The position numbers and the translations under genes are program-made. From the NCBI GenBank assembly GCA_903913285.1, contig CAIWKO010000036.1, forward strand, positions 142,691 to 206,690: a DNA stretch of 64,000 nucleotides. The letters run 5' to 3'. Below, in pieces: positions 1-64,000 of the stretch (within the stretch, counting starts at the first letter, position 1; each line of letters starts with the position of its first letter). The notes under the pieces were generated by a model. That model saw nothing but the letters and a program-made list of their open reading frames with translations, did not search any database and was not told the origin of the DNA. The stretch is from an uncultured Bacteroidales bacterium (GTDB lineage: Bacteria; Bacteroidota; Bacteroidia; Bacteroidales; CAIWKO01).

Positions 1-524
1 GTGGTTTTTTCATCTTTTGGGTCGTAGTCGATGCTGGTGGTGTAAATGTCTTTAATTTTTTGGTAGAAAAACCTTTCCGAAATCCGTATTTCGCGAATGC
101 GTTCCTGCAACTCATTAAAATAATTCATAGAACTGCCCGATGAAAAACGCTCATCGTTAAGGGCGAATCCTTTGACGATGTATTCTTTTAACCGCTGTGT
201 GGCCCAAATCCTGAACTGCGTGCCTTGTAGTGATTTCACTCTGTAACCTACCGAAATAATTACATCTAAATTATAGTAATCCACTTCTCTTTCCACTTTG
301 CGCCCACCTTCGGTTTGAACTGTTCGGAATTTCCGAACAGTTGACCCTGCATCCAATTCGCCCTCCTCAAACACATTTTTGATATGCTCGCTGATGGTGG
401 CTTTGGATTTTTGAAACAATTCGCATAGCTGTGCCTGTGTCAGCCATACCGTTTCTTCTTCCAGGCGAACATCTATCTTTATGTTGCCGTCAGCGTTTTG
501 GTATAGGAGGATTTGGTTGTTCAT
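1..524 (-). CDS. RhuM-family protein, partial (C-terminus runs off the left window edge)
   Basis: Not in the ORF track because there is no stop in the window. Own reverse-strand translation from ATG at 522-524 reads MNNQILLYQNADGNIKIDVRLEEETVWLTQAQLCELFQKSKATISEHIKNVFEEGELDAGSTVRKFRTVQTEGGRKVEREVDYYNLDVIISVGYRVKSLQGTQFRIWATQRLKEYIVKGFALNDERF... and stays open to nt 1. This matches the N-terminal pattern I recall for RhuM/virulence-protein family genes, which commonly sit in type I R-M loci. Confidence 0.75.
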   Translation of the reverse strand, partial: MNNQILLYQNADGNIKIDVRLEEETVWLTQAQLCELFQKSKATISEHIKNVFEEGELDAGSTVRKFRTVQTEGGRKVEREVDYYNLDVIISVGYRVKSLQGTQFRIWATQRLKEYIVKGFALNDERFSSGSSMNYFNELQERIREIRISERFFYQKIKDIYTTSIDYDPKDEKT

Positions 525-548
525 TTTCTAATTATTTTTCGATTAATT

Positions 549-3140
549 TCATCTGTAATTATGTATTGTTTTGAAGGCATTTAATCTTGCCGAAAAATCA
601 TTTTTCCAATCTTCATATTGTCGCAAGTCAACACGGATATCAGTTGGGTTTAATTGGTTGCTTTGCACCTCAATACCTCCATCATGTTCAGTTGTAGAGT
701 ATTTGCCAAATAAATCTAACAATAACCTAATGTCAGAGTGTTCTACAATTACATAACCTGATAAATAACCCGCTTTTAGATTGATATTTTTGGAAAACCT
801 TTTAATAGACTCATTGGCCAGTATATCCTCAACCGATTTTTCTAACAGTTTTCTGAATTGTTTTTTTAGTTTCTCTGTGATTTCTTCTATCCGTTGTGTC
901 TGATTTAATGAAAGAGAATCAATTAAGTCAAGGTCTCTGCGAATAGAGTTTATTCTTTCCTGAATATTCTTAGCCAAGTATGGTATTTCATCACTTACAA
1001 TACCTGCTACGCCTCTATTTTTTTCTAAACCAACGATAAAACATTCTTGACCCAATTTCTTTTTATGAATGTCAAGCAGAAGCCGAACAAAGTACAAGTC
1101 GTGGGTTAAAACAATAATCTGTCTGTCGTTTGATAATTCAACAATTTTTGTTGCAATTAATTCCCGATAATCCATATCTAATGAATTTACAGGGTCATCA
1201 AATACAATACTGTTTTTCCGATTATCAATTGTGCAGTCAGCCAAGAAATTTGAAAGTGCAACGACTTTTTTCTCTCCTTCACTCAAAACAGAATCTATTG
1301 AATGTGCAATACCATTTAAACCACATTTCTGAAAAGTACTGCCATCAGTTGTTCTTGTTTTTGAAATAAGAACTTTTGATGATAAATCTTGATTAAAAAA
1401 ACTAAGGTGATTTATAAACTCCTGATGCTGCAAAGCAACAGCTTGTTCTTCCATAAATTCACCGATTTTTCTCGAAACATTTATATTCAGTTTTGACTTG
1501 CAAGTGTTAATCCATGCTTTGTATTTATACTCATCAAAATACTGTAAAATTGTGGATTTGTGATTGAATAAAAATTCTTTAGCAAATAATTCATTGTACT
1601 CAATTACTAAGGTATTTCTATTATTTAGTAGTTGAGTATTTTGCTCTAGTTGAACAACAATATTTGGCAACAAATTTCCAATAAGAGTGGAGATTGAATT
1701 TACAGTTACATTTATTTCACCTCCATTCTGTAAATGATTTATTAAGACAGTTTTTGCGGAATTTACTGATTGATTAAATGCTTCATGTTGAATTTGAAAG
1801 TCAGTAATATATTGTTCCAACTCTGTGAAATTTTCAAATGGTGCAACAACTAAATTATTATAGTCAGAAGTTTTCTGTTCAATTTCTCTTTGAATTGCAC
1901 TCAATTGGGTTGAAACATCATTCAAAATGAATTTGCTAAAACCAAGCAATCTTTGCTTTGCTGCTTCATTCAAATCTTGTTGACAGAATACACACTTCTC
2001 CATTGATGCCGCAGACGGAAAATTTTGACCATCCGTCATTCCGTTACTTCCTGCGAAATTTTTGGCCGCATCCCATAGTGTTCTCCAAGGATTTGTTCCA
2101 AAACCAGCAATGGTATTCAATCCATTAAGTTCATTGGTAGCTATGTCATAAGCCTGTTTTACACTTTCATATTTGTTTCTTAGATTCCTTATTTCATGAA
2201 TTGAAGTATCATTGAATCGTTCCTCTATTCTTTTAAACTGTTGTATATAATTTTCAATTCTCCCTTTAAGAGAAGTCAGATTTTGAATATTCTGTTGCGG
2301 ATTTTGAGAATTGATTAAAGTAAATAATTCCTGTTTTCTTTCTGTATTTGTTTGACTAAATTGAATATAAGTGTCAATCTCTGTTCTTGTTTTTGATTCA
2401 ATAGCGGCATACCATTGACCAGTTGATGTAATATTTAAAATTGGGTCTAATGATGGTTTTTGAGTATTGTAGGTAATAATCTCTGAATTTAGCTTTTGAG
2501 AAATGTCATTTAAAACTGGAATTAATCTCTCTAAAACATCAATTCCTATTGGTTTGTATTGTGTAGGATTCTCATTATTGACATACACATTTCCACAATC
2601 ATTATCATAAACAAAAATTGAACTCATTGCAGAGTGTGTCGGTGAATTTTCCAGCCATTGAAAAGGAGTATTTATCCCATTGACTTCAATAATAAAATCA
2701 ACTTTCTGTTGAGTGGCAGAAGGAGAGAAAACGTTTTTCTTTAATTCCACATTTGAGTTTCGGCTCCAACATAATTTTTTTAAAATTCTTGAATAGCTTG
2801 ATTTACCAGAACCATTATTCCCATAAACAACGGTCAAACCGCTGTTTGGAAATTGTAAATGCCCTTGATTGTGCAAAGCACAAACATTTATCGGGTCTTG
2901 AATACTGATTAATTTTGGATAGACTGTGCCAGTAGCCACAGTTGTAGGAATATGTGTATTGTCAATTGGAATTGCGTTTAATGTAACTGTTGTGTCGCCA
3001 TTTTCTTTTTTTAACAGCGAAACAAGCTCTGCAATGTCAGTATGAGTAATAGTAGAACTTGATATTATTCTCCGCAATGCATCTTTTAAAAACGATGGCT
3101 TATTGTTAGCCCAAATTAATATATCGTTATAAATAGCCAT
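549..3140 (-). CDS. AAA_13-type ABC/SMC-like ATPase with coiled-coil CxxC insert; RloC/PrrC-like restriction-linked protein (putative anticodon-nuclease-type effector)
   Basis: Walker A GNNGSGKSS (aa107-115, nt 2796-2822). A ~500-aa helix-prone insert carries CVFC (aa383-386, nt 1983-1994). Signature-like LSEGEKK (aa619-625), Walker B IVFDDP (aa645-650), VLTHD. Starts 4 nt after the hsdS stop on the same strand. Confidence 0.6.
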   Translation of the reverse strand: MAIYNDILIWANNKPSFLKDALRRIISSSTITHTDIAELVSLLKKENGDTTVTLNAIPIDNTHIPTTVATGTVYPKLISIQDPINVCALHNQGHLQFPNSGLTVVYGNNGSGKSSYSRILKKLCWSRNSNVELKKNVFSPSATQQKVDFIIEVNGINTPFQWLENSPTHSAMSSIFVYDNDCGNVYVNNENPTQYKPIGIDVLERLIPVLNDISQKLNSEIITYNTQKPSLDPILNITSTGQWYAAIESKTRTEIDTYIQFSQTNTERKQELFTLINSQNPQQNIQNLTSLKGRIENYIQQFKRIEERFNDTSIHEIRNLRNKYESVKQAYDIATNELNGLNTIAGFGTNPWRTLWDAAKNFAGSNGMTDGQNFPSAASMEKCVFCQQDLNEAAKQRLLGFSKFILNDVSTQLSAIQREIEQKTSDYNNLVVAPFENFTELEQYITDFQIQHEAFNQSVNSAKTVLINHLQNGGEINVTVNSISTLIGNLLPNIVVQLEQNTQLLNNRNTLVIEYNELFAKEFLFNHKSTILQYFDEYKYKAWINTCKSKLNINVSRKIGEFMEEQAVALQHQEFINHLSFFNQDLSSKVLISKTRTTDGSTFQKCGLNGIAHSIDSVLSEGEKKVVALSNFLADCTIDNRKNSIVFDDPVNSLDMDYRELIATKIVELSNDRQIIVLTHDLYFVRLLLDIHKKKLGQECFIVGLEKNRGVAGIVSDEIPYLAKNIQERINSIRRDLDLIDSLSLNQTQRIEEITEKLKKQFRKLLEKSVEDILANESIKRFSKNINLKAGYLSGYVIVEHSDIRLLLDLFGKYSTTEHDGGIEVQSNQLNPTDIRVDLRQYEDWKNDFSARLNAFKTIHNYR

Positions 3141-3144
3141 ACTT

Positions 3145-4377
3145 CTAATTTTCTATTGTCGCAAGTTTTGAAAGTAGTAAATCTTTCAATGTACTTAAAG
3201 CAATTTGCTGTTTCTTTTTCATTTTTAAACAGTTGTTCAAATTCATACTACTGATCATGTACTTTTGTAAAATGTATTTTGATGGAAATACAATTTTTTG
3301 TTGGCCAAAAGTTTTAATAGTGATTGCACTCTGAGTAGATCCAATAGTTATTTCATTGATTAAGTTGGTAAATTGTTCAGTTTGCATAAAATCATACAAT
3401 AAATAATTTGAATTTTCATACTTAAAATTCTTAAACCAAATTACATTCCCGTCTTTGAAGTAGAACTCTTCCTCATCAACCATATAGGTAGAACCTATTG
3501 TGCCAACGGCGGTCATTAGAATGTCTCCTTTGCTTGGTTTACCATAGTTCTTGATAAGTTCATCATATCGTTTATAAGAAATATAGATAAGGTCTGAAAT
3601 AACTGCACCTGCTTTTTTTTGCGTAATTTCTTTCCCTCTATAGAAAGGTATTCCGTATTTTTGATATTCACTCTCAAAAATCCTTTTGCTTGAAGTTATT
3701 TCACAAATTGAAGAAATTTCTTTCAATTCCCATCCCTTCGGCACGTCCCCCAATTCACTTTCCACCAACTCCCCACCATTCGTTTTATAAGGTTTTCCTG
3801 CTGCATCCGGAAATTCAAAATCAACAAACCACTGCTTATAAATGGCCTGTGCCGTTTCTTCCAGTTTTTGTATAAGTTGGTTATTCAGATTAATGCGGTC
3901 AACAATGGCGTTGTATTCTTTTACGATTTCTTTTTGTTTTTCAGGGCTTGGAATAGGTAGTTCAGTATTACACATTTCTTCCCATGAGAACATTTCACGA
4001 ACACTACCATGCGACATAAATCTTGCATAACGGTCAAACTCTGGTCTGCGAAACCACATCATCAAGTATTCAGGCAGCAATTCTTTTTCATCTTTTATTT
4101 CGAACACATCATAGGCTTGTGAAACCATAGCTGTTTTGTCTTCCTGATATAACGCAATAGTAATCTTCTCGCCATTACGTGATGTAACAGAGCAATAAGC
4201 AAACTGATTTTTATTGAGAATTCTATAGGTCGACATATCCGTTCCTATAGTGTTTGAAATGGATGGAATAAATTTTTTCTGTATACTCAACCCGATCAAA
4301 TTATCAATTTGAAGGTTTCGGTTCCGTTTGTCAACCAAATTGATATAATCTTCCAGCCGCTTATAATTTGATCTCAT
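3145..4377 (-). CDS. hsdS: Type I restriction-modification specificity subunit HsdS
   Basis: 410 aa with two variable halves separated by a conserved helical spacer (LPIPSPEKQKEIVKEYNAIVDRINLNNQLIQKLEETAQAIYKQWFVDFEFP), with a similar C-terminal helix. Start overlaps the hsdM stop by 17 nt. Confidence 0.85.
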   Translation of the reverse strand: MRSNYKRLEDYINLVDKRNRNLQIDNLIGLSIQKKFIPSISNTIGTDMSTYRILNKNQFAYCSVTSRNGEKITIALYQEDKTAMVSQAYDVFEIKDEKELLPEYLMMWFRRPEFDRYARFMSHGSVREMFSWEEMCNTELPIPSPEKQKEIVKEYNAIVDRINLNNQLIQKLEETAQAIYKQWFVDFEFPDAAGKPYKTNGGELVESELGDVPKGWELKEISSICEITSSKRIFESEYQKYGIPFYRGKEITQKKAGAVISDLIYISYKRYDELIKNYGKPSKGDILMTAVGTIGSTYMVDEEEFYFKDGNVIWFKNFKYENSNYLLYDFMQTEQFTNLINEITIGSTQSAITIKTFGQQKIVFPSKYILQKYMISSMNLNNCLKMKKKQQIALSTLKDLLLSKLATIEN

Positions 4378-5935
4378 ACCCTAGTTCTATAAAAACTTTC
4401 AGCAAATCATTTTTCGATTGTTCTTCGGCTTTCAGCAGTTCGGCAAACTCGCTTTGCAATACCTGCATCTTTTCATCAAAATCTATACTCTCATCACGGT
4501 TGATAAACTCTATGTATTTGCTGGGCACCAACGAAAAATCCTTTTTTAGCACTTCGTCAAAAGAAGCACTGTGACAAAATTCAGGAATATTAAAGGCATT
4601 GGACACTTCATGTTGTACCCCCAAAGTTTGCCAATTATGAAAGGTTTCCGTAACCTTCCTAATGTCTTCTTCCGAAAACTGCACGTATTTCTTTTCAAAG
4701 GGAATACCCATTTGCCTCAGGTCCATAAACAGAATTTCACGTTCGCGATCCCTGTAATTCTTTACCGTTCCATCGTGTTCCACGATTCTGGCTTTTTTGT
4801 TTTTATTCAAAATCCAGATGGTAACACTGATATCGGTGGTATAAAACAAATTGCGGGGCATCACCATAATAGCTTCTACCAGATTGTTCTCAATAATTTT
4901 CCTTCTGATCTTATATTCCTCACCTCCACCGCTCAGAGCACCATTGGCCAATACAAAACCGGCCATCCCATCATCTGATAATTTGCTCACCATGTTCAAT
5001 ATCCATGCATAGTTGGCATTGCCTGTAGGCGGCACATCATAACCACGCCAGCGTGGGTCGTCCACCAATTCATTATCTGCCCTCCATTGTTTTTGGTTAA
5101 AAGGCGGATTGGCCATAATATAATCGGCTTTCAGGTCCTTGTGCTGGTCGTCGGCAAAGGTGTTGGCAGCCTTTTCGCCCAGGTTGGCCGATATTCCGCG
5201 TATGGCCAGGTTCATCTTGGCCAGTTTGTAAGTGGTGTTGGTATATTCCTGTCCGTAAATAGAAACTTCCTGTTTGTTGCCGTGGTGGCTCTCTATAAAC
5301 TTTATGGATTGCACAAACATACCCCCCGAACCGCAGCAGGGGTCATAAATAATGCCTTTATAAGGCTCTATCATTTCGGCTATCAGGTTAACTATGCTTT
5401 TTGGGGTATAGAATTCTCCTTTACCCTTGCCTTCGGCCAAAGCAAATTTGCTCAGGAAATATTCGTACACCTTGCCCACTATATCCTGCTGTTTGTCTTT
5501 CAGGGTATCAATATTGCTGATCTCATCAATCAGTGAGGCCAGTTTCGAGGCATCCAGTCCCAGACGGGAGAAATAGTTATCAGGCAGGGCGCCTTTCAGC
5601 GATTTGTTGTTCTTTTCAATAGTATGCAATGCCGTGTCAATGATCAAAGCCAGGTCGCTTTGTTTGGCTTTTTTCACAATATAGCTCCAGCGCGAAATTT
5701 CTTCCAGGTAAAACACATTGCTCATATTATAGAAATCAGCCATTTCAATGTATTTCTCTTTGCCATCGACAATCAACTTTGCCCTGTGTTCTTCAAATTT
5801 ATCGCTGGCAAACTTCAAAAAAATCAAACCCAACACCACATGTTTATACTCGGCAGGTTCTACACTACCCCTCAGTTTATTCGCCGCTTCCCAAAGGTTC
5901 ACTTCAATCGCTTTCGCTTTAACTTCTTTCGCCAT
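4361..5935 (-). CDS. hsdM: Type I restriction-modification DNA methyltransferase subunit HsdM (N6-adenine)
   Basis: AdoMet motif DPCCGSGGMF, catalytic NPPF (IMANPPFNQKQW) and the N-terminal HsdM_N-like segment LWEAANKLRGSVEPAEYKHVVLGLIFLKF. Confidence 0.9.
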   Translation of the reverse strand: MAKEVKAKAIEVNLWEAANKLRGSVEPAEYKHVVLGLIFLKFASDKFEEHRAKLIVDGKEKYIEMADFYNMSNVFYLEEISRWSYIVKKAKQSDLALIIDTALHTIEKNNKSLKGALPDNYFSRLGLDASKLASLIDEISNIDTLKDKQQDIVGKVYEYFLSKFALAEGKGKGEFYTPKSIVNLIAEMIEPYKGIIYDPCCGSGGMFVQSIKFIESHHGNKQEVSIYGQEYTNTTYKLAKMNLAIRGISANLGEKAANTFADDQHKDLKADYIMANPPFNQKQWRADNELVDDPRWRGYDVPPTGNANYAWILNMVSKLSDDGMAGFVLANGALSGGGEEYKIRRKIIENNLVEAIMVMPRNLFYTTDISVTIWILNKNKKARIVEHDGTVKNYRDREREILFMDLRQMGIPFEKKYVQFSEEDIRKVTETFHNWQTLGVQHEVSNAFNIPEFCHSASFDEVLKKDFSLVPSKYIEFINRDESIDFDEKMQVLQSEFAELLKAEEQSKNDLLKVFIELGYEIKL

Positions 5936-6182
5936 TTTGTTTTAATAATATTCGATTTATGAATTGCCTGTTCAGATATTAGTTCTTTCCTGATCAGATA
6001 TTAATCATTTTCACACTTCAAATGTATCTATTTTTTCAAAACAATACATTTGAGTTTGTTTTTATTTTTTAAGAACAGTTTAAATTTAAATTTTGATAAG
6101 AAGGTCTTGAGTGTTTTTCAAAAACAACCTGTTCGGCTGTTCATCCTGACTGAAAGGAGGTTCCGCGGGAGATGAGGGCTGT

Positions 6183-6371
6183 TTGGCATCCCGTTCCGGC
6201 AGTTTCGCGGTGTGCTCCCTTTACTTCGCGGTGTGCTCCCTTTGTTTCGCGCTGCACTCCCTTTGTTTCGCGGTATGCTCCTTTTGTTTCGCGGTATGCT
6301 CCCTTTGTTTCGCGCTGCACTCCCTTTGTTTCGCGGTATGCTCCTTTTGTTTCGCGGTGCGTTCAGTTTGC
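6183..6371. repeat. 21-bp tandem array A1 (8-9 units, consensus TTCGCGGTGTGCTCCCTTTGT)
   Basis: TTCGCG unit starts at 6204, 6225, 6246, 6267, 6288, 6309, 6330 and 6351, all exactly 21 apart. The array ends in a 29-nt junction, gttcagtttgctttgtgaggggtgaacga (6361-6389). Confidence 0.95.
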
Positions 6372-6444
6372 TTTGTGAGGGGTGAACGATATTAGCAGAA
6401 TGACACACTTTTCTGAACACTCCCTGAACACTCCCTATAACAAC

Positions 6445-6906
6445 ACTTGAACCGACCAATACAACACCCGAATTGTTCAATACATAACTTGAACCGACCA
6501 TAACGATACCCGAATTGTATATAACGACACTTGAACCGACCATTACGATACTTGAATTGTTCAATACATAACTTGAACCGACCAATACAACACCCGAATT
6601 GTTCAATACATAACTTGAACCGACCATTACGATACCCGAATTGTTTATAACAACACTTGAACCGACCATTACGATACTTGAATTGTTCAATACATAACTT
6701 GAACCGACCATTACGATACCCGAATTGTTTATAACAACACTTGAACCGACCATTACGATACTTGAATTGTTCAATACATAACTTGAACCGACCATTACGA
6801 TACTTGAATTGTTCAATACATAACTTGAACCGACCATTACGATACCCGAATTGTTTATAACAACACCTGAACCGACCATAACGATACTTGAATTGTTCTT
6901 CGCGTA
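6445..6906. repeat. 21-bp-period tandem array B1 (22 half-units; 42-bp super-unit ACTTGAACCGACCATTACGAT+ACCCGAATTGTTTATAACAAC)
   Basis: The AC(T/C)(T/C)GAA unit start recurs from 6445 to 6886. That is 441 nt, or 21x21, so there are no indels across 462 bp. Confidence 0.95.
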
Positions 6907-7066
6907 CAAGTATTAACTCAATCCCAAACTGCAATTATTCTTTCTGCTTCATAAAATATACGTTTCGTTCATGTCATTGTTCATTTAATCGAAGTCAGAA
7001 TTCTTTTCGATTTTGTCAATGGTGTTTCCATACTTGTCAATGTCATTTCAGTGATGGTCAAGTTGT

Positions 7067-7444
7067 TTCGCGGCGTGGTCAAGTTGTTTCGCAATGCGTT
7101 CCCATAACATTTCGGTGTGCTCCCTTTGTTTCGCGCTGCACTCCCTTTGTTTCGCGCTGCACTCCCTTTGTTTCGCGGTGTGCTCCCTTTGTTTCGCGGT
7201 GCGCTCCTTTTGTTTCGCGGTATGCTCCCTTTGCTTCGCGGTGCGCTCCTTTTGTTTCGCGGTGTGCTCCCTTTGTTTTGCGGTGCGCTCCCTTTACTTC
7301 GCGGTGCGTTCCCTTTGTTTCGCGACGCGCTCCTTTTGTTTCGCGGTGTGCTCCCTTTGCTTCGCGGTGTGCTCTTTTTGCTTCGCGGTGCGCTCCTTTT
7401 GTTTCGCGGTGCGCTCCCTTTACTTCGCGGTACGTTCAGTTTGC
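7067..7444. repeat. 21-bp tandem array A2 (18 units, same family as A1)
   Basis: Unit starts run from 7067 to 7424 (357 = 17x21). One unit has a +2/-2 compensating offset near 7109-7130. The array is followed by a 29/29 identical copy of the A1 junction at 7434-7462. Confidence 0.95.
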
Positions 7445-7476
7445 TTTGTGAGGGGTGAACGAGAGACTGTTCTGAC

Positions 7477-7539
7477 ACTTGAATTGTTTATAACGGCACT
7501 TGAACCGACCATAACGATACCCGAATTGTTCTTTACGAC
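7477..7539. repeat. Short B-type array B2 (3 half-units)
   Basis: acttgaattgtttataacggc / acttgaaccgaccataacgat / acccgaattgttctttacgac, lying directly after the A2 junction in the same order as A1-junction-B1. Confidence 0.85.
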
Positions 7540-7617
7540 ATGAAACTGTTTTTTAAAGATAAAGCTTTTAAAGTTGATGATTCATCGTTTTACTACATTG
7601 TCTATCTATATTCTCTC

Positions 7618-7885
7618 TACCCTGAAGGCAGCAATACCATTCATGCCTTTATCAAAAACAACTTGGTTTATCCACTTCAAGCAATAGAAAAGGAAAGCAG
7701 GTCAATGTATTCGTAACCTTTGAAATTAAAACTGATGGTAGTCTGTCGCATCCGAAAATATTGCGATGTATAGGAAATGGCGGCGATGTGGTAGCCCTTC
7801 GGGTATTGGAATTGATGTCAAAATGGTCGCCGGCGCAATCGCATGGGAAACTGGCTTGATCAACCTATACGTTGGTCGTTAGGTT
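7618..7885 (+). pseudogene. TonB C-terminal-domain gene fragment (frameshift plus in-frame stop, no N-terminal part)
   Basis: Frame a reads YPEGSNTIHAFIKNNLVYPLQAIE. After a shift in the A-run near 7686-7692, frame b reads KGKQVNVFVTFEIKTDGSLSHPKILRCIGNGGDVVALRVLELMSKWSPAQSHGKLA*STYTLVVRF. This is the classic TonB_C pattern (YP..A...G.QG.V.V.F.V..DG......V........D.EA.RV...MP.W.P....GK.V....T.P..F). Confidence 0.6.
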
Positions 7886-7959
7886 TTTGTATTATTGGGT
7901 AATTATTAATTAATGTTCTCTAATGCACTAAAAAATAGAGAATCAAATAATGTAGAAGT

Positions 7960-9222
7960 TTATTTAAAAAAATCAACATACTTTCTTGCAACTAATTCCG
8001 CATCTAACTTTAAATATTTCATAAATGCACGTTCGGTTTTGTGTCCACTGAATTTCATTATGGCTTGGGCTGGCATACCCGCAAGATATTTTAACGTGCA
8101 GAAAGTTCTTCTACAGGTATGCGATGAGACTAATTCGTATTTTTTATAAATATGTTCGGTAGTTTTTCCAGCAATTTTTTTTAATATTAACACGTCTTCA
8201 TCAATTTTCGCCTTTTCACAAATTTTTCTGATTGTTTTATTAAATTCTGTCAATTCGCAACATCGATCTTCATGCTTGCTAGCAAATAGAATACCCAATG
8301 TTTTTTTTAATCTTGAACTAATAGGAATGACAACTTGATTATTTAACACCCTACCCTCAGTCTTTTTGGGCCTGAAATATAAATTACCGTTTTTTATATT
8401 TTCTTTTTTAATCCTAGTAAAATCACTGAATCTCAATCCTGTTTCGCAACCCACAATAAATAAATATCTGATAAAAGAATCCTGTAAGTCTTCTAAAGAA
8501 ATACTTTCAATTTTTTCGAGATCAGATTCTGTAAGATATATATTATCGACTTCTTCAGTTTTAGTTACCATATGTTTTAAACTAAAAGCTGTACTCATAT
8601 CCTTGTCAAAATACCAATTTAAAAATACTTTTAAGTTTTTAAATTGTTTCCCCACTGTATTAGCACTGAGACCTTTTTCGCCTTTTGCATTTATTGCCTC
8701 ATAAGTGAGGTAGTGATCCATTTGATCAATAAATCCTCCATTTTTTTCCTTCAACATTAAAAATGTGATAGGTTTTCCTAAAATATTTTCAATCTTTTTA
8801 AGATGTTTTCTGAGGGAATTATCATAATCTCTAATATCTCCTAACTGGTTTTTTTTATAAACAATAAATTCCTCAAAATACTCCCAAAAGGAATTTGGCT
8901 TAATTATTTTTATTGGATTATCTTTTGCTGCAATAAAATTCTTTTTAAGAGTTTCTTCATCCGGTATTATTCCAGCATTCCAAAATTCTTTATATACCTC
9001 CGTCATTATCATTCTATAGGTCTCTATTCTATCATTGATTTCAGAATGTTCAGGAAATTCAATTAGTTCTCTAACTCGCTGAATTTTGCCATTCCAATAT
9101 TTAGGATAAACACTAATACCCGTTGGTATTTTTATCTTTTGATTCTCATAAATAAAAATCAGATTAATCATTGTCCTTTTCTTTACACTTTTATTTCTGA
9201 GATAAAAATTTACCTTTGTCAT
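7960..9222 (-). CDS. Tyrosine-type site-specific recombinase/integrase (Bacteroidota phage-integrase family)
   Basis: 420 aa with an N-terminal arm-type domain (MTKVNFYLRNKS...). The C-terminal catalytic region has GLRFSDF, HTCRRTFCT and GHKTERAFMKYL (R...HxxR...Y). Confidence 0.85.
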   Translation of the reverse strand: MTKVNFYLRNKSVKKRTMINLIFIYENQKIKIPTGISVYPKYWNGKIQRVRELIEFPEHSEINDRIETYRMIMTEVYKEFWNAGIIPDEETLKKNFIAAKDNPIKIIKPNSFWEYFEEFIVYKKNQLGDIRDYDNSLRKHLKKIENILGKPITFLMLKEKNGGFIDQMDHYLTYEAINAKGEKGLSANTVGKQFKNLKVFLNWYFDKDMSTAFSLKHMVTKTEEVDNIYLTESDLEKIESISLEDLQDSFIRYLFIVGCETGLRFSDFTRIKKENIKNGNLYFRPKKTEGRVLNNQVVIPISSRLKKTLGILFASKHEDRCCELTEFNKTIRKICEKAKIDEDVLILKKIAGKTTEHIYKKYELVSSHTCRRTFCTLKYLAGMPAQAIMKFSGHKTERAFMKYLKLDAELVARKYVDFFK

Positions 9223-9249
9223 AAACTGTTTTTTTTACAAAGATAATAA

Positions 9250-9271
9250 AAAGGGGGGACAAAGGGGGGAC
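9250..9271. repeat. Tandem 11-mer AAAGGGGGGAC x2 just upstream of the integrase start
   Basis: aaaggggggac|aaaggggggac at 9250-9271, 28 nt upstream (on the - strand) of the integrase ATG at 9222. Confidence 0.7.
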
Positions 9272-9425
9272 AGATTATCTTTATTTTTATTAACTTTTTC
9301 GAATTAGTCTTTTTTTTAATACTGTTGTATAAGTCTAATATTCAGTGTTTAAAATTCATATTTATAAAATTAAGAAAAGATAGAAAAACCCCTATTTACG
9401 GTCCCGTCCGGACCGCTTCAAATGC

Positions 9426-9461
9426 AAAAAACCTTGAATTTTAGTATTCAAGGTTTTTTTT
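9426..9461. terminator. Bidirectional rho-independent terminator
   Basis: A-run, then ACCTTGAAT (9431-9439), loop tttagt, ATTCAAGGT (9446-9454), then T-run. It lies directly downstream of the ABC gene ending at 9476 (-). Confidence 0.8.
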
Positions 9462-9475
9462 ATGGTCATATAATC

Positions 9476-11239
9476 TCAGCTTTCGTTCTTTTCGTGCAGC
9501 AGCATATTAACAGCATCGCTGAGCGAGCCTGCATGAATAACTTTGCCGGTATTCACGAAGAAAATATCATCCGCATTTTCAATAGTGTTTAAACGATGTG
9601 CTATGATGACCAGCGTAGTTGATTCGGGGAGTTTTTTCAATATTTCATCAAGCAGTTGTTCGGTCATGGTATCGATGTTTGCAGTAGCTTCATCCAATAT
9701 CAATAATTCCGGTTTGCGAAGCACAGCACGCATAAATGCTATCAGTTGTTTTTGTCCTAAACTGATACCATCGCCGGTGGTTTGTATTTTTGTATCCAAT
9801 CCCTGAGCGAAATGTTCGAGCAAACTTTCAAGTCCTGCGTTTTTAATTTCTTCAGTTAATTGTTCGTTGTTCAACTTATAGTATTCAGGATTTCCATACA
9901 AAATATTTTCACGCACTGTGCCCGAAAACAAAAAAGGTTCCTGAAGTATAAATCCTATTATACGGCTGCGCTCTTCGGGTGTATATGAGCGAATGTCGTT
10001 TCCATCTATTAATATGGTTCCTTTTGTGGTATCGTAAAGTCGCGCGATAAGCGAAGCAGTAGTTGTTTTTCCACCACCTGTGGGTCCGACAAAAGCATAG
10101 GTCTTTCCCCGTTCAAGGTCGAAGCTTACTTTGTGCAATACTTCTTTTCCGTTGGGATATTTGAACGTTACGTTTTGAAATGAAAGAAAAGATGTGCTTG
10201 TTATGGTTTTAGTACTTTCTACAACATGCAAATTTGTTTCGAGCGATAGTATTTGCGAAATGCGGTCCCAACCTGCCATAGCAACCTGAAAGTTTGCCCA
10301 CAATGCCGCCAGTTGCCGCAGAGGATTGTAGAAATTTGAAACGTAAGCAATAAAACTTATAAGCAAACCGAGGGTGAAATTGCCTTGAAGAATAAGATAA
10401 ATACCCAGCGAGAGCACTATCAATTGACCAATATTAGCAGCCAGCGTGTAGACCGGCATAAATATGTTATTGGCAATACCTGCCTGAACCGATTTTGTGT
10501 AGTTTTGTTTATTAGCCGCTTCGAAACGTTTGCGGAAATAATCGCGGCGATCGAAGGCAATTATTACCTTGAAGTTTGCAAGGCTTTCCTGTATCTCTGC
10601 ACTTAGATAACCCGTGCTTTTCAAACTGGCTGCGTTGCGGTGTTTGACCCAGGGCGAGACAATTTTAGTGAATACATACACGATCAGTGCAGGCGATAAT
10701 GCGGCCAACCCTAACTGAAAGTTTATACTCAACAGAAATATGCCTGCACCCAGCATGGTGAAAATACTTCCTAAAAACTGCATCAGCGATTGTGAGAAGA
10801 ACTGATTTACTTTATCGGTGTCGTTGTTGATGCGCGAAATCAGATCCCCTACTTTATTCTGGTTGAAAAAATCGACAGGCAATTCTTGAAGTTTGTTGAA
10901 TAACGCATTGCGTAAGCTGAACAACATCCTCTGTCCAACTCCACCCATCAATCGCATCTGAATGAAATTCACAAAAAAAGCAACAATATAAAGTGTGAGC
11001 AAGATTCCTGCAAATACCAACACGCCATGATATTGTTTGGTTTGAATATAGGTATCAATAGTATGCCCCACCAAATAAGTTCCCAGCAAACTTAATGTTG
11101 CATTGACAAGAATGGCACCAAGAGCCAATATAAGATTACGGCGTTCTTCACCTATAAGTCCCAACAACTTTCGCATTAAAGCAAAGGTAGATACCTTTTG
11201 CTCCTGCTTATCCGATGGTTTATTCAGATTATAATTCAT
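9476..11239 (-). CDS. ABC transporter permease/ATP-binding protein (MsbA-like exporter half-transporter)
   Basis: Six-TM N-terminal half, Walker A GPTGGGKTT, signature LSLGQKQ, Walker B LLILDEAT. Confidence 0.9.
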   Translation of the reverse strand: MNYNLNKPSDKQEQKVSTFALMRKLLGLIGEERRNLILALGAILVNATLSLLGTYLVGHTIDTYIQTKQYHGVLVFAGILLTLYIVAFFVNFIQMRLMGGVGQRMLFSLRNALFNKLQELPVDFFNQNKVGDLISRINNDTDKVNQFFSQSLMQFLGSIFTMLGAGIFLLSINFQLGLAALSPALIVYVFTKIVSPWVKHRNAASLKSTGYLSAEIQESLANFKVIIAFDRRDYFRKRFEAANKQNYTKSVQAGIANNIFMPVYTLAANIGQLIVLSLGIYLILQGNFTLGLLISFIAYVSNFYNPLRQLAALWANFQVAMAGWDRISQILSLETNLHVVESTKTITSTSFLSFQNVTFKYPNGKEVLHKVSFDLERGKTYAFVGPTGGGKTTTASLIARLYDTTKGTILIDGNDIRSYTPEERSRIIGFILQEPFLFSGTVRENILYGNPEYYKLNNEQLTEEIKNAGLESLLEHFAQGLDTKIQTTGDGISLGQKQLIAFMRAVLRKPELLILDEATANIDTMTEQLLDEILKKLPESTTLVIIAHRLNTIENADDIFFVNTGKVIHAGSLSDAVNMLLHEKNES

Positions 11240-13007
11240 AATAGTGCGTGCTTCGTTGTGAATTATATATCTGGGCGTATTCGGGCGAACTTTCTTTGAG
11301 TTCTTTATGGGTTCCGGTGGCTATCACTTCGCCTTCCATCAGGAGTATGATTTGTTCGAAATGCCGGATGGGAGCAATTTTTTGAGTAACCGACAGCAAG
11401 GTTAAATCGGGATAGTTTTTATCGAGATTGCAAAGTATCTTGCTCTCTGTTTTCTGGTCAACGCGCGAAGTGAAATCGTCGAGGAGCAGTATCTTAGGGT
11501 TAATTGCCAATGCACGCGCCAGCATGATGCGTTGTTTTTGTCCGCCCGAAAGACTTGTGCCCCGTTCGGAAACAATAGTATCCAACTTATCGGGCAAGGA
11601 TTCGATGAAATCGGTTAGTTCGGCTGTAGCTATGGCTTTTTCCAACGATTCGTTAGTAACTTTATCATTGAAAGCGATATTCTCGCGCAGGCTCATATTG
11701 AATATAACACTGTCCTGAAACACAAAACCGATCTGGCTGTGGAATAATTCATTGGTATATTCGGCTATGTTGATGCCATCAAATTCAATGGAACCTGAAT
11801 TGGGAGAGATCAGTTTGGTTAGCAAATATAACAACTGGCTTTTGCCTGCTGCCGTGGGGCCAATAATTGCGGTGCGGCTTCCTGCCTTTATTGAAAAAGA
11901 TATATCTTTCAGTATTGGCTTATCGTCGTATAACAGCGATACATTTTTCAGCAGTATATCGCCTTTTATCTGTGTGATTATGGTTCCTGTTTCTGAAGTT
12001 TCGGGAGCTTCCAGCACATCGCTTATCCTTTGGTAGGAAGCCGATGCCTGAGCTATGATATTGCTCATAAAACCGATCATCAGGATCGGAAATATCAACA
12101 TCATCAGGTAACTGTTGAACGCGGCAAAATCGCCCAGCGACATGGTGCCTGCAACCACATAATGTCCGCCCAACGCCAGTATGGTTACCACAGCTAAATT
12201 TGAAACAAACATAATGATGGGTATGAGTGTGGCAAACAGCCGCAGTATAGCCAAGCCATTATCACGCGACCTGGTGTTGGTTTCCATAAACTTCATGCTT
12301 TCGGGCTGTTGAGAATTCAATACCCTTATGAGTGCCGAGCCCATGATGCTTTCGTTAATTACTTTATTGAGCGAATCGATTATTTCGCGGCCGCGCCTGA
12401 ACAACACCCTTAGTTTGCGAAAAATAAGGAAAAATGTACTGCCTATGATGGGGACAATTGAAATGACTGCCAAAGCCAGTTTCCAGTTGATGAGGATGAG
12501 CAAGGTACAGGTGCCCAGAATAACAAAGACAGATGAAATAAGAATTACAAAGGCTTGTGCAACAAACATCTTAACCGAATCGATATCGGAGGTGAGGTTG
12601 GTTAATAATTTCGATGGGTTGGAACGCAGGATATAGGTGTAGGATTGCCTCGATATTTTTGCCGACACCTGTGAACGCAGGTTTTTTGCTACACGTTCGG
12701 AAGCATAGGTTTGAATAATATTTTGGAAGTACGTGATGATAAATATGGCAACGGCTGCAATAAAGAACTCGAGCAACACCACTTTCATGATAAAATGCCC
12801 TGCTGAAAATGCATCAATGGCACGACCGATGATCTTTGGTATCAACAAATTTATTCCATTGCCCAACAAGGCCATAACAACCAGAAATGCCACCATACCT
12901 CCATAGGGTTTCAACATACGAAACACATTGGCTTTTTTTGGACCTGTTGTTGTGGGTTTTGTTTTTGATCTTTGCATCACATCACTCAATACTTTTGCAA
13001 AGTACAT
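11229..13007 (-). CDS. ABC transporter permease/ATP-binding protein (partner half-transporter)
   Basis: TM domain plus GPTAAGKSQ, LSGGQKQR and LLLDDFTS. Overlaps the downstream partner by 11 nt, a heterodimeric exporter layout. The real start may be the internal MQRSKTKP (near 12977). Confidence 0.9.
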   Translation of the reverse strand: MYFAKVLSDVMQRSKTKPTTTGPKKANVFRMLKPYGGMVAFLVVMALLGNGINLLIPKIIGRAIDAFSAGHFIMKVVLLEFFIAAVAIFIITYFQNIIQTYASERVAKNLRSQVSAKISRQSYTYILRSNPSKLLTNLTSDIDSVKMFVAQAFVILISSVFVILGTCTLLILINWKLALAVISIVPIIGSTFFLIFRKLRVLFRRGREIIDSLNKVINESIMGSALIRVLNSQQPESMKFMETNTRSRDNGLAILRLFATLIPIIMFVSNLAVVTILALGGHYVVAGTMSLGDFAAFNSYLMMLIFPILMIGFMSNIIAQASASYQRISDVLEAPETSETGTIITQIKGDILLKNVSLLYDDKPILKDISFSIKAGSRTAIIGPTAAGKSQLLYLLTKLISPNSGSIEFDGINIAEYTNELFHSQIGFVFQDSVIFNMSLRENIAFNDKVTNESLEKAIATAELTDFIESLPDKLDTIVSERGTSLSGGQKQRIMLARALAINPKILLLDDFTSRVDQKTESKILCNLDKNYPDLTLLSVTQKIAPIRHFEQIILLMEGEVIATGTHKELKESSPEYAQIYNSQRSTHYYEL

Positions 13008-13068
13008 AAAAAAAAACTGATTAGCAGAACAAAAAAAGTTGATTACTTATATAAGTAAGCAAAAAGAA

Positions 13069-13100
13069 ACGGTCAGTAAGAAACAACTCTTACTGACCGT
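13069..13100. terminator. Perfect 13-bp stem hairpin terminator
   Basis: ACGGTCAGTAAGA (13069-13081), loop aacaac, TCTTACTGACCGT (13088-13100), with T-rich runs on both strands. It lies downstream of the gene ending at 13147 (-). Confidence 0.75.
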
Positions 13101-13146
13101 TTTATATGTAATAATATTTTGTTGTAAATTACCTGTTTAGCTAAAT

Positions 13147-14424
13147 TTAGTTCTTAATCAATTTGAGCGACTGATGATCTTGCCCGTCGAGGTTTAAGGT
13201 ATATATTCCGTCAGCTAATTTTAAAATGTTCACATCCGTTGTTTCAGAGTTGATTTGTCCCTGGATAGCAACCCTACCCATCATGTCGGTGATGTTGAAT
13301 GAAGTTACCGAATTTTTAGAGTTAAGCTGAATTGTTATCAGATCGCTAGACGGATTAGGATAAACCCGAACTGAAGCTTTGGAAGCATTAGCTTCGGCAA
13401 CGGAAGTTGGTTTCGTAAACTTTAGTATAACTCCATTTGCACCTGCTGCAAACCCCAAATCGGAATTTACAAAATAAACCGAACGCAGATCTTCTGCTGA
13501 TGGTGATGTTTGTGTGCTCCAACTCGAACCTCCATCAACCGTTGTTCTGATAACTCCCGAAGCGCCCACGATATATCCGACAGAAGCCGTAACAAAATCC
13601 AAACCATATATACTCCCTACAAACGATGGTATGGCTTTTTCGTTCCAGATGGTTCCACCGTCGGTGGTTTTTCTTAAATAAACAGAATCGCTGCCCACAT
13701 AAGTGGAACGTGTGATGTAGCCGTGAGACGGATCGGGAAAATCGGAAGCAAAATTCCAATAACTTATGCTCGACGGGATCACATTTGTGGCGAAGGTTGT
13801 GCCGCCATCTATAGTGCTGAGCCAGGTTGCCAAACCGGGATTATAAGTTCCGAAAACAGATTCGTAAACACCACAGTAACCATGCTGTGAATTTAAAAAA
13901 TACAAACCGCCAAGCATCGCATCGTAATAAGTTAAACCAATGGGTGTCCAGGTAACTCCTCCATCATACGACCGTGCTATCCTTCCACTTGTTTGTTCGG
14001 CGCCACCGCATACAAAAACGGTATCTTTATCCAGTACAAAAAGATCGCGTACCGGCGACGCTAATCCCGAGGCCAACGTAAGCCATGTGGCACCGCCATC
14101 TGTTGTTTTGATAATAATTCCCAAACCACAAGGATTTGAACCCGGGTCGGTTTCGCCTACTACATAACCCGTGTCGGCATTCACAAAATGCACATCCCAA
14201 AACCAATCGCCCGGAAAGAGCGTCGTAATACTATTCCATGTGGTTCCGCCATCGGTGGTCTTTAATATGGTTCCGTTGTCGCCAACTGCATAGCCAATTA
14301 AAGCCGTTGGAAAATGAATTCCTTTGAGATTGCTGGAGGAATTGGTGGTAAGCAAGGTCCACGTTTGCGCATTAAGTGCAATTGATAAAGCAATTGCCAG
14401 ACATGTAAGTAGTGTTTTTTTCAT
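13147..14424 (-). CDS. Secreted BNR/Asp-box (Ycf48-like) beta-propeller protein with T9SS C-terminal sorting domain
   Basis: Signal peptide MKKTLLTCLAIALSIALNAQ. Repeated Asp-boxes (TTDGGTTW, TDGGATW, YDGGVTW, IDGGTTF, TTDGGTIW, TVDGGSSW). C-terminal VRVYPNPSSDLITIQL...GIYTLNL...LKLIKN. Confidence 0.8.
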   Translation of the reverse strand: MKKTLLTCLAIALSIALNAQTWTLLTTNSSSNLKGIHFPTALIGYAVGDNGTILKTTDGGTTWNSITTLFPGDWFWDVHFVNADTGYVVGETDPGSNPCGLGIIIKTTDGGATWLTLASGLASPVRDLFVLDKDTVFVCGGAEQTSGRIARSYDGGVTWTPIGLTYYDAMLGGLYFLNSQHGYCGVYESVFGTYNPGLATWLSTIDGGTTFATNVIPSSISYWNFASDFPDPSHGYITRSTYVGSDSVYLRKTTDGGTIWNEKAIPSFVGSIYGLDFVTASVGYIVGASGVIRTTVDGGSSWSTQTSPSAEDLRSVYFVNSDLGFAAGANGVILKFTKPTSVAEANASKASVRVYPNPSSDLITIQLNSKNSVTSFNITDMMGRVAIQGQINSETTDVNILKLADGIYTLNLDGQDHQSLKLIKN

Positions 14425-14571
14425 TTCTATTAAGATTAATGTTATGTTGTAATTCTAAAACACATTTTCCTAAAAAGGTTGCCTGAAATTCTGACATCTT
14501 TTCAATTCTATTATTTTGTTCGGAGCAAAACATTATTACCCGTTGGCAATGATACGACCTTGTTCGAAGAA

Positions 14572-15459
14572 TTATTTAATTGCCACCGCCATTAGTTGAA
14601 TTTGTTTCTTAAAAATGACAGAAAGTAAACCAACCGGGTATGTCAGTAATGCCTGCATATATTGTTTTGAGCCGAATTTGCTTGCTTTCCAGAAAGTATA
14701 CGAACCACCAAAGCCTTTTATTTCAGTTTCGTGAAACATACTTTTATCAATTGCTGTTTTGAGCGAAACAGCATTAAATCCGTTTACATGATACGGGGTT
14801 ACAAAAGGCTTTATCTTCCCGTATTTTTCATTCCGAAAGCTCAGCGAATACGCTAAATGGATAAAACTGTTTTCGAATGAATCTTCATTAGGCACAATAA
14901 CCAACAAAACACCACCGGGTTTTAATATTCTTCTTAATTCTGCCAGAGTTTCCATCGGGTTTAATACATGTTCCAAAACCGAATCCATATATATCACGCT
15001 AAAAAAGGCGTCGGGGAATTTTGCTTCGAAAATATTTCCTTTAAAGAAGTTTATACCAGAGTTTTCCTGTGAAAGATTATGTGCAATATCAACCCCGTAG
15101 GCTTCAAAACCATGTGCAATTGCCTCTTTCAATACATCTCCTTCACCACAACCCATATCCAGAAACTTAGCCTTTTCGCACTTTAATTTACCTTCAATTA
15201 GTTTTAAGCGCTGCTTGCGTTCTTTTTCGCGAAGTTTTCTCAGCCAGGCGTTGTTCAATGAATCGGCGAAATAATTATCTTCATATAAGTGTTGCCATGC
15301 TTGCTGTGTCAGATCAATTTCGGGTTCGATAAAATAGAAATTGCAATTTGCGCATTCCTGTATTTTATAATCGTGGTTTAAGAGATGCTGAATAGAATTA
15401 TTGATCCTGGGACGTCCAATAAATTTATTCTCATCCGAACCGCAAATCTTACAGATCAT
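14572..15459 (-). CDS. Class I SAM-dependent methyltransferase with N-terminal CxxC...CxxC zinc ribbon
   Basis: CKICGS...CANCNF at the N-terminus, motif I LDMGCGEGD, motif post-I/II GVLLVIVPN. Confidence 0.75.
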   Translation of the reverse strand: MICKICGSDENKFIGRPRINNSIQHLLNHDYKIQECANCNFYFIEPEIDLTQQAWQHLYEDNYFADSLNNAWLRKLREKERKQRLKLIEGKLKCEKAKFLDMGCGEGDVLKEAIAHGFEAYGVDIAHNLSQENSGINFFKGNIFEAKFPDAFFSVIYMDSVLEHVLNPMETLAELRRILKPGGVLLVIVPNEDSFENSFIHLAYSLSFRNEKYGKIKPFVTPYHVNGFNAVSLKTAIDKSMFHETEIKGFGGSYTFWKASKFGSKQYMQALLTYPVGLLSVIFKKQIQLMAVAIK

Positions 15460-15514
15460 ATTTCGCTAATAAGCTTTCAAAAATAAAGAAAATAGTGGAA
15501 TTAGAACAATTATT

Positions 15515-16429
15515 TTATTCTTTGATTAATTTTTGCCGTATTGTTATATCTGCAGCTATAATTTGAATTATATAGACACCTTTCGATAAGGAACGAATGT
15601 CGACCATGTTGCCTGCATCTTCTAATCTTTTTTGAAAAACACACGCTCCTACCGCGTTATATATCTCCAATTGCAAATTCTTTTTCCCTTTAAAGCTGAC
15701 AGAAACTTTTTCACTTGCAGGATTGGGATAGATATTTAATTGGCCCTGCGGATCGTTTTCATTTACATTCCAGGTTGAATCGCGTATCAAACGAACAGAT
15801 ATGCCTACTTGTGTTTTTGCGTAGAGTTTATACACACTACTGTCGCTATAGGTCATTGCTCTGCACCAGCCGCTGGTTGTATCGTTGACCGTTGAACTCC
15901 AAAAATAGTCATTGGCATTGATGAAACTAAAGAGGGCATTGTTGCCACGCATACCGCCCGGAAGTGCTGTAAAGCCGCTTTGGTTATTTGCTCCCGCATT
16001 GGGACTTTGCCAATAAAGTGTTCCTGTATCTTTAAGTTTGCCTCCTGCAAGAGTGTTTCCACCCAAATAATTGATCAATTGCAGCCACTCTGAGTCGGAA
16101 GGAACATGCCAACCATCAGGCGCTATGCCCCGACTGTCGGTTATTACAAGCCAATTGTATAAATGCCCGTAGGTTAAGGCGCTATCCGAAGATCTATTAT
16201 AATCGCAATAGGCTCCATGAGTAGCATTGATCCATGGTGTATCATCGCTAACTTTAGGTATGGAATCGCCATTGTTAAAGTGCGTAACTTTCAGGTTCTC
16301 CTGAGTCCAGGTTTGAGTGCCTATAGTAATGGTGTGATATAAATTCCCGTCGTGATCAAACACGGTTTGTGCTTGAATTTTAACTACCAATAATGCAAGG
16401 ACTATAAAAAAAGGAATTGTTCTTTTCAT
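15515..16429 (-). CDS. FISUMP (Fibrobacter succinogenes major paralogous) domain protein with T9SS C-terminal sorting domain
   Basis: IGTQTWTQENL...YGHLYNW...GWHVPSDSEW..L..YLGG...AGGKLK.TG...W..PN.GA.N.SGF.ALPGG pattern. C-terminal LNIYPNPASEKVSVSF...GVYIIQI. Confidence 0.75.
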   Translation of the reverse strand: MKRTIPFFIVLALLVVKIQAQTVFDHDGNLYHTITIGTQTWTQENLKVTHFNNGDSIPKVSDDTPWINATHGAYCDYNRSSDSALTYGHLYNWLVITDSRGIAPDGWHVPSDSEWLQLINYLGGNTLAGGKLKDTGTLYWQSPNAGANNQSGFTALPGGMRGNNALFSFINANDYFWSSTVNDTTSGWCRAMTYSDSSVYKLYAKTQVGISVRLIRDSTWNVNENDPQGQLNIYPNPASEKVSVSFKGKKNLQLEIYNAVGACVFQKRLEDAGNMVDIRSLSKGVYIIQIIAADITIRQKLIKE

Positions 16430-16960
16430 ATTCGTTTAAGTTTATTGCAAGTGATTTTCTTCGAAGAATATTCTCTCCCAAGCTTCGCACCTACAAATAT
16501 AGGTAGTTTTTGCAGATCATGCAAGAATTTTCTTCATGAATCAGTTAATGGTAGGTTTTATCAAGTTGCGTTAAAATTTTGTGATTGGTGATTTGATTTA
16601 AATCATCCTTTGCAATTGATGCAATTGGAATATATTTTTCCGATACCATTATTAAACTTCCTTATGATTTTACCCCCCCCAAAAAAATATTACTGGCTTA
16701 TACCGTTGGGATTTAAATTATCCTTCCCCAATAAATACCCCTACAGTAAATGTATTTAAAGTTACTTTAAACTGGACTATAATTAGAGGAAGTTATACTG
16801 CGAATAGTTGAGAAAATATTTATTAATTGGAAATTTAAAGGCACAGACAGATGTAATAAAATATATATTTCCGTTTGGAGAAACTCAATGGTGTTATTAT
16901 TTTTATGATAATTTTTTATTTTATCCTTGTGAAGATACAATACCGCAAAAAGAAAAACCG

Positions 16961-17227
16961 AATGTGGTTTTTATACCTAATATCTTCTCGCCTAACTGCG
17001 ATGATGCTAATGATGTTTATAGAGTGAGAGGAGAGCAAATAGAGAACTGGCACATACAAATATAAAACCGTTGGGGTAATATAATTTTCGAGAGCAACGA
17101 TGTTAATAATGGTTGAGATGGAACATTTGATAGAAAAAAATGTGCAGTGGAAGTTTATTTATGTGGCGAAAATTACCTTTACGAATGGGGTGAAGGAGAT
17201 GAAGAAGGGGGATTTGAGTTTGGTTAG
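16961..17227 (+). pseudogene. Remnant of a T9SS type-B sorting / gliding-motility C-terminal (CHU_C) domain
   Basis: A single frame reads NVVFIPNIFSPNCDDANDVYRVRGEQIENWHIQI*NRWGNIIFESNDVNNG*DGTFDRKKCAVEVYLCGE... This matches IPN.F.PN.D..ND.F......I....L.IYNRWG..VFE......GWDG. There is TAA at 17063-17065 and TGA (in place of W) at 17114-17116. The whole upstream body of the protein is missing. Confidence 0.65.
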
Positions 17228-17246
17228 GTAATAGTGAATAGTTATT

Positions 17247-18176
17247 TCAAATGCATTTCAGCCTCAATCGACTCATACGAATATCCGTAACCGTGCATTT
17301 TATTTTACTTCCTACCTGCATATCGGCTTTGCCCGTATCGGGGCAATCGGCGAAATATTCTTTTTCGGAGCCATCGTTCACTATCAGCAGGGTGATATTT
17401 TTACCGAATTCGTTGGTATGGTTTTCGGTGCCCGATAATAAAAAGTCGTAGGCCTCTCCTATTGTATATTTGGGATGCAGGGGTTCCAGATAGTGGCGAA
17501 AACGCAAAGACGACCCTATAACCCTGCACGAAATGGTGTCGCCCGCACCGAAACCATAATCTGCAAAATACTTCCTGCGCAGAAAATGTATGAAGCCTTG
17601 CTCGTCTTCAACCCTGTAATATTCGTCCTTGTCGGAGAGTGTTACGATATCTTTCACCACGAAGGGATATACTTTTCCGGCTTCGAGTTCGGGTGTTTCG
17701 GGCTGTCCATCAACTATTGTCAGATAGAGCTTCCCTTTTTTTATACGCTCAACCCTGCAGGCAACATGAGTTTTGGTTGATTTTCCGCCATCGATAGTGC
17801 TGTTCACAAAAACTTCCCGGTTCCAGCAATCTTTCAGTATCAAAAGTGTTTCGGTGTTAAATAGTGAGTTCACAATATTCTTTTTGCGTACTATTGGGAA
17901 CTCGTATATGCGGCCTTCTTTATAGAATGGATGTTCGGGTTCTAAAAATATTTTCCCCGAACAATTTATCTTGTCGATGCGGCAATTGATGGTTTCGCCC
18001 ACAAGGAGGTTGTATCTGACAAAAGGCTGCTTTTTCATCAGATGTTTTGAATTGAATTTGCTTTGCAAAATAAAAAAGGCTTCGTTGTCGGGAGGCAACC
18101 CGACTTCGCCAGTTATCAAAAACGGATATATCTGCCCTTCTTCAAAGAAATACGACGAGCCGGCACGCATAAACAA
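17247..18176 (-). CDS. Hypothetical protein with four internal ~70-aa repeats (G-x-[IV]-Y-x-F motif)
   Basis: GQIYPFLITG, GRIYEFPIVR, GKVYPFVVKD and GEAYDFLLSG at regular spacing. Starts 3 nt after the GH57 stop, apparently the last gene of the glycogen operon. Confidence 0.55.
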   Translation of the reverse strand: MFMRAGSSYFFEEGQIYPFLITGEVGLPPDNEAFFILQSKFNSKHLMKKQPFVRYNLLVGETINCRIDKINCSGKIFLEPEHPFYKEGRIYEFPIVRKKNIVNSLFNTETLLILKDCWNREVFVNSTIDGGKSTKTHVACRVERIKKGKLYLTIVDGQPETPELEAGKVYPFVVKDIVTLSDKDEYYRVEDEQGFIHFLRRKYFADYGFGAGDTISCRVIGSSLRFRHYLEPLHPKYTIGEAYDFLLSGTENHTNEFGKNITLLIVNDGSEKEYFADCPDTGKADMQVGSKIKCTVTDIRMSRLRLKCI

Positions 18177-18179
18177 TAA

Positions 18180-19763
18180 TTAATTCTTCGAATACGATTC
18201 CAGATACTCTTTAACTTTTAGCACAATATCCTGCCTTGCTTTTTCGATATCCGCTTCCGTGTATGGATGTTCGGAAAATACCAGACTGTTGAATTCCTTA
18301 AGTTGCAATTTGCCTAAATACACAACCAAAGCTTTGCGGATTTTGGGTTCGATACCCACAAGTGCATGATAAAGCGTGAGTACATCAAAATCCTTAGCCA
18401 GATTTCGTAAACCTGTTTTATTGAGCTTCAGGATATGTTCCATCTTGACATTTACAATTCTTTTTTTAGGAACTTTTAGTTGCACAGGCTTTTTTATGGT
18501 TGCAACAGCTTTTTGGGTTTTTACGGGGGCAATTTCAGAATTTAAAGGTTCAACAGCTTTTTCGACATAATTTACCGGATGAAAATCTTTCAAACGGATC
18601 ATAAAATCGCTCAACACGTTCATGTAGTTGATGTATGCTTCGTAGGGCGTGTTATACGGATTGAAATATTTATGCACATCTCCGTCGGAGAACCATTTGG
18701 TACACATATAATAAAAATGATCGCTGGTTTGAAGATATTTCCAGTCGAGTTGTATCTGATCGTCGGGTGTATCTTTCACGATATTTTCGAGATCATACAG
18801 ATGATTGAACGCATCGTCCTGCAGTTCATTTCCGAGCCATGCCGTGAGGTCGCGTTCTTCGTCGGCCCACGAAATGGGGTACGGCACATGAATTTCGGCA
18901 ACAGGTTGAAGTTTTTCGGATAGTTCGGACGGTGTGTAGAAACCATAGTTTGAATTTGCAAATACCTGCCCCGGCAAAGCTTTCATAAATTCAAATATTC
19001 CGGTTTCAGTCCATTGATGTTCGCCGAAAGTTTCGTAATCCATAAAAAGGTTAACAGTTTCCTGAGCAGGATCTACATTGTTCAGCCAGCCAACAAATTT
19101 TTCGGTTGTCAGCGGCCATCCGTCCCAGCTTTGCTGCGAAAACCTGAAAGCGATATCATCGCTCAGCATAAAGTTCTTTAATAAAACTTTCAGTTTGGGG
19201 TTGATAGCGTTGCAATACATAAAATTCGGGCTTTTCCAGCCTAATACATGCTTGGCGCCTTCGGTCAATATGGTTTTGAAACCCATCTCGGCCACCATCT
19301 CTCCTATGCCGTCAGAATATATCAACTCGGTGTTACGAAAAGTGGTTGGCACTTTTTTAAAATACCTGATCACCTTTTCTTTTTGCGCTTCTGCCTGACG
19401 GAAAAATTCTGCCTTGCTTTTTAATGCAGATAACGAGTGGGAATAGGTTTCGGCAATAAACTCCACACAACCTGTTTCGGCCAAAGCAATAAAACTGTCG
19501 AGCACATCGGGAGTGTAGCGTTCAAACTGGTCGATAACGGTTCCCGAAAGCGAAAAGCTTACCTTAAATGCCGGTCCGAATTCTTTGATTAGGTTCAGCA
19601 AAACCTTATTCATCGGTAAATAGCATTTGTCGGCAATACGCCTAAGGATATAACGGTTTCGGTACTCGTCAAAATAGTAATGATCGGTCCCAATATCGAA
19701 AAAACGGTAGGTTTTTAACCGAAAAGGTTGATGTACCTGAAAATAAAAACAGATCGATCTCAT
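18180..19763 (-). CDS. Glycoside hydrolase family 57 (alpha-amylase/branching-type)
   Basis: N-terminus MRSICFYFQVHQPFRLKTYRFFDIG plus ETFGEHQW, typical of GH57. Sits in the conserved Bacteroidota cluster with GT4 and the debranching enzyme. Confidence 0.8.
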   Translation of the reverse strand: MRSICFYFQVHQPFRLKTYRFFDIGTDHYYFDEYRNRYILRRIADKCYLPMNKVLLNLIKEFGPAFKVSFSLSGTVIDQFERYTPDVLDSFIALAETGCVEFIAETYSHSLSALKSKAEFFRQAEAQKEKVIRYFKKVPTTFRNTELIYSDGIGEMVAEMGFKTILTEGAKHVLGWKSPNFMYCNAINPKLKVLLKNFMLSDDIAFRFSQQSWDGWPLTTEKFVGWLNNVDPAQETVNLFMDYETFGEHQWTETGIFEFMKALPGQVFANSNYGFYTPSELSEKLQPVAEIHVPYPISWADEERDLTAWLGNELQDDAFNHLYDLENIVKDTPDDQIQLDWKYLQTSDHFYYMCTKWFSDGDVHKYFNPYNTPYEAYINYMNVLSDFMIRLKDFHPVNYVEKAVEPLNSEIAPVKTQKAVATIKKPVQLKVPKKRIVNVKMEHILKLNKTGLRNLAKDFDVLTLYHALVGIEPKIRKALVVYLGKLQLKEFNSLVFSEHPYTEADIEKARQDIVLKVKEYLESYSKN

Positions 19764-19814
19764 AGTATGAATTATTTCTGAATAATTAGTTTTTTATAAA
19801 TCATTTTTTGAAAA

Positions 19815-19844
19815 CAGAATTCAGGAGTAAGAAGTCAGAATGGC
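19815..19844. repeat. Heptamer array (CAGAATT CAGGAGT AAGAAGT CAGAATGG), left arm of the inverted repeat around the four-helix-bundle ORF
   Basis: Read directly. It overlaps the stop codon and the last 7 codons (AILTSYS*) of the ORF. Confidence 0.85.
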
Positions 19845-20189
19845 CTTTGAATAGGCTTCTATTAATTTACTCACTTCTTCCATATCCTCAAATAAATTGT
19901 TATTATTACCGTAATCTAAATCTTTTGCTAGAATTAAATAATACCTGCATTCTTCTAGCGAACCCTGTGCAATATTCAAAAATCGTATTTTATCAGGTTT
20001 TCCTCTTTTTTTAAATCCTTCAGCAATATTTGCAGGAATTGATATAATGGCTCTTCTTAATTGTGACGTTAATCCAAACATTTCTTTTCGTGGAAATGCT
20101 TCACTAAAATTATAAATTGATATAACTAACTGATGAGACTTTTGCCAGACAATCAAATCTTGAAAACTTTTTGCAGGTATATTTGCCAT
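19821..20189 (-). CDS. Four-helix-bundle protein (23S rRNA intervening-sequence protein / S23p / Avd-like family)
   Basis: 122 aa. FQDLIVWQKSHQLVISIY...FPRKEMFGLTSQLRRAIISIPANIAEGFKKR...RFLNIAQGSLEECRYYLILAKDL is the family pattern as I recall it (W.K...L...IY....FP..E.....Q.RRA..S...NIAEG......D...F..IA.GS..E....L.L). Confidence 0.8.
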   Translation of the reverse strand: MANIPAKSFQDLIVWQKSHQLVISIYNFSEAFPRKEMFGLTSQLRRAIISIPANIAEGFKKRGKPDKIRFLNIAQGSLEECRYYLILAKDLDYGNNNNLFEDMEEVSKLIEAYSKAILTSYS

Positions 20190-20215
20190 ATTCTGTATTC
20201 TTTATTCTTTATTCT
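20185..20215. repeat. Heptamer array (ATTCTGT ATTCTTT ATTCTTT ATTCT), right arm of the inverted repeat around the four-helix-bundle ORF
   Basis: Read directly. It abuts and includes the ATG (20187-20189). Confidence 0.85.
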
Positions 20216-20224
20216 AAATAAAAT

Positions 20225-21514
20225 TTATTTCCCATTCAATAAGCTGTAATAAACATTTTTAACATGATTGGCGGCATTATCCCATTTCAGGTTATCCACC
20301 TCTTCTTTTCCGTATTTGCGGAACATCACTGACAAGGCATCGTAATGCAGCAATCCATAAATGGCATCGGCCATAGCGTCAATGTCCCAGAAATCAATTT
20401 TAAGAGCGTATTTCAGCACTTCCGATACTCCGGACTGTTTTGAAATAACTACCGGCACATTTGAGCGCATGGCTTCCAGAGGCGATATGCCAAATGGCTC
20501 CGAAACCGAAGGCATTACATACACATCGCTCAGGGCAAACATTTTATCTACTTCTTCGCCCTGCAGAAAGCCCGTGAAATGGAAATAGGGCGAAATGCGC
20601 AACTGCGCCACCCTTCGTATCATTTTAAACATCATATCGCCCGAACCGGCCATCACAAAACGAACATTCTTATCTCTTTCAATAACTTTATTTGCAGCTT
20701 CAACAAAATAATCGGGGCCTTTCTGAAACGTGATACGCCCTAGAAATGTAACTACCTTTTCTTTTACATTTTTCGCAACTTCCATAGCTTCGCCGCTTTC
20801 GGTAGGTTCAACGGCATTATGAACCGTAAAAACCTTATCGGGATCGATGCCATAGCGGTTGATCACAATATCGCGGGTGTAGTTGCTCACGGTGATGACT
20901 GCATCGGCAGCTTCCATTCCTTTACGTTCTATATCGTATACATTTTGATTCACATTTTCGCCCGAACGGTCGAATTCTGTTGCATGCATATGCACTACCA
21001 AGGGCTTACCGCTTACTTTTTTGGCTGCAATACCTGCAGGATACGTTAGCCAGTCGTGGGCATGGATTACATCGAACTGCTGCGAATTAGCGATGGCCGA
21101 TGCCACCAAAGCATAACGGGTAACTTCTTCCATCAGATTTTTGCCATATTTGCCCGAAAAGGTATACGATTTTGAAAAGACTATGGTCTCTGAATCCGTT
21201 TTATCATATTCTTTTTTAGATACAAAATTTTCGAACTCTTCTTCGCCCATATAGGGAACAAGGTTTGAGCCGATCTCTATATAGGTAAGCTGTTTCCAAT
21301 ATTCCTGATAAATGGAATTTGAAAAATCGATATTCACATCGCTGGCGTTGATGAGCCTCACAGCTTCCTGACTTTCGTCGCCATAGGCCTTTGGCACTAC
21401 AAAAAGCACTTCTACCCCATGTTTCAAAAGTCCTTTGGTAAGCCCGAAACAGGCAGTACCTAGTCCTCCGGTTATATGTGGCGGAAATTCCCAACCAAAC
21501 ATCAGTACTTTCAT
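20225..21514 (-). CDS. Glycosyltransferase family 4/5 (glycogen-synthase-like)
   Basis: MKVLMFGWEFPPHITGGLGTACFGL N-terminus and E-x7-E region (PSVSEPFGISPLEAM). Lies between the debranching enzyme and GH57 genes. Confidence 0.8.
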   Translation of the reverse strand: MKVLMFGWEFPPHITGGLGTACFGLTKGLLKHGVEVLFVVPKAYGDESQEAVRLINASDVNIDFSNSIYQEYWKQLTYIEIGSNLVPYMGEEEFENFVSKKEYDKTDSETIVFSKSYTFSGKYGKNLMEEVTRYALVASAIANSQQFDVIHAHDWLTYPAGIAAKKVSGKPLVVHMHATEFDRSGENVNQNVYDIERKGMEAADAVITVSNYTRDIVINRYGIDPDKVFTVHNAVEPTESGEAMEVAKNVKEKVVTFLGRITFQKGPDYFVEAANKVIERDKNVRFVMAGSGDMMFKMIRRVAQLRISPYFHFTGFLQGEEVDKMFALSDVYVMPSVSEPFGISPLEAMRSNVPVVISKQSGVSEVLKYALKIDFWDIDAMADAIYGLLHYDALSVMFRKYGKEEVDNLKWDNAANHVKNVYYSLLNGK

Positions 21515-21529
21515 ACAGTAACTTTCATT

Positions 21530-23485
21530 TTATAATGAATTATTTTTATAATAATCTATCAGATAATCGATGCGCAGCAATTCGGCCACGCTCCATGCCT
21601 GCGAAGGAGCTCCGCCGGGTTTATGAGGCGGATCGCCGTCGTAAACTTCGGAAACGGAACCAATGCCGTGTTCGAACATCACCGGTTCGAAATTGTTATA
21701 CAGGCGCTGCACATGAGCAATGCCGCCTTTGCCGTGTATCTTCAAATAACCTTCCACATAATGTCCGAGCAGCCAGGGCCACACTGTGCCCTGATGGTAG
21801 GCCGAATCGCGGGTCATCATATCGCCTTCATAAACACCTTTATATTCTGACGATTTGGGCGATAAGGTGCGGATGCCTCTCGGGGTGAGCAGTTCGCGTT
21901 CGGTTATGTCGAGTATGAGTTTTCGTATTTGCTCGCTTACCGGACTGTATGGCAAAGAAGCAGCAAACAGCTGGTTCGGCCTTACCGACCAATCTTTATA
22001 GTCTTCAAACACATAATCACACAAATAGCCTTTATCTTTGTTCCAAAAGGTTTCTTTAAACGCTGCCGGAATTGTGCATGATATTTCATTCCAATCGTTC
22101 AGGAATTCTTCGTCTCCGGCCAATTTAGCAACTTCTATGGAGAACATCACTGCATTATACCACAACGCATTTATTTCAACATCCAGCCCTATGCGGGGCG
22201 TTACGGCTTTATCAAAAACAACTGCATCCATCCAGGTAAGAGCTTTACCGGGTTCTCCGGCATAGATCAACCCGTTTTCCTGCATTTTGATATTGTATTG
22301 GCAACCATTACGGTAGCCGTATAATATCAGTTTCATCTTTTCGCCGTATTCATTCCATATCTGCGCTTGGGTTTGGGTATGAGCAGCATATTTTTGTAGA
22401 GCCCAAAAGAACCAAAGAGGAGCATCGACTGAATTATAGGCTGTGTTATCGCCGTTGCCCAAATTAGGAAACAAGGGTCCTTTCAATTCCGATATCATCG
22501 TGTCGATAACCGACTTACAGGTTTTATCGTCACCAAGAGTTAAGGTTAAACCCGGCAAGGAAATAAAGGTGTCGCGTCCCCAACGACCAAACCAGGGGAA
22601 ACCGGCTATAACTTCTGTTTTATTGTTTTTATGCACAAAGAACTGTTGTGCCGAATTGACCAAGCAGTTCTTGTAGCTATCGCGGGGCAACCTCCGTTTA
22701 ACTTCATTGGCATATATCGTTTCGAGCAACATCGGGTCGACTTCTTCCAAGCCGGCCGAGAAAATAATGCTTTCACCTTTTTCGATCGGTATTTCGAAAA
22801 AGCCCGGCACATACAAATCTTCCAGATAATCGTAGCCGCGCTCTTTCTCTTCTTTATATTCTATGTTGTAATACCAATGCGGAACATGGGTGTATTCAGT
22901 CTCTTTCGAGAATTGCATATAAACATTTGAATAGCCTTCGTACATTTTGCAGATAATACCGTTTGGGGCATCTTTATAACGGGTATCGTTGTCGATATTT
23001 GCTTTGGTGAGGCTGTGCATGTTGCGGAATGCCAGAAAAGGTTTAAACTTCAGTTTGGTGGGCGAATTGGCTTCTTCCAGAGTGTATTTTATCAACACCC
23101 TGTCGCTTTCGATAGAGAACAGCATTTCTTTGGCCAGAATAACGCCTCCGACTCTGTAACGGATCTTGGGTATGGGGTCGGTGATGATTTCGCGGACGTA
23201 TTTATGGCCTTTGGGATTGAAAACACCCGGTTTATATTGATGTATCCCCAGATTGAATTCGGCTTCGTGCTGTATAATGGTTTCGTCGAGGGTAGATAAC
23301 AACACGTGGTTGCCCTCGTCGACATGCGGCTGCGGGGCTATCAGCAAACCATGATATTTGCGGGTGTTGCAGCCAATAATGGTGGTGGTTGCAAAAGCTC
23401 CTGCCCTGTTCGATCTGATGAACTCTCTGCTTAATGAAAACTCAAGATTCACAAGCTGTTCTTTATCAAATTTAATATAACTCAT
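21530..23485 (-). CDS. Glycogen debranching enzyme (N-terminal GDE domain plus amylo-alpha-1,6-glucosidase)
   Basis: 651 aa. REFIRSNRAGAFATTTIIGCNTRKYHGLL N-terminal motif and C-terminal (alpha/alpha)6 region with GFPWFGRWGRDTFISL and HQGTVWPWLLG. Confidence 0.8.
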   Translation of the reverse strand: MSYIKFDKEQLVNLEFSLSREFIRSNRAGAFATTTIIGCNTRKYHGLLIAPQPHVDEGNHVLLSTLDETIIQHEAEFNLGIHQYKPGVFNPKGHKYVREIITDPIPKIRYRVGGVILAKEMLFSIESDRVLIKYTLEEANSPTKLKFKPFLAFRNMHSLTKANIDNDTRYKDAPNGIICKMYEGYSNVYMQFSKETEYTHVPHWYYNIEYKEEKERGYDYLEDLYVPGFFEIPIEKGESIIFSAGLEEVDPMLLETIYANEVKRRLPRDSYKNCLVNSAQQFFVHKNNKTEVIAGFPWFGRWGRDTFISLPGLTLTLGDDKTCKSVIDTMISELKGPLFPNLGNGDNTAYNSVDAPLWFFWALQKYAAHTQTQAQIWNEYGEKMKLILYGYRNGCQYNIKMQENGLIYAGEPGKALTWMDAVVFDKAVTPRIGLDVEINALWYNAVMFSIEVAKLAGDEEFLNDWNEISCTIPAAFKETFWNKDKGYLCDYVFEDYKDWSVRPNQLFAASLPYSPVSEQIRKLILDITERELLTPRGIRTLSPKSSEYKGVYEGDMMTRDSAYHQGTVWPWLLGHYVEGYLKIHGKGGIAHVQRLYNNFEPVMFEHGIGSVSEVYDGDPPHKPGGAPSQAWSVAELLRIDYLIDYYKNNSL

Positions 23486-23663
23486 TTTTAATAACTAAAA
23501 CATTATTATTGCAATGTACGCATTTTTTTATTTCTACAAATATATAATTAATCAGAGACTTGTACGTTAATATGAGTAAATTTAATGTTATCTTAATTTA
23601 GAAGCAGTATTGATTTTTCGATAAATCGCTTTATTTCATTGCTTTAGGAGGTTTTTTGCGATT

Positions 23664-23694
23664 TTTGCATATTTGATGAGAACCTGTATATTTG
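23664..23694 (+). promoter_or_regulatory. Consensus Bacteroidota sigma-A promoter (TTTG-N19-TATATTTG)
   Basis: TTTG at 23664-23667, a 19-nt spacer, then TATATTTG at 23687-23694. This is 22 nt upstream of ATG 23717. Confidence 0.55.
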
Positions 23695-23707
23695 CAAAAC
23701 ATTTTTA

Positions 23708-25192
23708 GTGCACCGCATGAGAATACGAACATATATTTTACTTTTTACAGCTCTTTTTATCAGCGTGTCGGTTTTCTTTTCGTGCAGAAAAGATAAGTCG
23801 TTCAATTCTGATCCGTCGGTTAAGCTCATTCTCTCGTCGGAAAGTATACTTTTCGATACTGTTTTCACCACGGTGGGTTCCACTACCAAAATGTTTTATG
23901 TAAAAAACCCTACCAGCGATAAGATCATGATATCGTCGGTGCGTTTGGCCGAAGGATCGTCATCCAATTTCAGCATGAACGTTGACGGCACAGCGGGCGT
24001 GAAAGTTGATAACGTCGAGATACTGCCCAACGACAGCATTTTTATTTTTGTAAAAGTAACGGTCGATCCGCAGAACAGCAATACGCCCATGGTGATTAAA
24101 GACTCGATATTGTTCGACCTGAACGGCAATGAACAAAATGTGAAACTTACCGCCTGGGGACAGGATGCGCATTATATTGTTGCCGACAAAGTGTTTCAGG
24201 GAAGTTTGAAATATAAGATCGTTGCGGCCGAAAACCAAAATGTGACATGGCCGAATGATAAGCCCTATCTGGTATACGGATACGCGGTTATTGATTCAAC
24301 CGGGCAACTGAACATCGATCCGGGCTGCCGCATACATTTCTATACCAATTCGGGTATGTGGGTGTATAAGGGCGGTTCGCTGAAGGTGAACGGCAGCATG
24401 GCCGAACCCGTGACATTTCAGGGAAGCAGGCTCGAATCGGCCTACAGCGATGTTCCCGGACAATGGGACAGGATTTTGATAGACGAAGGTTCGCTCGACA
24501 ACGTGTTCAACTACGCGGTGATCAAGAACGGCTTTATCGGTATACAGGCAGAAACCGAAGCTGCTGCCATGGGCAACCGCCTTATCATTAATAATACCAT
24601 TATCAAAAACATGACAGGCATTGGCCTGCTCAGCCGTTTTTATAAGATCATAGCAGCCAACAGCGTGTTTGCCAACTGCGGCGGCTATGCCGTGGGCATT
24701 ACCACAGGCGGCACCTACGATTTCAGGCACTGCACGCTGGGCAATTACTGGAGTTACTCTACGCGCCAAACTCCGGCGCTGGTGGTTACCAACTATTATA
24801 AGGATATGGTCAACGATGTTATCTATAGCGGCAATCTCGATTCGTGCTATTTTGGCAATTGTATCATTTACGGTAGCAATGCCGAAGAATTATCGCTCGA
24901 CAGCACCGTGGATGCTACCTATAACTACAAATTCGACCACTGCCTTATAAAAAGCGATGCAGGGCATTATTCGGTGAATTTTGTTAGTTGCAACTATGGT
25001 TCCGATCCGAATTTCAAAAACACTTCGATGAACGATTACAGGCTTATGCCGGGCTCGGGAGCTATTGATGTTGGCGATATCAACATTCTTTATGGCTCCT
25101 CATTGTATCTGAATCTGATTAATGACATTTTGGGCAATAACCGCACGGTTAACCCTCCGCCCGATCTGGGAGCTTATGATTACAGACCCTGA
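23708..25192 (+). CDS. Lipoprotein with probable right-handed beta-helix repeats (hypothetical)
   Basis: The track start is GTG. The more likely start is ATG 23717 (MRIRTYILLFTALFISVSVFFSC, lipobox). The central region has repetitive G/N-rich beta-helix-like segments (IINNTIIKNMTGIGL..., FANCGGYAVGI). Confidence 0.6.
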   Translation: MHRMRIRTYILLFTALFISVSVFFSCRKDKSFNSDPSVKLILSSESILFDTVFTTVGSTTKMFYVKNPTSDKIMISSVRLAEGSSSNFSMNVDGTAGVKVDNVEILPNDSIFIFVKVTVDPQNSNTPMVIKDSILFDLNGNEQNVKLTAWGQDAHYIVADKVFQGSLKYKIVAAENQNVTWPNDKPYLVYGYAVIDSTGQLNIDPGCRIHFYTNSGMWVYKGGSLKVNGSMAEPVTFQGSRLESAYSDVPGQWDRILIDEGSLDNVFNYAVIKNGFIGIQAETEAAAMGNRLIINNTIIKNMTGIGLLSRFYKIIAANSVFANCGGYAVGITTGGTYDFRHCTLGNYWSYSTRQTPALVVTNYYKDMVNDVIYSGNLDSCYFGNCIIYGSNAEELSLDSTVDATYNYKFDHCLIKSDAGHYSVNFVSCNYGSDPNFKNTSMNDYRLMPGSGAIDVGDINILYGSSLYLNLINDILGNNRTVNPPPDLGAYDYRP

Positions 25193-25252
25193 CCTACTTA
25201 ATACATTTGCTTTATTGAATAAAAGTGTATTTTTGTTCAACAAGAGCAAAAG

Positions 25253-26674
25253 ATGAGTTTTTACAACTTCGTTTCAAAAAATACCTACGGGCGCATTGTT
25301 GCAGGCGGTTTGTATTTTATTGTAACAGTTCTCATTTTATCGTGGGTTGCTTTTTACAACAAGTTTCCTTTGTTATACTCCGATTCCGGAACCTATCTCA
25401 GTGCCTCAACAAGTTTGTTTCCGCCTGTCGACAGAGTGATAGGCTATAGCTTTTTCATCCGTTGGGTTACCTGGCAAGCCACAACATGGACCATAGTGCT
25501 GTTTCAAAATCTTATCATCAGCTTTATCATCTTCATGTTTCTGAAACTCTTTTTCAAGAGCAAGCAACTTTTCGTATTTCATTTTATTTCTATTGTTGTT
25601 TTAGCGCTGTCGTCGACCCTATGCTGGTTCTCGTGCCAGATCATGCCCGATATTTTCACCCCTGCATTGGTTCTGACCCTTATTGTGTTTTTGGTTTCGG
25701 AGCACATCCATAAAGTTACTTTTTTAGTGTACCTGTTTCTTTTGTTTGTTTTTATCATATCACATTTAAGCAATGTTATTTTAATTTTCTTCCTTTTGGG
25801 AAGCATCATCATTTTTTGCCTTATCAAAAGAAAGCCGAAAGAAATATACGCCAGGATTAAGCGCCGGTCATACATGTTGCTGCTGCTGGGAGTTTTCTCC
25901 GTACTTTTCATCATGACGTATAATTACACTCATACGCGGGGTTTCAGAACATCTACCTCAACCAATATCTTTCTGGTAGCAAAATTCGATAATACTGGCT
26001 TGTTAAAGATGTATCTGGACGATAATTGCCATACCAATACGGAATGTGTGCTGTGCAAGTATAAAGACAGCCTTCCGACCAGCTCCGACGCTTTTTTGTG
26101 GGGTAGCCGTAGCCCGTTATACAGTTATAAAGAGCCCAATAATATTGACAGCTCGTGGAGCAAAGCTGATGCGCTTTATGCGCCCATTGTGAGCGATATT
26201 CTCCACACTCCCAAGTATTATCCCAAATTGATAAAAGATGCTATTTACGGAACCCTTATTGAGCTGGTGAGCCTCAGGATGAAAACATGGGAGGTTGCTT
26301 TCCGTAAAAACTCTGCTCCTTATTATGCCTACAGGGATAAATTCAGCAACGAACTGGAGAGTTTTACCAACAGTCTGCAAAATAATAACAAACTGCACTT
26401 TGAGGTGTGGGAAATGGTCAACAGAATTGCTGTGATTATTTCATTGATCGTGATAGTTTGCGGGATGCTGTATGTAAAACCGGATTTTGTGCTTTACGTT
26501 TCAACAGCAATAATAATGATGGGTATACTCTTTAATGCTTTTATCACGTCAACACTGGCAGTGATTGACGACCGTTATCAATCGCGCATTGTTTGGCTGA
26601 TACCCATGCTCGGAATAGTTTATTGCATTAAAATTGTTGAGAAGTTCGTTGCCATAAGGCAAAAAACCAAATAA
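25253..26674 (+). CDS. Polytopic inner-membrane protein (hypothetical; possibly glycosyltransferase-like)
   Basis: 473 aa with about 9-10 hydrophobic segments and a large loop in the C-terminal half. No motif recognised. Confidence 0.55.
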   Translation: MSFYNFVSKNTYGRIVAGGLYFIVTVLILSWVAFYNKFPLLYSDSGTYLSASTSLFPPVDRVIGYSFFIRWVTWQATTWTIVLFQNLIISFIIFMFLKLFFKSKQLFVFHFISIVVLALSSTLCWFSCQIMPDIFTPALVLTLIVFLVSEHIHKVTFLVYLFLLFVFIISHLSNVILIFFLLGSIIIFCLIKRKPKEIYARIKRRSYMLLLLGVFSVLFIMTYNYTHTRGFRTSTSTNIFLVAKFDNTGLLKMYLDDNCHTNTECVLCKYKDSLPTSSDAFLWGSRSPLYSYKEPNNIDSSWSKADALYAPIVSDILHTPKYYPKLIKDAIYGTLIELVSLRMKTWEVAFRKNSAPYYAYRDKFSNELESFTNSLQNNNKLHFEVWEMVNRIAVIISLIVIVCGMLYVKPDFVLYVSTAIIMMGILFNAFITSTLAVIDDRYQSRIVWLIPMLGIVYCIKIVEKFVAIRQKTK

Positions 26675-26680
26675 ACCCTA

Positions 26681-27550
26681 TTACTTCAGCACTTCCAGCA
26701 TCTTCGCTCCTATTTCGGCGGGCGAATCAACCACATATACCCCTGCTTCGCGCAAGATGGCTTTTTTTGCTTCGGCCGTGTCGGCCTTGCCGCCAACTAT
26801 AGCTCCGGCATGACCCATGGTGCGACCTTTGGGCGCTGTGGCTCCGGCAATAAAACTCACCACGGGTTTGGTGGCGTGTAGTTTTATCCATTCGGCTGCA
26901 TCGGCTTCCATGTTGCCGCCTATTTCGCCTATCATTACGATGCCTTTGGTGGCTGGGTCGTCCATAAAGAGCTTTACGGCGTCGAGCGTGGTGGTGCCTA
27001 TAATGGGGTCGCCGCCTATGCCGATACCTGTCGACTGGCCCAAGCCGCATTTGGTGAGCTGGTCGACAGCTTCGTAGGTTAAGGTTCCCGAACGCGAAAC
27101 AATGCCAATGGAGCCGGGTTTGTGGATAAAGCCGGGCATGATGCCTACTTTGGCTTCGCCGGGTGTGATGATGCCGGGGCAGTTGGGCCCTATCAGCCTG
27201 CAGGTTTTATCCGACAGGTAGTGTTTCACTTTTACCATATCCTGAACGGGTATGCCTTCGGTGATGCAGATAATTACTTTTATGCCTGCATCGGCAGCTT
27301 CCATAATGGCGTCGGCAGCAAAAACGGGGGGCACAAATATGATGGATACGTTTGCCCCTGCTTTTATAACCGCTTCGGCAACGGTGTTGAAAACCGGCAG
27401 GCCTATATGCATCTGGCCGCCTTTGCCGGGCGTTACGCCGCCCACCACGCAGGTTCCGTATTCTACCATTTGAGAGGCATGAAAGGTGCCTTCGCTTCCG
27501 GTGAAGCCCTGCACTACTATCTTTGAGTTTTTGTCGACTAATATGCTCAT
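26681..27550 (-). CDS. sucD: Succinate--CoA ligase subunit alpha
   Basis: [24 protein letters not shown]..., SRSGTLTYE, phosphohistidine loop MGHAGAIV. The track start at 27571 is TTG; ATG at 27548-27550 gives the canonical N-terminus. Confidence 0.95.
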
Positions 27551-27611
27551 GGTTTTGCTATATGCGTTCAAAAATAGTAAATTTCTGAAAACTGTGGGGA
27601 TTTTTTTTGTT

Positions 27612-27700
27612 ATTGGTGATTAGCGATTGGCGATTAGCGATTGGATTGCCATGTTAGGGGTTTAGCTATTTAGCTGTTTAGACGTTTAGGGGTTTAGGTG
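27612..27700. repeat. Micro-tandem arrays: five 7-mers (ATTGGTG ATTAGCG ATTGGCG ATTAGCG ATTGGAT), then six 8-mers (GTTAGGGG TTTAGCTA TTTAGCTG TTTAGACG TTTAGGGG TTTAGGTG)
   Basis: Read directly (27612-27646 and 27653-27700). They lie in the spacer upstream of sucD. Confidence 0.9.
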
Positions 27701-27734
27701 AGGCAGGCGAACGGACACGGTATACTTTTGGTTC

Positions 27735-28400
27735 TTATTTTAGCTTAAACCTCATTTCATTCAATTTCCTGTGAAGACCATCTTTTCCCCGCGCCATTAT
27801 ATTATAAAACTTTACATCATCATTTGAAGAACAGTATCCCATTATGAATTCAATTAAAAGAGGAGTAAATCTACCCCCAATAATATCAGATTTAAACATA
27901 ACTGAATCTTTCCTGGAAATTTCAACCGAATAAGATGTTATCATAAAAGAGGTTTCAAAACCATCTATCTTTGGAAGAATACCATCTGCATCGCATAAAA
28001 GTTCTTTATCTATCATGCCTCCTTTTAAACCATAATTTAAACCATAGAGATAAGGTATTGGGTCTGGTACTATTTTTAATCGAAAATATAAAGAATCTAT
28101 CCAATATACTACGTCGTTTTTCAATATTCCAACATACACTTTATCAATGTGGGATGCACTGTCAAAACCCCAAATATTATAATGGCATCCTTTACCTGAA
28201 ATTTCACCAACACTTGTCTTAACAACTATGTCTTTACACGAACAATTTTCAAGAACGACGGTTATCGGATTAAAACATCCTTTATAAAAAACATTCATTT
28301 GATCCGGCATTACTGCGGCTGTTTGACTATACAGTTGTATTGTCAGGATGGTCAGAAGTGATGTCTGAAAGATCTTTATCAGTGTATTTCTTTTGGTCAT
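27735..28400 (-). CDS. Secreted hypothetical protein (weak, unverified resemblance to the GldM C-terminal region)
   Basis: The track start at 28421 is TTG; ATG at 28398-28400 gives MTKRNTLIKIFQTSLLTILTIQLYSQ (signal peptide). The LKIVPDPIPYLYG...GG.IDK..L pattern resembles GldM-type segments from memory only. Confidence 0.5.
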   Translation of the reverse strand: MTKRNTLIKIFQTSLLTILTIQLYSQTAAVMPDQMNVFYKGCFNPITVVLENCSCKDIVVKTSVGEISGKGCHYNIWGFDSASHIDKVYVGILKNDVVYWIDSLYFRLKIVPDPIPYLYGLNYGLKGGMIDKELLCDADGILPKIDGFETSFMITSYSVEISRKDSVMFKSDIIGGRFTPLLIEFIMGYCSSNDDVKFYNIMARGKDGLHRKLNEMRFKLK

Positions 28401-28418
28401 TTTAGTTTTTTCTCCCTC

Positions 28419-28438
28419 CAAAATTACAAATTAAATCC
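28419..28438 (-). promoter_or_regulatory. Recurrent 20-mer CAAAATTACAAATTAAATCC (minus-strand TAATTTTG -7 box), copy 1
   Basis: The reverse complement contains TAATTTTG, which matches TAnnTTTG, 18 nt upstream of ATG 28400. Near-identical copies are at 31568 and 51499. Confidence 0.4.
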
Positions 28439-28550
28439 TACTCAAAAAGTATTTCCCGCAGATTTCGCAGATCTACGCAGATAAATAATGTTCGATTCTG
28501 AATTTTTCTGCCACAAAGGCACGAAGACACTAAGAACCACAAAGAATAAT

Positions 28551-28575
28551 AAAAAAGGGCGTATCCCCCACGCCC
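28551..28575 (-). terminator. Rho-independent terminator (GGGCGT/ACGCCC stem)
   Basis: On the minus strand: GGGCGT-gggggat-ACGCCC followed by TTTTTT. Downstream of the gene ending at 28643. Confidence 0.7.
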
Positions 28576-28580
28576 TCACG

Positions 28581-28622
28581 TACCAGATACCAGATACCAG
28601 ATATCACAGACCATTTACCTAT
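28581..28622. repeat. Heptamer array TACCAGA x3, TATCACA, GACCATT, TACCTAT
   Basis: Read directly. It lies between the stop of 28643..30376 and its terminator. Confidence 0.85.
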
Positions 28623-28642
28623 TTTGGTTTTAATACCAAAGT

Positions 28643-30376
28643 TTAGAAATAGATCAGTTTTTTGTCGCCCTTCAGTATTACGAATTCTTTCTTTTTGGTG
28701 TTGTAAATGGCTACCCTTTCGTTCTTTTTGTTATAGATGGCCACGAAAGCATCGGCAATTTTATGCACGTTCCACATCTCCATCTGGGCTGTTTCGGCTT
28801 CTTTGATGGTGCTGAATTTTTGGTTGAGCATAAATTTGCGGAGTATTTTCTTTTTGCCTGTCCTGACGCTTTCCATATATATTGCCTGCGATTTTAGCGA
28901 GGGGTATGCATTTTTAAAATCGGCAATGTTTTTTTTATAAAAAGCACCGATTTGTACCCGTGCGTAAAAATCTTTAAAACCTGCGCTGTCGAGTTTTTGT
29001 TTCATAACCGCATAGCGGTTGGTGTCGACCTTGGCAAAGGTATCGGCCAATACAGGTTTTTCTTCAACAAATTTGACCAGATATATATCTTCGCCTCCAT
29101 ATCCTTCGGGACGTTCGGATGCGTAATAGGCCGATTTTTCGTCGGGACTTATCTGGAAATAGATATCATTGCCGGGGGTATTTATGGGGTAGCCCATGTT
29201 TTCGGCCTGACACCAGTTGCCATCAACGTTCACCGACTTGAATACATCAAATTCGCCCATGTTCTTATGGCCTTTAGAACTAAAATAGAGGGTTTTTCCA
29301 TCGGCGCTGATGCAAACACCGTCTTCGTCAAAGGGTGTGTTGATAGCCGTTCCTATGTTTTTGGGTGTTCCCCACTTTCCTTTGTTATCCAGTTGGCTCA
29401 CATAAATATCGCTTCCGCCATTGCCTCCGGGCCTGTCGCTGGCGAAATACATGGTTTGTCCGTCGGCAGTTATGGAGGCCGACGATTCCTGATATTTGGT
29501 GTTTATTTTGGGTCCAAGGCTCACAAAGGGCGAGTATTTTTTGCCATCGTACTGAGTTTCGTACAAATCGCCGCCTTTTTCACCTTTGTATACAACTAAT
29601 GCATTCTTTTTTTGCTCCATCGCTACTATCGAACAAAACAAATTCTTGTTGAAAGGGCTTTTGGCCAATACCGGCTTCGACCAATGCCCGTCGGTTTTTC
29701 CCGAAGTATAGATAAATTCATCGACCTGAGGTTTGGTGGGGTCCTTGGCCACCGTGTCATCGCCCTGCAGGGTTAAAAACATTTTGGTCCCGTCGTCGCT
29801 CACAAGGGGTGTATATTCCGAGTATTCGCTGTTTATTTCGTTTCCCAAATTAGTTATTACGATATTTTTGCGGGGTGTATTCACGAATTCTTTTGCAATA
29901 GTACATTCCGTTATCTTTTTGTCGATATCAGCGCTTTCGGCTGCCAATGCTTTTTTCGACAGCGTTTTCTTATAATCATTATATTCGTTTATTGCTTTGT
30001 CGAATTCAAGATTATACTGATAGGCAATGGCCAGATAATATTTTATTTCGCCTGTTTTATCGGTCAGCAAGCTTTGCGATTTTTCGAAATACGGAAGCGA
30101 CCGGCTTTTCATACCCGTGAAATAATAGCACATGCCTATCTGGTAGTTGAGCTCGGCATTGTTGGTGTTAAAACTATAAGCTTTCAAAAAAAACTCGTTG
30201 GCTTTTCTGAACAATTCGTTGCTATAGCAATTTTGTCCCTGCTTCAGGTTTTCTTTAGCTTGCTCAAGTTCGGCCTTTTTGCCCGGAAAATTGCTTGCTT
30301 TGAATTCTATGTTTTGAGCATAAAGAGAACGGAAGCCTATTATTAATAAGCAGAATAAGAATAATGCTCTTTTCAT
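28643..30376 (-). CDS. Secreted TPR + PD40 (TolB-like beta-propeller repeat) protein with C-terminal SPOR-like domain
   Basis: Signal peptide ...SLYAQ. TPR-like N-terminus. Repeated PD40 motifs (SEYTPLVSDDGTKMFL, SITADGQTMYFASDRPGGNGGSDIY, ISADGKTLYFSS, ISPDEKSAYYASERPEGYGGEDIY). The C-terminal YARVQIGAF... segment is SPOR-like. Confidence 0.7.
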   Translation of the reverse strand: MKRALFLFCLLIIGFRSLYAQNIEFKASNFPGKKAELEQAKENLKQGQNCYSNELFRKANEFFLKAYSFNTNNAELNYQIGMCYYFTGMKSRSLPYFEKSQSLLTDKTGEIKYYLAIAYQYNLEFDKAINEYNDYKKTLSKKALAAESADIDKKITECTIAKEFVNTPRKNIVITNLGNEINSEYSEYTPLVSDDGTKMFLTLQGDDTVAKDPTKPQVDEFIYTSGKTDGHWSKPVLAKSPFNKNLFCSIVAMEQKKNALVVYKGEKGGDLYETQYDGKKYSPFVSLGPKINTKYQESSASITADGQTMYFASDRPGGNGGSDIYVSQLDNKGKWGTPKNIGTAINTPFDEDGVCISADGKTLYFSSKGHKNMGEFDVFKSVNVDGNWCQAENMGYPINTPGNDIYFQISPDEKSAYYASERPEGYGGEDIYLVKFVEEKPVLADTFAKVDTNRYAVMKQKLDSAGFKDFYARVQIGAFYKKNIADFKNAYPSLKSQAIYMESVRTGKKKILRKFMLNQKFSTIKEAETAQMEMWNVHKIADAFVAIYNKKNERVAIYNTKKKEFVILKGDKKLIYF

Positions 30377-30500
30377 AACAGAAGATATTTATATAATTAA
30401 ATATAAAAGTAGGCAAAAGGAAGTGCAGGCTTTATAGTATTGGCTAAAAGTTTTTAACACAGCATTGTTGGTATCGCAATAGCTGATGACTCCCGGAAAT

Positions 30501-30524
30501 AAAAAAGGGCGTATTCTACGCCCC
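30501..30524 (-). terminator. Rho-independent terminator (GGGCGT/ACGCCC stem, same family as 28551)
   Basis: GGGCGT (30507-30512), loop attct, ACGCCC (30518-30523), A/T runs on both sides. Confidence 0.65.
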
Positions 30525-30543
30525 TCCTTTTTACTATATACTT

Positions 30544-30759
30544 TTATTTAATACTAAATTCATCTGTCCAGATTATACCCGTATTTTTCTTTTTTTTATC
30601 AATTAAAGCCGCCTTAATATCACCCTGATATTGCATCCATTCATCCCAATTCATATACACCAACCCAATTTTGCATTTATTATTCTTTAAACATTCTGCA
30701 TCATCAACCCTCATAAAAAGACTATCGATCCTTATTGTCTCTCCGGGTTTGATCTTCAT
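30544..30759 (-). CDS. Small hypothetical protein (71 aa), uncertain
   Basis: An ORF with its own downstream terminator at 30501-30524. No recognisable motif. Confidence 0.3.
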   Translation of the reverse strand: MKIKPGETIRIDSLFMRVDDAECLKNNKCKIGLVYMNWDEWMQYQGDIKAALIDKKKKNTGIIWTDEFSIK

Positions 30760-30837
30760 ATATAACCCCGGATTAAAGGGGCAATCCCAACATGTTTTTA
30801 ATTCAAATCCGATATTATTTGTAATAAAAAAATCTTC

Positions 30838-31518
30838 TCAAGTACATGAATTTAGATGAAATTCTGCAATGTTCAAACAATAGTTATCCTGATCTACCTC
30901 GCATTTATTTGTAAGTGCTATCGACACGTAATAATACGAAAAATTCAACCCTGGTCCTGGATTACGTTTTCCCTTCAATTGAATATCTGCAATCTTCGCT
31001 GTAACACAGGTATCTTTTGCTTCTTCCGAAAAACAATGTTTTTTTGTTAAAAAATAGGGCCTGGTTTTAGCTATTTCCTGCAGTGGATATACCTTATAAG
31101 GCGGCGAAGAACCAGTGACCATAAGTTTTTCAAAATAGAAATCCTCGTTGTTCAGCACTAACGACCTTGTGTCGCTGCTAAACAGGTCATGAAAAATTAT
31201 CTGAGTTTTAGTTCCTTTATTGCTTATTACATAGTACGGAATTTTTGTATCCGGGTAGTAATAAACCACCGAATCTTTCAGCGGCACTATCAACGTATCG
31301 GGATAGCTGCTTTCCATATAACCCAGGCTAATATATTTACTGGGGATCATCAGCGAATCGTTTTCTTTATGCCGGAACAATGAATCATCGTATATGATCC
31401 AAGGTAAGTTATAGTGAAAATTTTGATATAAAGTAAGATACTTATCGGATTCACAGAATTGGGAGAATGCCCGTACGCTGATAAAAACTAAAATGGAAAT
31501 AAAAACGAGTCGCTTCAT
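30838..31518 (-). CDS. Secreted hypothetical protein
   Basis: The track start at 31554 is TTG; ATG at 31516-31518 gives MKRLVFISILVFISVRAFSQ (signal peptide). Confidence 0.55.
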   Translation of the reverse strand: MKRLVFISILVFISVRAFSQFCESDKYLTLYQNFHYNLPWIIYDDSLFRHKENDSLMIPSKYISLGYMESSYPDTLIVPLKDSVVYYYPDTKIPYYVISNKGTKTQIIFHDLFSSDTRSLVLNNEDFYFEKLMVTGSSPPYKVYPLQEIAKTRPYFLTKKHCFSEEAKDTCVTAKIADIQLKGKRNPGPGLNFSYYYVSIALTNKCEVDQDNYCLNIAEFHLNSCT

Positions 31519-31567
31519 AATAAAATACTGTATCAACTTGCTTGGGTCAGGCAAATTCCTTTCCCCC

Positions 31568-31587
31568 CAAAATTACAAATTAAATGC
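31568..31587 (-). promoter_or_regulatory. Recurrent 20-mer CAAAATTACAAATTAAATGC (TAATTTTG -7 box), copy 2
   Basis: 19/20 identical to 28419-28438. It lies 50 nt upstream of ATG 31518. Confidence 0.35.
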
Positions 31588-31597
31588 AAAAGAATAA

Positions 31598-31623
31598 TAA
31601 AAAAAGGGCGCATCCCTGCGCCC
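31598..31623 (-). terminator. Rho-independent terminator (GGGCGCA/TGCGCCC stem)
   Basis: GGGCGCA (31606-31612), loop tccc, TGCGCCC (31617-31623), flanked by an A-run and a T-run. Downstream of 31685..32425. Confidence 0.7.
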
Positions 31624-31632
31624 CTTCTTTTT

Positions 31633-31688
31633 TACCTTATACCAGATATCCTGTACCAGATATCCTATACCAGTTACCATTTACCTAC
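31633..31688. repeat. Heptamer array of 8 units (TACCTTA TACCAGA TATCCTG TACCAGA TATCCTA TACCAGT TACCATT TACCTAC)
   Basis: Read directly, in perfect 7-nt register. The last unit overlaps the stop codon at 31685-31687. Confidence 0.9.
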
Positions 31689-32425
31689 ATAATAAGCGCG
31701 TTCCATATCGGGCTGCGGGGACCGTAGGAAGCTTGTTTGCCGTCGTAGAGGTAGCAGGCATAATACCAGGCTTTTTTGCCTTCGTCAACTTCGGTGAAAT
31801 CGTGTTTCAGTAAACCGCGTTTTGCAAAACCTATTGAAGCAAATATGGTTGGATCGGGAGCTACCGTTACCGAAGCTTCGGCGATGTGCATAAATATCTG
31901 AATAAACTTAACTCCGGCCGGCCTTGCCCTGCTTGTTTGGCCTTTGATGTCAACCTGCAGAATATGCACAAGATAGTCGGCCGACCGGACGTGCCCTGCC
32001 AAATCATTTCCGAACTTTGTCCTTACAGCCGTAGGCGATGCCTCAACCAAACTATCGCGCAGCACTATGCCCATATCCACCTTTTCGTCGTGGGTTACTT
32101 TTGGGTTATTGCGTATATAGCGCGATATAAACATACGGATGCTGGTGTCGTTTATATCTCTTTTTATGCCGCTTTCGTAAGATGTGCGTGCATCTCTCAA
32201 TTCAGTGCTGTCTTTAACGGTATAGATTCCCGTGCTCACAACGGCCCATGCAGCCTCGTAGCGTTTTTTCTTGTTGCCGGGGTCGGATGTGAGCGTTGAC
32301 CATTCATCGGTGGCATCGGTCGACAAACCCCAGCCTGTTATATACAAATTTACTTTGGTTACAAAATTTTCTTGCCAGGGATGAAAATCGGCATTTTTAC
32401 GTGGAATGAAATCTTTTTTTGACAT
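31685..32425 (-). CDS. Hypothetical protein (246 aa)
   Basis: Clean ORF with a heptamer array and terminator downstream. No motif I can name. It lies directly downstream of 21-bp array C. Confidence 0.55.
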   Translation of the reverse strand: MSKKDFIPRKNADFHPWQENFVTKVNLYITGWGLSTDATDEWSTLTSDPGNKKKRYEAAWAVVSTGIYTVKDSTELRDARTSYESGIKRDINDTSIRMFISRYIRNNPKVTHDEKVDMGIVLRDSLVEASPTAVRTKFGNDLAGHVRSADYLVHILQVDIKGQTSRARPAGVKFIQIFMHIAEASVTVAPDPTIFASIGFAKRGLLKHDFTEVDEGKKAWYYACYLYDGKQASYGPRSPIWNALIM

Positions 32426-32537
32426 AGCTTTATGGTTTTTAGTGAAAATAATAAATATTTTAAATTATTGATTTATATTACTTTAAAAATGTTATTTGCA
32501 TTTGAATTTTAAATAACGGGTATGAACTGCATTTTTG

Positions 32538-32747
32538 CGAAGGTCAATCTTCTATCAGCGAAAGTCGATCTTCGGATACCGAAGGTCAATCTTCTATCAG
32601 CGAAAGTCGATCTTCGGACATCGAAGGTCAATCTTCTATACGCGGGGGTCGATCTTCGGATGCCGAAGGTCAATCTTCTATACGCGGGGGTCGATCTTCG
32701 GATGCCGAAGGTCAATCTTCTATACGCGGGGGTCGATCTTCGGACAC
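32538..32747. repeat. 21-bp-period tandem array C (10 half-units = 5 x 42 bp; CGAAGGTCAATCTTCTATCAG + CGAAAGTCGATCTTCGGATAC)
   Basis: Unit starts run from 32538 to 32727 (189 = 9x21), with no indels. The shared core is GTC(A/G)ATCTTC. The second half-unit has an imperfect dyad around TCGA. Confidence 0.95.
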
Positions 32748-32899
32748 CCAAAATGCATCCTCTGCCCATCATCATCTATTTAAATTCTTTCAAAGAACAA
32801 TTTCTGTTTCGCAACTTGTAAATACAAAAGTATAATGAAACATTGCCACGATGCTTGGCAAAGATGGGGTGAAAATTACGGTTTTTTGTGGCAATTCTT

Positions 32900-33637
32900 C
32901 TACAGTCTTTTTGTATCAAGCTCTGTAGCGAATTTTATTAATTCGTCGGTGGCATTTAATTTAAGTCTATTCTTAATGCTGCTTCGGATGCCATACACAT
33001 CGCTGCGGCTTATTGCTAAACGCTCGGCGATTACGGCCACACTGAGCCCCTCGGCTATTAAACCAAATATCTTTCTTTGCCGCACTGTTAAACCTGCAAG
33101 CAATAATTTGGTTTTCAATTGTTTTACTTCGGCTTTGAGCTGTGCAATTTCGGTTTCGGTACACATTTCTTTATACAGATACGAGCCCTCGCACACCTGT
33201 GTATCGGCCACGCAGCCGGGCTTGTGTTCCATAATAACGTAGCGCGCCTTTTCGTAATAATAGTGCTCATCCGATTGGTATTGCCTGAACAGTTTGGTGA
33301 ACCCCGGGTTTAGCATCAGTTCGCGCAACTCGTCGGCCGAGCCCACGCTTATCATCACTTTACCCTCCGACTCGGTGAAATTGAGTTGGGTGTTGCCGCA
33401 GCGTTTCAGAAAGGTTTCGGTGATGTGTATGCCGTGCAACACTATTGTGATGGCAGTTTTGTTGCTTAGCGCCCGCTCACTGCCGTCGTCGCACACTTCG
33501 CTCACATACATCAGCGGGGGTGCAGCGCGCAACAGCTTTTCAATATCACTTGGCGGATAACGGAATTCGAGCGATTCGACGGCCGGGGGGCCTTTTTTCT
33601 TTTTCTGTCCCATAATGAATGAGATTTTGTGAAACAA
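32900..33637 (-). CDS. LuxR/FixJ-type helix-turn-helix transcriptional regulator
   Basis: C-terminal LTVRQRKIFGLIAEGLSVAVIAERLAISRSDVYGIRSSIKNRLKL is a typical GerE/LuxR HTH. The N-terminal ~170 aa are unassigned. Confidence 0.7.
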   Translation of the reverse strand: MFHKISFIMGQKKKKGPPAVESLEFRYPPSDIEKLLRAAPPLMYVSEVCDDGSERALSNKTAITIVLHGIHITETFLKRCGNTQLNFTESEGKVMISVGSADELRELMLNPGFTKLFRQYQSDEHYYYEKARYVIMEHKPGCVADTQVCEGSYLYKEMCTETEIAQLKAEVKQLKTKLLLAGLTVRQRKIFGLIAEGLSVAVIAERLAISRSDVYGIRSSIKNRLKLNATDELIKFATELDTKRL

Positions 33638-33705
33638 AAGAAACCATCGTGTACTTTATATATAACGTTATTTGTGGAAAAAGATTGGTTTTTGGGTAAG
33701 AAATT

Positions 33706-33740
33706 AGAAGCCAGAATTCAGGAGGCAGAATTCAGAATGG
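33706..33740. repeat. Heptamer array (AGAAGCC AGAATTC AGGAGGC AGAATTC AGAATGG), left arm of the inverted repeat
   Basis: Read directly. Nearly identical to the left arm at 19815-19844. Confidence 0.85.
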
Positions 33741-33977
33741 GGAGCGGGATATAAGGCAAATTAAAGACTAATGACTCGTGGCTATCGGTTTGCTAAGATT
33801 AAAAATATTATTTGATAATTTGTATTAAAATAAAATATATCTTTGAGTGATAAAAAAAAGGATAACATCACAGCTATTATTTAGGTATAAATAACACCAG
33901 TGGTACAGCACAAACCTTTGGTTTAATTATAAAAATGAGAAGTTGTAATTTACACTAGACTCTAAAAACTAACTAAA

Positions 33978-34925
33978 ATGAGAAAAATAGCAATTATTTC
34001 TTTGATATTCTTACTTTTCGCAGGATGTAAAAAGGATAAGTATGGAAACCTAGTGCATAAAATTAAATACACTTCTGCAAAAGAATCTAAAGCTAAAAAC
34101 AAAGGAAAAGGTATTGCAGAGCTCTATTATACTCAATTTGGAGATTATATTACAAGCATAACACCAGGTAGTTTTATTGGTAATTTTGACATGGTACGCA
34201 TATACGGAACTACCACTTCTTCCGACAACCATCCTGTATTCATGACATTAATCCAACCCAACTCTACCGATGGAAATATTCGTTATGCTGATTTTTCAAA
34301 CAATGCTGAAATTACCGTGACCCCTACTTTATGTGGTCCATTCGTAAATTGCAATGATGATGGAACGGGTGGGTGTTTTAAGGATGATGCTACTTTTAAA
34401 TTACTACAGGTTTGTTTGCATAATATTAGTCAGGTAATAAATTTGCCAGTTCAATATAACGGCGTTAATTTATCTCAGTTTAATGGTCAATATGGACAGG
34501 GCCTATACTCCAGCGATTCGGTAAAGATCGGGAATATTCTAACGGTTGATATGTACCCTCTAATTGGAAAAATTAGCGACACTTCACAATTTTATGGCCA
34601 CCCTTTGACTTTTTATTTTGGAATGACTGATAATACCACTCTTTATTATTCTGGACCTTCAATGCAGTTTCCGACCTCACTAAACGAAACTCCAAATCTG
34701 GATATGCCATACCCTTTTGTGTGGAGCAATAAATTTACTGAATGGACGCTAAAGAGCCCTGCAAATAAAGAAACCATAACAATTACTTCGACAATAGGTT
34801 TCGACAATGAGAACCTGATCCAGATTTATGCGGGAGCAGATAACGTGCCCTACACTAGCGATGATATAATAGTATATGCTCCGAATTTTTGGGATAGAAT
34901 TTATATTAATGTAACAACAGAGTGA
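33978..34925 (+). CDS. Hypothetical lipoprotein (315 aa)
   Basis: MRKIAIISLIFLLFAGCKKD lipoprotein signal. No other motif recognised. Confidence 0.6.
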   Translation: MRKIAIISLIFLLFAGCKKDKYGNLVHKIKYTSAKESKAKNKGKGIAELYYTQFGDYITSITPGSFIGNFDMVRIYGTTTSSDNHPVFMTLIQPNSTDGNIRYADFSNNAEITVTPTLCGPFVNCNDDGTGGCFKDDATFKLLQVCLHNISQVINLPVQYNGVNLSQFNGQYGQGLYSSDSVKIGNILTVDMYPLIGKISDTSQFYGHPLTFYFGMTDNTTLYYSGPSMQFPTSLNETPNLDMPYPFVWSNKFTEWTLKSPANKETITITSTIGFDNENLIQIYAGADNVPYTSDDIIVYAPNFWDRIYINVTTE

Positions 34926-34981
34926 TATAAAAAAACAAAACCCTGACTTTATATTGCTCTATAGCTCCCATTTTGCCATAA

Positions 34982-35030
34982 CTTCCGTATTCTGAGTTCT
35001 GACTTCTGACTTCCGTCTTCCGTCTTCGTG
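34982..35030. repeat. Heptamer array (ATTCTGA GTTCTGA CTTCTGA CTTCCGT CTTCCGT CTTCGTG), right arm of the inverted repeat
   Basis: Read directly. 34989-35020 is complementary to 33707-33738. Confidence 0.85.
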
Positions 35031-35086
35031 CATTCACCTCAAAAACTTTCCCTATATTTGTGTTGTAAAACTAAAAACCTGCAAAC

Positions 35087-36427
35087 ATGAATAACAGAAA
35101 AATATTCAGCCTTACGCTTGTGATGCTATGCTTATTAATGCCCGTCAGCATGTTGTCGTGCAAATGGTTCAAAAGCGGTGGCGGCGACAAAAAGATGAGC
35201 ATCGCGGCCGTAATATCGATGCCCGACATAGTGCGCAGCCTATCGGCCCGTCCCTCCGACTCCACCCTCAACAAAGCCCTCGATATGGCACAGCTCATGC
35301 AGAAAAACGACTCTGCAGATTTCATGAAACTGTTCGAAAAAGCCTGGAACAAAACCGCAAACAACATACGCATGGTAACGCTGTTCGCCCGGGCCGGCAA
35401 CACGAATATAGCGCTCAATGCATCCGATCAGGAAGTGATACAGCAACTGAACAAAGCCGTCGACGTTATTATCGATCGCAGCATTTTTGTAACCCAAACC
35501 CGCCTCGAGAGTCTGGGCTGCAAAGTGGTTGGCATTCACAAAGCCAAACAACGCGCACATATCAACATCGAACTCGAAGAGGTTGCCAACCCGCGTCAGG
35601 TGCTCAACCTTATACAATACGCGGGCAACCTGCAGTTTTGGGAAACCTACGAATATCATGACATCTACAGCCTGATGGTTGAAGCCGACGCTAAGGCAAA
35701 AGCCCTTTTGGAACTGGCCGACAGCAACGCGCCCAAAGATCCCGGAAAAGCCGCGAAAACCAACATGAGAGATGTTTTGCCCAACAACAGCCGACCCAAC
35801 ACCACCGAAGTAACTGCAGCCGAAAATCCGCTGTTTGCCTTGTTGGTTCCGACTCTGGTTCAGGACGAAAAAGGGAACTACTATCCCCAGCGCGGTCCTT
35901 GCGTGGGCTATTGTCACATTGCCGACACTGCCAAACTAAACCATCTGCTGCGCCTTCCGCAAATTGCGCGTGTGTTTCCAACCGAACTGCATTTTGCCTG
36001 GGGCAAACAGCCCGCCGAAAAAGACAAAAACACCCTGGCTTTGATAGCGCTGAAAGCCGATCGCAATGGCAAACCCGCCATGGATGTTGCCGGTATGATA
36101 ACCGATGCCCGTCAGGAATATAACAGCAGCAAACAAATTGAGGTTAGCATAGCAATGAACTCTGAAGGAGCCGGCATCTGGAAAGATCTTACAGCCAATA
36201 ACATCGGCAAATCGTTAGCCATAGTGCTCGATGCTTATGTATACTCCTATCCCACGGTTCAGGCAGAAATACCCAACGGCCGCTCCAGCATTACGGGCAA
36301 TTTCACCGAAACCGAAGCCAAAGACCTTGCCTCTATACTGAAAGCAGGCAAACTCCCTGCCCGCATCATCGTTGTGGATGCCGTCACCCACGACAAAGAC
36401 GGAAACATTATCCCGAACGGGAAATAG
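35087..36427 (+). CDS. SecD/SecDF periplasmic (P1) domain-only lipoprotein, diverged and lacking all RND-type TM segments
   Basis: Lipoprotein-like N-terminus (...PVSMLSCKW). Collinear with the SecDF N-terminal periplasmic region as I recall it: ...SMPDIVRSL...LNKALDMAQ...DFMKLFEKAW...RLESLG...INIELEEV...VLNLIQYAGNLQFWETYE...SSITGNFTETEAKDLASILKAGKLPARI. It then stops where SecDF TM2 would begin. Confidence 0.55.
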   Translation: MNNRKIFSLTLVMLCLLMPVSMLSCKWFKSGGGDKKMSIAAVISMPDIVRSLSARPSDSTLNKALDMAQLMQKNDSADFMKLFEKAWNKTANNIRMVTLFARAGNTNIALNASDQEVIQQLNKAVDVIIDRSIFVTQTRLESLGCKVVGIHKAKQRAHINIELEEVANPRQVLNLIQYAGNLQFWETYEYHDIYSLMVEADAKAKALLELADSNAPKDPGKAAKTNMRDVLPNNSRPNTTEVTAAENPLFALLVPTLVQDEKGNYYPQRGPCVGYCHIADTAKLNHLLRLPQIARVFPTELHFAWGKQPAEKDKNTLALIALKADRNGKPAMDVAGMITDARQEYNSSKQIEVSIAMNSEGAGIWKDLTANNIGKSLAIVLDAYVYSYPTVQAEIPNGRSSITGNFTETEAKDLASILKAGKLPARIIVVDAVTHDKDGNIIPNGK

Positions 36428-36464
36428 GTAATAGGTAACAAGTAATAGGTAATAGGTAACTAAC
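36426..36464. repeat. Heptamer array AGGTAAT AGGTAAC AAGTAAT AGGTAAT AGGTAAC
   Basis: Read directly. It begins inside the TAG stop codon (36425-36427). Confidence 0.9.
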
Positions 36465-36475
36465 TTTAGGCACCT

Positions 36476-36498
36476 GCCCGTCCGGTCAGGCGGGCTTT
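36476..36498 (+). terminator. Putative terminator hairpin (GCCCGTC/GGCGGGC)
   Basis: 7-bp stem with one G-U pair (36476-36482 with 36489-36495), followed by TTT. Flanked by a direct repeat ACTTTAGGCAC. Confidence 0.4.
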
Positions 36499-36576
36499 AA
36501 GTACTTTAGTTCACTTTAGGCACTTTTTTTATTAACTTTGTCCTTTCAAATTTTTAACAATTAAACCCCATACCGT

Positions 36577-37593
36577 ATGAAAAGAACAGTATTCCTATCC
36601 GTTATCATCATTACAATGCTTTCACTGCAATCGTTTGCACAAAAATCGGGCACCGAATTCAAACTCAGCCTGCGCGATGGCAGCATCGTGAATGGTACCG
36701 CCGACATCAGCAGCGTGAACCTCACCACCCCCTGGGGCAAACTCGATATCCCCGCCAAAAACCTGAGCCAGATAATTTTCGGCATAACCCCCGACAACGG
36801 CTCGAAAGAAAAAATCAAAGCCCTGGTTACCGACCTCAACAACCTGACCGTCGACATACGCAAAAAAGCATACGAAACTCTCATTTCGTTGCCCATCAAT
36901 TGCATACCCGTGTTGGAAGACATTATCAACTCAAGCGATTATGTGGCTTCGGTGAACGACGACTACAATGCCGAACTGGCGCTGGGCGAACTGAAATCAA
37001 CCAACAACTACGAAGATAACACCGAAACCGACGATATAGTGATCACCGACAATGCCTATCGTTTTGGCGGCACCTGCACCATAAAAAGCATATCGCTCAA
37101 AACAGCCTATGGCAGCCTCACCGTCGACCGCGACAAAATAAAGAGCATCGACGTGTTCTACAAAAGCAACGATGTGTCGGAATCGTCGTACACGCTGCTT
37201 GCCAACAAATACATTAGCGGCAACACCACGGGCGGCTGGCTCAAGACCAATATTTACGTAAAAGCAGGCCAAAAGATAAGCATAACTGCTTCGGGCGAAA
37301 TAACCCTGGCAAGCCTTTCGGGCTACAAATACAAACCCGACGGAAAATATGCCACCGGATCAGGAACCACTACCGACTACGAAAGCGATTACACCTCGGC
37401 TGCCACAACCACCACCTATCCCACTTATGGCAACGTGGTGTTTAAAATTGGCGACGCAGGCTCCATGCTCAGGGCAGGCGCTTCGTTCAAAGGCACTGTT
37501 AGTACCAGCGGTTTCTTATACCTATCGATCTACGAAACGGTTTATAACGTGGCCAACACCGGCAGCTATCAGGTGAAAGTAAAACTGAACTAA
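36577..37593 (+). CDS. Secreted hypothetical protein (C-terminal domain possibly PA-IL/LecA-like lectin fold, unverified)
   Basis: Signal peptide ...LQSFAQ. C-terminal GQKISITASGEITLASLSGYKYKPDG...YGNVVFKIGD...GFLYLSIYE resembles LecA-type beta-sandwich motifs, from memory only. Confidence 0.5.
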   Translation: MKRTVFLSVIIITMLSLQSFAQKSGTEFKLSLRDGSIVNGTADISSVNLTTPWGKLDIPAKNLSQIIFGITPDNGSKEKIKALVTDLNNLTVDIRKKAYETLISLPINCIPVLEDIINSSDYVASVNDDYNAELALGELKSTNNYEDNTETDDIVITDNAYRFGGTCTIKSISLKTAYGSLTVDRDKIKSIDVFYKSNDVSESSYTLLANKYISGNTTGGWLKTNIYVKAGQKISITASGEITLASLSGYKYKPDGKYATGSGTTTDYESDYTSAATTTTYPTYGNVVFKIGDAGSMLRAGASFKGTVSTSGFLYLSIYETVYNVANTGSYQVKVKLN

Positions 37594-37618
37594 ACGCAAT
37601 AATCCTTTTGATAAATTG

Positions 37619-37648
37619 AACAGCCCTGCAAAAAGCTGTTTTTATTTT
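37619..37648 (+). terminator. Terminator hairpin AACAGC/GCTGTT plus T-run
   Basis: Stem 37619-37624 with 37635-37640, then TTTATTTT. It lies between convergent genes and overlaps the last codons of the FKBP gene. Confidence 0.5.
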
Positions 37649-38940
37649 GCCTGTATAAGCTCTATGTCATAAACAATAGGCGTGTAGGGCGGAATAATGC
37701 CGGCATATTTATCGCCGTAGGCGAGTTTCGAAGGAATAATGAGCGTGGCTTTAGCTCCAGGGCTCATGTGAGTAATGCCGATATCGAGGCCGGGTATCAC
37801 CTCGCCTTTGCCCAGTTGGAAGGTGAGAGGGTTGTTTTTTGCCGAAGCATCAAAAACAGTTCCGTCCATTAGTTTTCCGCTATAATTGATGCTGACAGTA
37901 CTCCCAACAGCAGCTTTGGCGCCTTTGCCGCTTTGCGTTTCCAGATAATACAAACCGTATTCATCGGGCTCAACATTCCAGCTTTGTGCAGCAAGGTAAG
38001 CCTCGATGGTGGTCTTTTCTTTATCCTCCATCATTTTCACGTACACTTCTTTTTTGATCACTTTCAACAGTTCCACATCGAACACCACTGGGGTGCATGG
38101 CGGAACAAAATCCTGTATGCCGTTGTCGCCATATGCCAGATCGGAAGGCACCACAACTTTCACCTTCCCCCCGACTCTCATGGTCATCAGAGCTTGTTCA
38201 ATGCCCGGTATCTCGAATTGTTTGCCCAGTTCGAAATAAACAGGGCCTGCTTCACCGTCTGTTGTAGAAACCAATTTGCTGCCGTCGAACTGGCTTGCCG
38301 AATAGTTTATTTCCACCACATTGCCTGCCATGGTATTGGCTCCGCCTCCGGTGCGAACGGGGATGATATACAAACCGTTTTCGGTAGGTTTCACACGAAT
38401 GTGGTTGGCTTCAACATACGCAAGGATGTCCTGCTGTTCAACGTCTTTCAGTTTTTGCAATGCCAGAGCATCTTTTTGTTTCTGCAGTTCCGTTTCGCGG
38501 TCGAAGTCGGCTTTTGATTGTATGCCGATCATTTTCACATCGAAATAAAGCATAGCCGATTCGGGCAGGTTGGGTATGGTTCCAAAACGTTTCAGCGAAT
38601 CGGAGTTGATGATGAAGGTAGCGCTGTCGCCCACAGCCATCATGGCAAGCCCTTCAAAAACATCGCCTTTGAATGATGGTTCCTGCAGCGGGAACTTGAA
38701 TGGCGCATCAAGCGTGCGACTGTCGAAAATAACCGAATCGTGGATGCGGTATATCATGTGAACCGTCAATATATCGTCTTTCGAAGCTTTTTTGCCTTCT
38801 GTGTCCTGCAGATAGAATTTATAGTACAGGCCCGACTCGCTTTGTTTAAAACCCGGGAATTTCGAATGTTTGCACGAAACAACTGTTGCTATGATCAGGA
38901 ACGCTAAAACTACGAATGGGATACTTTTATAAGATTTCAT
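37642..38940 (-). CDS. Multi-domain FKBP-type peptidyl-prolyl cis-trans isomerase lipoprotein
   Basis: Lipobox ...ATVVSCKH. Repeated FKBP cores (G..V.V.Y.G.L.DG..FD......P..F.LG.G.VI.G....L..M..G.K....IPS.LAYG). Confidence 0.85.
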   Translation of the reverse strand: MKSYKSIPFVVLAFLIIATVVSCKHSKFPGFKQSESGLYYKFYLQDTEGKKASKDDILTVHMIYRIHDSVIFDSRTLDAPFKFPLQEPSFKGDVFEGLAMMAVGDSATFIINSDSLKRFGTIPNLPESAMLYFDVKMIGIQSKADFDRETELQKQKDALALQKLKDVEQQDILAYVEANHIRVKPTENGLYIIPVRTGGGANTMAGNVVEINYSASQFDGSKLVSTTDGEAGPVYFELGKQFEIPGIEQALMTMRVGGKVKVVVPSDLAYGDNGIQDFVPPCTPVVFDVELLKVIKKEVYVKMMEDKEKTTIEAYLAAQSWNVEPDEYGLYYLETQSGKGAKAAVGSTVSINYSGKLMDGTVFDASAKNNPLTFQLGKGEVIPGLDIGITHMSPGAKATLIIPSKLAYGDKYAGIIPPYTPIVYDIELIQAK

Positions 38941-39467
38941 TACTTCTTTATTTCCATCAGTTCAACATCGTATATCAGCGTGGCGCGTTTGGGTATCTTG
39001 TTTTCGTCGCCAAGCAAACCGTAGGCCAGATGCGACGGAATGATCAGCTTGGCCTTGTCGCCCACGCGCATCAGCATAATGCCTTCTTCCAGTCCGTTTT
39101 CCACTTCGGCTTTGCCCAGTTCAAACAATTTCATCCCGTCGTTTTTCGAATTGTAGCATTCCACCCCATTAATCAGGCTTGCAGCAAAGCGTATCACCAC
39201 CTTTTCGTTGCCTTTGGGCCTCTCTCCTTTTCCGTTGAAATATATCTGATAGCGCAAGCCTGTGCCGGTTTGCTTCATTTTCCATTCGTGCCGTTCGATG
39301 TAGTTCTGTATATCTTGATCCTCTTTTTCTACAAGGGTTTTATTCACCTTCACAAAAGGTTCTTTATATTTATCGGGGTTGTCGTTTGGGTTTGTTTTTT
39401 TGTCATTGCCGCACGACACCAGAAATACGACCTTCACGAGCAAGCAGAGAAATAAGAGTTTTTTCAT
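38940..39467 (-). CDS. FKBP-type peptidyl-prolyl cis-trans isomerase lipoprotein
   Basis: Lipobox FLVSCGN. Single FKBP core (GLEEGIMLMRVGDKAKLIIPSHLAYG). Confidence 0.85.
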   Translation of the reverse strand: MKKLLFLCLLVKVVFLVSCGNDKKTNPNDNPDKYKEPFVKVNKTLVEKEDQDIQNYIERHEWKMKQTGTGLRYQIYFNGKGERPKGNEKVVIRFAASLINGVECYNSKNDGMKLFELGKAEVENGLEEGIMLMRVGDKAKLIIPSHLAYGLLGDENKIPKRATLIYDVELMEIKK

Positions 39468-39477
39468 AAAAAAAAGC

Positions 39478-40488
39478 CTAGGCGAGATATTCTTTATATA
39501 AAGGTAATATTTTCAAAAATTCAGCTATAGCTTCGTCGAGCGATTTATAGATATTGGCTCCCGAAGCATTCTTATGCCCTCCACCGTCAAAATGCTTGCG
39601 GGCTATCACTCCTACGTTCAGGTTGCCATACGAGCGCAGCGAGAGTTTAATATGGCCTGTACGCTCTGAAAACAGTGCAGCCAGCTTCACGCCTTTTATG
39701 GTGAGCCCGTAGTTCACAATTCCTTCGCTGTCGCCGTTCGAAAAATCAAAGCGTTTCATTTCCTCTTTTGTAATGGAGATATAGGCTGTAGCAAGTTCCG
39801 GAACTATAGTAAGCTTTTGGCTCAGGCAATAGCCCAGCAGGCGCAAACGGCTTTCAGAAAATGTATTGTAAACCCGGTGATGGATCTCCTCCCCGTTGAT
39901 ATTTTGAGCAAATAACTTCGAAGTAACAGCATAGGTATTTGGGTAATCGCAATTATAACTGAACGAGCCTGTATCGGTAATAATACCAACATAAATAGCC
40001 GTAGCGATATCAACATCAACCTTCGATTCGTCGCCCATGCCCGAAATAAAATCAAAGATCAGTTCCGATGTGGATGATGTATTGGTCTGCGAATGTGTTA
40101 GTGTTGCAAAGTCGGTTGGTGCCTGATGATGATCGATCAGTACTATCTTAGCTTTTGCCTTGATCAAAGAGTCTGTAAGCGATTCAATGCGGTCGGGCAT
40201 ATTAAAATCAAGGCAAAATATCAGGTCGGCTTCAGCGATCAGCTTCTCACAAAGTGCTCTTTCCTTAGTTGCAATTTTAATGGAATCAGCCCCTTTCATC
40301 CATTTATAAAAATCCGGAAAATCGCTCGAAACCACTATTTCAGGCTTATGATCACATTTCTTAAGATAATGCCACAATGCCAGTGAAGCCCCAATTGCAT
40401 CACCGTCGGGATTATGATGAGTGATGATAACTATTGATTTGGCAGAAGCCAATAGTCCTTTAACCTGAGAGATAAAAGCAGTTTCCAA
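39478..40488 (-). CDS. nrnA: DHH-family bifunctional oligoribonuclease / pAp phosphatase NrnA
   Basis: HHNPDGDAIGAS, LIDHHQ (DHH) and the DHHA1 GGGH motif (FDGGGHKNASG). Confidence 0.8.
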   Translation of the reverse strand: METAFISQVKGLLASAKSIVIITHHNPDGDAIGASLALWHYLKKCDHKPEIVVSSDFPDFYKWMKGADSIKIATKERALCEKLIAEADLIFCLDFNMPDRIESLTDSLIKAKAKIVLIDHHQAPTDFATLTHSQTNTSSTSELIFDFISGMGDESKVDVDIATAIYVGIITDTGSFSYNCDYPNTYAVTSKLFAQNINGEEIHHRVYNTFSESRLRLLGYCLSQKLTIVPELATAYISITKEEMKRFDFSNGDSEGIVNYGLTIKGVKLAALFSERTGHIKLSLRSYGNLNVGVIARKHFDGGGHKNASGANIYKSLDEAIAEFLKILPLYKEYLA

Positions 40489-40570
40489 ATATTTTTTTTA
40501 CAAATTTATCAAAAATTGTTTTTCGTACTTCATTTTATTTATTTTTACACTTCGTATAAATAATAGAATT

Positions 40571-41002
40571 ATGGCAGGAAACATCACATTAACAATGGTA
40601 AAGCCCGTGGCATACAGCAAAAATACATCGGGAAAAATATTAGCACGTATCACCGAAGCTGGTTTCTGGCTTGTGGCAGCACGCACAATGCAACTGAGTT
40701 TAGTTCAGGCAAAGAAATTTTATGCAGTACACAAGGACAGGCCTTTTTTTAACGATCTGGTTGAATTCATGTCATCGGGACCAATATTGGTTGCAATGCT
40801 TGAAAAAGAAAACGCAGTTGAAGACTATCGCCTTCTTATCGGAAAGACCAACCCTGCTGAAGCTGCCGACGGCACAATACGTCATGACTTTGGTACAAAT
40901 TTGCAGGCAAATGCAGTTCACGGTTCCGACAGCGACGAAAATGCCATTATCGAATGTGATTTCTTTTTCTCGAAAAGCGAAAGATTTTACAGACCGGGAT
41001 GA
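40571..41002 (+). CDS. ndk: Nucleoside-diphosphate kinase
   Basis: TLTMVKPVA..., GPILVAMLE, NAVHGSDS (active-site His). Its 3-prime end overlaps the convergent HTH gene by 16 nt. Confidence 0.9.
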   Translation: MAGNITLTMVKPVAYSKNTSGKILARITEAGFWLVAARTMQLSLVQAKKFYAVHKDRPFFNDLVEFMSSGPILVAMLEKENAVEDYRLLIGKTNPAEAADGTIRHDFGTNLQANAVHGSDSDENAIIECDFFFSKSERFYRPG

Positions 41003-41496
41003 TACTCCTTGAAAGTATTATTTTTATAAAGAACCACGATCTTTTCAATCTCGGAGGAATTTGATGCAGGTATATTTTGCTGTTTTTCATCAGCAATTTG
41101 TTTATTTTCAACTTTCTCCACGGGTTCTATAGATACCTGAACCTCTTTTTCCGGCTCTTTTTTGTCTTCTATAAGAACCTTCACTTCATTTATTCCTTCT
41201 ATAATAGGATTGCTTTCTATTTTCACCTCTGGAATAATTTTATCTTCTTTAATTTGCTCAGCAGTTTCAAACAGATCAATCTGAGAAGTTTTTAACATAG
41301 GTCCGTTACCTTGCATCAGCCATTCAGGATTAATATCCTTGAATTGTTGTAGCATTTTAAGTATAAGGTCTAAACTAGGTAAATTTCTACCAGACATAAT
41401 ATGCGACATGCTCGATCGCTGAATCCCTATTTCATCTGCAAATTTTGACGGACTCAGATTTTTAATTTTTAGAACTAAAAGTATTCGGTCAACCAT
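40987..41496 (-). CDS. XRE-family helix-turn-helix domain protein
   Basis: N-terminal LSPSKFADEIGIQRSSMSHIMSGRNLPSLDLILKMLQQF is a Cro/C1-type HTH. The tail is low-complexity and E/K-rich. Confidence 0.7.
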   Translation of the reverse strand: MVDRILLVLKIKNLSPSKFADEIGIQRSSMSHIMSGRNLPSLDLILKMLQQFKDINPEWLMQGNGPMLKTSQIDLFETAEQIKEDKIIPEVKIESNPIIEGINEVKVLIEDKKEPEKEVQVSIEPVEKVENKQIADEKQQNIPASNSSEIEKIVVLYKNNTFKEYHPGL

Positions 41497-42280
41497 AATT
41501 ACAAAGTTAAATAATAAGTTACAAAGATAATCTTTTTTGAATTCACAACAGTTATTTTGTTAATATTACCTTTGTAAACTTTTTAAAATGACGATTTATT
41601 TAAACTATTACCTGACGTCAGATCATTACAAACCTTTTTATCAATGAATTAAACAATTTAACTATCTGGCAATAATATTAGTCATAAAGTAGCTAATATT
41701 ATTAATGTAATACTTCATAAGATTATTCTTAATTACTGATTTAAAGTTGTATAAACAAATAATAATATTCATTAATGTACAAAATACAATTATTACAATC
41801 ATAACATCACTAAGTTTACATAAATAACTTTACCAATAAAGATTACATTTGTAACCTTAATTGTAAAATACTAAATATCAGTATTACTTTTATATTAGTA
41901 TACATTTGTAATTTTTCATTTACCTGAATTAATTTTGTAATTTTATACCTAACCAAATACATAAAGTGATTTATGGGATCAATTATTAATAGCATTATGA
42001 AGCTGATTTCATTTATAAGGTCTCTCTCCAATTTAAAGTTTGACCTTCTCCCCTTTTAATTAGTGAGATTGAATAATATTACTTTTTCCAAAAGGCTTTA
42101 TTAAATAAACTATAATTAATCCAGACCTAATCATAGTATCGTATGACTAAAAATTACAGAAAGTGTCTTAAAAACGCTTAAATGAAGTCCATTTTTTAGC
42201 ATGATTCTCTATGCGAAATGAATTTTTGAGCGCATTTCAGAGAGAAAGATGAATAAATTCAGAAAGGGGGAACTATAGAT

Positions 42281-45217
42281 TTATTTTTTCTCTATGGTCT
42301 GATAAATGATTTTTTGAATTTCAGTACGAATTCCTGATGAAAGTAATTTATTGTTTACTGAAGAAGGATAAGTCCGATTTGATAAAAACACATAAACCAA
42401 ATGATATTTTGGGTCTACCCAAATATAGGTACCAGTAAACCCTGAATGACCATAGCTTTCAGGCGAGGCTTCTTTACAAGTTGGGCCACTACTTTTATCT
42501 CTCGCAGGTTTATCAAAGCCCAGGCCTCTCCTGTTGTCTAAAAACTGGTATGAGGTGAATTTCTTAACAGTTTCAGGTTTAAAAAAACGAGTACCGCCAT
42601 ATTCGCCTTCCTGTAAAAGCATTTGTAAAAGAATCGCCAGATCATTGGAATTTGAAAAAAGACCTGCATGTCCGCTTATTCCACCCAGCATTGCCGCCCC
42701 GGGATCGTTCACATCACCTTGCAATGTCTGTTTTCTGAAAACAGTATCAATTTCTGAGGGCACAATTCGCGACAGATCGAAATAATTTCGGGGCTGATAA
42801 CATAGAGTTGTTAAGCCTAGTGGTTCATAAAAGTTCTCTTTTACATATTTATCAATACCTTCGTTTACCAACCTTTCAACAATGTATCTTAGCATAATAA
42901 AACCCAGATCACTGTATGTATAGCTCTTTAAAATCCGCAATTCAGAGGTTTTAATTGCCCGGAAAATAGTATCCTTATAGTTCTTTTTGATATAGAGTTT
43001 TTCGGCTACCCTATATGGAAACTCATCCGATTTTTGTGTGTGATAAATATTAGTATCGGGTATCCCTTTTTTCAAGGTACGGTCATAGAATGGAATCCAG
43101 GCTTTTAACCGGGCCTGATGCGTCATAACATCCTTAATAATCAGACCTGCTTTGTTGGAACTGTCCAATTCGGGCAAATACCTTACAAGACTCGAATCAA
43201 GGGATATTTTACCTTGTTCATAAAGTTTCATGATAGAAATTGTCGTTGCACAAACCTTGGTAACAGAGGCTAAATCGTAAAGATCCGTATTCTTAACTGG
43301 AATTAGCTTATCATAGGTGTGGTAACCAAATGATTTTTGATAAACAACAAGGCCGTCTTTTGCTATCAATATTTGACATCCCGGATAAATAGAGTCCTTA
43401 ATACCTTGGTTGGCAATGGAGTCAATTTTAATTAAACTGCGGCTTTCAATTCCGGCAAATTCGGGATAGGTGTAGCCAAAACGGATCTTTTTTGTTTCAA
43501 TGCCTGTATTAACTGGAAAAAATTGCGAAGCTGTTACGGGAAGTTTTCCGTTTACTGAAATTCCCCCAAAAATTGCTTCTGCACTGGCCTTTTGTGAAAA
43601 AATATTACTTTGATAACCGACTAAAACCGCACTTATTTTACTTGTATCTGTGAGTTTTGATAAAGAATATGGGTTAGCCAGAAGATTAATTATGATCCTC
43701 TTGGTAAGTTTCATTTCATTAATAAACTTCAGTATATCATCAGATAATCCATAATTTCCGATTCCCGAAAACGAGGATTGATTAATTGTAATTATCAGAA
43801 GGTTCGTTTGTAATAATTGCTGTTTTAAATCCGGAATTTTATCTGCAGCAAAATCTTTACCGAATTTGAAATGTTGCATTTGGGCATAATTATCAAGCAT
43901 CTCGTCAAATGAAATGCTATCTGAAGAATTAAATGTAATTGAAGCAATTTTTTGATTTTCGAGATTTTTTATCGGTAATATACCAAGATTGTTTTTCACA
44001 ATGGTAATGGAAGCTTCATGTAGCTGAAGATTCAGCATATCTGATTTATGGTCGTTCAAATCATTATATAAATTTTTCAATGCTATAGGTTTCAATCTCG
44101 ACAGCCCGGCTTTATATTTATACAGCAATACCTTACGACAACGACTATCTATGAATTCCTGAGTGATGAGCCCTTTTGATATTGCACTTTTAATTGTATC
44201 AATTGCTACCGGAACATTATCGGACATGAGTAAAATATCACTTCCTGCCAACAAGGCCTTTAATTCCAGCTCACCAGGCTTAGCCTTTTCGCTAATACCT
44301 TTCATACCTAGAGCATCCGTAAATATCAAACCTTTATAACCTAATTTTTCGATTAACAGATCGTGCACAACTTTCACCGACAACGAGGATGGTTGACCGG
44401 TAGTAGTATCCAATGTAGGAATGAAAAGATGTGCCACCATAACAGAAGAAATTCCGTTACGAATTAACTCTTTAAACGGAAAAAGATCGATACTATCAAT
44501 GATCTGTTTTGAATGAGTTATGGTTGGTAATGTTTTATGCGAATCTTTATCAGTATCGCCATGACCCGGAAAATGCTTTGCTGTGGCAATGATCCCCATA
44601 TCCTGCAGCCCCTTCATATATAATATGGCTTTGGAAGCTACATTATTTCTGTCTTCGCCGAACGATCTGTAATTAATAACAGGGTTATTAGGATTAGAGT
44701 TAATATCAGCTACCGGGGCAAAGTTTATTTGAATTCCCATGCGCTTACATTGAAGCGCTATTTTTCCCCCCATTCTATATATCAGGTTATTATCCTGAAT
44801 TGCTCCTAATGTCATTTGTCTTGGGAAAGAAACCGTACTGTCTTTCAAGCGCATTCCCAATCCCCACTCTCCATCTATGGCAATAAGTAGAGGCGTTTTT
44901 GCCAGAGACTGCCAATAGTTGGTATATCTGGCCTGATTAACAGGACCACCCTGAAAAAATGCAATTCCACCAATATTATATTTTGTGATCTGTTCGGTTA
45001 CTTTGTTATTTTCTTCAAGAGTTTTGTTTGAATGAGCTGACACCATAAAAAGTTGGCCAATACGTTCGTCGGGTGTTAGTTTATGCATAACTGAATCAAC
45101 CCAATGCGTCGCTTTTGAAGGATCATCAATAGGAGTGTGATTTAGTGTCTGAATCCTTGGAAGAAACAATGAAAAAATTGGTAGTAAAAGAAACAGTATC
45201 GTTTTTAATTTTATCAT
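42281..45217 (-). CDS. Fusion of a GH3 beta-N-acetylhexosaminidase-like domain and a class C beta-lactamase-family serine hydrolase
   Basis: GH3 motifs (KHFPGHGDT, FTDALGMKG) lie in the N-terminal half. S-x-x-K (ASVTKV) and an AmpC/PBP4-like region lie in the C-terminal half. Confidence 0.8.
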   Translation of the reverse strand: MIKLKTILFLLLPIFSLFLPRIQTLNHTPIDDPSKATHWVDSVMHKLTPDERIGQLFMVSAHSNKTLEENNKVTEQITKYNIGGIAFFQGGPVNQARYTNYWQSLAKTPLLIAIDGEWGLGMRLKDSTVSFPRQMTLGAIQDNNLIYRMGGKIALQCKRMGIQINFAPVADINSNPNNPVINYRSFGEDRNNVASKAILYMKGLQDMGIIATAKHFPGHGDTDKDSHKTLPTITHSKQIIDSIDLFPFKELIRNGISSVMVAHLFIPTLDTTTGQPSSLSVKVVHDLLIEKLGYKGLIFTDALGMKGISEKAKPGELELKALLAGSDILLMSDNVPVAIDTIKSAISKGLITQEFIDSRCRKVLLYKYKAGLSRLKPIALKNLYNDLNDHKSDMLNLQLHEASITIVKNNLGILPIKNLENQKIASITFNSSDSISFDEMLDNYAQMQHFKFGKDFAADKIPDLKQQLLQTNLLIITINQSSFSGIGNYGLSDDILKFINEMKLTKRIIINLLANPYSLSKLTDTSKISAVLVGYQSNIFSQKASAEAIFGGISVNGKLPVTASQFFPVNTGIETKKIRFGYTYPEFAGIESRSLIKIDSIANQGIKDSIYPGCQILIAKDGLVVYQKSFGYHTYDKLIPVKNTDLYDLASVTKVCATTISIMKLYEQGKISLDSSLVRYLPELDSSNKAGLIIKDVMTHQARLKAWIPFYDRTLKKGIPDTNIYHTQKSDEFPYRVAEKLYIKKNYKDTIFRAIKTSELRILKSYTYSDLGFIMLRYIVERLVNEGIDKYVKENFYEPLGLTTLCYQPRNYFDLSRIVPSEIDTVFRKQTLQGDVNDPGAAMLGGISGHAGLFSNSNDLAILLQMLLQEGEYGGTRFFKPETVKKFTSYQFLDNRRGLGFDKPARDKSSGPTCKEASPESYGHSGFTGTYIWVDPKYHLVYVFLSNRTYPSSVNNKLLSSGIRTEIQKIIYQTIEKK

Positions 45218-45310
45218 GTGGCAGAATTATACTCTAAAAATACAAACGTAGAGATTATAAAGGTACTACAATTACTTTATTTATTAACTTATGGCTGTTA
45301 TTTACTAAAA

Positions 45311-45340
45311 AAAAAGCTGCTTTGAAAAAAGCAGCTTTTT
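45311..45340 (-). terminator. Rho-independent terminator (AGCTGC/GCAGCT)
   Basis: A-run, AGCTGC (45315-45320), loop, GCAGCT (45331-45336), T-run. Downstream of the acyl-CoA dehydrogenase gene. Confidence 0.7.
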
Positions 45341-45358
45341 ACGAATCAATAATGTTTA

Positions 45359-47161
45359 TTAAAAATTATACTTATTATCTTCGATAAGTTTGTTGGCAAT
45401 AGCTCTGCGAGCTTCCTTAACATTAACAGGTTTAAGTGTTGTAAACATTGTAATTGCCTTTTTCAGTTTCACGAATTCATCGCCTTCGGCAAATGAATTT
45501 ATGGCATCATTAGCAGCCTTGCTTATTCTGGCAGCAGCTTCGTACATAAAAACATCAAGTATCTTTTTATAGATTGCGGCTTTTTCTTCACCCAACATAG
45601 TCACAATTTTCTTTACACGAAAAGTGAGCGATTCAGCAGCATAAGCCTGCATTGCCATGTCGGAAATCGACATCATAACTTCCTGTTCGGTTGAATATTG
45701 TTTTCCCAGAGTTTCATAAGCTCTGCTCATAACAAGCAATATGGCTTTTTTGTAATAGGCTGAGAGTTTTATGTAATAGTCAAAATAATCACCGGTTGTT
45801 ATGGCTTCATTTTTAAATGATTCAATGTTGTCATAAATACTTTTTGCTTCAGCAAAAATTGTAGAATCTGCCTTTTTGGCATGTTTTAAAAGCATATCAG
45901 CACAAACCAAACGATTGATCTCGTTGGTTCCTTCAAATATACGGTTGATACGCGAGTCGCGGTAACACCTGTCTACCGGCATTTCGCCGGAGAAACCCAT
46001 ACCACCATGAATTTGAACAGCTTCATCCACAATATAATCCTGCGATTCAGAACCCAGCACTTTCAAAATGGCAGCTTCCATACCGTATTCTCCGATAGCC
46101 TGTAAATATGCCTGCGGTCTTTCCATTCCTTCTGCCACATGTTTGTCGATGGTTTCATCAACATATTTGGCAGTACGGTATACAGCAGATTCTATACCCC
46201 AAGTCTTAACAACCATTTCGCCAAGTTTATATTTAATGGCACCAAAAGATGAAATAAATGAACCGAATTGTTTGCGTTCGTTGGCATAATTTACTCCATG
46301 CATTATTGCGCGTTTGCAGGCACCAATAACATTTGCACCCAGTTTGATACGGCCAATGTGCAAAATATTTAATGCTATACGAAATCCTTCACCTCTTTTT
46401 CCCAATAAATTTTCAACAGGCACCATACAATCGTTGAAAAAGATCTGAACTGTAGATGAACCTTTTATCCCCATTTTCTTTTCTTCAGCTCCAAAAGTAA
46501 CACCCGGAAAATCACGTTCAACGATGAAAGCGCTTAAAATTTTATCGTCGTCAATTTTGGCAAAAACTGTCAGCACATCGGCAAATCCGCCGTTGGTGAT
46601 CCACATTTTCTGACCGTTTAAAACATAATGTTTTCCGTCGGCAGAAAGAACAGCTTTGGTTTTACCAGAATTAGCATCAGAGCCGGCATTAGGTTCGGTC
46701 AAACAATAGGCAGCAGCTAATTCGCCAGTGGCTAGTTTGGGTAAATATTTTTGTTTTTGTTCATTATTACCATAATATAATATAGGTAAGGTACCAATTC
46801 CTGTATGAGCAGAATACGCAACTGAAAATGCAAATCCGGAGCCCAAACGATCGCTGGTTAACATCGATGTGGTGAACGACTGCCCAAATCCCATGTATTC
46901 TTCAGGAACAGAAACGCCTAATAATCCCATTTCACCTATTTTCGATATAAGTCCCCGCATCAATCCGGGTTCTTTCTCATCAATTCTGTCGAGTATCGGA
47001 AAAACTTCTTTATCCAAAAAATCTTCGCAGGTTTCTGCAATCATTTTTTGTTCTTCGTTAAATTCTTCCGGAATAAAAATGTCATTACTTGATTTGGTCA
47101 AAAATTCGCCACCTTTAAGATAATTGTTGTTTTCCATCATAAAATCCAATTTGTTTATCAT
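45359..47161 (-). CDS. Long acyl-CoA dehydrogenase (FadE-like)
   Basis: ACAD motifs (CLTEPNAGSD, KMWITNG, QIHGGMGF) with a ~200-aa C-terminal extension. Confidence 0.85.
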   Translation of the reverse strand: MINKLDFMMENNNYLKGGEFLTKSSNDIFIPEEFNEEQKMIAETCEDFLDKEVFPILDRIDEKEPGLMRGLISKIGEMGLLGVSVPEEYMGFGQSFTTSMLTSDRLGSGFAFSVAYSAHTGIGTLPILYYGNNEQKQKYLPKLATGELAAAYCLTEPNAGSDANSGKTKAVLSADGKHYVLNGQKMWITNGGFADVLTVFAKIDDDKILSAFIVERDFPGVTFGAEEKKMGIKGSSTVQIFFNDCMVPVENLLGKRGEGFRIALNILHIGRIKLGANVIGACKRAIMHGVNYANERKQFGSFISSFGAIKYKLGEMVVKTWGIESAVYRTAKYVDETIDKHVAEGMERPQAYLQAIGEYGMEAAILKVLGSESQDYIVDEAVQIHGGMGFSGEMPVDRCYRDSRINRIFEGTNEINRLVCADMLLKHAKKADSTIFAEAKSIYDNIESFKNEAITTGDYFDYYIKLSAYYKKAILLVMSRAYETLGKQYSTEQEVMMSISDMAMQAYAAESLTFRVKKIVTMLGEEKAAIYKKILDVFMYEAAARISKAANDAINSFAEGDEFVKLKKAITMFTTLKPVNVKEARRAIANKLIEDNKYNF

Positions 47162-47340
47162 TTTTTAAATTAAGGGTGCAAAGATAACATTAAATAAGAA
47201 TTTTGGTTTTAATGACCTTGCAGTTTAACATCCTTTAACATTTTTTAAGTTGCTGAATTGTTTTTTGAGTAATTTTGAGCACTGTTTTATCATAATATAA
47301 GTTCCAGAGAAACACATGTTTCTGTTTTGACTATAAATAG

Positions 47341-47790
47341 ATGCCAAACGTTATCAATATAAAGAATCGCCGCGCCAGTTTCGAATACTATTTACTCGAG
47401 CAATTTACAGCAGGATTGCTGTTAACCGGAACGGAGATAAAATCGATACGCGAGGCCAAAGCCAATATTAACGATGCCTATTGTACCTTTAAAGATGACG
47501 AGCTATTCGTGCTAAACATGCATATTGCAGAATACACCTACGGCACATACAATAATCACAACCCCAAACGCGACCGTAAACTGCTGCTGAATGCACGCGA
47601 GCTTAAAAAACTTAAGAACAAAGTGAAGGAAAAAGGCTTCACTATAGTGCCGGTTGCTTTGTTCATAAACGAAAACGGACTGGCAAAACTCAACATTGCA
47701 CTTGCCAAAGGAAAACACTCGTACGATAAGCGCGAATCGTTGAAGGAAAAGGATATGAAACGCGAAATAAGCCGGAAAGAAAGCGATTGA
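47341..47790 (+). CDS. smpB: SsrA-binding protein SmpB
   Basis: [27 protein letters not shown]...[18 protein letters not shown] is the canonical SmpB pattern. Confidence 0.9.
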
Positions 47791-47815
47791 CAAATACCTC
47801 TTTTGAATCTTTGGT

Positions 47816-49276
47816 ATGAAAAAACACCTTTTATTTGTTGTTATCGGTAGTTTATTTTTGGCGTATGTTCTCTATCGTGCTTTTAGTTTAAGTATTACAT
47901 ACGACGAAGCATGGACCATCGGCAGTTTTGTTCCGCTGAACCTGAAAGATATTTTGTTTTGCAACCCTTGCGATGCCAACAACCAGCTATTAAACACGCT
48001 ATTGATTAAGCTATTCATGTTGAACGGAACGAGATCATTATTCATTGCCCGCTTGCCGAATGTATTGGCGTTTGTGATATACACACTGTTTGCTGCCAAG
48101 ATCTCCATACGGAATTTCAAGCGTTTGACCGGAATATGCCTTTTCGTTTTGCTGTTGGCAAATCCTTTTCTGCTCGATTTTTTTAGTATTGCACGCGGTT
48201 ATGGTTTGGCATTGGCATTTATGATGGCTTCGGTTTATTATTTGACGGGATTTATCAGAACTTTGAATATAAGATCATGCAATTATTCGCTTTTATTCGG
48301 GTGTTTGGCAGTTTTGAGCAATTTTACCCTTTTGAATTATTTGCTGGCAGTGATATTCTTAATACTGTTCATCACTAATGCAAAAACGGGATTTCATGCC
48401 AATTTCAGGAAAGTCCTTTTATGGAACATTGTTTTTTCGTTGGGCATAGGCTTGCTATGTATAACACCTTTATATAAGCTTCTGCAGAATCACAGTCTAT
48501 ATTACGGAGGCAATAATGGAGTGTTTCAGGATTCGTTCGTGAGCCTGACCGCCTTTAGCATGTATCATCCTTATAATTCAGTGATGGCGATATTGGTCAC
48601 CATCACTATGATACTATTATTTGCAATTGCTGTTTTCATCAGTTTTAAAGGGGCCAAAAGAAAATTTATGATTTTGATGAACGAAAAAAAACTAATACTT
48701 ATTCTGCTCTTGATCATACCAATTTCTGCAAACCTGTTTGAGCATTATTTGTTCGGGACGCTGTATTTGATCGACCGGACAGCATTGTTCTATATTCCGC
48801 TGTTCGTTATTGCATTTGCTGCTCTTGTTAATGATCCTGAACCATCGAAGGCAAAAGTAATGCTAATTCCAATATTTATTTTGCTCACTATTTTTGCATC
48901 AGTAAATTTATTCTGCAATGCCAACTTCCATAAAACCATTAGCTGGGAATTCGATTCGCACACAAAAGACATATTATCCCTTATCGATAAAGAAGGACAA
49001 AGACAAAACAAAACTGAGATGATAGATTTTGCATGGCCATTCGAAAGCGGGGCGCACTATTATATAGACAATAACGAATTCGGTCATGTGAGCATATCGA
49101 AGATTAGCGACGACCGGGAAAGTCTTAATACCAAAGTGGATTTTTATTTGTTTTACGATCGTCCGCTTAACATTGTGGGTTATAGCGCGAAGGATCAGCT
49201 GATCAATAGTTATAAAAAAGATACTATGCTAGCTTTTGCCCGCGATGGAATTTATTTGTTTAAAAATATTCATTAG
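47816..49276 (+). CDS. Polytopic membrane protein (possibly GT39/ArnT-like glycosyltransferase)
   Basis: About 11 hydrophobic segments followed by a soluble C-terminal domain. The assignment is by architecture only. Confidence 0.5.
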   Translation: MKKHLLFVVIGSLFLAYVLYRAFSLSITYDEAWTIGSFVPLNLKDILFCNPCDANNQLLNTLLIKLFMLNGTRSLFIARLPNVLAFVIYTLFAAKISIRNFKRLTGICLFVLLLANPFLLDFFSIARGYGLALAFMMASVYYLTGFIRTLNIRSCNYSLLFGCLAVLSNFTLLNYLLAVIFLILFITNAKTGFHANFRKVLLWNIVFSLGIGLLCITPLYKLLQNHSLYYGGNNGVFQDSFVSLTAFSMYHPYNSVMAILVTITMILLFAIAVFISFKGAKRKFMILMNEKKLILILLLIIPISANLFEHYLFGTLYLIDRTALFYIPLFVIAFAALVNDPEPSKAKVMLIPIFILLTIFASVNLFCNANFHKTISWEFDSHTKDILSLIDKEGQRQNKTEMIDFAWPFESGAHYYIDNNEFGHVSISKISDDRESLNTKVDFYLFYDRPLNIVGYSAKDQLINSYKKDTMLAFARDGIYLFKNIH

Positions 49277-49337
49277 TACTTCTGTATTTAAACATTTAGT
49301 ATTTTTACACTGAAAAACACATAACGAACAGCTTACA

Positions 49338-50564
49338 ATGAAATCTGCAGAAACTATTGTTATAGGCAGCGGACCCGCGGGTTTGTCGGCTGCCATTAGC
49401 TGTAAGCAGAAGCCTGTGTTGGTTTTGGAAAAGAATACATCGGCAGGAAAAAAACTACTGATTGCAGGTTCCGGAAGATGTAATTTAACGCATGACAGCG
49501 ATATTAAAGATTTTTTTGATCATTACGGTTTAAATGCCCGTTTTTTGAAGACCGCGTTGCTTAACTACTCGAACCGACAATTGATAGACTTTTTTAAAGA
49601 AAAAGGGCTGGATATTTATATCGATAAGAACGGAAAAGTGTTTCCCGAATCGGATAGTTCGGCAAATGTACTCAGTGTCTTGCTAAAATGCTGCAAAGAA
49701 AACGAAGTGGAGGTGGTTTATAAGCAAAATGTTATTAGCGTAAAGCATAAAAACGGTCAATTTGCGGTTCGCACACCCACCGAATCTTACTTATGCAAAA
49801 ATATTATCGTTGCCACAGGTGGAAAATCTTATGTCAACACGGGTTCGACCGGAGACGGGTATGAAATTGCCCGGTCGTTCGGGCATACTATCGTTACGCC
49901 TAAACCTGCCCTCACTCCCGTTTACAGCAATTCTCTGAATTTGGTTCAACTGGCAGGCGTTACGCTGCAAAATCTGTTGATATGTCTGTACCGTAAAAAT
50001 AAGAAGATAGCCGAACACAAGGGCGATGTGGTTTTTACGCATAAGGGACTTTCGGGGCCCGGCATTTTGGATTTTTCGAGGCAGTTCGAAGCGGGCGACC
50101 TGCTTAAACTTAATTTCACAGGTTTGCATAGCGACGATTTCCGCCATTATTTTATCGCGGCAGTTGAAATGGATGGTAAATCAACTGTGCAATCATTCCT
50201 CAAACGTTTTGATATTCCAAAGAGCCTGATACAAACAGTTCTGGGTAAATATAAAATAGACCCCACCGATAACCTTGCTGAAATTACCAAAGCGGAACGC
50301 ATCACCATTACAAACGACTTTTGCGAGTTCGAAGTGGCTGTTACGCGTATGGGAGGCTTCGATGTAGCAATGGTTACGGCAGGCGGGGTGCATCTGAGCG
50401 AGGTTTCGTCGCGAACGATGGAATCGAAACTTGTGTCGGGATTGTATTTTGCGGGCGAGGTGCTGGATATAGACGGCGACACGGGAGGCTATAATCTGCA
50501 GGCTGCTTTTTCTACCGGACATCTGGCGGGGAAAAGCATCTCAAATAGGGGTTTAGGGGTTTAG
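49338..50564 (+). CDS. HI0933-family NAD(P)/FAD-dependent oxidoreductase
   Basis: GSGPAGL dinucleotide fold at the N-terminus and C-terminal GLYFAGEVLDIDGDTGGYNLQAAFSTG. The last codons (RGLGV*) are encoded by the octamer repeat array. Confidence 0.8.
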   Translation: MKSAETIVIGSGPAGLSAAISCKQKPVLVLEKNTSAGKKLLIAGSGRCNLTHDSDIKDFFDHYGLNARFLKTALLNYSNRQLIDFFKEKGLDIYIDKNGKVFPESDSSANVLSVLLKCCKENEVEVVYKQNVISVKHKNGQFAVRTPTESYLCKNIIVATGGKSYVNTGSTGDGYEIARSFGHTIVTPKPALTPVYSNSLNLVQLAGVTLQNLLICLYRKNKKIAEHKGDVVFTHKGLSGPGILDFSRQFEAGDLLKLNFTGLHSDDFRHYFIAAVEMDGKSTVQSFLKRFDIPKSLIQTVLGKYKIDPTDNLAEITKAERITITNDFCEFEVAVTRMGGFDVAMVTAGGVHLSEVSSRTMESKLVSGLYFAGEVLDIDGDTGGYNLQAAFSTGHLAGKSISNRGLGV

Positions 50565-50670
50565 AGGTTTAGCTTTTTAGGCGTTTAGTCTTTTAGGTAA
50601 CAGGTAACAGGTAATAAGTAATAGGTACTTCTTACTTCTTACTTCTTACTTCTTACTTCTTACTTCTTAT
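50546..50670. repeat. Three abutting micro-tandem arrays: six 8-mers (TAGGGGTT type), five 7-mers (AGGTAAC type), six 7-mers (TTCTTAC)
   Basis: Read directly: 50546-50593, 50595-50628 and 50629-50670. The second and third arrays are mutually complementary around GTAC (50625-50628). Confidence 0.95.
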
Positions 50671-50704
50671 CTTATACCATAGACCACATACAGCCAAATA
50701 AATT

Positions 50705-51376
50705 CTAAACAGGCTTCTGGCTTTCGTCGTCGGGAAGGAGATAGTCGATGCCGGTAGAAGAGTTATCGTCGTCGTCTTCGTCGTCCCAGTGGTAGGTTTC
50801 GCGCTGGGTGCCGCGTTTGCGATAGTAAATGGCGAGTATGAAACCCGACAGTCCGCCCATGAGGTGCGATTCCCACGAGATGTTGCGATGGGGAAAGAAA
50901 TCGGGAAAGATGCCCCAGAAAAAGCCTCCGTACAGAAATATGATGAGCATGGAGATGGCCATCAGGCGGGCATTGCGGCGAATAAGCCCGCTGAAAAGCA
51001 AAAAGGTTACGTAGCCATACACCAAACCGCTGGCGCCGATATGGTAGGACGCACCCCGTGCGAACGACCACACCCATACCCCTGTGAAAAGCCACACCAA
51101 GCCGAATACATTATAAGCGATGTCGCGGTAGAAATAGAACACGATGCTGAGCGTAACAAACATGGGTATGGTGTTGGCCACCAGATGGCCATAATCGGCA
51201 TGGAGAAAGGGAGCCGTCACGATGCCGATGAGGCCGTGGGCAGTGAGGGGCAGGATGCCGAAGTTGGAGAAATCGGCTTTGAGAATGGTTTCTGCAATTT
51301 TAACCGCCCACATAACCGCTACCACCCCCAAGGGAAAGAGCATGGAGCGGAGCATTTTTTTGTATTCGGCGTTCAT
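50705..51376 (-). CDS. Rhomboid-family intramembrane serine protease
   Basis: GASGLVYG (G-x-S-G) and a downstream catalytic His (SHLMGGLSG). The track start at 51388 is TTG; ATG at 51374-51376 gives MNAEYKK... Confidence 0.8.
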   Translation of the reverse strand: MNAEYKKMLRSMLFPLGVVAVMWAVKIAETILKADFSNFGILPLTAHGLIGIVTAPFLHADYGHLVANTIPMFVTLSIVFYFYRDIAYNVFGLVWLFTGVWVWSFARGASYHIGASGLVYGYVTFLLFSGLIRRNARLMAISMLIIFLYGGFFWGIFPDFFPHRNISWESHLMGGLSGFILAIYYRKRGTQRETYHWDDEDDDDNSSTGIDYLLPDDESQKPV

Positions 51377-51388
51377 GGGGGAGTTCAA

Positions 51389-51448
51389 AGTTACGAGTTA
51401 CAAATTATGAGTTGCAATTGGTGATTAGTGATTTGTGATTTGATTTGG
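51389..51448. repeat. Heptamer array of 8 units (AGTTACG AGTTACA AATTATG AGTTGCA ATTGGTG ATTAGTG ATTTGTG ATTTGAT)
   Basis: Read directly. The last four units (51417-51444) form the left arm of a 28-bp inverted repeat. Confidence 0.9.
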
Positions 51449-51498
51449 TCAAAAACCAAACAAATCATGAGAGTTTTTTTTAAGATTCTTTTATATTT

Positions 51499-51518
51499 CA
51501 AAATTACAAATTAAATCC
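51499..51518 (-). promoter_or_regulatory. Recurrent 20-mer CAAAATTACAAATTAAATCC, copy 3
   Basis: 20/20 identical to 28419-28438. It points toward the rhomboid gene, 123 nt upstream of ATG 51376. Confidence 0.3.
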
Positions 51519-51679
51519 CAAACAGATCAAAATAAAAAAGTGTGTATGCTATACATCCCTGCTTCTTCCACCTTTTACATCACAACATTATTATGGTAAT
51601 AGTTTTATCTAATTCAACTGAAAACCCGAAATTCTCAGGTGTATTTTTAGGTTATTGTTATGGGCTTTTATATTTTCCA

Positions 51680-52057
51680 AGCCGGCTTAGAATAATTTGT
51701 AGCCTACTTAGAATAATTTGTAGCCGGCTTAGAATGTTTTGTAGCCGGCTTAGAATATTTTGTAACCGGCTTAGAATATTTTGTAGCCGGCTTAGAATGT
51801 TTTGTAGCCGGCTTAGAATAATTTGTAGCCGGCTTAGAATAATTTGTAGCCGGCTTAGAATAATTTGTAGCCTACTTAGAATATTTTGTAGCCGGCTTAG
51901 AATGTTTTGTAGCCGGCTTAGAATATTTTGTAGCCGGCTTAGAATATTTTGTAGCCGGCTTAGAATGTTTTGTAGCCGGCTTAGAATAATTTGTAGCCTA
52001 CTTAGAATAATTTGTAGCCGGCTTAGAATATTTTGTAGCCTACTTCAAATGTTTTTC
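51680..52057. repeat. 21-bp tandem array D (18 units, AGCCGGCTTAGAATAATTTGT)
   Basis: Unit starts run from 51680 to 52037 (357 = 17x21), with no indels. Each unit carries the 8-bp palindrome AGCCGGCT or its variant AGCCTACT. Variation is confined to positions 5-6 (GG/TA) and 15-16 (AA/GT/AT). Confidence 0.95.
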
Positions 52058-52080
52058 ACTACGCTTACAGTGGTTTTTCC

Positions 52081-52129
52081 ATCAAATCGCAAATAGCTAA
52101 TCACTAATCACTAAAAGTAAATCGCAATA
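52081..52129. repeat. Heptamer array (ATCAAAT CGCAAAT AGCTAAT CACTAAT CACTAAA AGTAAAT CGCAATA)
   Basis: Read directly. 52081-52108 is the right arm of the 28-bp inverted repeat with 51417-51444. Confidence 0.9.
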
Positions 52130-52226
52130 AATTTTCCGTCATTCACCGTCCGTATGGCGTTACTTATATATTTTATTTTGCACAGGCAGGTTTTATGCCG
52201 ACTTTTGCCTGAAGATTTATTGAGTC

Positions 52227-52340
52227 GGAAGTTGGAAGTTGGAAGTCCGAAGAAGGATGAATGGAAAAATGGAAGCCCGAAATTATATGCTGCCACTAAA
52301 CTTTGAACTTTTAAGTTTTAACCTCGAACTCATAACTTTT
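52227..52340. repeat. Heptamer arrays GGAAGTT x2, GGAAGTC, CGAAGAA... (52227-52282) and AACTTTG AACTTTT AAGTTTT AACCTCG AACTCAT AACTTTT (52299-52340)
   Basis: Read directly. The two arrays are roughly complementary (GGAAGTT versus AACTTTN). Confidence 0.8.
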
Positions 52341-52391
52341 TTGTTACTTTTGCGTTCTTAAATATAGAGAATCACTTCAGAAATTTATTTT

Positions 52392-54011
52392 ATGAAAAGA
52401 AAAGGTTTATTAGTTGCGCTGAAAACAGCTACAGTGCTGGTTGCATTTATGTTTGTGTGCGCCGCAAGCACCAACGCGCAAACACACGACCCGAAGAAAT
52501 CGGACCAGAAATATGCCGCGGCCCTGCAGGTTATCCGTATGGCTTATGTGGACACAGTGAACGAGGAAAAACTGACGGAAGCAGCCATAGTGGCCATGTT
52601 GAAGGATCTGGACCCGCATTCGGTTTACATGTCGAAAAAAGATATTGAGAGAGCCAACGAGCCGCTGATAGGCAATTTCGACGGCATAGGCGTTCAGTTC
52701 AACCTGATACTGGACACGATAGTGGTGCTCACTCCCACCCCCGACGGCCCGTCGGAAAAAGTGGGTATTATGGCCGGCGACAAAATTGTGAAGATAGACG
52801 GGCTGGATGCCGTTGGCCCCAAAATAAACACTGATTTTGTGGTAACCCACCTGCGCGGCCCCAAAGGCAGCTCGGTGAAAGTGAGCATCTACCGCAAAGG
52901 CAAAGCAGGCCTGCTTGATTACACCATTGTGCGCGACAAAATCCCCATAACCAGTGTGGACGCGGCTTATATGGAAACCGACGAGATCGGCTACATTAAA
53001 CTAAACAAATTTGCGCAAAACACTATGGAAGAATTTTATGACGCTATAGCGAAACTAAAAAAAGCAGGCATGAAAAGCCTGATATTAGACCTGCGCGACA
53101 ATTCGGGCGGCTATTTGAACACCGCCATAGAACTGGCCGACCAATTTTTGCCCGAAGGCCAGATGATAGTTTACACACAGGGACATTCGTCGCCCAAACA
53201 GGTGAGCATGGCAACCAACAAAGGAACTTTTGAAAAAGGAAAGCTTGTGGTTTTGATAAACGAAGGTTCTGCCTCGGCAAGCGAAATCGTTACAGGCGCC
53301 GTTCAGGACTGGGACCGCGCCCTCATCATCGGTCGCCGCTCGTTTGGCAAGGGATTGGTGCAACGCCCGTTCGATCTGCCCGACGGTTCGGTGATACGCC
53401 TCACCACGGCACACTACTACACTCCTACCGGACGCTGCGTTCAGAAACCTTACGACGAAGGTGTGGATAAATATTATAAAGACATCACCGACCGCTATAA
53501 ACACGGCGAACTGGTGAACCCCGACAGTATTAAATTTCCCGATTCACTGAAATATTACACGCCGAACAAACGCGTGGTATATGGCGGCGGTGGCATTATG
53601 CCCGACATTTTTATGCCGTTGGATACAACACGCATTTCGGATTATTATTCGAATCTGCTGCGCAAAAACATCATCAACCAGTTTGTTTTGAACTATCTGG
53701 ACGGGAAACGCGAAAACATGAAAAAACAATATCCCGATGCTAATGCCTTTTTGAAGAACTACATTATTGATGATGCATTTATGAGCAATTTCGTTGACTT
53801 TGCCGAAAAAGAAGGGGTAAAAAAAGATGAGAAAGGCTACAAATCGTCGGAAAAATATATCCGCAATTTCCTGAAGGCATGGATAGCCCGCAATTTGTGG
53901 GACTACGATGCTTACTGGCGCGTTTCGAATGAAGACGACGATGTGTTCCAGAAAGCAGTACAATCAATCCAGAGTAAGGATATGTTTAAGACTAACAAGA
54001 TATCTTATTAA
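52392..54011 (+). CDS. S41-family carboxy-terminal processing peptidase
   Basis: PDZ region (GIMAGDKIVKIDG), LILDLRDNSGG, LINEGSASASEI (catalytic Ser), GRRSFGKG (Lys). Confidence 0.85.
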   Translation: MKRKGLLVALKTATVLVAFMFVCAASTNAQTHDPKKSDQKYAAALQVIRMAYVDTVNEEKLTEAAIVAMLKDLDPHSVYMSKKDIERANEPLIGNFDGIGVQFNLILDTIVVLTPTPDGPSEKVGIMAGDKIVKIDGLDAVGPKINTDFVVTHLRGPKGSSVKVSIYRKGKAGLLDYTIVRDKIPITSVDAAYMETDEIGYIKLNKFAQNTMEEFYDAIAKLKKAGMKSLILDLRDNSGGYLNTAIELADQFLPEGQMIVYTQGHSSPKQVSMATNKGTFEKGKLVVLINEGSASASEIVTGAVQDWDRALIIGRRSFGKGLVQRPFDLPDGSVIRLTTAHYYTPTGRCVQKPYDEGVDKYYKDITDRYKHGELVNPDSIKFPDSLKYYTPNKRVVYGGGGIMPDIFMPLDTTRISDYYSNLLRKNIINQFVLNYLDGKRENMKKQYPDANAFLKNYIIDDAFMSNFVDFAEKEGVKKDEKGYKSSEKYIRNFLKAWIARNLWDYDAYWRVSNEDDDVFQKAVQSIQSKDMFKTNKISY

Positions 54012-54039
54012 AGGTAAAAGATAATAGGTAATAGGTAAA
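54012..54039. repeat. Heptamer array AGGTAAA AGATAAT AGGTAAT AGGTAAA
   Basis: Starts on the nucleotide after the TAA stop (54009-54011). Confidence 0.85.
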
Positions 54040-54050
54040 AACAAAGGAAA

Positions 54051-54078
54051 GGCTTGTACGAAAGTGCAGGCCTTTTAC
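54051..54078 (+). terminator. Rho-independent terminator with GAAA tetraloop
   Basis: GGCTTGTAC (54051-54059), gaaa, GTGCAGGCC (54064-54072) with two G-U pairs, then TTTT. Followed by T-rich heptamers (TTTTACT TTTTACT TTAAACT ...). Confidence 0.65.
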
Positions 54079-54103
54079 TTTTTACTTTAAACTTTAAGAA
54101 CTT

Positions 54104-55150
54104 TCAACTTAATAAACTCAAAATATAGGTCAGACTGTCTTCTCCAAGTATTTCCGAATGACTGATGATGCCGTCGATTTCGGGAGCGCGGGTTCCGCGA
54201 AAGAAAAAGGTGTTGCCCGAAAAGATGCGGGCTTCGTCCCACAGATGCGCATCGATGAATGATTGCAGTAACATGCGTCCGCCTTCCACAATGAGCGATT
54301 GTATGCCGCGCTGATACAAAACCGATAATATCTGGCAGATAACTTCCCCATCGAAATCCAACATAATAAATTCGACATTATCCTGGATTTGATTTTTCGA
54401 TGCGTTAAAAACCAGGGTGTTTTCATCCTTACTGAAAACTTTAGCATTGGCAGGAATAATGAGTTTCTCGTCGATAACAATCCGCAGGGGGCTCCTCCCC
54501 GACCAATCGCGAACGGTGAGTTGCGGGTCGTCTTTCAGAATGGTGTTGGTTCCTGTCATGATGGCTTGCTCTTCGGAGCGCCAGCGGTGAACCAGCATGC
54601 GTGTATGTTCGCCGGTGATCCAGTTTATCATGGGTTCGTCCGATTTGCGTTCTTTATCGATGAAACCGTCGCGGGTTTGCGCCCATTTCAGAATGATATA
54701 GGGGCGTTTCTTCGCATGAAATACCACAAAACGCTTGTTGAGTTCAAGGCATTGTTGGTGCAAAACGTCGGTAACAACTTCCACACCTGCCTGACGAAGT
54801 TGCAGGATTCCGCTTCCGTTCACTTCTGCAAAAGGATCCATCATACCAATTACAACTCTGGGAATACCGCATTTGATAATCATTTCGGTGCAGGGAGGAG
54901 TTTTGCCGAAATGGCTGCATGGTTCGAGGTTCACATATAAGGTTGATTGGCGAAGCAGATCTTTTTCTTTCACCGAATCCACAGCATGAACTTCGGCATG
55001 AGGCCCGCCGAACTCCCGATGGAAACCTTCGCCGATAATAGTGTCGTTGCGTACTATAACGCAACCTACCAAAGGATTTGGCGCCACGGAGCCTCTGCCG
55101 TTTTCGGCCAGTTGGAGGCAACGCTGCATATAAAGTTCATCACGACTCAT
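54104..55150 (-). CDS. ribD: Bifunctional riboflavin biosynthesis protein RibD (deaminase/reductase)
   Basis: CMP/dCMP deaminase zinc motifs HAEVHA and PCSHFGKTPPC. C-terminal RibD_C reductase domain. Confidence 0.9.
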   Translation of the reverse strand: MSRDELYMQRCLQLAENGRGSVAPNPLVGCVIVRNDTIIGEGFHREFGGPHAEVHAVDSVKEKDLLRQSTLYVNLEPCSHFGKTPPCTEMIIKCGIPRVVIGMMDPFAEVNGSGILQLRQAGVEVVTDVLHQQCLELNKRFVVFHAKKRPYIILKWAQTRDGFIDKERKSDEPMINWITGEHTRMLVHRWRSEEQAIMTGTNTILKDDPQLTVRDWSGRSPLRIVIDEKLIIPANAKVFSKDENTLVFNASKNQIQDNVEFIMLDFDGEVICQILSVLYQRGIQSLIVEGGRMLLQSFIDAHLWDEARIFSGNTFFFRGTRAPEIDGIISHSEILGEDSLTYILSLLS

Positions 55151-55223
55151 TGAACAAAATTAGTACAATATTTTAAATTTATTGACGTTTCAATAACACA
55201 TAATAGTTTTAAGTAAAAATTCG

Positions 55224-55231
55224 TACTTTTG
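55224..55231 (+). promoter_or_regulatory. Putative -7 box TACTTTTG upstream of the PorQ-like gene
   Basis: Matches TAnnTTTG, 19 nt upstream of the TTG start at 55251. No clear -33 TTTG. Confidence 0.3.
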
Positions 55232-55250
55232 TGCAGCAACATTCATTAAA

Positions 55251-56303
55251 TTGAAGAGAACCCTAATATTATTCATATTGCTTATTGCCGGATTGGTTTC
55301 ATCAGCCCAAACAGGCGGCAATAATATTTACGAATTTTTAGATCTGCCTTATTCGGCACGTTGTGCTGCTTTGGGTACGAATTTCGTTGCCGCCAACGAT
55401 AAAGACCTGTCGATGGCGATTACCAACCCCTCAATAATTGACGAAAACCTGCACACCAAAATAGCGCTTTCGTTTGTGGATTATATTGCTGGAACCAATT
55501 ATGGAATGGCAGCATACTCCCATACATTCAAAAAAGTGGGTAGCTTTACAACTGCATTGCAATTTATTGATTACGGTCGCTTTTTGGAAGCTGACGAAAC
55601 AGGACAAACATACGGAAATTTTAGCGGCGGCGATTATGCCCTGACTTTTGGTTGGGGACGAAAGCTTGATAAGCATTTCTTGATTGGGGCCAACCTGAAA
55701 TTGATCTATTCTCAACTCGAAAAGTATCATTCGTTTGGTATGGCTGTTGATGTTGCAGGCTCTTATTATCATCAGAAAAGCGGTTTTATGGCCACTATAT
55801 TATTTAAGAATATTGGCCGCGAACTGCATTCTTATGTTCCCGGAAATATTGAGCCCCTGCCATTTGATATTCAAGTAGGACTATCGCAAAAATTCAACAC
55901 CTTGCCATTGCGCTATAACATTGTATATGATCATCTCGAAAAGTTCAATCTCACTTACAACGATCCGTTAAAATCCAATGTGGATGCTATAACGGGCGAT
56001 ACGATTAAAGTAAGTAAAGTAGAACAATTTGCCGACAAACTGATGCGTCATTTTGTGTTGGGCATTGAATTCTATCCTGTTAAGCGCTTTTATATTAGTT
56101 TAGGGTATAATTATATGCGCCGCCGCGAACTGCGCACCGATGTAAAAAAAGGCATTGTAGGATTTTCGGTGGGCTGTGGTATCAATGTTTATAAATTCCG
56201 CATCTCTTATGCCTGGGCAAAGTACCATTTGTCAGCAGCACCCAATACGATAACCATCACGACCAATATCTCCGATTTTTTCTCGAAAAATAAGGGAAAA
56301 TAA
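55251..56303 (+). CDS. porQ: Type IX secretion system outer-membrane protein PorQ-like
   Basis: Signal peptide ...LVSSAQ, then TGGNNIYEFLDLPYSARCAALG...D.D.S.A..NPS, a beta-barrel-like alternating pattern and a terminal aromatic residue. Recalled PorQ family signature. TTG start. Confidence 0.55.
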   Translation: MKRTLILFILLIAGLVSSAQTGGNNIYEFLDLPYSARCAALGTNFVAANDKDLSMAITNPSIIDENLHTKIALSFVDYIAGTNYGMAAYSHTFKKVGSFTTALQFIDYGRFLEADETGQTYGNFSGGDYALTFGWGRKLDKHFLIGANLKLIYSQLEKYHSFGMAVDVAGSYYHQKSGFMATILFKNIGRELHSYVPGNIEPLPFDIQVGLSQKFNTLPLRYNIVYDHLEKFNLTYNDPLKSNVDAITGDTIKVSKVEQFADKLMRHFVLGIEFYPVKRFYISLGYNYMRRRELRTDVKKGIVGFSVGCGINVYKFRISYAWAKYHLSAAPNTITITTNISDFFSKNKGK

Positions 56304-56325
56304 ACATTACTTAAGAAGGGATTTT

Positions 56326-57978
56326 TTAGGCAAGCAACTCTTTGGCAGTTTTCACCGATGCTTCGCTGATATTGTTTCCGCTCAGCATTTCGGCTATTAC
56401 ATCCACCCTGCCATCACCTTCAAGTTTTCTGATCTTAACAAAGGTCGAGTTCTTGTCAGATACTTTATATACCTGAAAATGCGTATTGCCTTTAGCGGCT
56501 ATCTGAGGCAAATGAGTTATGGCTATCACTTGCATACCTTTTGCAAGGTTCTTCATAATGGTGCCTGTTTGCGAAGCAACTTCGCCCGAAACGCCACTGT
56601 CAATTTCATCGAAGATAATAGTTGGCAACAGTTTCTTTTCTGAAACCAGCGATTTAAATGCAAGCATTAAGCGCGATAATTCACCGCCCGAGGCAACCTT
56701 ATCAATGGGTTTCATCTCCGAGCCTTTGTTGGCAGAAAAAGTAAACACTAATTCATCAATACCGGTTTCTTTCAGCTCCGGCGACTTCCGGTTCTCTGTT
56801 TTAATTTTTGCATTCGGCATGCCCAGCAAAACCAATATTCCTACTGCCTTTTGCTCTATTTCTGCAAAAATACTTTTGCGTTTCGCCGAAAGTTCTTCTG
56901 CCCTGGCAAACAATTCGAATTCCTTTTGTTTGATTGCGTGTTCAAGCTTTTTTACTTTGATCTCCAGCGAGGCAATATCTTGTATTTTCGTATCCAGATC
57001 CTGCTGAATATCCAGCAAAGCTTTTACCGATTCAACACGATGCTTTTGCTGAAGACGATAAATTTCGTTTAACCTCAAATTGATCTGTTCACTTCGTTCG
57101 GGATTAAACAAAGTGCGTTCTTCAATGCGTTCGAGTTCAGCAATTATATCTTTTAGTTCAATGTACGAGGATTGAAGTCTTTTAGAATTTTCTTCAAGTT
57201 CCTTATCAAAGCCTGCGATCTGTGATATCTGATTTTGAATTACAGAAAGTTGTTGGATGATATTACCTTCAGTAATATTTAATGAATACAGCGATTTACT
57301 GAGGGTAGATTTAATGAGTTCCACATGGTTCAGCAGATTGAGTTCCTGTTCAAGGTTGGTTTGTTCATTTTCTGATAAATTTGCAGACTCCAGTTCATTA
57401 AAAAGAAACAAATAGTAATCATTATCCGCTCTTGCTTTTGTTTCCATTTCGATCATTTGCAAAAGCTGCTTTTTCTGCTCCTTCAGATCTGTATAATCTT
57501 GTTTGAATAGCTTTGCCTTGTCTACAATACCTGCATAACTGTCGATAAGGTATAACTGAAACTCAGTTTCGTTGATCTGGAGTGTTTTGTGCTGCGAATG
57601 TATGTCGATCAGATTATCGCCAAGTTCCTTTAATTGTGCTAAATTTACCGGTGTATCGTTAATAAATGCTCTGGACTTTCCTTCAGGATTAATTTCCCTG
57701 CGAAGCAAAACGTTAGTATCAGTATCAAGGTCATTTTTCTTAAAGAATTCCGAAAGTTGATAGGTTGAGATATCGAAACTTCCTTCAATAACACATTTCT
57801 TTGTTTTATCGAGCAACACTTGTGCATCTGCCCGTTGTCCAATGATCAATGAAAGTGCATCAAGGATTATAGATTTACCTGCTCCTGTTTCACCTGTTAT
57901 AGTGGTAAAACCAGAATAAAAATCGACTTCAAGCTCGTCAATTAAAGCATAATTGCGGATTGAAAGATTTTTAAGCAT
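56326..57978 (-). CDS. recN: DNA repair protein RecN
   Basis: MLKNLSIRNYALIDELEVDF..GFTTITGETGAGKSI, long coiled coil, C-terminal SGGELSRLMLA and IFDEIDSG. Confidence 0.9.
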   Translation of the reverse strand: MLKNLSIRNYALIDELEVDFYSGFTTITGETGAGKSIILDALSLIIGQRADAQVLLDKTKKCVIEGSFDISTYQLSEFFKKNDLDTDTNVLLRREINPEGKSRAFINDTPVNLAQLKELGDNLIDIHSQHKTLQINETEFQLYLIDSYAGIVDKAKLFKQDYTDLKEQKKQLLQMIEMETKARADNDYYLFLFNELESANLSENEQTNLEQELNLLNHVELIKSTLSKSLYSLNITEGNIIQQLSVIQNQISQIAGFDKELEENSKRLQSSYIELKDIIAELERIEERTLFNPERSEQINLRLNEIYRLQQKHRVESVKALLDIQQDLDTKIQDIASLEIKVKKLEHAIKQKEFELFARAEELSAKRKSIFAEIEQKAVGILVLLGMPNAKIKTENRKSPELKETGIDELVFTFSANKGSEMKPIDKVASGGELSRLMLAFKSLVSEKKLLPTIIFDEIDSGVSGEVASQTGTIMKNLAKGMQVIAITHLPQIAAKGNTHFQVYKVSDKNSTFVKIRKLEGDGRVDVIAEMLSGNNISEASVKTAKELLA

Positions 57979-57985
57979 AAGAACT

Positions 57986-58891
57986 TTATTTTGCGTTCAA
58001 TATTTTGGTATTCCAATCATTCGAATGGGCAGGGTCAATTTCCTTTAAAATATTAACAATAGGTGGTCTGTCTGTTGTTGGTGCCTGCGAAAATATATTG
58101 ATAAGTTCATCTCGTTTCGAATCCATGAAAACAGTAACTATGTATAAGCCGGGAGTTTGTTTCACAACATATTGCATTTTCTCCATCCCTGAAGATACTG
58201 CTGCTCTGCCTTGTGCCATATTGTCTTTCATTACATCCAAGCCTTTCAAATGATACAAATACAAACATTCCCGGATGCCTCCATATGAATCATTCAGCAA
58301 GTTTTCAACAAGCCAATAGCGGTTTTTTTTGTTTTCGAATGCTTTCCAACCCTTATCTGCACCATTTTGTGAAAGAGAAACCAGATTCTGAGCTTTAGTA
58401 TAGAACTGTGAGCCACCCTTCATAGAAAAAGAGTCAAAATCAACTCCAATAATAATATAGGCATAATAGCCCAACACAGCAGTCAGATTTGAGTAAATAT
58501 TATTATCATCGAACTCCAGCGATTGTTTTTGGATATATTTAAAGGTAAAATCCTTGTCGATCAGGTTGATCATCGGTGAAAAGTACGATGTACCAAAAAC
58601 AGGTCTGCGTGATTGTATTTGGATGGTTCCGCTAAAATCAACATCCGACGAACGTGTAGTAATGGTAATAAACACGTTACATTCAATTTTTTCCTGTGGC
58701 TGATACGTGTAATTTGACCATTTACGGGTATTCATAAATTCCCTCACAGCAGTTTGCAGATCATCATAAACAGTCTTGTCACTTCCGCTGATTTGTTGAG
58801 AATTAACGGTTACATTACATAACAATTCCTGTGCATTAGAATGAACAGCCGTAAAAAAAATAAAAAATAAAGCAATGATTACTTTTTTCAT
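57986..58891 (-). CDS. DUF4835-family protein (annotated in some resources as T9SS PorD)
   Basis: Signal peptide plus QELLCNVTVNSQQISGSDKTVYDDLQTAVREFMNTRKW. Sits in the conserved coaBC-DUF4835-recN arrangement of Bacteroidota. Confidence 0.65.
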   Translation of the reverse strand: MKKVIIALFFIFFTAVHSNAQELLCNVTVNSQQISGSDKTVYDDLQTAVREFMNTRKWSNYTYQPQEKIECNVFITITTRSSDVDFSGTIQIQSRRPVFGTSYFSPMINLIDKDFTFKYIQKQSLEFDDNNIYSNLTAVLGYYAYIIIGVDFDSFSMKGGSQFYTKAQNLVSLSQNGADKGWKAFENKKNRYWLVENLLNDSYGGIRECLYLYHLKGLDVMKDNMAQGRAAVSSGMEKMQYVVKQTPGLYIVTVFMDSKRDELINIFSQAPTTDRPPIVNILKEIDPAHSNDWNTKILNAK

Positions 58892-60099
58892 ATCTTATTT
58901 TTAAGTGACACGACAATCTCATTAATAATATCCGCAGCAACTTCACTTTTCGGTTTTAGCGCAAAAGTCACCAACGATAAGTCTTTGCTGATAATTGATA
59001 TTTTGTTAGTTTTAACTTTAAATCCAGCTCCAGGATCTTTCATTGAATTAAGAACGATAAAATCAAGGTTTTTATTTTTCAATTTCAATTTTGCCTGCTC
59101 AATTCCTTCATCTGTTTCCAAAGCAAAACCAACAAGTAATTGATCTTTTCGTTTAATTTTTCCTAATTCAGAAAGGATATCAGGTGTTTTGACTAATTTG
59201 ACCGAAAATTTATCCGAATTCTTCTTGATCTTTTTTGGTGATACTTTTTCTGCCATATAATCTGCAACGGCAGCAGCCATAATGGTAATATCATTTTTTT
59301 CAAAATGTTCCAAACAGGCCGAACGCATTTCCACAGATGAAACTACATTAATTCGTTGGATATCCGGTAAACTCATTTTCAAATTAACCGGCCCCGTTAT
59401 TAACGTTACTTTAGCTCCCCGTTCAACACATTCTCTGGCAAGTTCAAATCCCATTAACCCGGATGAATGGTTACTGATGAATCGAACTGGATCGATATTT
59501 TCTTGAGTTGGACCAGCTGTTATAAGGACTCTTTTATCTAGCAGGTCACAAGGTTTATTTATGTATACAAAAATGATCTCTTTAATTTTTTCCGGTTCTT
59601 CCATCCTTCCTTCGCCCACGGTACCGCATGCCAAACTTCCTGAAGACGGTGAAATAAAATGAATGCCATGATCCTTTAAAAACTCGATGTTCTTATTAAC
59701 AGAAAAATTCTCAAACATCTTGGTATTCATTGCGGGAGCAATGACAACTTTTTTATCGAAAGCAAGCAGTAATGTAGAAAGGGCATCATCAGCAATGCCG
59801 TTGGCAAATTTACCAATTATATTTGCGCTGGCGGGTGCCACTAAAAAAAGATCACCCCATTCAGCTATTGAAATATGCTCAGTAGAATAATCATTATTAG
59901 TATCGAAAACTTCGCAATAAACTTTATTTTGAGATAATGTTTCAAGAGTAACTTTTGTAACGAATTCCAAGGCATTTTTTGTAGCAACTACTTTTACTTC
60001 AGCACCTTCTTTGATAAGCGAGCGAATAAGAATCGGTATTTTATATGCCGCAATACTTCCAGTAATTCCAATAATAATTTTTTTACCTTTAAACATCAC
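58888..60099 (-). CDS. coaBC: Bifunctional phosphopantothenoylcysteine decarboxylase / phosphopantothenate--cysteine ligase
   Basis: GITGSIAAYK flavoprotein N-terminus, PAMN, and a C-terminal CoaB domain (ITAGPT.E.IDPVR.I.N.SSG). Confidence 0.9.
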   Translation of the reverse strand: MMFKGKKIIIGITGSIAAYKIPILIRSLIKEGAEVKVVATKNALEFVTKVTLETLSQNKVYCEVFDTNNDYSTEHISIAEWGDLFLVAPASANIIGKFANGIADDALSTLLLAFDKKVVIAPAMNTKMFENFSVNKNIEFLKDHGIHFISPSSGSLACGTVGEGRMEEPEKIKEIIFVYINKPCDLLDKRVLITAGPTQENIDPVRFISNHSSGLMGFELARECVERGAKVTLITGPVNLKMSLPDIQRINVVSSVEMRSACLEHFEKNDITIMAAAVADYMAEKVSPKKIKKNSDKFSVKLVKTPDILSELGKIKRKDQLLVGFALETDEGIEQAKLKLKNKNLDFIVLNSMKDPGAGFKVKTNKISIISKDLSLVTFALKPKSEVAADIINEIVVSLKNKI

Positions 60100-60105
60100 A
60101 GAATA

Positions 60106-60441
60106 TTAAAAGTCTGTAGGATTTTCTTTTAATGGATTGTGAAAATATAATTTGTCATTAAGATATTCGTGAATAGCAATTAAACTCGGTTTCGGCATAC
60201 GTTCGTAATATCTTGCAATTTCAATCTGTTCACGGTTTTCAAAAATTTCTTCAAGGTTATCTGCAGGAGTTCCAAATTCTTCTATTTTGGAATTTAACTC
60301 TTCTTTTAGGTCTGTGGAAATCTTATTTGCTCTGTTCGAAAGTATCACCAGTGTTTCGTAAATATTGCCTGTACCTTTCCTAAAATCACTAATGTTACGT
60401 GTAACAGCTAGAGTTCCTGCCTTAACTTTTCTATAATCCAT
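60106..60441 (-). CDS. rpoZ: DNA-directed RNA polymerase subunit omega (Bacteroidota long form)
   Basis: GNIYETLVILSNRANKI...EQIEIARYYERMPKPSLIAIHEYL, and its position between bamD and coaBC. Confidence 0.6.
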   Translation of the reverse strand: MDYRKVKAGTLAVTRNISDFRKGTGNIYETLVILSNRANKISTDLKEELNSKIEEFGTPADNLEEIFENREQIEIARYYERMPKPSLIAIHEYLNDKLYFHNPLKENPTDF

Positions 60442-60442
60442 A

Positions 60443-61321
60443 TCAGCTTTTTTGTTTAGTATCTAATTTGTTATTTTTATTTTTTTCATTTTCTTTAATA
60501 CTCTTTTCCTTATCAGCAACTTTTGATAATTCTTTAGTAATATTCTTTAAAACACTTTTAGCATCTTTATCAAATTTCGTTTGAGGGAATGCCGCATACA
60601 ATGAACTATAAGCATCTTTGGCATTCATTAGTCTCTCGTTTCTTTTATTTTCATAGCTATTGAGGGCATAATAATAACTTGAAATAAGAATATAATAATA
60701 TGCATCTTCCTTATATTTTGTATCGGGAAAATCTTTTAGCAGATTTTTAAAAGCAATAACAGCTGCCTGATAATCCTCTATTTTATAATAAAGTTTAGCA
60801 ATTTCAAAAGCTTTTGTTTCCAGTTTACCTCGTAATTCGTCTATTATTTCGTTGCTTTTTTCAACATATTTGCTTTTTGGATACTGATTAATAAACAATT
60901 GAAATTGTTTGATAGCATCAACAGAAATAGCCTGATCCAAACTGTATTTCGGGGAATACATGTATTGGCAATAGGCCGACATGTATTGGCATTCTTCAGC
61001 ATATTTGCTTGTTGGAAAAGTGTTAGTAAATTTTGTAAAATAATAACCCGCCTGCAAAAAATCTCCTTCACCATAATAGCAATAACCATAATAGTAATTG
61101 ATCTTTTCAGAAGTATCCGTTCCTCTGTAATAGATCAACAATTCATCAAACAATGTCATGGCACGGTGAAAATCGTCTTTTTGATATAATGCTAAAGCAG
61201 TTGCGTATTTTTCCGTAATATTTGTTCCTTTTAATACTTTGCGATATTGGCTGCAAGAAGACATCAGAATCCCCGTCAATAGGGCAACAATAACAATAAT
61301 AATCCGGATATTTTTAAACAT
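60443..61321 (-). CDS. bamD: Outer membrane protein assembly factor BamD (TPR lipoprotein)
   Basis: Lipobox LMSSCSQ. TPR-like repeats with the pattern Y..A...Y....Y..A...F..L. Confidence 0.7.
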   Translation of the reverse strand: MFKNIRIIIVIVALLTGILMSSCSQYRKVLKGTNITEKYATALALYQKDDFHRAMTLFDELLIYYRGTDTSEKINYYYGYCYYGEGDFLQAGYYFTKFTNTFPTSKYAEECQYMSAYCQYMYSPKYSLDQAISVDAIKQFQLFINQYPKSKYVEKSNEIIDELRGKLETKAFEIAKLYYKIEDYQAAVIAFKNLLKDFPDTKYKEDAYYYILISSYYYALNSYENKRNERLMNAKDAYSSLYAAFPQTKFDKDAKSVLKNITKELSKVADKEKSIKENEKNKNNKLDTKQKS

Positions 61322-61431
61322 GTTGCAAAATTAATGTTTTTTTGATTATAAATAACTAATAGCCTTAAATATTATTGTCCGTAAACCAACATTAATACTC
61401 AAATTGTGAATTTGATTTTCAAAATAAAGAA

Positions 61432-63303
61432 TTAGAAATCCATGTATTCCTGAAATACACATTGCATATAGGATCTAGCCTGCTTTTCCAATTCAGGTTG
61501 ATGTATAGTAGCTGTAGAATCAATCCTTAGTAAACAATTCTTATTACTACGGGCATCAAAAACAAATGCAGCACCCGGGCGAACGAAACCAAAAGCATTA
61601 TCAAAAGCATAGAATGCAAATTCGGGACAGGCAGGTTGTAACAAATTTTTGCTCCATTCAAATTCTTTATACGATAATCCCAACTGACCAAGCAGAGTTG
61701 CCGACAAATCGATCTGGGAGCCTAATTTATCAATAGTTTTTCCTTTATATTCATCCTTAATCACATTGCCTGTCATGAGGAAAACAATTTTATGATATTC
61801 AGGAGTACAAAAATCGTAGTTAGTAAATGAGCCATGCCCGTGGTCGGAAATTAATATAAAAAGAGTGTTATCAAACCAACTCTGCTTTTGAGCCTCTGCA
61901 AAAAAGTTTTTAAAACAATTATCAGAATAATAGGCCGAATTAACATAATCTTTTTCATATTCGGGCCATTTGATAACTTCCTTCATGTTGAAGTCATAAG
62001 GAGAATGAGTACTCATTGTGAACAGTGATGAAAAGAAAGGTTGCTTTTGATTGTTTAATTCTTTCAAAAAATAAGGCAGTGTATATTCATCATGGATACC
62101 AAGCTTTCCACGCGGTAATGACGAAGGGAAATCTTTTCCTTCCTCAATTTTATCAATTTCATTATAATCCAGAAAACTTTTAATATTTCCATAAATAAGC
62201 TGACCACCAAAATAATAAGAAGTATAATAACCTAAAGGTTTTATCTTTTTTACGATACTGGGCAGTTTATTGTATTTCTCAGGTTGTTGCGTAATTGTGG
62301 TAATTGTTTGTGCAGGAAAACCACTATATATAGATGTCATGCCTTCCTGGGATCGGGTTCCGCTGGCATAAACATTCGTGAACAAGACTCCGTTCTTTTG
62401 TAGTTCGTGAAAGAAGGGCGTTATCTCTTTATCGCCCTGACTTTCGATAAGTGATGCAGACCAACCTTCGAGTATAAACAATACAATATTTGGACGTTGG
62501 TTTTTTAATATAAAAGTCGCGCTGTCGTTACTAATCGTATAGAGTTCTTTTACGGTTTTTTTAGCTTCACTCAATTCATAATATTGATATGGGTTTTTGC
62601 CCAGCATATTATAATTTTGTTGAATACTGCTGATTAAATTCCAACCCGAATTGACCGAAGTCAGATTTAGTATTTCATGTTTCGAATAATAGGATTGGCT
62701 TTGGTTGATCGGAATCTGCTGAAATCCGCCACGTATTCCTGCAAATAATAGTCCCGGAACTAAAACAAGATATAATCCTGAAAATATATAATTGCGCTTT
62801 TGAATTTTTATTTTTACAAATATAAATCTCTGATAGAACCAAAAACTAAGTACTAATTGCAGTATTAAAAATATAGAGAATACTACTAGCTGCCAGGTTT
62901 GTGCTGTGGAAATTATTTCAGCGGGATGAAGAATATACAATAAGGCTTTGTAATGCAATTTGGTTTTCCATTCGCTGTATACCGCAATTTCGGATGTTGT
63001 TATTAGCAGATAGATCAGTAACATTAAAATGATATAGATCTTAGTAAGTATATCAAAGAACTTATGTGTATAAAAATTTTGAACCAACAGTAAAAAAAAT
63101 GGTATCACCATTATATAGCAAATAGTAGAAAAATCAAGAGGAAATGAATACCAGAAAATTCCCAGGATGGACCAAAACGAAATACCTTTTAAATAGTGTA
63201 TCTGAAAAAGAAGAAAAATAATGCGGTTAAGATCGAAAAAGATCAACCAGAATAGCATTTGTTTTAAAAACGATAAAACGATCTGTTTTGGTAAAACTGC
63301 CAT
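61432..63303 (-). CDS. LTA synthase-family (sulfatase-like) membrane phosphotransferase
   Basis: Five N-terminal TM segments plus an alkaline-phosphatase-superfamily domain (NIVLFILEGWSA, GTRSQEG, LFILISDHG). Confidence 0.8.
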   Translation of the reverse strand: MAVLPKQIVLSFLKQMLFWLIFFDLNRIIFLLFQIHYLKGISFWSILGIFWYSFPLDFSTICYIMVIPFFLLLVQNFYTHKFFDILTKIYIILMLLIYLLITTSEIAVYSEWKTKLHYKALLYILHPAEIISTAQTWQLVVFSIFLILQLVLSFWFYQRFIFVKIKIQKRNYIFSGLYLVLVPGLLFAGIRGGFQQIPINQSQSYYSKHEILNLTSVNSGWNLISSIQQNYNMLGKNPYQYYELSEAKKTVKELYTISNDSATFILKNQRPNIVLFILEGWSASLIESQGDKEITPFFHELQKNGVLFTNVYASGTRSQEGMTSIYSGFPAQTITTITQQPEKYNKLPSIVKKIKPLGYYTSYYFGGQLIYGNIKSFLDYNEIDKIEEGKDFPSSLPRGKLGIHDEYTLPYFLKELNNQKQPFFSSLFTMSTHSPYDFNMKEVIKWPEYEKDYVNSAYYSDNCFKNFFAEAQKQSWFDNTLFILISDHGHGSFTNYDFCTPEYHKIVFLMTGNVIKDEYKGKTIDKLGSQIDLSATLLGQLGLSYKEFEWSKNLLQPACPEFAFYAFDNAFGFVRPGAAFVFDARSNKNCLLRIDSTATIHQPELEKQARSYMQCVFQEYMDF

Positions 63304-63384
63304 GAAAAATATTTTTGCAAAATTATTATTAATTCAATAAACATTTGTATTAAAAAAAAATTGTATTTTTAACGCCTTAATTTC

Positions 63385-63408
63385 AAATAAATAAATAAAT
63401 AAATAAAT
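63385..63408. repeat. Tetranucleotide microsatellite (AAAT)6 abutting a start codon
   Basis: aaat x6 at 63385-63408, immediately followed by ATG 63409. Confidence 0.95.
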
Positions 63409-64000
63409 ATGAGAAAATTTTATTCATCCATTACATTATTAATCCTGCTAATATTTGCTCAAAGCAGTTTCTCCCAAATCAGTAATAAGATATCACAAAT
63501 AGCAACCATAAAAGACCCTTCAGGCTGGATAGAATTCAAACCTGACATTTCCATTGATCCAACAACAGTGTTCACTACACAAAAAGACCTGTTCGGATTG
63601 TCGGGCTCTGATATGATGAAACTTTATAAAACAGAAAATGATAATATTGGGTATACACATTGTCGCTACCAACAATATTACCAGGGTGTTCCAATTGAAG
63701 GAGCAGAATATCTCATTCACGGGATCGGGAATAAATCAATAAGCGGAAACGGTAACATAATTACAGGTCTTACTATAAATGCCACTCCTGCTATTACTGC
63801 TCAAAGTGCCATTGATAAAGCGATCAAATACACGCATGCCAGCAAATACATGTGGGATGATGCTGCGAATGAAAATTTTATCAAGATGGCAAAAAAAGAC
63901 CCCACAGCCAGCTATTATCCAAAAGCTACTTTGGTTTTTATTGATAAAAAGTTCGGAAAAAATCCTGCTAATTATGTGTTGGCTTATAAAGTGAATGTCT
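63409..64000 (+). CDS. Secreted M4/M36-type (thermolysin-like) metallopeptidase precursor, N-terminal part only (runs off the right edge)
   Basis: Not in the ORF track because there is no stop in the window. Own translation reads MRKFYSSITLLILLIFAQSSFSQ...GYTHCRYQQYYQGVPIEGAEYLIHG...AITAQSAIDKAIKYTHASKYMWDD...ATLVFIDKKFGKNPANYVLAYKVNV. This is an FTP propeptide motif followed by a PepSY-like segment, as in thermolysin-family prepropeptides. Confidence 0.65.
   Translation, partial: MRKFYSSITLLILLIFAQSSFSQISNKISQIATIKDPSGWIEFKPDISIDPTTVFTTQKDLFGLSGSDMMKLYKTENDNIGYTHCRYQQYYQGVPIEGAEYLIHGIGNKSISGNGNIITGLTINATPAITAQSAIDKAIKYTHASKYMWDDAANENFIKMAKKDPTASYYPKATLVFIDKKFGKNPANYVLAYKVNV

Follow-up and report, generated by a model that had tools for sequence, protein, structure and literature searches.

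The described systems closest to the locus reported here are BrickBuilt and MITE-PgRS/464 of Porphyromonas gingivalis, which are minisatellites inside miniature inverted-repeat elements (Klein et al. 2015, PMC4596501). BrickBuilt-type repeats are ~21-23 nt long (~41-42 nt in a second type), imperfect and spacer-free, and are present in 1-23 copies (PMC4596501). Prokaryotes also show an excess of heptanucleotide repeats, and heptamer-rich intergenic regions are known from some Bacteroidetes (PMC4679880). Heptanucleotide repeats of intergenic DNA include the cyanobacterial STRR and the TAACTGA repeats of Beggiatoaceae, Cyanobacteria and a few Bacteroidetes (MacGregor 2015, PMC4679880), and polymerase slippage has been proposed for heptanucleotide repeats (Mrazek 2007, as summarised in PMC4679880).

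Here we describe a 1.35-kb block of tandem repeats in the genome of an uncultured Bacteroidales bacterium. The stretch of DNA that was analysed, from herein called the window, is 64,000 nt long. The block is the largest instance of a tendency of this genome, in which the periods of intergenic repeats are mostly multiples of 7 bp, and it sits in a small decaying restriction-modification island of this Bacteroidota genome. Its units run head to tail, have lengths within the ~10-100 bp of minisatellites, and are repeated beyond chance. It is probably a non-coding composite minisatellite: a tandemly duplicated module with four arrays that change independently by slippage or unequal recombination, the 21- and 42-bp units following from the bias toward multiples of 7.

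Anatomy and setting of the repeat block

The block is made up of two modules in the same sense, each consisting of a 21-bp A array, an identical 29-nt end and a 42-bp B array (Table 1). Tandem Repeats Finder recovers A1 (6202-6359, 21 bp x 7.5, also 63 bp x 2.5 at 93%), B1 (6445-6898, 42 bp x 10.8, also 126 bp x 3.6 at 93%) and A2 (7063-7431, 63 bp x 5.9, and from 7113 onwards 21 bp x 15.2), all with 0% indels. Overall, the repeat units are 21 and 42 bp long, with 3-22 copies and 82-93% matches, and the order of unit variants within each array is unique. When printed in register the units abut without unique spacers, which rules out a CRISPR array. The copy counts of an earlier sequence-only reading are reproduced in register, with eight A1 units plus a leader, 11 B1 units of 42 bp, ~18 units in A2 and three 21-bp units in B2. 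No further copy of the A or B unit was found in the 64 kb at up to 3 mismatches (shuffled sequences likewise gave 0 matches).

Several boundaries can be drawn more closely. B1 had been read as 22 units of 21 bp in 42-bp super-units; the array stands but the 21-bp unit does not, as the two halves of the 42-bp repeat are only ~52% alike (lag-21 identity 0.59). The 29-nt junction is exactly repeated at 6361 and 7434, as claimed, but it is not a separate element: it is the degenerate terminal A unit, and only ~22 nt of it are kept in related arrays. A hairpin within it (CGTTCA...TGAACG) was considered and dropped, its 3' arm not being conserved in the related arrays L016 and L008. The spacer between the modules, previously given as 160 bp of unique sequence, is unique over ~90 bp, the rest (7000-7104) being degenerate A'-like 21-bp units. 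The A2 unit with compensating +2/-2 changes is real, and occupies the same array position in the related arrays L008 and L022. B1 and B2 share a 3' end (...CCATAACGATACYYGAATTGTTCTTYRCG), so that array start, A end and B 3' end are all covered by the repeated module, in line with the proposal that it was duplicated as a unit.

Table 1. Features of the repeat block and its flanks, in window coordinates.
Feature	Positions	Strand	Description
hsdM	4361..5935	-	first gene of the type I restriction-modification cluster hsdM-hsdS-AAA_13-RhuM-truncated hsdR
Promoter box TACATTTG	6019..6026	-	Bacteroidota-type -7 box facing hsdM, 84 nt upstream of the hsdM ATG
Mirror TACATTTG box	6045..6052	+	points into the repeat complex; consensus match only
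A-array start (leader)	6181..6201	+	degenerate unit, 3' end CCCGTTCCGGCA; start common to L016, L008 and L022 (alignment)
A1	6202..6369	+	8 x 21 bp GTTTCGCGGTGYGCTCCCTTT, 63-bp higher-order period; one degenerate leader unit precedes
Junction 1	6361..6389	+	conserved degenerate last A unit GTTCAGTTTGCTTTGTGAGGGGTGAACGA; exact duplicate at 7434
Spacer after junction 1	6390..6444	+	degenerate B-like units, including an 11-bp x 2.2 repeat CTGAACACTCC at 6413-6436
B1	6445..6906	+	11 x 42 bp, 84/126-bp higher-order repeats; unit order and copy number vary by assembly
Inter-module unique spacer	6907..6999	+	without visible periodicity
Degenerate 5' edge of A2	7000..7127	+	A'-like units (..GGTCAAG TTGTTTCGCG..) and an old variant unit TAACATTTCGG (7105-7125)
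A2 core	7128..7440	+	~15 regular 21-bp units; ~18 counting the degenerate edge from 7063
Junction 2	7434..7462	+	29/29 identity with junction 1
B2	7477..7539	+	three 21-bp half-units; 3' end matches the B1 3' end
Decayed TonB_C-domain gene	7540..7856	+	PF03544, weak, E = 0.005; frameshift near 7700, premature stop 7854-7856
Terminator-like hairpin with T run	7857..7888	+	only one in the region
Tyrosine integrase	7960..9222	-	PF00589, PF13102, PF17293; Bacteroidota-type arm-binding N-terminal domain

The location of the block is as first described, with hsdM and hsdS on one side and a frameshifted TonB_C remnant and an integrase on the other. The island contains only int, the type I restriction-modification genes, AAA_13 and RhuM, and its hsdR is truncated to 377 aa. 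The TonB_C gene appears from its frames to be a pseudogene, and its ATG overlaps the stop of an artefact ORF at 7094-7543. The arrays are not a repeat-rich linker of this gene, as no frame runs from them into it and B1 is closed on the + strand. The att site would lie on the opposite side of the int gene from the arrays, which, judged by their position, are unlikely to be integrase arm sites. Boxes of the form TAnnTTTG stand 20-45 nt upstream of many genes in the window. The box previously pointed out at 6045-6052 is present, with its mirror copy on the - strand facing hsdM, and is the sole + strand box of this kind from hsdM to the integrase gene.

Periods, copy number and turnover

Periods of 7, 14, 21 or 42 bp are found at 20 of the 28 intergenic tandem-repeat loci in the window, and at 1 of 11 loci inside genes. 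The window holds two further 21/42-bp arrays unrelated to A and B, and away from the big arrays its intergenic DNA has autocorrelation peaks at lags 7, 14 and 21. All periods of the A, B, C and D arrays are multiples of 7, and those of D are nested (7/21/42 bp). The units of A, B and C have no internal 7-bp periodicity, lag-7 and lag-14 identity being at or below background, and their link to the heptamer bias is therefore statistical. The neighbour of the C array is rhomboid-like. The period had been ascribed to two helical turns; the factor shared by the 20 intergenic loci is 7, not 10.5 or 3. Nor does selection appear to act on the 21-bp phase rather than on the sequence, as had been suggested, since the sequence is not free: core positions are 93-100% conserved over 72 A units. 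The phase can be maintained without selection, because slippage and unequal recombination work unit by unit.

The composite minisatellite probably arose as follows. An ancestral module, consisting of an A array, its degenerate end and a B array of 42-bp units, would have been duplicated in tandem, after which the four arrays would have grown and shrunk separately by slippage or by unequal homologous recombination, in which blocks of several units, nearly identical in sequence, would pair (63 bp long in A1 and 84/126 bp in B1). Gain and loss of whole units would keep the 21-bp register without selection on phase, and the array edges, being least homogenised, would decay into what was read as junction, leader and unique spacer. 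The 21-bp (3 x 7) and 42-bp (6 x 7) units would reflect the genome-wide bias toward intergenic repeats in multiples of 7 bp, and the ORFs across the A arrays would be a by-product of a strand nearly without A. Any function would be at most modulating, such as spacing or bending the DNA beside the hsdM promoter, and a protein-binding or curved-DNA role for the arrays is possible.

Expansion and contraction, also proposed from the sequence, would account for differences among assemblies, all of them short-read, of exactly 63 bp in A1 (5 units in L025 and L026, 8 in the window) and of 84 or 42 bp in B1 (9 units in L025 against 11 in the window; one extra unit in the B1 tail of L024). The flanks of these varying loci have 0-1 mismatches in ~2 kb. 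The longest exact repeat within A1 measures 62 nt (offset 63) and that within B1 124 nt (offset 84), and the two deletions, of 63 and 84 bp, correspond in size to these offsets. In A2 the longest exact repeat is only 37 nt, and its copy number is invariant among assemblies; A2, junction 2 and B2 (~480 bp of repeats) have 0 mismatches in L006 and L025, and 1 in 1,978 nt in L024. The whole-unit differences fit slippage or unequal recombination, but they could also be short-read collapse, from which deletion sizes at repeat offsets are also expected. Short-read assemblies break at the arrays: N gaps (of 100 N in A1 and B1) and contig ends fall within A1, B1 and the C array. The exact counts of 8 in A1 and 11 in B1 are thus not secure, as they differ between assemblies or fall in N gaps. 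The arrays would serve as strain-typing markers of this uncultured lineage.

Related arrays and alternative explanations

A-type arrays that agree in start, core (TTCGCG...TC...TT) and end were found in three further intergenic settings in metagenomes, giving four unrelated settings in all: the window, L008, L016 and L017/L022 (two metagenomes hold two loci each). Across 72 A units from five arrays in these settings, positions 3-8 (TTCGCG), 15-16 (TC) and 20-21 (TT) are 93-100% conserved, and only positions 2, 9, 11, 12, 14, 17 and 18 vary. The window and L016 have one and the same A consensus, whereas 11 of the 42 positions of the B consensus differ between them. In A2, L008 and L022 the variant TTAACATTTCGG occupies the third or fourth place in the array. 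Around the arrays, ~12-20 nt before and ~22 nt after are shared, the latter conserved in L016 and partly in L008; the four settings have nothing else in common. Two A'-type array ends in L022 are conserved over ~62 nt, yet differ by a 1-nt and a 2-nt indel. A pattern scan of a genome collection for the A unit returned only five single chance matches in unrelated phyla, so the source species is not represented there with this array. Neither the A unit nor the junction nor the B core had a match in viral contigs (four single matches to the A' core were inspected and dismissed as chance), and plasmid and phage collections gave none.

The likeness of A arrays across the four settings looks like sequence constraint or mobility, plain neutral turnover explaining neither. 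Among ~100 A-type units that differ in sequence by 15-26%, no net indel was seen, one +2/-2 pair compensating, which hints at selection on unit length. As a tentative and, in our judgement, unlikely extension, A-type arrays might be a dispersed conserved element with a fixed start, a 12-15 nt core every 21 bp and a fixed end. Such an element would be the landing pad of a putative DNA- or RNA-binding protein, and changes in its copy number would heritably tune adjacent genes, in this case by way of the hsdM promoter; the bias toward multiples of 7 would reflect a molecular ruler, such as a polymerase or a binding protein with a 7-nt footprint, and not chance.

It is doubtful, in a related reading, that the A arrays, and perhaps the B arrays, are iteron- or centromere-like sites, at which a putative protein would bind the 12-15 nt core in each 21 bp on one face of the helix, forming a cooperative or curved complex whose copy number tunes promoters such as that of hsdM, or a process of the element. 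This would accord with the conservation of TTCGCG, TC and TT in four settings beside a variable block of 6-7 nt, with the strict 21-bp spacing and its single compensated pair, with the nucleotide-level conservation of array start and end, and with the arm-type DNA-binding domain of the adjoining integrase. A wedge model also predicts marked intrinsic curvature of A2 (end-to-end/contour ratio 0.62, below all 100 shuffles, and 0.97 with the units out of phase); however, the model would predict curvature for 21-bp repeats of any kind, and the curvature is thus no sign of selection. Further arguments against binding sites are that no rep, par or other candidate binding-protein gene occurs in the island or beside any related array, that the plasmid, phage and viral collections hold no match, and that integrase arm sites would be expected elsewhere. 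The unrelated 42-, 21-, 14- and 7-bp arrays of the same genome also make a helical-phase explanation of the period unnecessary.

Spread to several sites would be explained if the module were a present or former non-autonomous mobile element with an internal minisatellite, like BrickBuilt or MITE-PgRS, but we consider this improbable. The architecture is the same, with a leader, a spacer-free tandem repeat of ~21-23 nt and a tail, and another P. gingivalis element has a ~41-42 nt repeat (PMC4596501). The A arrays are positionally homologous at their 5' ends, as seen from the placement of TTAACATTTCGG, and beyond the arrays the settings have nothing in common. However, leader and tail are conserved over ~12-22 nt, as against up to 285-318 nt in BrickBuilt (PMC4596501), and no BrickBuilt terminal repeat was found near the locus, nor any IS5-like terminal inverted repeat (of the GAGACCTTTGCA type) within 12 kb of it. 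The complex as a whole lies between the arms of an 18/21 inverted repeat (6061-6081 / 7543-7563), but this repeat is AT-rich, is equalled in score by 1 of 60 Markov shuffles and is absent at the other loci. Neither a target-site duplication nor a partner transposase was identified, and the long stem-loops of BrickBuilt are not predicted here.

That the A arrays encode + strand heptad-repeat proteins (M..VPA-(VSRCAPF)n-VSRCVQFAL) from the TACATTTG promoter, with 21 bp as seven codons, is distinctly improbable. The VSRCAPF frame is the sole frame without a stop in all five A arrays, six of its seven codons are preferred ones (CAI 0.78-0.81, against a gene mean of 0.765), and its Arg codon varies synonymously (CGG, CGC, CGA). 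A TGA stands at the same place in the conserved array end despite a change in the neighbouring codon (TTG TGA versus TTT TGA), and potential starts lie near the array start: an ATG at 6172 after AGGAGG at 6155-6160, an ATG in L022 and TTG/GTG in L008. Bacteroidota, though, do not generally rely on Shine-Dalgarno sites. The nearest start codon for A2 is a TTG inside B1, L008 lacks a promoter box and is placed downstream of terminators, between convergent genes, and homologous array ends in L022 fall in different frames. Codons also cannot explain the 7- and 14-bp arrays of the same genome.

Composition accounts for the open frames: the + strand of the A arrays is almost without A (AT skew reaches -0.74 in A2), making stop codons almost impossible on either strand. 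The description of all six frames as largely open is accurate for the A arrays but not for B1, where the + strand frames have 6-16 stops and only two frames, both on the - strand, are open. The A frame with which the B frame is continuous in module 1 is not the one that it meets in module 2 and L016. No repeat ORF matches a family of Pfam or NCBIfam. An exhaustive HMMER search of 1.84 billion representative proteins gave 651 matches and no homologue, the best 11 of the 651 being unrelated heptad or low-complexity proteins. Two word-indexed protein searches, with the 263-aa ORF and with all six repeat frames concatenated, returned nothing relevant; in a local control phmmer does detect such repeat ORFs, so the word index probably handles repeats poorly. 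An exact look-up of the 263-aa ORF found none on record. In the A + frame, variable sites are spread evenly over the three codon positions, with a pN/pS of 0.37-0.95 that is no better than in other frames; with neither relatives nor a codon-position pattern of substitution in this frame, selection on a protein was not detected. The - strand of B has a weak third > first > second pattern (13:10:4, a hand count from profiles, p ~0.1 by estimate). The absence of families and homologues, the inconsistent links between B and A frames, the composition, and the array ends that are kept as nucleotide sequence despite 1-nt and 2-nt indels together bear out the earlier view of these ORFs as artefacts. 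The block is apparently non-coding, with residual doubt for the A + frame, and neither Rfam nor fold prediction points to a structured RNA. Gene callers do emit spurious repeat proteins from it, and a 187-aa ORF is called in several public assemblies.

Very improbably, the arrays might be transcribed into an unstructured repeat RNA that titrates a single-strand RNA-binding protein, as a CsrB-like sponge. A promoter-like box does point into A1, the strand composition is extreme, and cold-shock and S1-type proteins binding heptamer repeats have been discussed (PMC4679880). Array RNA is predicted to have structure equal to or below that of shuffled sequence on both strands, and would be single-stranded. 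The fold z-scores were +1.16, +0.10, +2.38 and -1.63, with no stable fold or long stem-loops. However, Rfam gave no match at E up to 1 over 5000-10000, the promoter box was not found at L008 or L022, no terminator was seen after A1 or B1, and no RNA-binding protein gene is tied to the arrays. Finally, that the arrays or their copy numbers are assembly artefacts is scarcely credible, for although the N gaps, the contig ends in B1 and the deletions at repeat offsets are what collapse would give, A2, junction 2 and B2 are identical or nearly so in three other assemblies from different samples, related arrays are present in unrelated JGI metagenomes, and every array has its own internal order of units.

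Comparison with known systems

Plasmid R6K has 22-bp iterons, and sopC of F has 12 repeats of 43 bp. The arrays resemble such plasmid iterons and centromeres in being direct repeats, ~21 or 42 bp long and helically in register, that combine a conserved core with variable positions and form several clusters. They differ in having no cognate rep or par gene nearby and no plasmid or phage match, in copy numbers of 18-22 that exceed typical iteron sets, and in the presence of unrelated arrays of the same period in the genome. Mycobacterial MIRU are located within operons and contain ORFs overlapping the adjacent genes. As in MIRU and other bacterial VNTRs, the repeats described here are intergenic, tens of bp long and have short ORFs running through them; whole-unit differences in copy number are seen between strains in those systems and between short-read assemblies here, whereas the phylum and the unit sequences differ from those of MIRU, and two unit families are combined here in a duplicated composite module.

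With the heptanucleotide repeats (PMC4679880) the arrays share an intergenic location and a great variety of sequences, and this genome has 7- and 14-bp arrays. In contrast, A, B and C are 21-42 bp minisatellites and not heptamer runs, nested 7/21/42-bp periods occurring only in D; with a tandem unit other than 7 nt, A, B and C do not belong to the STRR-like class. Minisatellite lengths of 7, 14, 21, 42, 63 and 126 bp extend the known heptanucleotide excess to higher-order units, and the locus is a tractable case for asking what sets the 7-nt step.

BrickBuilt and MITE-PgRS come from the same phylum and are likewise always intergenic, with conserved and variable unit positions, shared array-edge sequences, and copy numbers that vary (by strain in BrickBuilt, by short-read assembly here). 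Spurious annotated ORFs and promoter-like elements at the edges are further points of likeness (PMC4596501). Unlike BrickBuilt, the present arrays have short leaders and tails, no IS5-like termini and no long stem-loops by prediction, and two different arrays are joined in one module that is itself tandemly duplicated. The unit here is exactly 21 bp with 0% indels, as against 0-6% in BrickBuilt, whose repeat is published as a logo, so that the two are compared by architecture. If a binding protein or mobility explains the conserved A family, it would represent a second kind of Bacteroidota repeat element beside BrickBuilt.

Anatomy, setting and copy number of the arrays

The locus is a real, apparently non-coding, composite minisatellite of two modules in the same sense (A1, junction 1, B1 and A2, junction 2, B2). 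Tandem Repeats Finder detects A1, B1 and A2, and printing the sequence in register adds B2, bearing out the two-module layout of the sequence-only reading. In register, A1 has one degenerate leader unit followed by 8 units, B1 has 11 units of 42 bp, and A2 has approximately 18 units. Units of the A and B families (up to 3 mismatches) were found nowhere else in the 64 kb, with zero in shuffled sequences. The 29-nt junction has two exact copies, at 6361 and 7434. B, previously taken for a 21-bp repeat, has a real unit of 42 bp, the halves of which are about half identical (lag-21 identity of 0.59). Of the 160 bp described as unique between the modules, only about 90 bp are unique, the segment 7000-7104 consisting of decayed 21-bp units.

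Repeat arrays of the window and the pseudogene adjoining the complex (window positions)
Feature	Position	Strand	Period and copies	Remarks
A1 array	6202-6359	+	period 21, 7.5 copies; 63-bp higher-order period at 93%	0% indels (Tandem Repeats Finder)
B1 array	6445-6898	+	period 42, 10.8 copies; 126-bp period at 93%	0% indels (Tandem Repeats Finder)
A2 array	7063-7431	+	period 63, 5.9 copies; period 21, 15.2 copies from 7113	0% indels (Tandem Repeats Finder)
B2	7477-7539	+	3 half-units of 21 bp	sequence printed in register
TonB_C-domain pseudogene	7540-7856	+		frameshift near 7700, premature stop
D array	32537-32748		5 x 42 bp, each two 21-bp halves	
C array	51680-52040		17.2 x 21-bp unit AGCCGGCTTAGAATATTTTGT	92% matches, 0% indels

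Two features place the organism in the Bacteroidota: a T9SS sorting domain that exceeds its curated cut-off, and TAnnTTTG boxes found 20-45 nt ahead of many genes. Gene content agrees with the earlier placement of the complex between restriction-modification (R-M) genes and a decayed TonB remnant plus integrase: together they form a small co-directional islet (integrase, TonB_C remnant, arrays, hsdM, hsdS, AAA_13 ATPase, RhuM and truncated hsdR). The integrase carries an arm-binding domain, and no replication, partition or mobilisation genes were found in the islet. The type I R-M cluster (window 549-5935, plus 12617-15439 of contig L032) has the AAA_13 ATPase and RhuM between hsdS and hsdR. 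Its restriction function has probably been lost, because only 377 aa of hsdR remain and the gene overlaps an ORF of 246 aa with a T9SS tail. The ATG of the TonB_C pseudogene overlaps (ATGA) the stop of an artefact ORF spanning A2 and B2. The promoter-like box reported at 6045-6052 is present and directed into A1; it is the mirror of a second at 6019-6026 directed toward hsdM, and these are the sole ones between hsdM and the integrase gene. The two boxes (TACATTTG, 6019-6052) form a 9-bp inverted repeat, CAAATGTAT N15 ATACATTTG. By sequence, they look like divergent promoters with one common symmetric site.

Other public assemblies of the locus, from other samples, were retrieved via the integrase and HsdM proteins. 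Three of them carry an identical or nearly identical A2-junction 2-B2 region (no mismatch in L006 or L025, 1 in 1,978 nt in L024), and the arrays are therefore real rather than assembly artefacts. A1 and B1 are less secure, with 100-N gaps inside them in two scaffolds and some contigs terminating there. A1 has 8 units in the window and in L024, and 5 in L025 and in a further assembly, L026. B1 has 11 units in the window and 9 in L025, a different unit order in L026, and one additional unit in its tail, downstream of an N gap, in L024. The remainder of the resolved loci shows 0-1 mismatches between assemblies. In A1 the longest exact internal repeat measures 62 nt, at an offset of 63; in B1 it measures 124 nt, at an offset of 84. 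The assemblies differ by 63 bp and 84 bp, exactly these offsets; A2, with a longest exact repeat of 37 nt, does not vary. Homology-driven slippage or unequal recombination would produce such size differences, and so would short-read collapse. The minisatellite is probably copy-number-variable.

Repeat periods in multiples of 7 bp

The best explanation of the arrays, and one that we consider reasonably probable, is that they arose by unit-wise slippage or recombination in a genome that favours repeat lengths in multiples of 7 bp. Two more minisatellites in the window, the C and D arrays, have unrelated units, are intergenic and carry 0% indels at their main period. The C array sits in 1 kb of intergenic DNA flanked by genes for a rhomboid-like protein and an S41 peptidase, and is crossed by a spurious 184-aa “CSRLRIF” ORF (51542-52096); a second assembly, L033, gives it an equal length, and two further contigs terminate inside it. 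The D array is the sole array with nested periods of 7, 21 and 42 bp (lag-7 identity of 0.41 vs a background of 0.21), no internal 7-bp signal being found in A, B or C.

Periods of 7, 14, 21 or 42 bp account for 20 of 28 intergenic tandem-repeat loci and for 1 of 11 within genes (lower score threshold). With the three big arrays masked, intergenic identity peaks at lags 7 (0.312), 14 (0.322) and 21 (0.309) over a background of ~0.288 (standard error ~0.005, our estimate); coding DNA has only the 3-nt period. The intergenic spacers are full of short tandem repeats, varied in sequence, whose period is 7 or 14, for example at 20189, 27612, 28581, 31633, 33712, 34981, 36423, 50626, 51381-51442, 52097, 52223 and 54012. 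From the intergenic periods, the lag peaks and the nested periods of D, it follows that the common factor is 7, neither the helical repeat nor the codon; the earlier reading of the 21-bp phase as two helical turns is not supported. An excess of heptanucleotide repeats is known in prokaryotes, with an origin in polymerase slippage proposed, and a few Bacteroidetes have heptamer-rich intergenic regions (PMC4679880, which summarises Mrazek et al. 2007). In a wedge model, the predicted end-to-end/contour ratio of A2 is 0.62, below 100 of 100 shuffles, and 0.97 with units out of phase. Under this model any 21-bp repeat is predicted to be intrinsically curved, and curvature would be a physical result of the period and no evidence of selection.

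Relatives of the A array and alternative readings

One scan of JGI metagenomes yielded true A arrays in four contigs (L008, L016, L017 and L022). The closest relative of module 1, L016, matches its leader at 28 of 32 nt and has 15 A units with a consensus identical to that of the window, followed by the opening ~22 nt of the junction and 23.5 copies of a 42-bp B-type unit, the consensus of which differs from the window B at 11 of 42 positions. The L008 array is flanked by a T9SS-tail gene, with its terminators, on one side and a convergent gene on the other. L017 and L022 are one locus from two metagenomes, a tRNA-Ala gene lying ~200 bp upstream of the A and related A' arrays. Just upstream of the related arrays, long perfect palindromes or terminator hairpins occur at L022 470-515 and L008 100-190; a 23-nt palindrome of L008, GTGCGAAGTTGCAAACTTCGCAC, has a second, degenerate copy just downstream, so that both copies flank the array. 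Outside the arrays, no similarity was found between these loci and the window.

Every A array starts with ..TTCCGGCA.. (variant CATGCCGGCG in L022), those with a visible end finish in GCTTTKTGAGSGGG, and an odd unit, TTAACATTTCGG, is third or fourth in three of them. Because related arrays have these common starts and ends, the junction is not a separate element, as had been proposed, and is better described as the terminal unit of the A array, decayed yet conserved. Judged by sequence, the A arrays are copies of one ancestral element, not independent expansions. Among 72 A units, positions 3-8 (TTCGCG), 15-16 (TC) and 20-21 (TT) are 93-100% conserved, and variation is limited to seven positions.

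This constancy, with no net indels, is the main evidence that more than neutral turnover may act on A units, and because of it two rivals to slippage stay viable, both appealing to the conserved core and ends: that the family is a putative protein-binding array, which we regard as unlikely, and that it represents a present or former mobile element, which seems slightly less likely still.

The A arrays encoding protein is a very improbable reading. The + strand of the A arrays is nearly without A (AT skew down to -0.74), and because every stop codon needs T and A, stops are near-impossible on either strand and overlapping ORFs result. The report of six open frames holds for the A arrays; in B1 only two are open, both on the minus strand. 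The best candidate, the + frame VSRCAPF, is the sole frame stop-free in all five A arrays, terminates at a TGA within the conserved array end, uses mostly preferred codons and, in three arrays, has start codons close to the beginning of the array. However, its variable positions are spread evenly over the three codon positions, A2 has no start codon nearby, and the L008 array, which has no promoter box, follows terminators in the gap between convergent genes. Two homologous A'-type ends in L022, with ~62 nt conserved, are read in different frames because of two indels between them, one of 1 nt and one of 2 nt. In module 1 the minus-strand frame open across B (VVINNSG/VVMVGSG) connects to the A frame PRNKGSA; in module 2 and L016 it connects to ERTAKQK, which contains stops. 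No repeat ORF matches Pfam or NCBIfam, and when 1.84 billion representative proteins were searched exhaustively with HMMER, the matches inspected were all unrelated heptad or low-complexity proteins; in a local control, phmmer readily detected repeat ORFs when a relative was present. Within window positions 6155-6174, a perfect AGGAGG precedes by 11 nt the ATG at 6172 that opens a 68-aa A1 ORF; Shine-Dalgarno sites are rarely used in Bacteroidota, and this one is thus unusual. Nor are the arrays structured RNA as far as modelled folding goes: Rfam gave no match, and predicted folding is no more stable than for shuffled sequence on the + strand (z-scores of +1.16 and +0.10) or the minus strand (+2.38 and -1.63).

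Comparison with described repeat systems

Two points reach beyond the locus itself, the bias toward multiples of 7 bp and the occurrence of one conserved family of arrays at several sites. Among described systems, the closest are two minisatellite-bearing elements of Porphyromonas gingivalis (PMC4596501), BrickBuilt with a 23-nt repeat and MITE-PgRS with a 41-nt repeat. They share with the locus an intergenic site, a leader-array-tail layout, spurious ORFs and probably a variable copy number. Unlike them, the locus has no long leader or tail, no IS5-type terminal repeats and no predicted long stem-loops, and the 18/21 inverted repeat bracketing the complex is marginal; on these defining features, membership was rejected. 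Iteron and centromere arrays are alike in geometry, but the locus has no cognate gene or replicon. We therefore class the locus as a variant of the bacterial intergenic minisatellite, and not as a new kind of system.

Follow-up and report, generated by a model that had tools for sequence, protein, structure and literature searches.

Intergenic tandem-repeat families of unrelated sequence with a common period near two helical turns in an uncultured Bacteroidales bacterium

Why should tandem arrays with unrelated units, all within one 64,000-nucleotide stretch of bacterial DNA (the window), repeat every 21 bp? An earlier note on this DNA had proposed a common generating or selecting mechanism, within an implicitly cyanobacterial framing that has to be dropped; the DNA belongs to an uncultured member of the Bacteroidales, of whose genome we sampled 74 kb (the window plus L105). 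Non-coding satellites are rare in prokaryotes, with unit lengths that have so far been treated as arbitrary. The window holds 5-6 arrays in 64 kb.

Structure and setting of the arrays

TRF and cutting into 21-mers both found a 21-bp unit, or a 42-bp pair of diverged 21-mers, in each of families A, B, C and D (Table 1), as the earlier note had described. Register is held throughout: cutting shows it to be strict, and TRF reported 0% indels in A1 (6202-6359, period 21, 7.5 copies), B1 (6445-6898, period 42 and also 126, 10.8 copies), A2 (7063/7113-7431, period 21 and also 63, about 15-17 copies), C (period 42, 5.0 copies, with period 21 at lower identity) and D (51680-52040, period 21, 17.2 copies). 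Indels are absent although, by our own count, the units vary at roughly 46 distinct codon sites. The four unit sequences are mutually unrelated, as had been claimed, with a likeness between consensus units not above that of shuffled units (both strands, every rotation; p = 0.2-0.99). No other array with a period of at least 10 bp reaches four copies in the window.

Table 1. Positions of the arrays and associated features in the window
Feature	Position	Strand	Description
A1 leader	ends just before A1	+	...CATCCCGTTCCGGCA; common to metagenome copy L088
Array A1	6202..6369	+	8 units of GTTTCGCGGTGTGCTCCCTTT, 21 bp; higher-order block 63 bp
A1 tail	6349..6392	+	decayed A units at the array end, GTTTCGCGGTGCGTTCAGTTTGCTTTGTGAGGGGTGAACGAT; also kept in L088 and L087
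Array B1	6445..6898	+	22 units = 11 x 42 bp (TRF and 21-mer cutting)
Array A2	7042..7440	+	about 17 good A units starting at 7105 (TRF and 21-mer cutting)
Array B2	7477..7539	+	3-unit family B remnant after A2 tail; completes second A-tail-B
Array C	32537..32748	+	10 units = 5 x 42 bp (TRF and 21-mer cutting)
Inverted repeat, left arm	51417..51444	.	heptamer-built; brackets D block
Array D	51680..52040	+	17 units of AGCCGGCTTAGAATATTTTGT and one decayed unit; 168-bp (8-unit) pattern
Inverted repeat, right arm	52081..52108	.	28 nt, 86% complementary to left arm

Families B and C each consist of two 21-mers (about 11-13/21 identical) that alternate in register as a 42-bp super-unit: ACTTGAACCGACCATTACGAT with ACCCGAATTGTTTATAACAAC or ACTTGAATTGTTCAATACATA in B1, which also shows higher-order structure at 84 and 126 bp, and GCGAAGGTCAATCTTCTATCA with GCGAAAGTCGATCTTCGGATA or GCGGGGGTCGATCTTCGGATG in C. 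The 168-bp higher-order pattern noted in D is real, since units 1-7 match units 9-15 save for two single-base differences. The count of four arrays stood for families but not for independent loci, which number three, because A and B form a duplicated composite (A-tail-B, A-tail-B) in one 2-kb spacer. The A1 tail thus recurs behind A2 at 7420-7462. The 5' edge of A2 (7042-7104) is made of degenerate TGGTCAAGTTGTTTCGC-type units, like those of a sister family, E, in L087 and L091. Family A has the leader CATCCCGTTCCGG and the tail TTGCTTTGTGAGsGG in the window, in L088 and in L087.

All arrays lie in gene-free intergenic spacers. Among 20 window genes, flanking and others, Pfam identified a type I R-M system, an integrase, ABC transporters and housekeeping genes, with no Rep/Par, plasmid or transposase genes. 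C and D, each sampled at one locus only, are among chromosomal housekeeping genes. C is flanked by the stop of a LuxR/GerE gene (32900) and the start of a hypothetical gene (31685-32425, - strand), and its RNA-fold z scores are -3.6 (+ strand) and -2.7 (- strand). D occupies the spacer between the rhomboid gene (50705-51388, -) and the S41 peptidase gene (52392-54011, +), which diverge from it. Candidate promoter boxes of the form TAnnTTTG are present at 51499(-), 180 bp from the array, and at 52345(+), 305 bp from it. Both A/B and D are 180-300 bp upstream of candidate core promoters; all candidate boxes are outside the arrays, and none was found within any array. No dyad, RNA fold or unit-level curvature is common to all families. 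CRISPR was rejected as an identity for the arrays because the units are contiguous, with no spacers between repeats in any array, and Pfam found no cas genes among the 20 window genes.

Periods and turnover of arrays in the lineage

A period census, which the earlier note had proposed genome-wide, was carried out on about 1.4 Mb from relatives that were not picked for the trait. This small census contains five long non-coding arrays (at least 5 copies) outside the window's own species, with periods of 20, 21, 21, 41 and 43 bp. Periods of the 24 low-copy arrays in these relatives range over 10-48 bp, only 3 being in the 20-21/41-43-bp classes (Fisher's exact test, long vs low-copy arrays by period class, p about 5e-4 by hand calculation). 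Because long arrays cluster while low-copy duplications are spread, a shared constraint, generating or selecting, near two helical turns is likely. The proposed common mechanism therefore survives as a likely common constraint, and an excess near 21/42 bp is supported; a period of exactly 21 bp across the lineage is not, since 20-, 41- and 43-bp arrays are also present. The common period is genuine, not a chance feature of the window, and our results support a preference across the lineage for roughly two turns of the helix.

The shared period probably reflects DNA helical phase. In a wedge model with assumed parameter values, arbitrary units curve arrays macroscopically only at 10-11, 21, 31-32 and 42 bp. 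Long arrays of 10-11 or 31-32 bp, which a pure helical-phase rule predicts too, are missing from the census. Curvature prediction, a check named in the earlier note, showed the units to be no more bent than their own shuffled versions; any selection would have to act on the period alone.

Array length varies between short-read assemblies with identical flanking proteins by whole 42-, 63- or 84-bp blocks, the whole-unit copy-number variation typical of VNTRs and minisatellites in general, although such assemblies can collapse repeats. C has 10 units in the window and 8 in L096; A1 has 8 units in the window and 5 in L102 and L103; B1 is 84 bp shorter in L102; and A2 keeps one length, 453 bp from anchor to anchor, in four assemblies. 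The comparison of orthologous spacers that the earlier note had called for found the rhomboid-S41 spacer to be array-free in five more distant relatives (L008-L011 and L014), at about 200-250 bp. In the closest relative, L006, this spacer is 820 bp long and contains one 20-bp and one 21-bp array, with similar G/T-rich units, unrelated to D. There are hints that the units of D and of L006 come from local single-copy sequence.

In metagenomes, family A turns up in no fewer than three contexts, each time at 21 bp. The A-tail-B composite persists in L088 with its 21- and 42-bp periods and comprises 15 A units and 47 B units there; in L090/L091 and L087 family A is found in other gene contexts and passes into family E in register. 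As A turns into E without loss of register, the period outlives the sequence. The arrays behave as fast-evolving minisatellites with quick turnover between species, family A at least has spread to other genomic contexts, and new unit families arise by divergence inside an existing array with register kept, as in A to E and in the alternation within B and C. The period of A, B and E may descend from one ancestral 21-bp array.

Explanations for the common period

We consider it somewhat more probable than its negation that the arrays are non-coding VNTR-type minisatellites, the satellite DNA of a lineage unusually prone to tandem repetition, whose period is set by a length filter. Slipped-strand mispairing or unequal recombination would grow and shrink the number of units, and duplications of many sizes would arise, of which only those of 20-21 bp (41-43 bp after pairwise divergence) would expand and persist. 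The common period would then stem from this length filter and not from a common sequence or binding motif, with helical phase as its likeliest physical basis. Since units of about 21 bp share one side of the helix, any small bend or bound protein would add coherently; such a period would also keep the rotational setting of flanking promoter DNA. The array structure may be either exploited by the cell, as architectural DNA or an expression rheostat, or merely tolerated. A stronger version, which we hold to be unlikely, is that non-coding arrays are selected for a two-turn period whatever their sequence and that the array itself is a functional architectural element upstream of or between divergent promoters (a curved, plectoneme-pinning or nucleoid-protein-phasing module), its copy number tuning expression or insulating promoters. 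If so, such arrays would be the equivalent in bacteria of satellite DNA selected for its structure.

It is unlikely that the arrays are phased binding platforms, in which operator-like sites for a specific or nucleoid protein lie on one helix face with a regulatory, titrating or architectural role. The two-turn period, the promoter-bearing spacers, the lack of indels among so many variant sites, the position of C immediately beside the LuxR/GerE gene, the one candidate HTH gene nearby, with the next gene on its other side, and the near-palindrome CGAAgGTCGATCTTCG in C units and perfect palindrome AGCCGGCT in D speak for such platforms. However, unit dyads are no stronger than those of shuffled units in any family, so that the phased dimeric protein offered in the earlier note draws no support from the sequence, and A and B units have no dyad at all; the orthologous spacers of relatives are array-free or, in L006, hold unrelated sequence, unlike a conserved regulatory site; and there is no DNA-binding gene by D or by the A copies in other contexts. 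Descent as cargo of non-autonomous mobile elements (BrickBuilt-like MITEs), with a period inherited from one ancestor and sequences diverged beyond recognition, is rather unlikely. This would account for the dispersal of family A with its conserved leader and tail, the in-register change from A to E and the 28-nt inverted repeats around D, and it has the BrickBuilt precedent in the same order. Against it, no IS5-type BrickBuilt TIRs are close to the arrays, the window contains no transposase, no target-site duplications were identified, and the putative TIRs of D are built of heptamer repeats common in every spacer. In addition, the leader, tail and unit of A/B share nothing with C or D, distant relatives hold unrelated 20-, 21-, 41- and 43-bp arrays, and the D and L006 units may be of local origin.

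The remaining explanations carry little weight. Higher-order amplification of the genome's heptamer micro-repeats (3 x 7 nt), as offered in the earlier note, is largely refuted and we regard it as very unlikely. Period 7 does lead the clade's short repeats (88 of 199 arrays), 14-bp arrays are frequent, and a 2-copy, 21-bp unit built of heptamers is present at 36423-36465; but self-similarity of the units at a shift of 7 or 14 is at chance level (p = 0.10-0.85), leaving no residual 7-bp sub-periodicity, and the relatives' long arrays include 20, 41 and 43 bp, none a multiple of 7. An origin in protein-coding heptad (7-aa) repeats, or as fragments of one diverged coding family, is most unlikely. 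The period is a multiple of 3, several open frames cross each array, gene callers gave ORFs of 184 aa (D) and 187 aa (A2), and L024 holds a genuine coding 21-bp repeat. The minus frame of D translates into the heptad LSRLQNI without a fault, and of its 5 variant codons 4 are synonymous, but a stop codon adjoins it on the 5' side and it contains none of ATG, GTG and TTG; with 23 open frames tested, about 0.36 would be expected to show a like synonymous bias by chance, an estimate that takes roughly 25% of random changes as synonymous. Variants in the remaining frames are mostly non-synonymous, no clean third-position substitution pattern is seen, and the array ORFs matched no Pfam family above threshold, nor did a search of 5.8 billion proteins yield a homologue. 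These frames, the Pfam result and the lack of a start codon speak against the single coding family that the earlier note had named as its refuting case. An artefact of de Bruijn assemblers using k = 21 is close to negligible in probability: assemblers often start from k-mers of just this size and short-read scaffolds break or carry N-gaps within arrays, but independent assemblies and pipelines recover the same arrays, variant units included, in MEGAHIT k141 contigs, BUCK21 scaffolds, Logan contigs and JGI contigs, the units are ordered and non-identical, and relatives have periods of 20, 41 and 43 bp.

For the favoured reading as minisatellites under a length filter, the lineage suggests a rule by which only near-two-turn duplications, of any sequence, grow into long arrays. 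If this rule is true genome-wide, it would tie bacterial minisatellite dynamics to DNA geometry, and arrays re-phased to 19 or 23 bp would offer a handle on whether they shape promoter architecture, supercoiling or nucleoid-protein binding in Bacteroidota. On a practical level, the arrays break short-read assemblies, yield spurious "hypothetical protein" calls and could serve as VNTR markers for following strains through metagenomes.

Comparison with known repeat systems

Plasmid iterons (17-22 bp, about 22 bp apart) and the F plasmid sopC centromere (12 x 43 bp with an internal dyad) have a spacing of about 21-22 or 43 bp that phases bound proteins on one helix face. B, at 42 bp x 11, is like sopC in outline. 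However, the arrays differ from iterons and centromeres in having no adjacent rep, par or plasmid genes and no significant dyad. The A/B spacer had no match in plasmid DNA, nor A and D units in viral contigs. The arrays are therefore probably neither, given the lack of Rep or Par among the window genes (Pfam) and of a plasmid match for the A/B spacer.

Heptamer direct repeats are known from Cyanobacteria, Beggiatoaceae and some Bacteroidetes (MacGregor 2015, PMC4679880). This genome and clade are likewise rich in intergenic 7-nt tandem repeats, but the 21-bp units lack heptamer substructure and form a separate size class. Subirana and Messeguer (2019, PMC6749651) surveyed prokaryotic non-coding satellites, with dispersed families in Leptospira interrogans and Methanocella conradii; in the available portion of that survey, most prokaryotes have <4 satellites per Mb, units of dispersed families are, e.g., 37 and 46 nt, and no preference for a helical period is reported. 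The satellites described there resemble our arrays in being intergenic, in belonging to a satellite-rich minority of species and in the presence of some families at several loci; unit lengths differ, and the same portion mentions no 21-bp or Bacteroid case.

The earlier note, which knew of no described system that accounts for such arrays, overstates the case in view of this survey and of BrickBuilt, a 23-nt intergenic minisatellite/MITE of Porphyromonas gingivalis with 1-23 copies at 19 loci and demonstrated promoter activity (Klein et al. 2015, PMC4596501). BrickBuilt comes from the same order and, like our arrays, consists of spacer-less repeats near two turns, here with a unit 2 nt shorter, and of imperfect units with few indels. 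Both are confined to intergenic DNA, with flanking genes tens to hundreds of bp away, and both have been mis-annotated as hypothetical ORFs. Family A, in addition, has leader and tail segments and recurs at several loci across metagenome contigs, much as BrickBuilt is dispersed. BrickBuilt is one family with an off-phase unit of 23 nt, whereas here several unrelated families share one period of 21 bp. Its IS5-type TIRs (GAGACCTTTGCA / TGCAAAGGTCTC) are absent by the arrays; in 64 kb there were 3 matches to IS5-family TIRs (at most 2 mismatches) vs 4.6 expected, none near an array. BrickBuilt is the closest precedent for these arrays, which by the absence of its TIRs and by their unit length appear to fall outside that family.

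The repeat arrays and their surroundings

These arrays are genuine: they are fast-evolving, non-coding minisatellites of a satellite-rich Bacteroidales lineage; a survey puts most prokaryotes below four satellites per Mb (PMC6749651). Tandem Repeats Finder (TRF), run over the entire window, found five strong arrays with 0% indels in each, and cutting the sequence into 21-mers showed perfect register from end to end, with decayed units at the array edges. The shared 21-bp period, held in register, described in the earlier note is thus borne out, as is the alternation of two variants in families B and C, each of which pairs two diverged 21-mers in register. The 168-bp higher-order pattern reported for array D is real, because units 9-15 repeat units 1-7, the two runs differing at two single bases. 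The note had also called the four families unrelated. This is correct for the unit sequences, since the mutual similarity of the A, B, C and D consensus units (best circular match, every rotation, both strands) was not above that of shuffled units, but the number of loci needs correcting: A and B form one duplicated composite, A1-tail-B1 and then A2-tail-B2, within a single 2-kb spacer, and there are therefore three independent loci carrying four families.

Positions of arrays, flanking genes and related sequences (window coordinates unless stated)
Feature	Position	Strand	Description	Source
Array A1	6202-6359		period 21 (also 63), 7.5 copies	TRF
Array B1	6445-6898		period 42 (also 126), 10.8 copies	TRF
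Array A2	7063/7113-7431		period 21 (also 63), ~15 copies	TRF
Array B2	7477-7539		3-unit B remnant	21-mer cutting
Array C	32537-32748		period 42, 5.0 copies; 21 at lower identity	TRF
Array D	51680-52040		period 21, 17.2 copies	TRF
7-8-nt arrays	27612-27698, 36423-36459, 50546-50669, 51381-51442, 52097-52114, 52223-52252, 54012-54038, others		short tandem arrays
hsdM	4361-5935	minus	type I R-M operon; one flank of A/B	Pfam
Tyrosine integrase	7960-9222		Bacteroidota-specific Arm-DNA-bind_5 + SAM_5; other flank of A/B	Pfam
Hypothetical gene	31685-32425		start faces C
LuxR/GerE-type gene	32900-33637	minus	stop faces C	Pfam
Rhomboid gene	50705-51388		divergent from S41; flanks D	Pfam
S41 peptidase gene	52392-54011		divergent from rhomboid; flanks D	Pfam
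Reciprocal unit-like sequences and array	L006 9196-9207, 9408-9780; window 51448-51469		window and closest relative (L006)

The neighbouring genes carry T9SS sorting domains, and the S41 protein, compared with species-representative genomes, matched solely uncultured Bacteroidales and Bacteroidota MAGs (best 86% identity, several at 74-81%). The window gave no Rfam match and no tRNA. Every candidate Bacteroidetes promoter box (TAnnTTTG) lies outside the arrays. A/B and D are about 180-300 bp upstream of candidate boxes for hsdM, rhomboid and S41. C sits between the sole candidate box in its spacer and the gene, and for this reason may belong to a 5' leader. The LuxR/GerE-type regulator beside C has only one homologous cluster among 5.8 billion proteins (81% identity); the contig of that cluster stops 250 bp beyond the gene, consistent with an assembly broken at a repeat.

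An AT-rich 21-nt inverted repeat (6061-6081 and 7543-7563, 86% complementary) flanks the entire A1-B1-A2-B2 block, but it may be a chance match because its right arm overlaps the start of a TonB-like ORF. This ORF (MKLFFKDKA..., plus strand, from 7540 to about 7960) runs, in a translation read by eye, through a frameshift into TonB C-terminal-like sequence; it lies directly downstream of the A2-B2 block and is probably a pseudogene. On the other side is a type I R-M island with an AAA_13 ATPase, hsdS and hsdM (window 549-5935 and 12617-15439 of L105, the sequence extending the window's left end), and the island adjoins the Bacteroidota-type integrase. Past the window's left end, a RhuM gene is present along with HsdR, which is just 377 aa long and overlaps a Por_Secre_tail ORF; the restriction subunit therefore looks truncated.

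Coding potential and other identities

A 21-bp period is divisible by 3, so several frames are open through the arrays, and gene callers predicted ORFs of 184 aa over D and 187 aa over A2. All spanning ORFs were translated, synonymous and non-synonymous variants were counted in 23 open frames, and Pfam and protein searches were run. Variant codons were mostly non-synonymous in these 23 frames, with the exception of the D minus frame, and substitutions in the array units were not concentrated at third codon positions. No array ORF had a Pfam match above threshold, and a single search of 5.8 billion proteins returned zero matches, probably as a result of compositional bias. Taken together, the variant-codon counts, the lack of third-position bias and the empty Pfam and protein searches rule out protein-coding repeats. 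The exceptional frame, on the minus strand of D, reads as a perfect coiled-coil-like heptad, LSRLQNI, and is synonymous in 4 of 5 variant codons; it has a stop codon at the 5' array edge and lacks any ATG, GTG or TTG, and by our own estimate about 0.36 frames with such a synonymous bias are expected by chance in 23 open frames. Genuine coding 21-bp repeats do coexist with non-coding ones in this order, as shown by L024, a relative's locus, in which a 21-bp repeat (14915-15024) with the heptad motif FVAIDQR lies within an ORF that stays open over 186 codons (182 aa counted from the first start codon).

Other identities were also rejected. Identical ordered variant units in MEGAHIT k141, JGI and Logan contigs and in BUCK21 scaffolds exclude an assembly artefact. 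The arrays have no spacers, as CRISPR arrays would, and Pfam on the flanking and other window genes turned up neither rep nor par genes to accompany iterons or centromeres. Searches for a phage or plasmid origin gave no matches for A and D units among viral contigs or for the A/B spacer among plasmids.

A period of about two helical turns

The earlier note attributed the shared period to a common constraint. Periods were surveyed in the window, in 10 kb past its left end, where there were no further arrays, and in 1.41 Mb taken from around the S41 orthologue of 80 relatives, which were not selected for the trait. Among window arrays whose period is 10 bp or more, all those reaching 4 copies have periods of 21 or 42 bp. 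The relatives' non-coding arrays of at least 5 copies all fall at 20-21 or 41-43 bp (43 bp in L007, 20 and 21 bp in L017, 41 bp in L066 and 21 bp in L082); their two other long arrays, of 21 bp in L024 and 39 bp in L068, are coding. The 24 low-copy arrays (2.5-3.5 copies) in these relatives have periods of 10-48 bp, with only 3 at 20-22 or 41-43 bp. As 5/5 long arrays but 3/24 low-copy arrays are in the two-turn classes (Fisher's exact test, p ~5e-4, calculated by hand), the period preference is lineage-wide, and at that level the note's common constraint is supported. It is a preference for about two helical turns and not for exactly 21 bp, given the 20-, 41- and 43-bp arrays, and appears to govern which duplications expand or persist rather than which ones arise. 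The presence of four window families at exactly 21 or 42 bp (p ~0.03, or ~0.06 counting A and B as one) is only mildly surprising because 2 of 5 long arrays in relatives are already at exactly 21 bp.

What could set this period? No property common to the unit sequences was found in dyad symmetry, RNA folding or curvature. Unit dyad symmetry was not above that of shuffles, and RNA folding was unusually good only in D (z = -6.7) and C (z = -3.6), with no unusual folding of A and B. Phased binding of a dimeric protein, one of the mechanisms put forward in the note, remains a hypothetical basis for the period. In a dinucleotide wedge model, which is indicative only, D, L082 and the 20-bp array of L017 were the only ones more bent than their own shuffles; unit curvature is therefore not a general signal. 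The same model predicts macroscopically curved DNA for arbitrary units at 21 bp, as well as at 10-11, 31-32 and 42 bp, and straight DNA for periods of 12-19 and 23-29 bp. A length filter set by helical phase could thus act on arrays whatever their unit sequence, and would explain one period in unrelated sequences. Such a filter leaves unexplained why long arrays of 31-32 or 10-11 bp are missing, and the off-phase 23-nt unit of BrickBuilt, an intergenic minisatellite/MITE of Porphyromonas gingivalis, counts against it. Two-turn periodicity may be selected for an architectural role.

An alternative proposal was that the 21-bp units are amplified heptamers. Short tandem arrays of 7-8-nt units do occupy most window spacers (e.g., TAGGGGTT x5, AGGTAAC x4.7 and TACTTCT x6.3), and period 7 is the clade-wide mode: of the 199 arrays that TRF reports across 1.48 Mb of Bacteroidales loci, 88 have it. 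These micro-repeats, suggestive of a cyanobacterium, are a trait of this Bacteroidales clade; heptamer repeats are known from a few Bacteroidetes (PMC4679880). Heptamer amplification as the source of the period is nevertheless unsupported, because in a self-similarity test no unit showed similarity at a shift of 7 above chance.

Turnover, dispersal and known systems

Array lengths differ by whole blocks between assemblies with identical flanking proteins. Array C numbers 10 units both in the window and in L094 but 8 in L096, and the gene coordinates of a fourth assembly point to this 42-bp loss as well. For A1 the count is 8 units in the window against 5 in L102 and L103, B1 is 84 bp shorter in L102, and A2 is constant in length across the compared assemblies. 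These are short-read assemblies in which repeats may have collapsed, but the A1 allele agrees between two assemblers; L001 and L005, with 100-N gaps within arrays, were left out. Turnover between species is fast. The rhomboid-S41 spacer is array-free and about 200-250 bp long in five relatives (L008-L011 and L014) and is 820 bp long in the closest relative, L006, where it is filled by an unrelated G/T-rich array with periods of 20 and 21 bp. In the window and in L006 alike, a sequence similar to the other's amplified unit occurs once; these copies are of low complexity, one is inverted, and they hint only weakly at a local (in situ) origin of the units.

A metagenome scan with the A unit found four contigs at 80-87% identity. 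L088 has the same leader and A-tail-B composite, with 15 units of A and 47 of B, whose periods are still exactly 21 and 42 bp. In L090/L091, A adjoins a penicillin-binding-protein-like gene with no counterpart in the window, and in L087 it is found in a further setting, with a terminator on one side and a different ORF on the other. In L087 and L091, A units grade into a sister family, E (TGGTCAAGTTGTTTTGCGACG), with the register kept, and the decayed 5' edge of A2 in the window resembles E. These copies and the in-register grading show that family A is dispersed and labile in copy number with a conserved period, and that new unit families arise inside arrays. L091 (598-1500, the L090 locus) has two consecutive 21-bp arrays, the first passing from A into E and the second made up of E only; the same ~45-nt tail (AGGACACTCAaCTTCAAAAAAGG...TTCTTGCAAATTTTTCG) comes after both, an echo of the array-plus-tail duplication in the window.

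The closest described object is BrickBuilt (PMC4596501), which resembles the window arrays in its order, approximate unit length, intergenic position and leader/tail organisation. The absence of IS5-type TIRs from the window arrays rules out membership of the BrickBuilt family. Also unlike BrickBuilt, with its 23-nt unit, the window arrays are several unrelated families that share one period, of 21 nt.

Follow-up and report, generated by a model that had tools for sequence, protein, structure and literature searches.

An S23p gene between complementary heptamer arrays in a Bacteroidales glycogen operon, probably a free-standing relative of ORF-bearing 23S rRNA intervening sequences

The window, a 64,000-nt stretch of DNA from an uncultured Bacteroidales bacterium, carries a small S23p gene between two genes of a glycogen operon, and both ends of this gene run into inverted heptamer arrays; the question raised by this locus is what kind of unit the gene and its arrays form together. 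The initial annotation had proposed a free-standing cassette resembling the intervening sequences (IVSs) of 23S rRNA, with a stem that would be either an RNase III site or the footprint of insertion. The gene layout behind this proposal proved correct, the 122-aa ORF lying between GT4 and GH57 with all three genes on the minus strand (Table 1). The GT4 stop codon and the 5' arm are 9 nt apart and the 3' arm lies 50 nt from the GH57 start, in a spacer that is homologous, as judged by eye, to the 3' part of the 82-nt spacer at an empty site in a relative (L087). Within 3.5 kb on either side of the S23p gene are a debranching enzyme, GT4, GH57 and an unassigned 309-aa ORF, and no rRNA or other Rfam family was detected at E<=1 between 17 and 24 kb, nor in the whole window. 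A sigma-70 promoter scan, using a tool that does not model Bacteroidota promoters, revealed no enrichment, and a terminator scan found none on the coding strand.

Table 1. Positions of the cassette, its host genes and the other arrays of the same type in the window.
Feature	Position	Strand	Basis
Cassette (arm-ORF-arm), ~402 nt, approximate extent	19814..20215	(-)	segment that relatives lack at the GT4/GH57 junction
5' arm, heptamer array AGAATAA AGAATAA AGAATAC AGAAT, adjoining ATG	20190..20215	(-)	sequence; TRF; inverted-repeat search
S23p ORF, 122 aa	19821..20189	(-)	
3' arm, GCC ATTCTGA CTTCTTA CTCCTGA ATTCTGT	19814..19844	(-)	sequence
Upstream host gene, GT4/GT5-type glycogen-synthase-like glycosyltransferase	20225..21514	(-)	Pfam Glycos_transf_1, Glyco_transf_4, Glyco_transf_5; ORF list
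Downstream host gene, GH57 family enzyme	18180..19763	(-)	Pfam Glyco_hydro_57 E 8.3e-67
Second 5'-type array, AGAAGCC AGAATTC AGGAGGC AGAATTC AGAATG then GGGAGC	33699..33749	(+)	sequence
Matching 3'-type array, GCTCCCAT..GCCAT..ATTCTGA GTTCTGA CTTCTGA CTTCCGT CTTCCGT	34964..35029	(+)	sequence
Solo array (TACTTCT)x6.3, with a CTTCTTA-type unit that resembles a unit in the 3' arm of the cassette	50626..50669	(+)	TRF, sequence

Profile searches upheld the proposed assignment of the ORF to the 23S-IVS/four-helix-bundle family, with scores above cut-off for PF05635 (126.4 bits, E 6.7e-37, cut-off 33.8, residues 10-111) and TIGR02436 (119.9 bits, cut-off 24). A phmmer search against the PDB returned 2GSC (XCC0516, E 7.5e-21) and 2RLD (E 1.6e-5), the fold being known here by homology alone; the 2GSC entry contains five chains, and the protein is described as homopentameric. 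The ORF has at least 8000 homologues, and the family is under strong purifying selection, with dN/dS values of 0.04-0.12 in the closest informative pairs; between phyla dS is saturated, yet the arm consensus still persists. PADLOC gave no match for the cassette gene, and the close subfamily is essentially absent from viral contigs, which makes phage carriage unlikely. Avd, an accessory protein of diversity-generating retroelements (DGRs), is pentameric and forms part of a protein-RNA complex in these elements. As the cassette protein shares the four-helix-bundle superfamily with Avd and gives weak matches to PF22296 (27.4 bits), NF033474 (28 bits) and the Avd family PHROG 3206 (E 6.7e-8), the gene might be read as an Avd gene. 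However, the scores fall well short of the cut-offs of the two Avd models (40 and 80 bits, respectively), the neighbours are glycogen enzymes, and no reverse transcriptase or template/variable repeats lie adjacent; to our knowledge, Avd genes have not been described with complementary heptamer arms either. This reading was rejected as having almost no probability.

The 5' arm is the window's version of an array that has the form (CAGRAKT)n in the family, and TRF reported it as a period-7 array (20189-20215, TATTCTT x3.9), while the 3' arm encodes the last seven codons (AILTSYS) and the stop codon and extends 7-10 nt past the latter. The sequence agrees with the earlier observation that these codons, as well as the start codon (20187-20189), are embedded in the arms. 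An inverted-repeat search aligned 19816-19841 with 20190-20215 (26 nt, 73% complementary), and inclusion of the GGC/GCC pairs across a 2-nt bulge gave 22 Watson-Crick pairs, as did RNAduplex. The stem of the initial annotation was accordingly retained with its 22 Watson-Crick pairs and its bulge but without its G-U pair, since none exists on the coding (minus) strand, where the transition mismatch is A.C; the arrays are likewise real, but the 3' arm ends at about 19814 instead of 19816. The mismatch doublets were confirmed and coincide with the two final, variable positions of the heptamers.

The arm duplex was calculated at -18.0 kcal/mol compared with -7.6 +/- 2.5 for shuffles (z -4.2, 1/1000), and at 300-450 nt spacing a complementarity of at least 19/26 was reached by only 19 of 9.6 million placements in the window. 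The termini are thus able to form a stem enclosing the ORF, as in ORF-bearing 23S IVSs, although this stem is weak: four internal loops interrupt the 22 pairs, the longest uninterrupted helix measures 6-7 bp, and by arm-duplex strength the locus comes 43rd among 58. When the region 19780-20260(-) was folded, a check already suggested in the initial annotation, the long-range stem was absent from the global MFE fold (z +0.33), so that the thermodynamics of the window locus alone prove nothing. A match of the two arms by chance or low complexity, which we consider as negligible as the Avd reading, is ruled out by the shuffles and by the conservation seen in other loci. The inverted arrays are not accidental, and the decisive evidence is the design conserved in homologous loci.

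This conservation was assessed in a close-subfamily sample of 62 homologous loci from many phyla (62-82% protein identity), most of which have (CAGRAKT)n upstream of the gene and the complementary array at the stop codon, so that bracketing by inverted heptamer arrays extends well beyond the window's gene. A strict rule recovered the 5' array in 44/62 loci, the 3' array in 53/62 and both in 39/62, and with a relaxed distance nearly all loci were found to have arrays. The median arm duplex in homologues amounts to 28 bp, and according to a position matrix the 3' array keeps a fixed phase relative to the stop codon. Arms from the same locus gave a duplex energy of -43.2, compared with -36.5 for cross-locus combinations (p 9e-5) and -26.7 for shuffles (p 4e-9), and the variable doublets covary between the two arms (overlap 0.579 vs 0.399, permutation p<=1e-4). 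Distant subfamilies, which are 33-78% identical to one another, use different units (for example TAGTCTG, CTGTAGG, GGGCTTT, GCTWTCG, GGGAGTA and AAGGTTY), yet their arms are still complementary: same-locus energy was -59.2 vs -40.7 cross-locus, for 19 loci the cognate arm came among the three best of 24 (p<=1e-4), and period 7 was the best in 22/26 flanks on each side (p 1e-17 vs 1/9). A strand polarity was likewise observed, with G>C in the 5' flank of 53/62 close and 18/24 distant loci and C>G in the 3' flank of 41/62 and 23/24 loci, respectively.

Three further comparisons remained without significant outcome, namely base-for-base covariation in a fixed register across 16 loci (65.1% vs 62.6%, reached by 94/1000 permutations), an excess of G.U over A.C cells in the arm pairing (55 vs 43), and a difference between sense and antisense arm-duplex energies in the close and distant subfamilies. 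Given that no RNA-strand-specific signature emerged, the complementarity of the arms could equally be a property of the DNA. Predicted MFE folds of the homologues contained 26.2 long-range pairs, compared with 15.8 for shuffled and 11.5 for replaced arms, which at this high background lends weak support to arm pairing, and an Rfam search of 20 homologous loci returned no family except an unrelated tRNA and a TwoAYGGAY match.

Cyanobacterial STRRs are intergenic heptamer repeats, and the arms might represent similar, host-generic heptamer litter in intergenic DNA with the four-helix-bundle gene merely lying between two pieces of it, an explanation favoured by the many other heptamer and octamer arrays that fill the window's intergenic regions. 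Such arrays are abundant in some Bacteroidota and cyanobacteria, and the TAACTGA arrays of Beggiatoaceae, cyanobacteria and Bacteroidetes, which vary in copy number and often stop just a few bases short of a start codon, have been proposed to be bound by regulators, with a suspected post-transcriptional role, in a paper that makes no mention of 23S, S23 or four-helix-bundle genes (PMC4679880). The cassette arms resemble TAACTGA and STRR arrays in being tandem 7-mers in intergenic DNA of overlapping phyla; however, their units are AGAATNN/NNATTCT instead of TAACTGA, and they flank a specific gene with a complementary partner, whereas the known arrays are described as direct and show no tie to a specific gene or to a complementary second array. 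The host-generic explanation is also contradicted by the unit family accompanying the protein subfamily across many phyla of very different GC content, by the cognate complementary units of the other subfamilies, by the phase-locking of the 3' array, and by the confinement of AGRA/TYCT-type arrays in the 64 kb to the cassette, one second bracket and one solo array. It was rejected, with only a very slight probability left to it.

The second bracket (33699-35029) opens with an array that belongs to the cassette's unit family and retains a remnant start codon without a four-helix-bundle ORF. This array pairs with the matching 3'-type array at -49.2 kcal/mol, compared with -29.5 +/- 4.1 for shuffles, and the two enclose a 315-aa ORF (33978-34925) with no Pfam match. 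The relation of the solo array to the cassette is uncertain.

Comparison of the GT4/GH57 junction revealed that the loci L081 and L085/L086 share the filled site with the window, and that L087-L093 have it empty. Uninterrupted junctions, which the initial annotation had named as informative, occur in four closer relatives, with spacers of 7, 7, 11 and 82 nt at 89, 89, 80 and 92% GT4 identity, and none of 80 further, more distant GT4 relatives has an S23p gene after GT4. A near-identical strain (GT4 99.3% identical) contains the cassette with one extra heptamer, AGAATTC, in the 5' arm. These data identify the cassette block as a lineage-specific insertion, and the location of the arrays at both ends of the segment that relatives lack fits the suggestion that the stem marks the footprint of insertion. 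No target-site duplication was evident relative to the nearest empty site, itself only 92% identical in GT4 and with a diverged spacer; this is the one filled/empty comparison for the window site, made at <=92% GT4 identity and with approximate cassette ends. Between the window and L085, the S23p gene differs by six non-synonymous and one synonymous changes, suggesting that the window's copy may be decaying.

Elsewhere, the host operons are unrelated (gyrB/gyrA, 3-hydroxyacyl-CoA dehydrogenase/thiolase, aroA/aroC, cas4/cas1, nuoJ/nuoL), with the cassette in the intercistronic gap, and even the closest protein relatives (82-87% identity) occupy unrelated loci. The upstream gene points in the cassette's direction in 58/62 loci (94%; p 2.6e-13 vs 0.5 and 1.5e-4 vs 0.75), as does the downstream gene in 53/61. 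One copy splits the ORF of a cassette that belongs to another subfamily, and ORF-less derivatives keep both arms together with remnant start and stop codons; the window's second bracket counts among the ORF-less forms. Integron gene cassettes are promoterless single-gene units with an imperfect inverted-repeat recombination site that are inserted co-directionally and expressed from upstream transcription. The present cassettes share with them the promoterless single gene and the orientation along upstream transcription, but in place of one 3' attC with an adjacent integrase and attI they have two complementary heptamer arrays, no integrase and scattered, ordinary operons as hosts. No transposase associated with the cassettes was found, the 122-aa helical bundle being the sole ORF of the window's cassette, and a trans-acting enzyme encoded elsewhere in the genome is possible. 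Near-identical copies at different sites were not seen, and a search of plasmid DNA returned no near-identical copies but only 80-84% identical orthologues, which argues against a recent burst.

These features bring to mind a DNA-level element. Foldback-type and MITE-like elements as well as REP/BIME palindromes, which are mobilised in trans, have ends of inverted short repeats in variable number and ORF-less short forms, lie in intergenic DNA, often within operons, and can form hairpins in transcripts. The cassettes likewise end in inverted tandem short repeats, have ORF-less derivatives and lie between the genes of operons, and presence/absence at orthologous sites and copies at unrelated sites were observed as for MITE and foldback elements. 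The arrays would then be terminal inverted repeats of reiterated binding sites, bound by a protein, possibly pentameric S23p acting as adaptor for a host recombinase, and RNA pairing would be a by-product. Apart from the position of the arrays at the ends of the inserted segment, the nested insertion, the relatives at unrelated sites and the ORF-less forms with both ends, this explanation can draw on the periodic units in 4-6 copies per arm, which fit multimer binding, on arms that covary by subfamily instead of base for base, with no G.U excess or strand energy bias, and on the IVS literature, in which the ORF has also been proposed as a mobility factor. However, the cassette encodes no catalytic transposase or recombinase but always one small, non-catalytic protein family, here a helical bundle without nuclease fold, no target duplication was seen, and with saturated dS and no near-identical copies the elements are old and diverged instead of recent bursts. 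Moreover, the G-rich 5' polarity, the embedded start and stop codons and the upstream co-orientation point to a constraint on the transcript, and RNase III cutting has been demonstrated for the homologous stem of Coxiella. We consider a purely DNA-level element unlikely.

The Coxiella stem belongs to the helix-45 23S IVS of C. burnetii, in which AGAAGA, (GACAGAT)2-3 and GACAGAA precede the S23p ATG, strains differ in the number of repeats, the termini pair into a stem of 28 bp, and cutting by RNase III, mapped to mid-stem, removes an SD-like region; its ORF is reported to be decaying and untranslated, the protein apparently not being made, and RNase III cleavage has been shown for the Coxiella, Leptospira and Salmonella IVSs (PMC4990558). 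The cassettes correspond to ORF-bearing 23S IVSs (Coxiella, and also Leptospira; PMC4990558) in their S23p-family ORF of ~120 aa, in complementary termini forming a ~28-bp stem around the ORF within a total of ~400-440 nt, and in a sporadic, horizontally acquired occurrence without transposase. As in Coxiella, tandem heptamers of strain-variable copy number lie directly 5' of the ATG, with GACAGAT/GACAGAA there and ACAGAAT here. In contrast to 23S IVSs, which sit inside the 23S/16S rRNA gene and replace the loop of helix 9, 25 or 45, the window's cassette lies between two protein-coding genes of an operon, where putative cutting would separate mRNA cistrons instead of fragmenting rRNA, and the family ORFs are under strong purifying selection, unlike the decaying and untranslated Coxiella ORF. 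A pattern search through metagenome contigs, looking for CAGR arrays after a 23S helix-45 flank, found nothing.

Taken with the bracketed family members, the empty junctions and the arrays at the segment ends, the Coxiella anatomy supports the free-standing, IVS-like cassette originally proposed. We consider it probable (about 0.6) that the window element is a free-standing member of the class of ORF-bearing 23S rRNA intervening sequences, located in a glycogen operon gap instead of an rRNA helix, transcribed by read-through, with arms that pair as an RNase III substrate. The class itself is a small promoterless and occasionally mobile cassette, consisting of an S23p gene between two complementary arrays of ~4-6 heptamers. 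According to this model, read-through from GT4 would transcribe the cassette, and the G/purine-rich 5' arm, which holds the ribosome-binding region and in the window's subfamily also the AUG, would pair with the C/pyrimidine-rich 3' arm, which holds the stop codon. The resulting long imperfect stem would close off the ORF, limit translation of S23p and offer RNase III a double-stranded substrate as in the IVSs of Coxiella, Leptospira and Salmonella; once the stem is cut, the cassette RNA would be released and the operon mRNA divided into a GDE-GT4 and a GH57 part. In the DNA, the arrays would also delimit the unit subject to gain or loss. For the window locus itself, we infer RNase III processing by analogy with these IVSs. 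Neither Rfam nor the searchable, non-subscription literature yielded an account of free-standing cassettes or of covarying arms.

Cutting by RNase III does not in itself account for a 7-nt periodicity that is kept while the unit sequence changes. One explanation for this would be autoregulatory RNA binding, in which the S23p homopentamer binds the heptamers of its own mRNA, one unit per subunit as in TRAP, as well as ORF-less arrays elsewhere, and controls translation or stability of neighbouring cistrons, with the complementarity of the arms providing an alternative, protein-free state. The conserved period, the ~4-6 units per arm alongside the homopentameric homologue 2GSC, the purifying selection on S23p, the 5' arrays directly adjoining the ribosome-binding site or AUG, and the ORF-less arrays of like unit nearby in the same genomes are consistent with this explanation, as are the membership of the related Avd in a protein-RNA complex and the proposed regulator sites in TAACTGA arrays upstream of start codons (PMC4679880). 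On the other hand, binding to a single strand needs no complementary second arm, and S23p is apparently not made in Coxiella; we regard autoregulation as rather improbable. A broader proposal, which we advance tentatively and with considerable doubt, is that the S23p family and its flanking arrays form a co-evolving protein-repeat system, in which each pentamer recognises its own 7-nt unit in RNA or DNA and thereby drives the spread and/or regulation of ORF-bearing cassettes, ORF-less hairpins and rRNA IVSs; much of the heptamer litter in Bacteroidota, cyanobacteria and other phyla might then descend from, or be serviced by, such elements.

Since the early 1990s, 23S IVSs and their conserved ORF have been without a functional explanation, and the very large PF05635/TIGR02436 family, with at least 8000 matches, is annotated only as "four helix bundle protein". 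The occurrence of the arm-ORF-arm unit outside rRNA, in ordinary operons of many phyla, would make the rRNA IVS one landing site of a general cassette class, and arms that stay complementary and 7-periodic while their sequence changes between subfamilies, along with ORF-less and nested copies, alter how IVSs and the PF05635 family are read. For genome annotation, arrays translated by gene callers give rise to spurious N-terminal extensions, and some intergenic heptamer arrays may be relics of S23p cassettes. Cultivable hosts of the class include Nostoc punctiforme PCC 73102 (NPUN_RS35280 on pNPUN02), Trichormus variabilis ATCC 29413 (AVA_RS28115 on plasmid C), Flavobacterium columnare (between gmk and nadD) and Riemerella, and in their hosts the cassettes may split or re-tune operon mRNAs, for example those of gyrB-gyrA, cas4-cas1 and the glycogen genes.

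Pfam and NCBIfam searches placed the 122-aa ORF between the GT4 and GH57 genes of the glycogen operon firmly in the four-helix-bundle family of 23S rRNA intervening sequence (IVS) proteins, S23p (PF05635, E = 6.7e-37; TIGR02436, 119.9 bits), and both this assignment and the gene layout on the minus strand agree with the initial annotation. Among solved structures, the Xanthomonas S23p protein 2GSC comes closest (E = 7.5e-21), and an identity as the DGR accessory protein Avd was rejected, as the Avd-specific cut-offs were missed by a wide margin. The GH57 protein carries a C-terminal extension of ~80 residues with a weak FliG_C match (E = 2.6e-5), and a faint FliG_C match is on record for its orthologues too.

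Coordinates of the host genes, the S23p-family ORF and short intergenic tandem arrays in the window
Feature	Position	Strand	Basis or context
Glycogen debranching enzyme gene	21530-23485		upstream of GT4, ORF and GH57
GT4	20225-21514	-	gene layout, upstream host gene
122-aa ORF, S23p family	19821-20189	-	Pfam, NCBIfam
GH57	18180-19763	-	gene layout, downstream host gene
Short arrays (1)	27612-27698, 28575-28613, 31633-31678, 36420-36526		window, intergenic
Short arrays (2)	50546-50676, 51381-51444, 52083-52254, 54008-54118		window, intergenic

On the coding strand, AGAATAA AGAATAA AGAATAC AGAAT, which TRF scores as a period-7 array of 3.9 copies, leads up to the ATG, and the 3' end of the ORF reads GCC ATTCTGA CTTCTTA CTCCTGA ATTCTGT. 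A repeat search recovered these two arms as an inverted repeat of 26 nt with 73% complementarity, and RNAduplex joined them by 22 pairs at -18.0 kcal/mol compared with -7.6 ± 2.5 kcal/mol for shuffles. The inverted heptamer arrays and 22 pairs of the stem first described were reproduced, whereas the G-U pair ascribed to it is absent on the coding strand. Given this energy difference and the conservation of the arms across loci, a chance inverted repeat was rejected. The window's stem is weak; its duplex ranks 43rd of 58 loci (median duplex 28 bp), and RNA folding, suggested earlier as a check, yielded a minimum free energy fold of the 481-nt transcript from which the arm-arm stem was missing.

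Inspection of relatives revealed a strain with 99.3% identical GT4 (loci L085/L086) in which the cassette occupies this junction too and is longer by one heptamer. The uninterrupted GT4-GH57 junction that the initial annotation had proposed to look for occurs in four relatives with 92, 89, 89 and 80% GT4 identity, with spacers of 82, 7, 7 and 11 nt, respectively, that contain no arrays, and in another 80 GT4 relatives no member of the S23p family was found adjoining GT4. Between the window and L085/L086 the cassette ORF differs at 7 nt, and as six changes are non-synonymous and one is synonymous, selection on the window's copy may be relaxing.

The 122-aa protein has at least 8000 homologues, many of them 70-95% identical, whose C-termini follow (A/S)IL(N/T/D)SxS and whose overlong gene calls start with peptides such as MRIQEPESRIQN, because the ATTCTNN and AGAATNN arrays are translated. 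Such spurious N-termini arise systematically in annotation from the heptamer arrays; for the homologues P0016, P0046, P0076 and P0090, gene callers ran upstream through the 5' array, giving e.g. MRIQEPESRIQNGH and SELRIKNAEYRMKN. From genomes and MAGs we sampled 80 close-subfamily loci, 62-82% identical at the protein level, with labels that include Bacteroidota, Nitrospirota, Verrucomicrobiota, Acidobacteriota, Cyanobacteria, Desulfobacterota, Planctomycetota, Ignavibacteriota, Calditrichota, Gemmatimonadota and a Peptococcaceae bacterium. Nearly all carry upstream (CAGGAGT/CAGAAGT/CAGAATT)n, often ending in caga directly before the ATG, and a 3' (ATTCTGA/CTCCTGA/CTTCTGG)n array that begins ~7 codons before the stop and extends past it. 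Under a strict rule applied to 62 loci, the 5' array was present in 44, the 3' array in 53 and both in 39. Other family members are thus bracketed as well, a point that the initial annotation had proposed to check. Same-locus arm duplexes reached -43.2 kcal/mol compared with -36.5 cross-locus (p = 9e-5) and -26.7 for shuffles, and covariation between the arms is seen at the two variable bases of the heptamer unit. The S23p family is under strong purifying selection (dN/dS of 0.04-0.12 in its closest informative pairs), and with saturation of synonymous sites across phyla, the persisting arm consensus is not neutral.

In two Calothrix loci (L023, L032), 11-16 units of the 14-mer GGCAGAATTCAGGAG replace the simple 3' arm 7-240 nt past the stop, and after them a 42-nt repeat containing the complementary CCTCCTGAATTCT occurs three times. 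A Peptococcaceae contig (L079) holds a TwoAYGGAY RNA (RF01731, 48.5 bits; 278-436) ~2 kb upstream of a cassette; this RNA is probably unrelated.

Distant family members (24 non-redundant loci from viral-collection contigs, others from RefSeq plasmids) are again flanked by complementary arrays, with quite different units, for example TAGTCTG/CAGACTA, CTGTAGG/CCTACAG, GGGCTTT/AAAGCCC, GCTWTCG/CGAWAGC, GGGAGTA/TACTCCC and, in Riemerella, AAGGTTY/RAACCTT. Cognate arms paired at -59.2 kcal/mol versus -40.7 for non-cognate ones, and for 19 loci the cognate 3' flank placed third or better among the 24 (permutation p ≤ 1e-4). The best repeat period was 7 in 22 of 26 flanks per side, with period 8 on both sides of two distant loci, and in both data sets the coding strand is G/purine-rich in the 5' arm and C/pyrimidine-rich in the 3' arm. 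Complementarity, 7-nt periodicity and polarity are therefore conserved, while the unit sequence is not. A host-generic origin of the arrays was rejected, as other subfamilies carry their own cognate complementary units. RNase III does not explain the conserved 7-nt periodicity, which is the main reason for retaining two explanations based on protein recognition: that the arrays are reiterated protein-binding sites at transposon-like ends, which we consider unlikely, or that an S23p pentamer binds the repeats in RNA, as TRAP does, which appears slightly less probable still. Neither excludes an IVS-type cassette.

The closest protein relatives (82-87% identity) reside in unrelated places, namely a sugar-transferase cluster, an hdr/mvh-type operon and a capsule cluster. 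The cassette is co-oriented with its upstream neighbour in 58 of 62 cases and with its downstream neighbour in 53 of 61, and host gaps fall in tightly linked operons (gyrB-gyrA, 3-hydroxyacyl-CoA dehydrogenase-thiolase, aroA-aroC, cas4-cas1, nuoJ-nuoL). ORF-less versions retain the two arms together with remnants of the ATG and of the C-terminus. At one locus of these closest relatives, L221 (2281-3085), an intact AGAATNN-type cassette interrupts the ORF of another subfamily's cassette, whose gene has G-rich 5' and complementary C-rich 3' heptamers and retains only 34 codons at its start and ~37 at its end, with the intact cassette in the middle. At L217 (~2085-2125), an intact cassette is preceded at a distance of ~100 nt by the remnant AAAGCCATTCTTAATTCTGTATCCTGA, comprising the last codons and 3' arm of another copy, so that cassettes may occur in tandem or in partly deleted form.

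The window has another bracket of the cassette's unit family at 33699-33749/34964-35029 (+), with arms at -49.2 compared with -29.5 ± 4.1 kcal/mol, a 5' array ending in CAGAATGGGGAGC and a 3' array preceded by GCTCCCAT and GCCAT. It encloses 240 nt of AT-rich DNA and a 315-aa ORF that is not a four-helix-bundle gene, with a hydrophobic N-terminus (MRKIAIISLIFLLF), no Pfam match and no relation to S23p. Throughout the window, and almost exclusively between genes, there are short arrays with a period of 7, 8 or 14 (table); their units (among them ATTRGYG, TTAGGGGT, TACCAGA, AATAGGT, AGGTAAC, TACTTCT and GGAAGTT) differ from those of the cassette, and the window contains no four-helix-bundle gene cognate to them. 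A 1-kb non-coding region (51381-52345) consists of nested inverted arrays: inner (ATTRGTG)n arms at 51414-51446 and their complement at 52080-52116 pair near-perfectly (-33.3 versus -12.8 ± 3.1 kcal/mol) around 17 copies of the 21-nt repeat AGCCGGCTTAGAATATTTTGT (51680-52040), with weaker GAGTT-type arrays outside. Between ORFs, ~1.2 kb of tandem repeats (6202-7431) comprise 21/63-nt units (GTTTCGCGGTGTGCTCCCTTT; 6202-6359 and 7063-7431) flanking 42/126-nt units (6445-6898), and the ORFs listed across them are probably spurious. A 21/42-nt array (CGAAGGTCAATCTTCTATAC..., ~5-10 copies; 32537-32748) lies upstream of an opposite-strand LuxR/GerE-type regulator gene. The ~0.8 kb at 41496-42281 contain no ORF ≥90 aa and no Rfam match, and hold several 26-nt inverted repeats (≥19/26) spaced 300-450 nt apart.

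The 23S IVS of Coxiella has the same anatomy, although it sits in rRNA whereas the cassette is free-standing: AGAAGA, two or three GACAGAT and then GACAGAA precede the ATG of its S23p ORF, the repeat number varies by strain, and the termini form a 28-bp stem with mapped RNase III cleavage sites, the cut taking off an SD-like region (Warrier et al. 2016, PMC4990558). The same paper cites excision by RNase III for IVSs of Leptospira and Salmonella, as well as old suggestions of a present or past mobility of the IVS. This anatomy, the arms in homologues and the empty sites support the early suggestion of a free-standing IVS-like cassette. We assign a probability of roughly 0.6 to the cassette being such an element, the reading with the best support, which would be transcribed by read-through, with the arm-arm stem closing its RNA and hiding its own translation signals; RNase III would probably cut this stem, and the arrays would double as the cassette's ends at the DNA level. 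RNA pairing and a purely DNA-level inverted repeat are not separated by the data.

Our search, covering literature outside subscription-only sources, found no paper and no Rfam family that describes free-standing copies or covariation of the arms, and a 2024 paper still terms the S23p protein functionally uncharacterised. The arm-ORF-arm finding generalises well beyond the window, pointing to a probable IVS-type element outside rRNA with a family-wide rule for its arms; it is of substantial interest because an old unanswered question becomes experimentally approachable.
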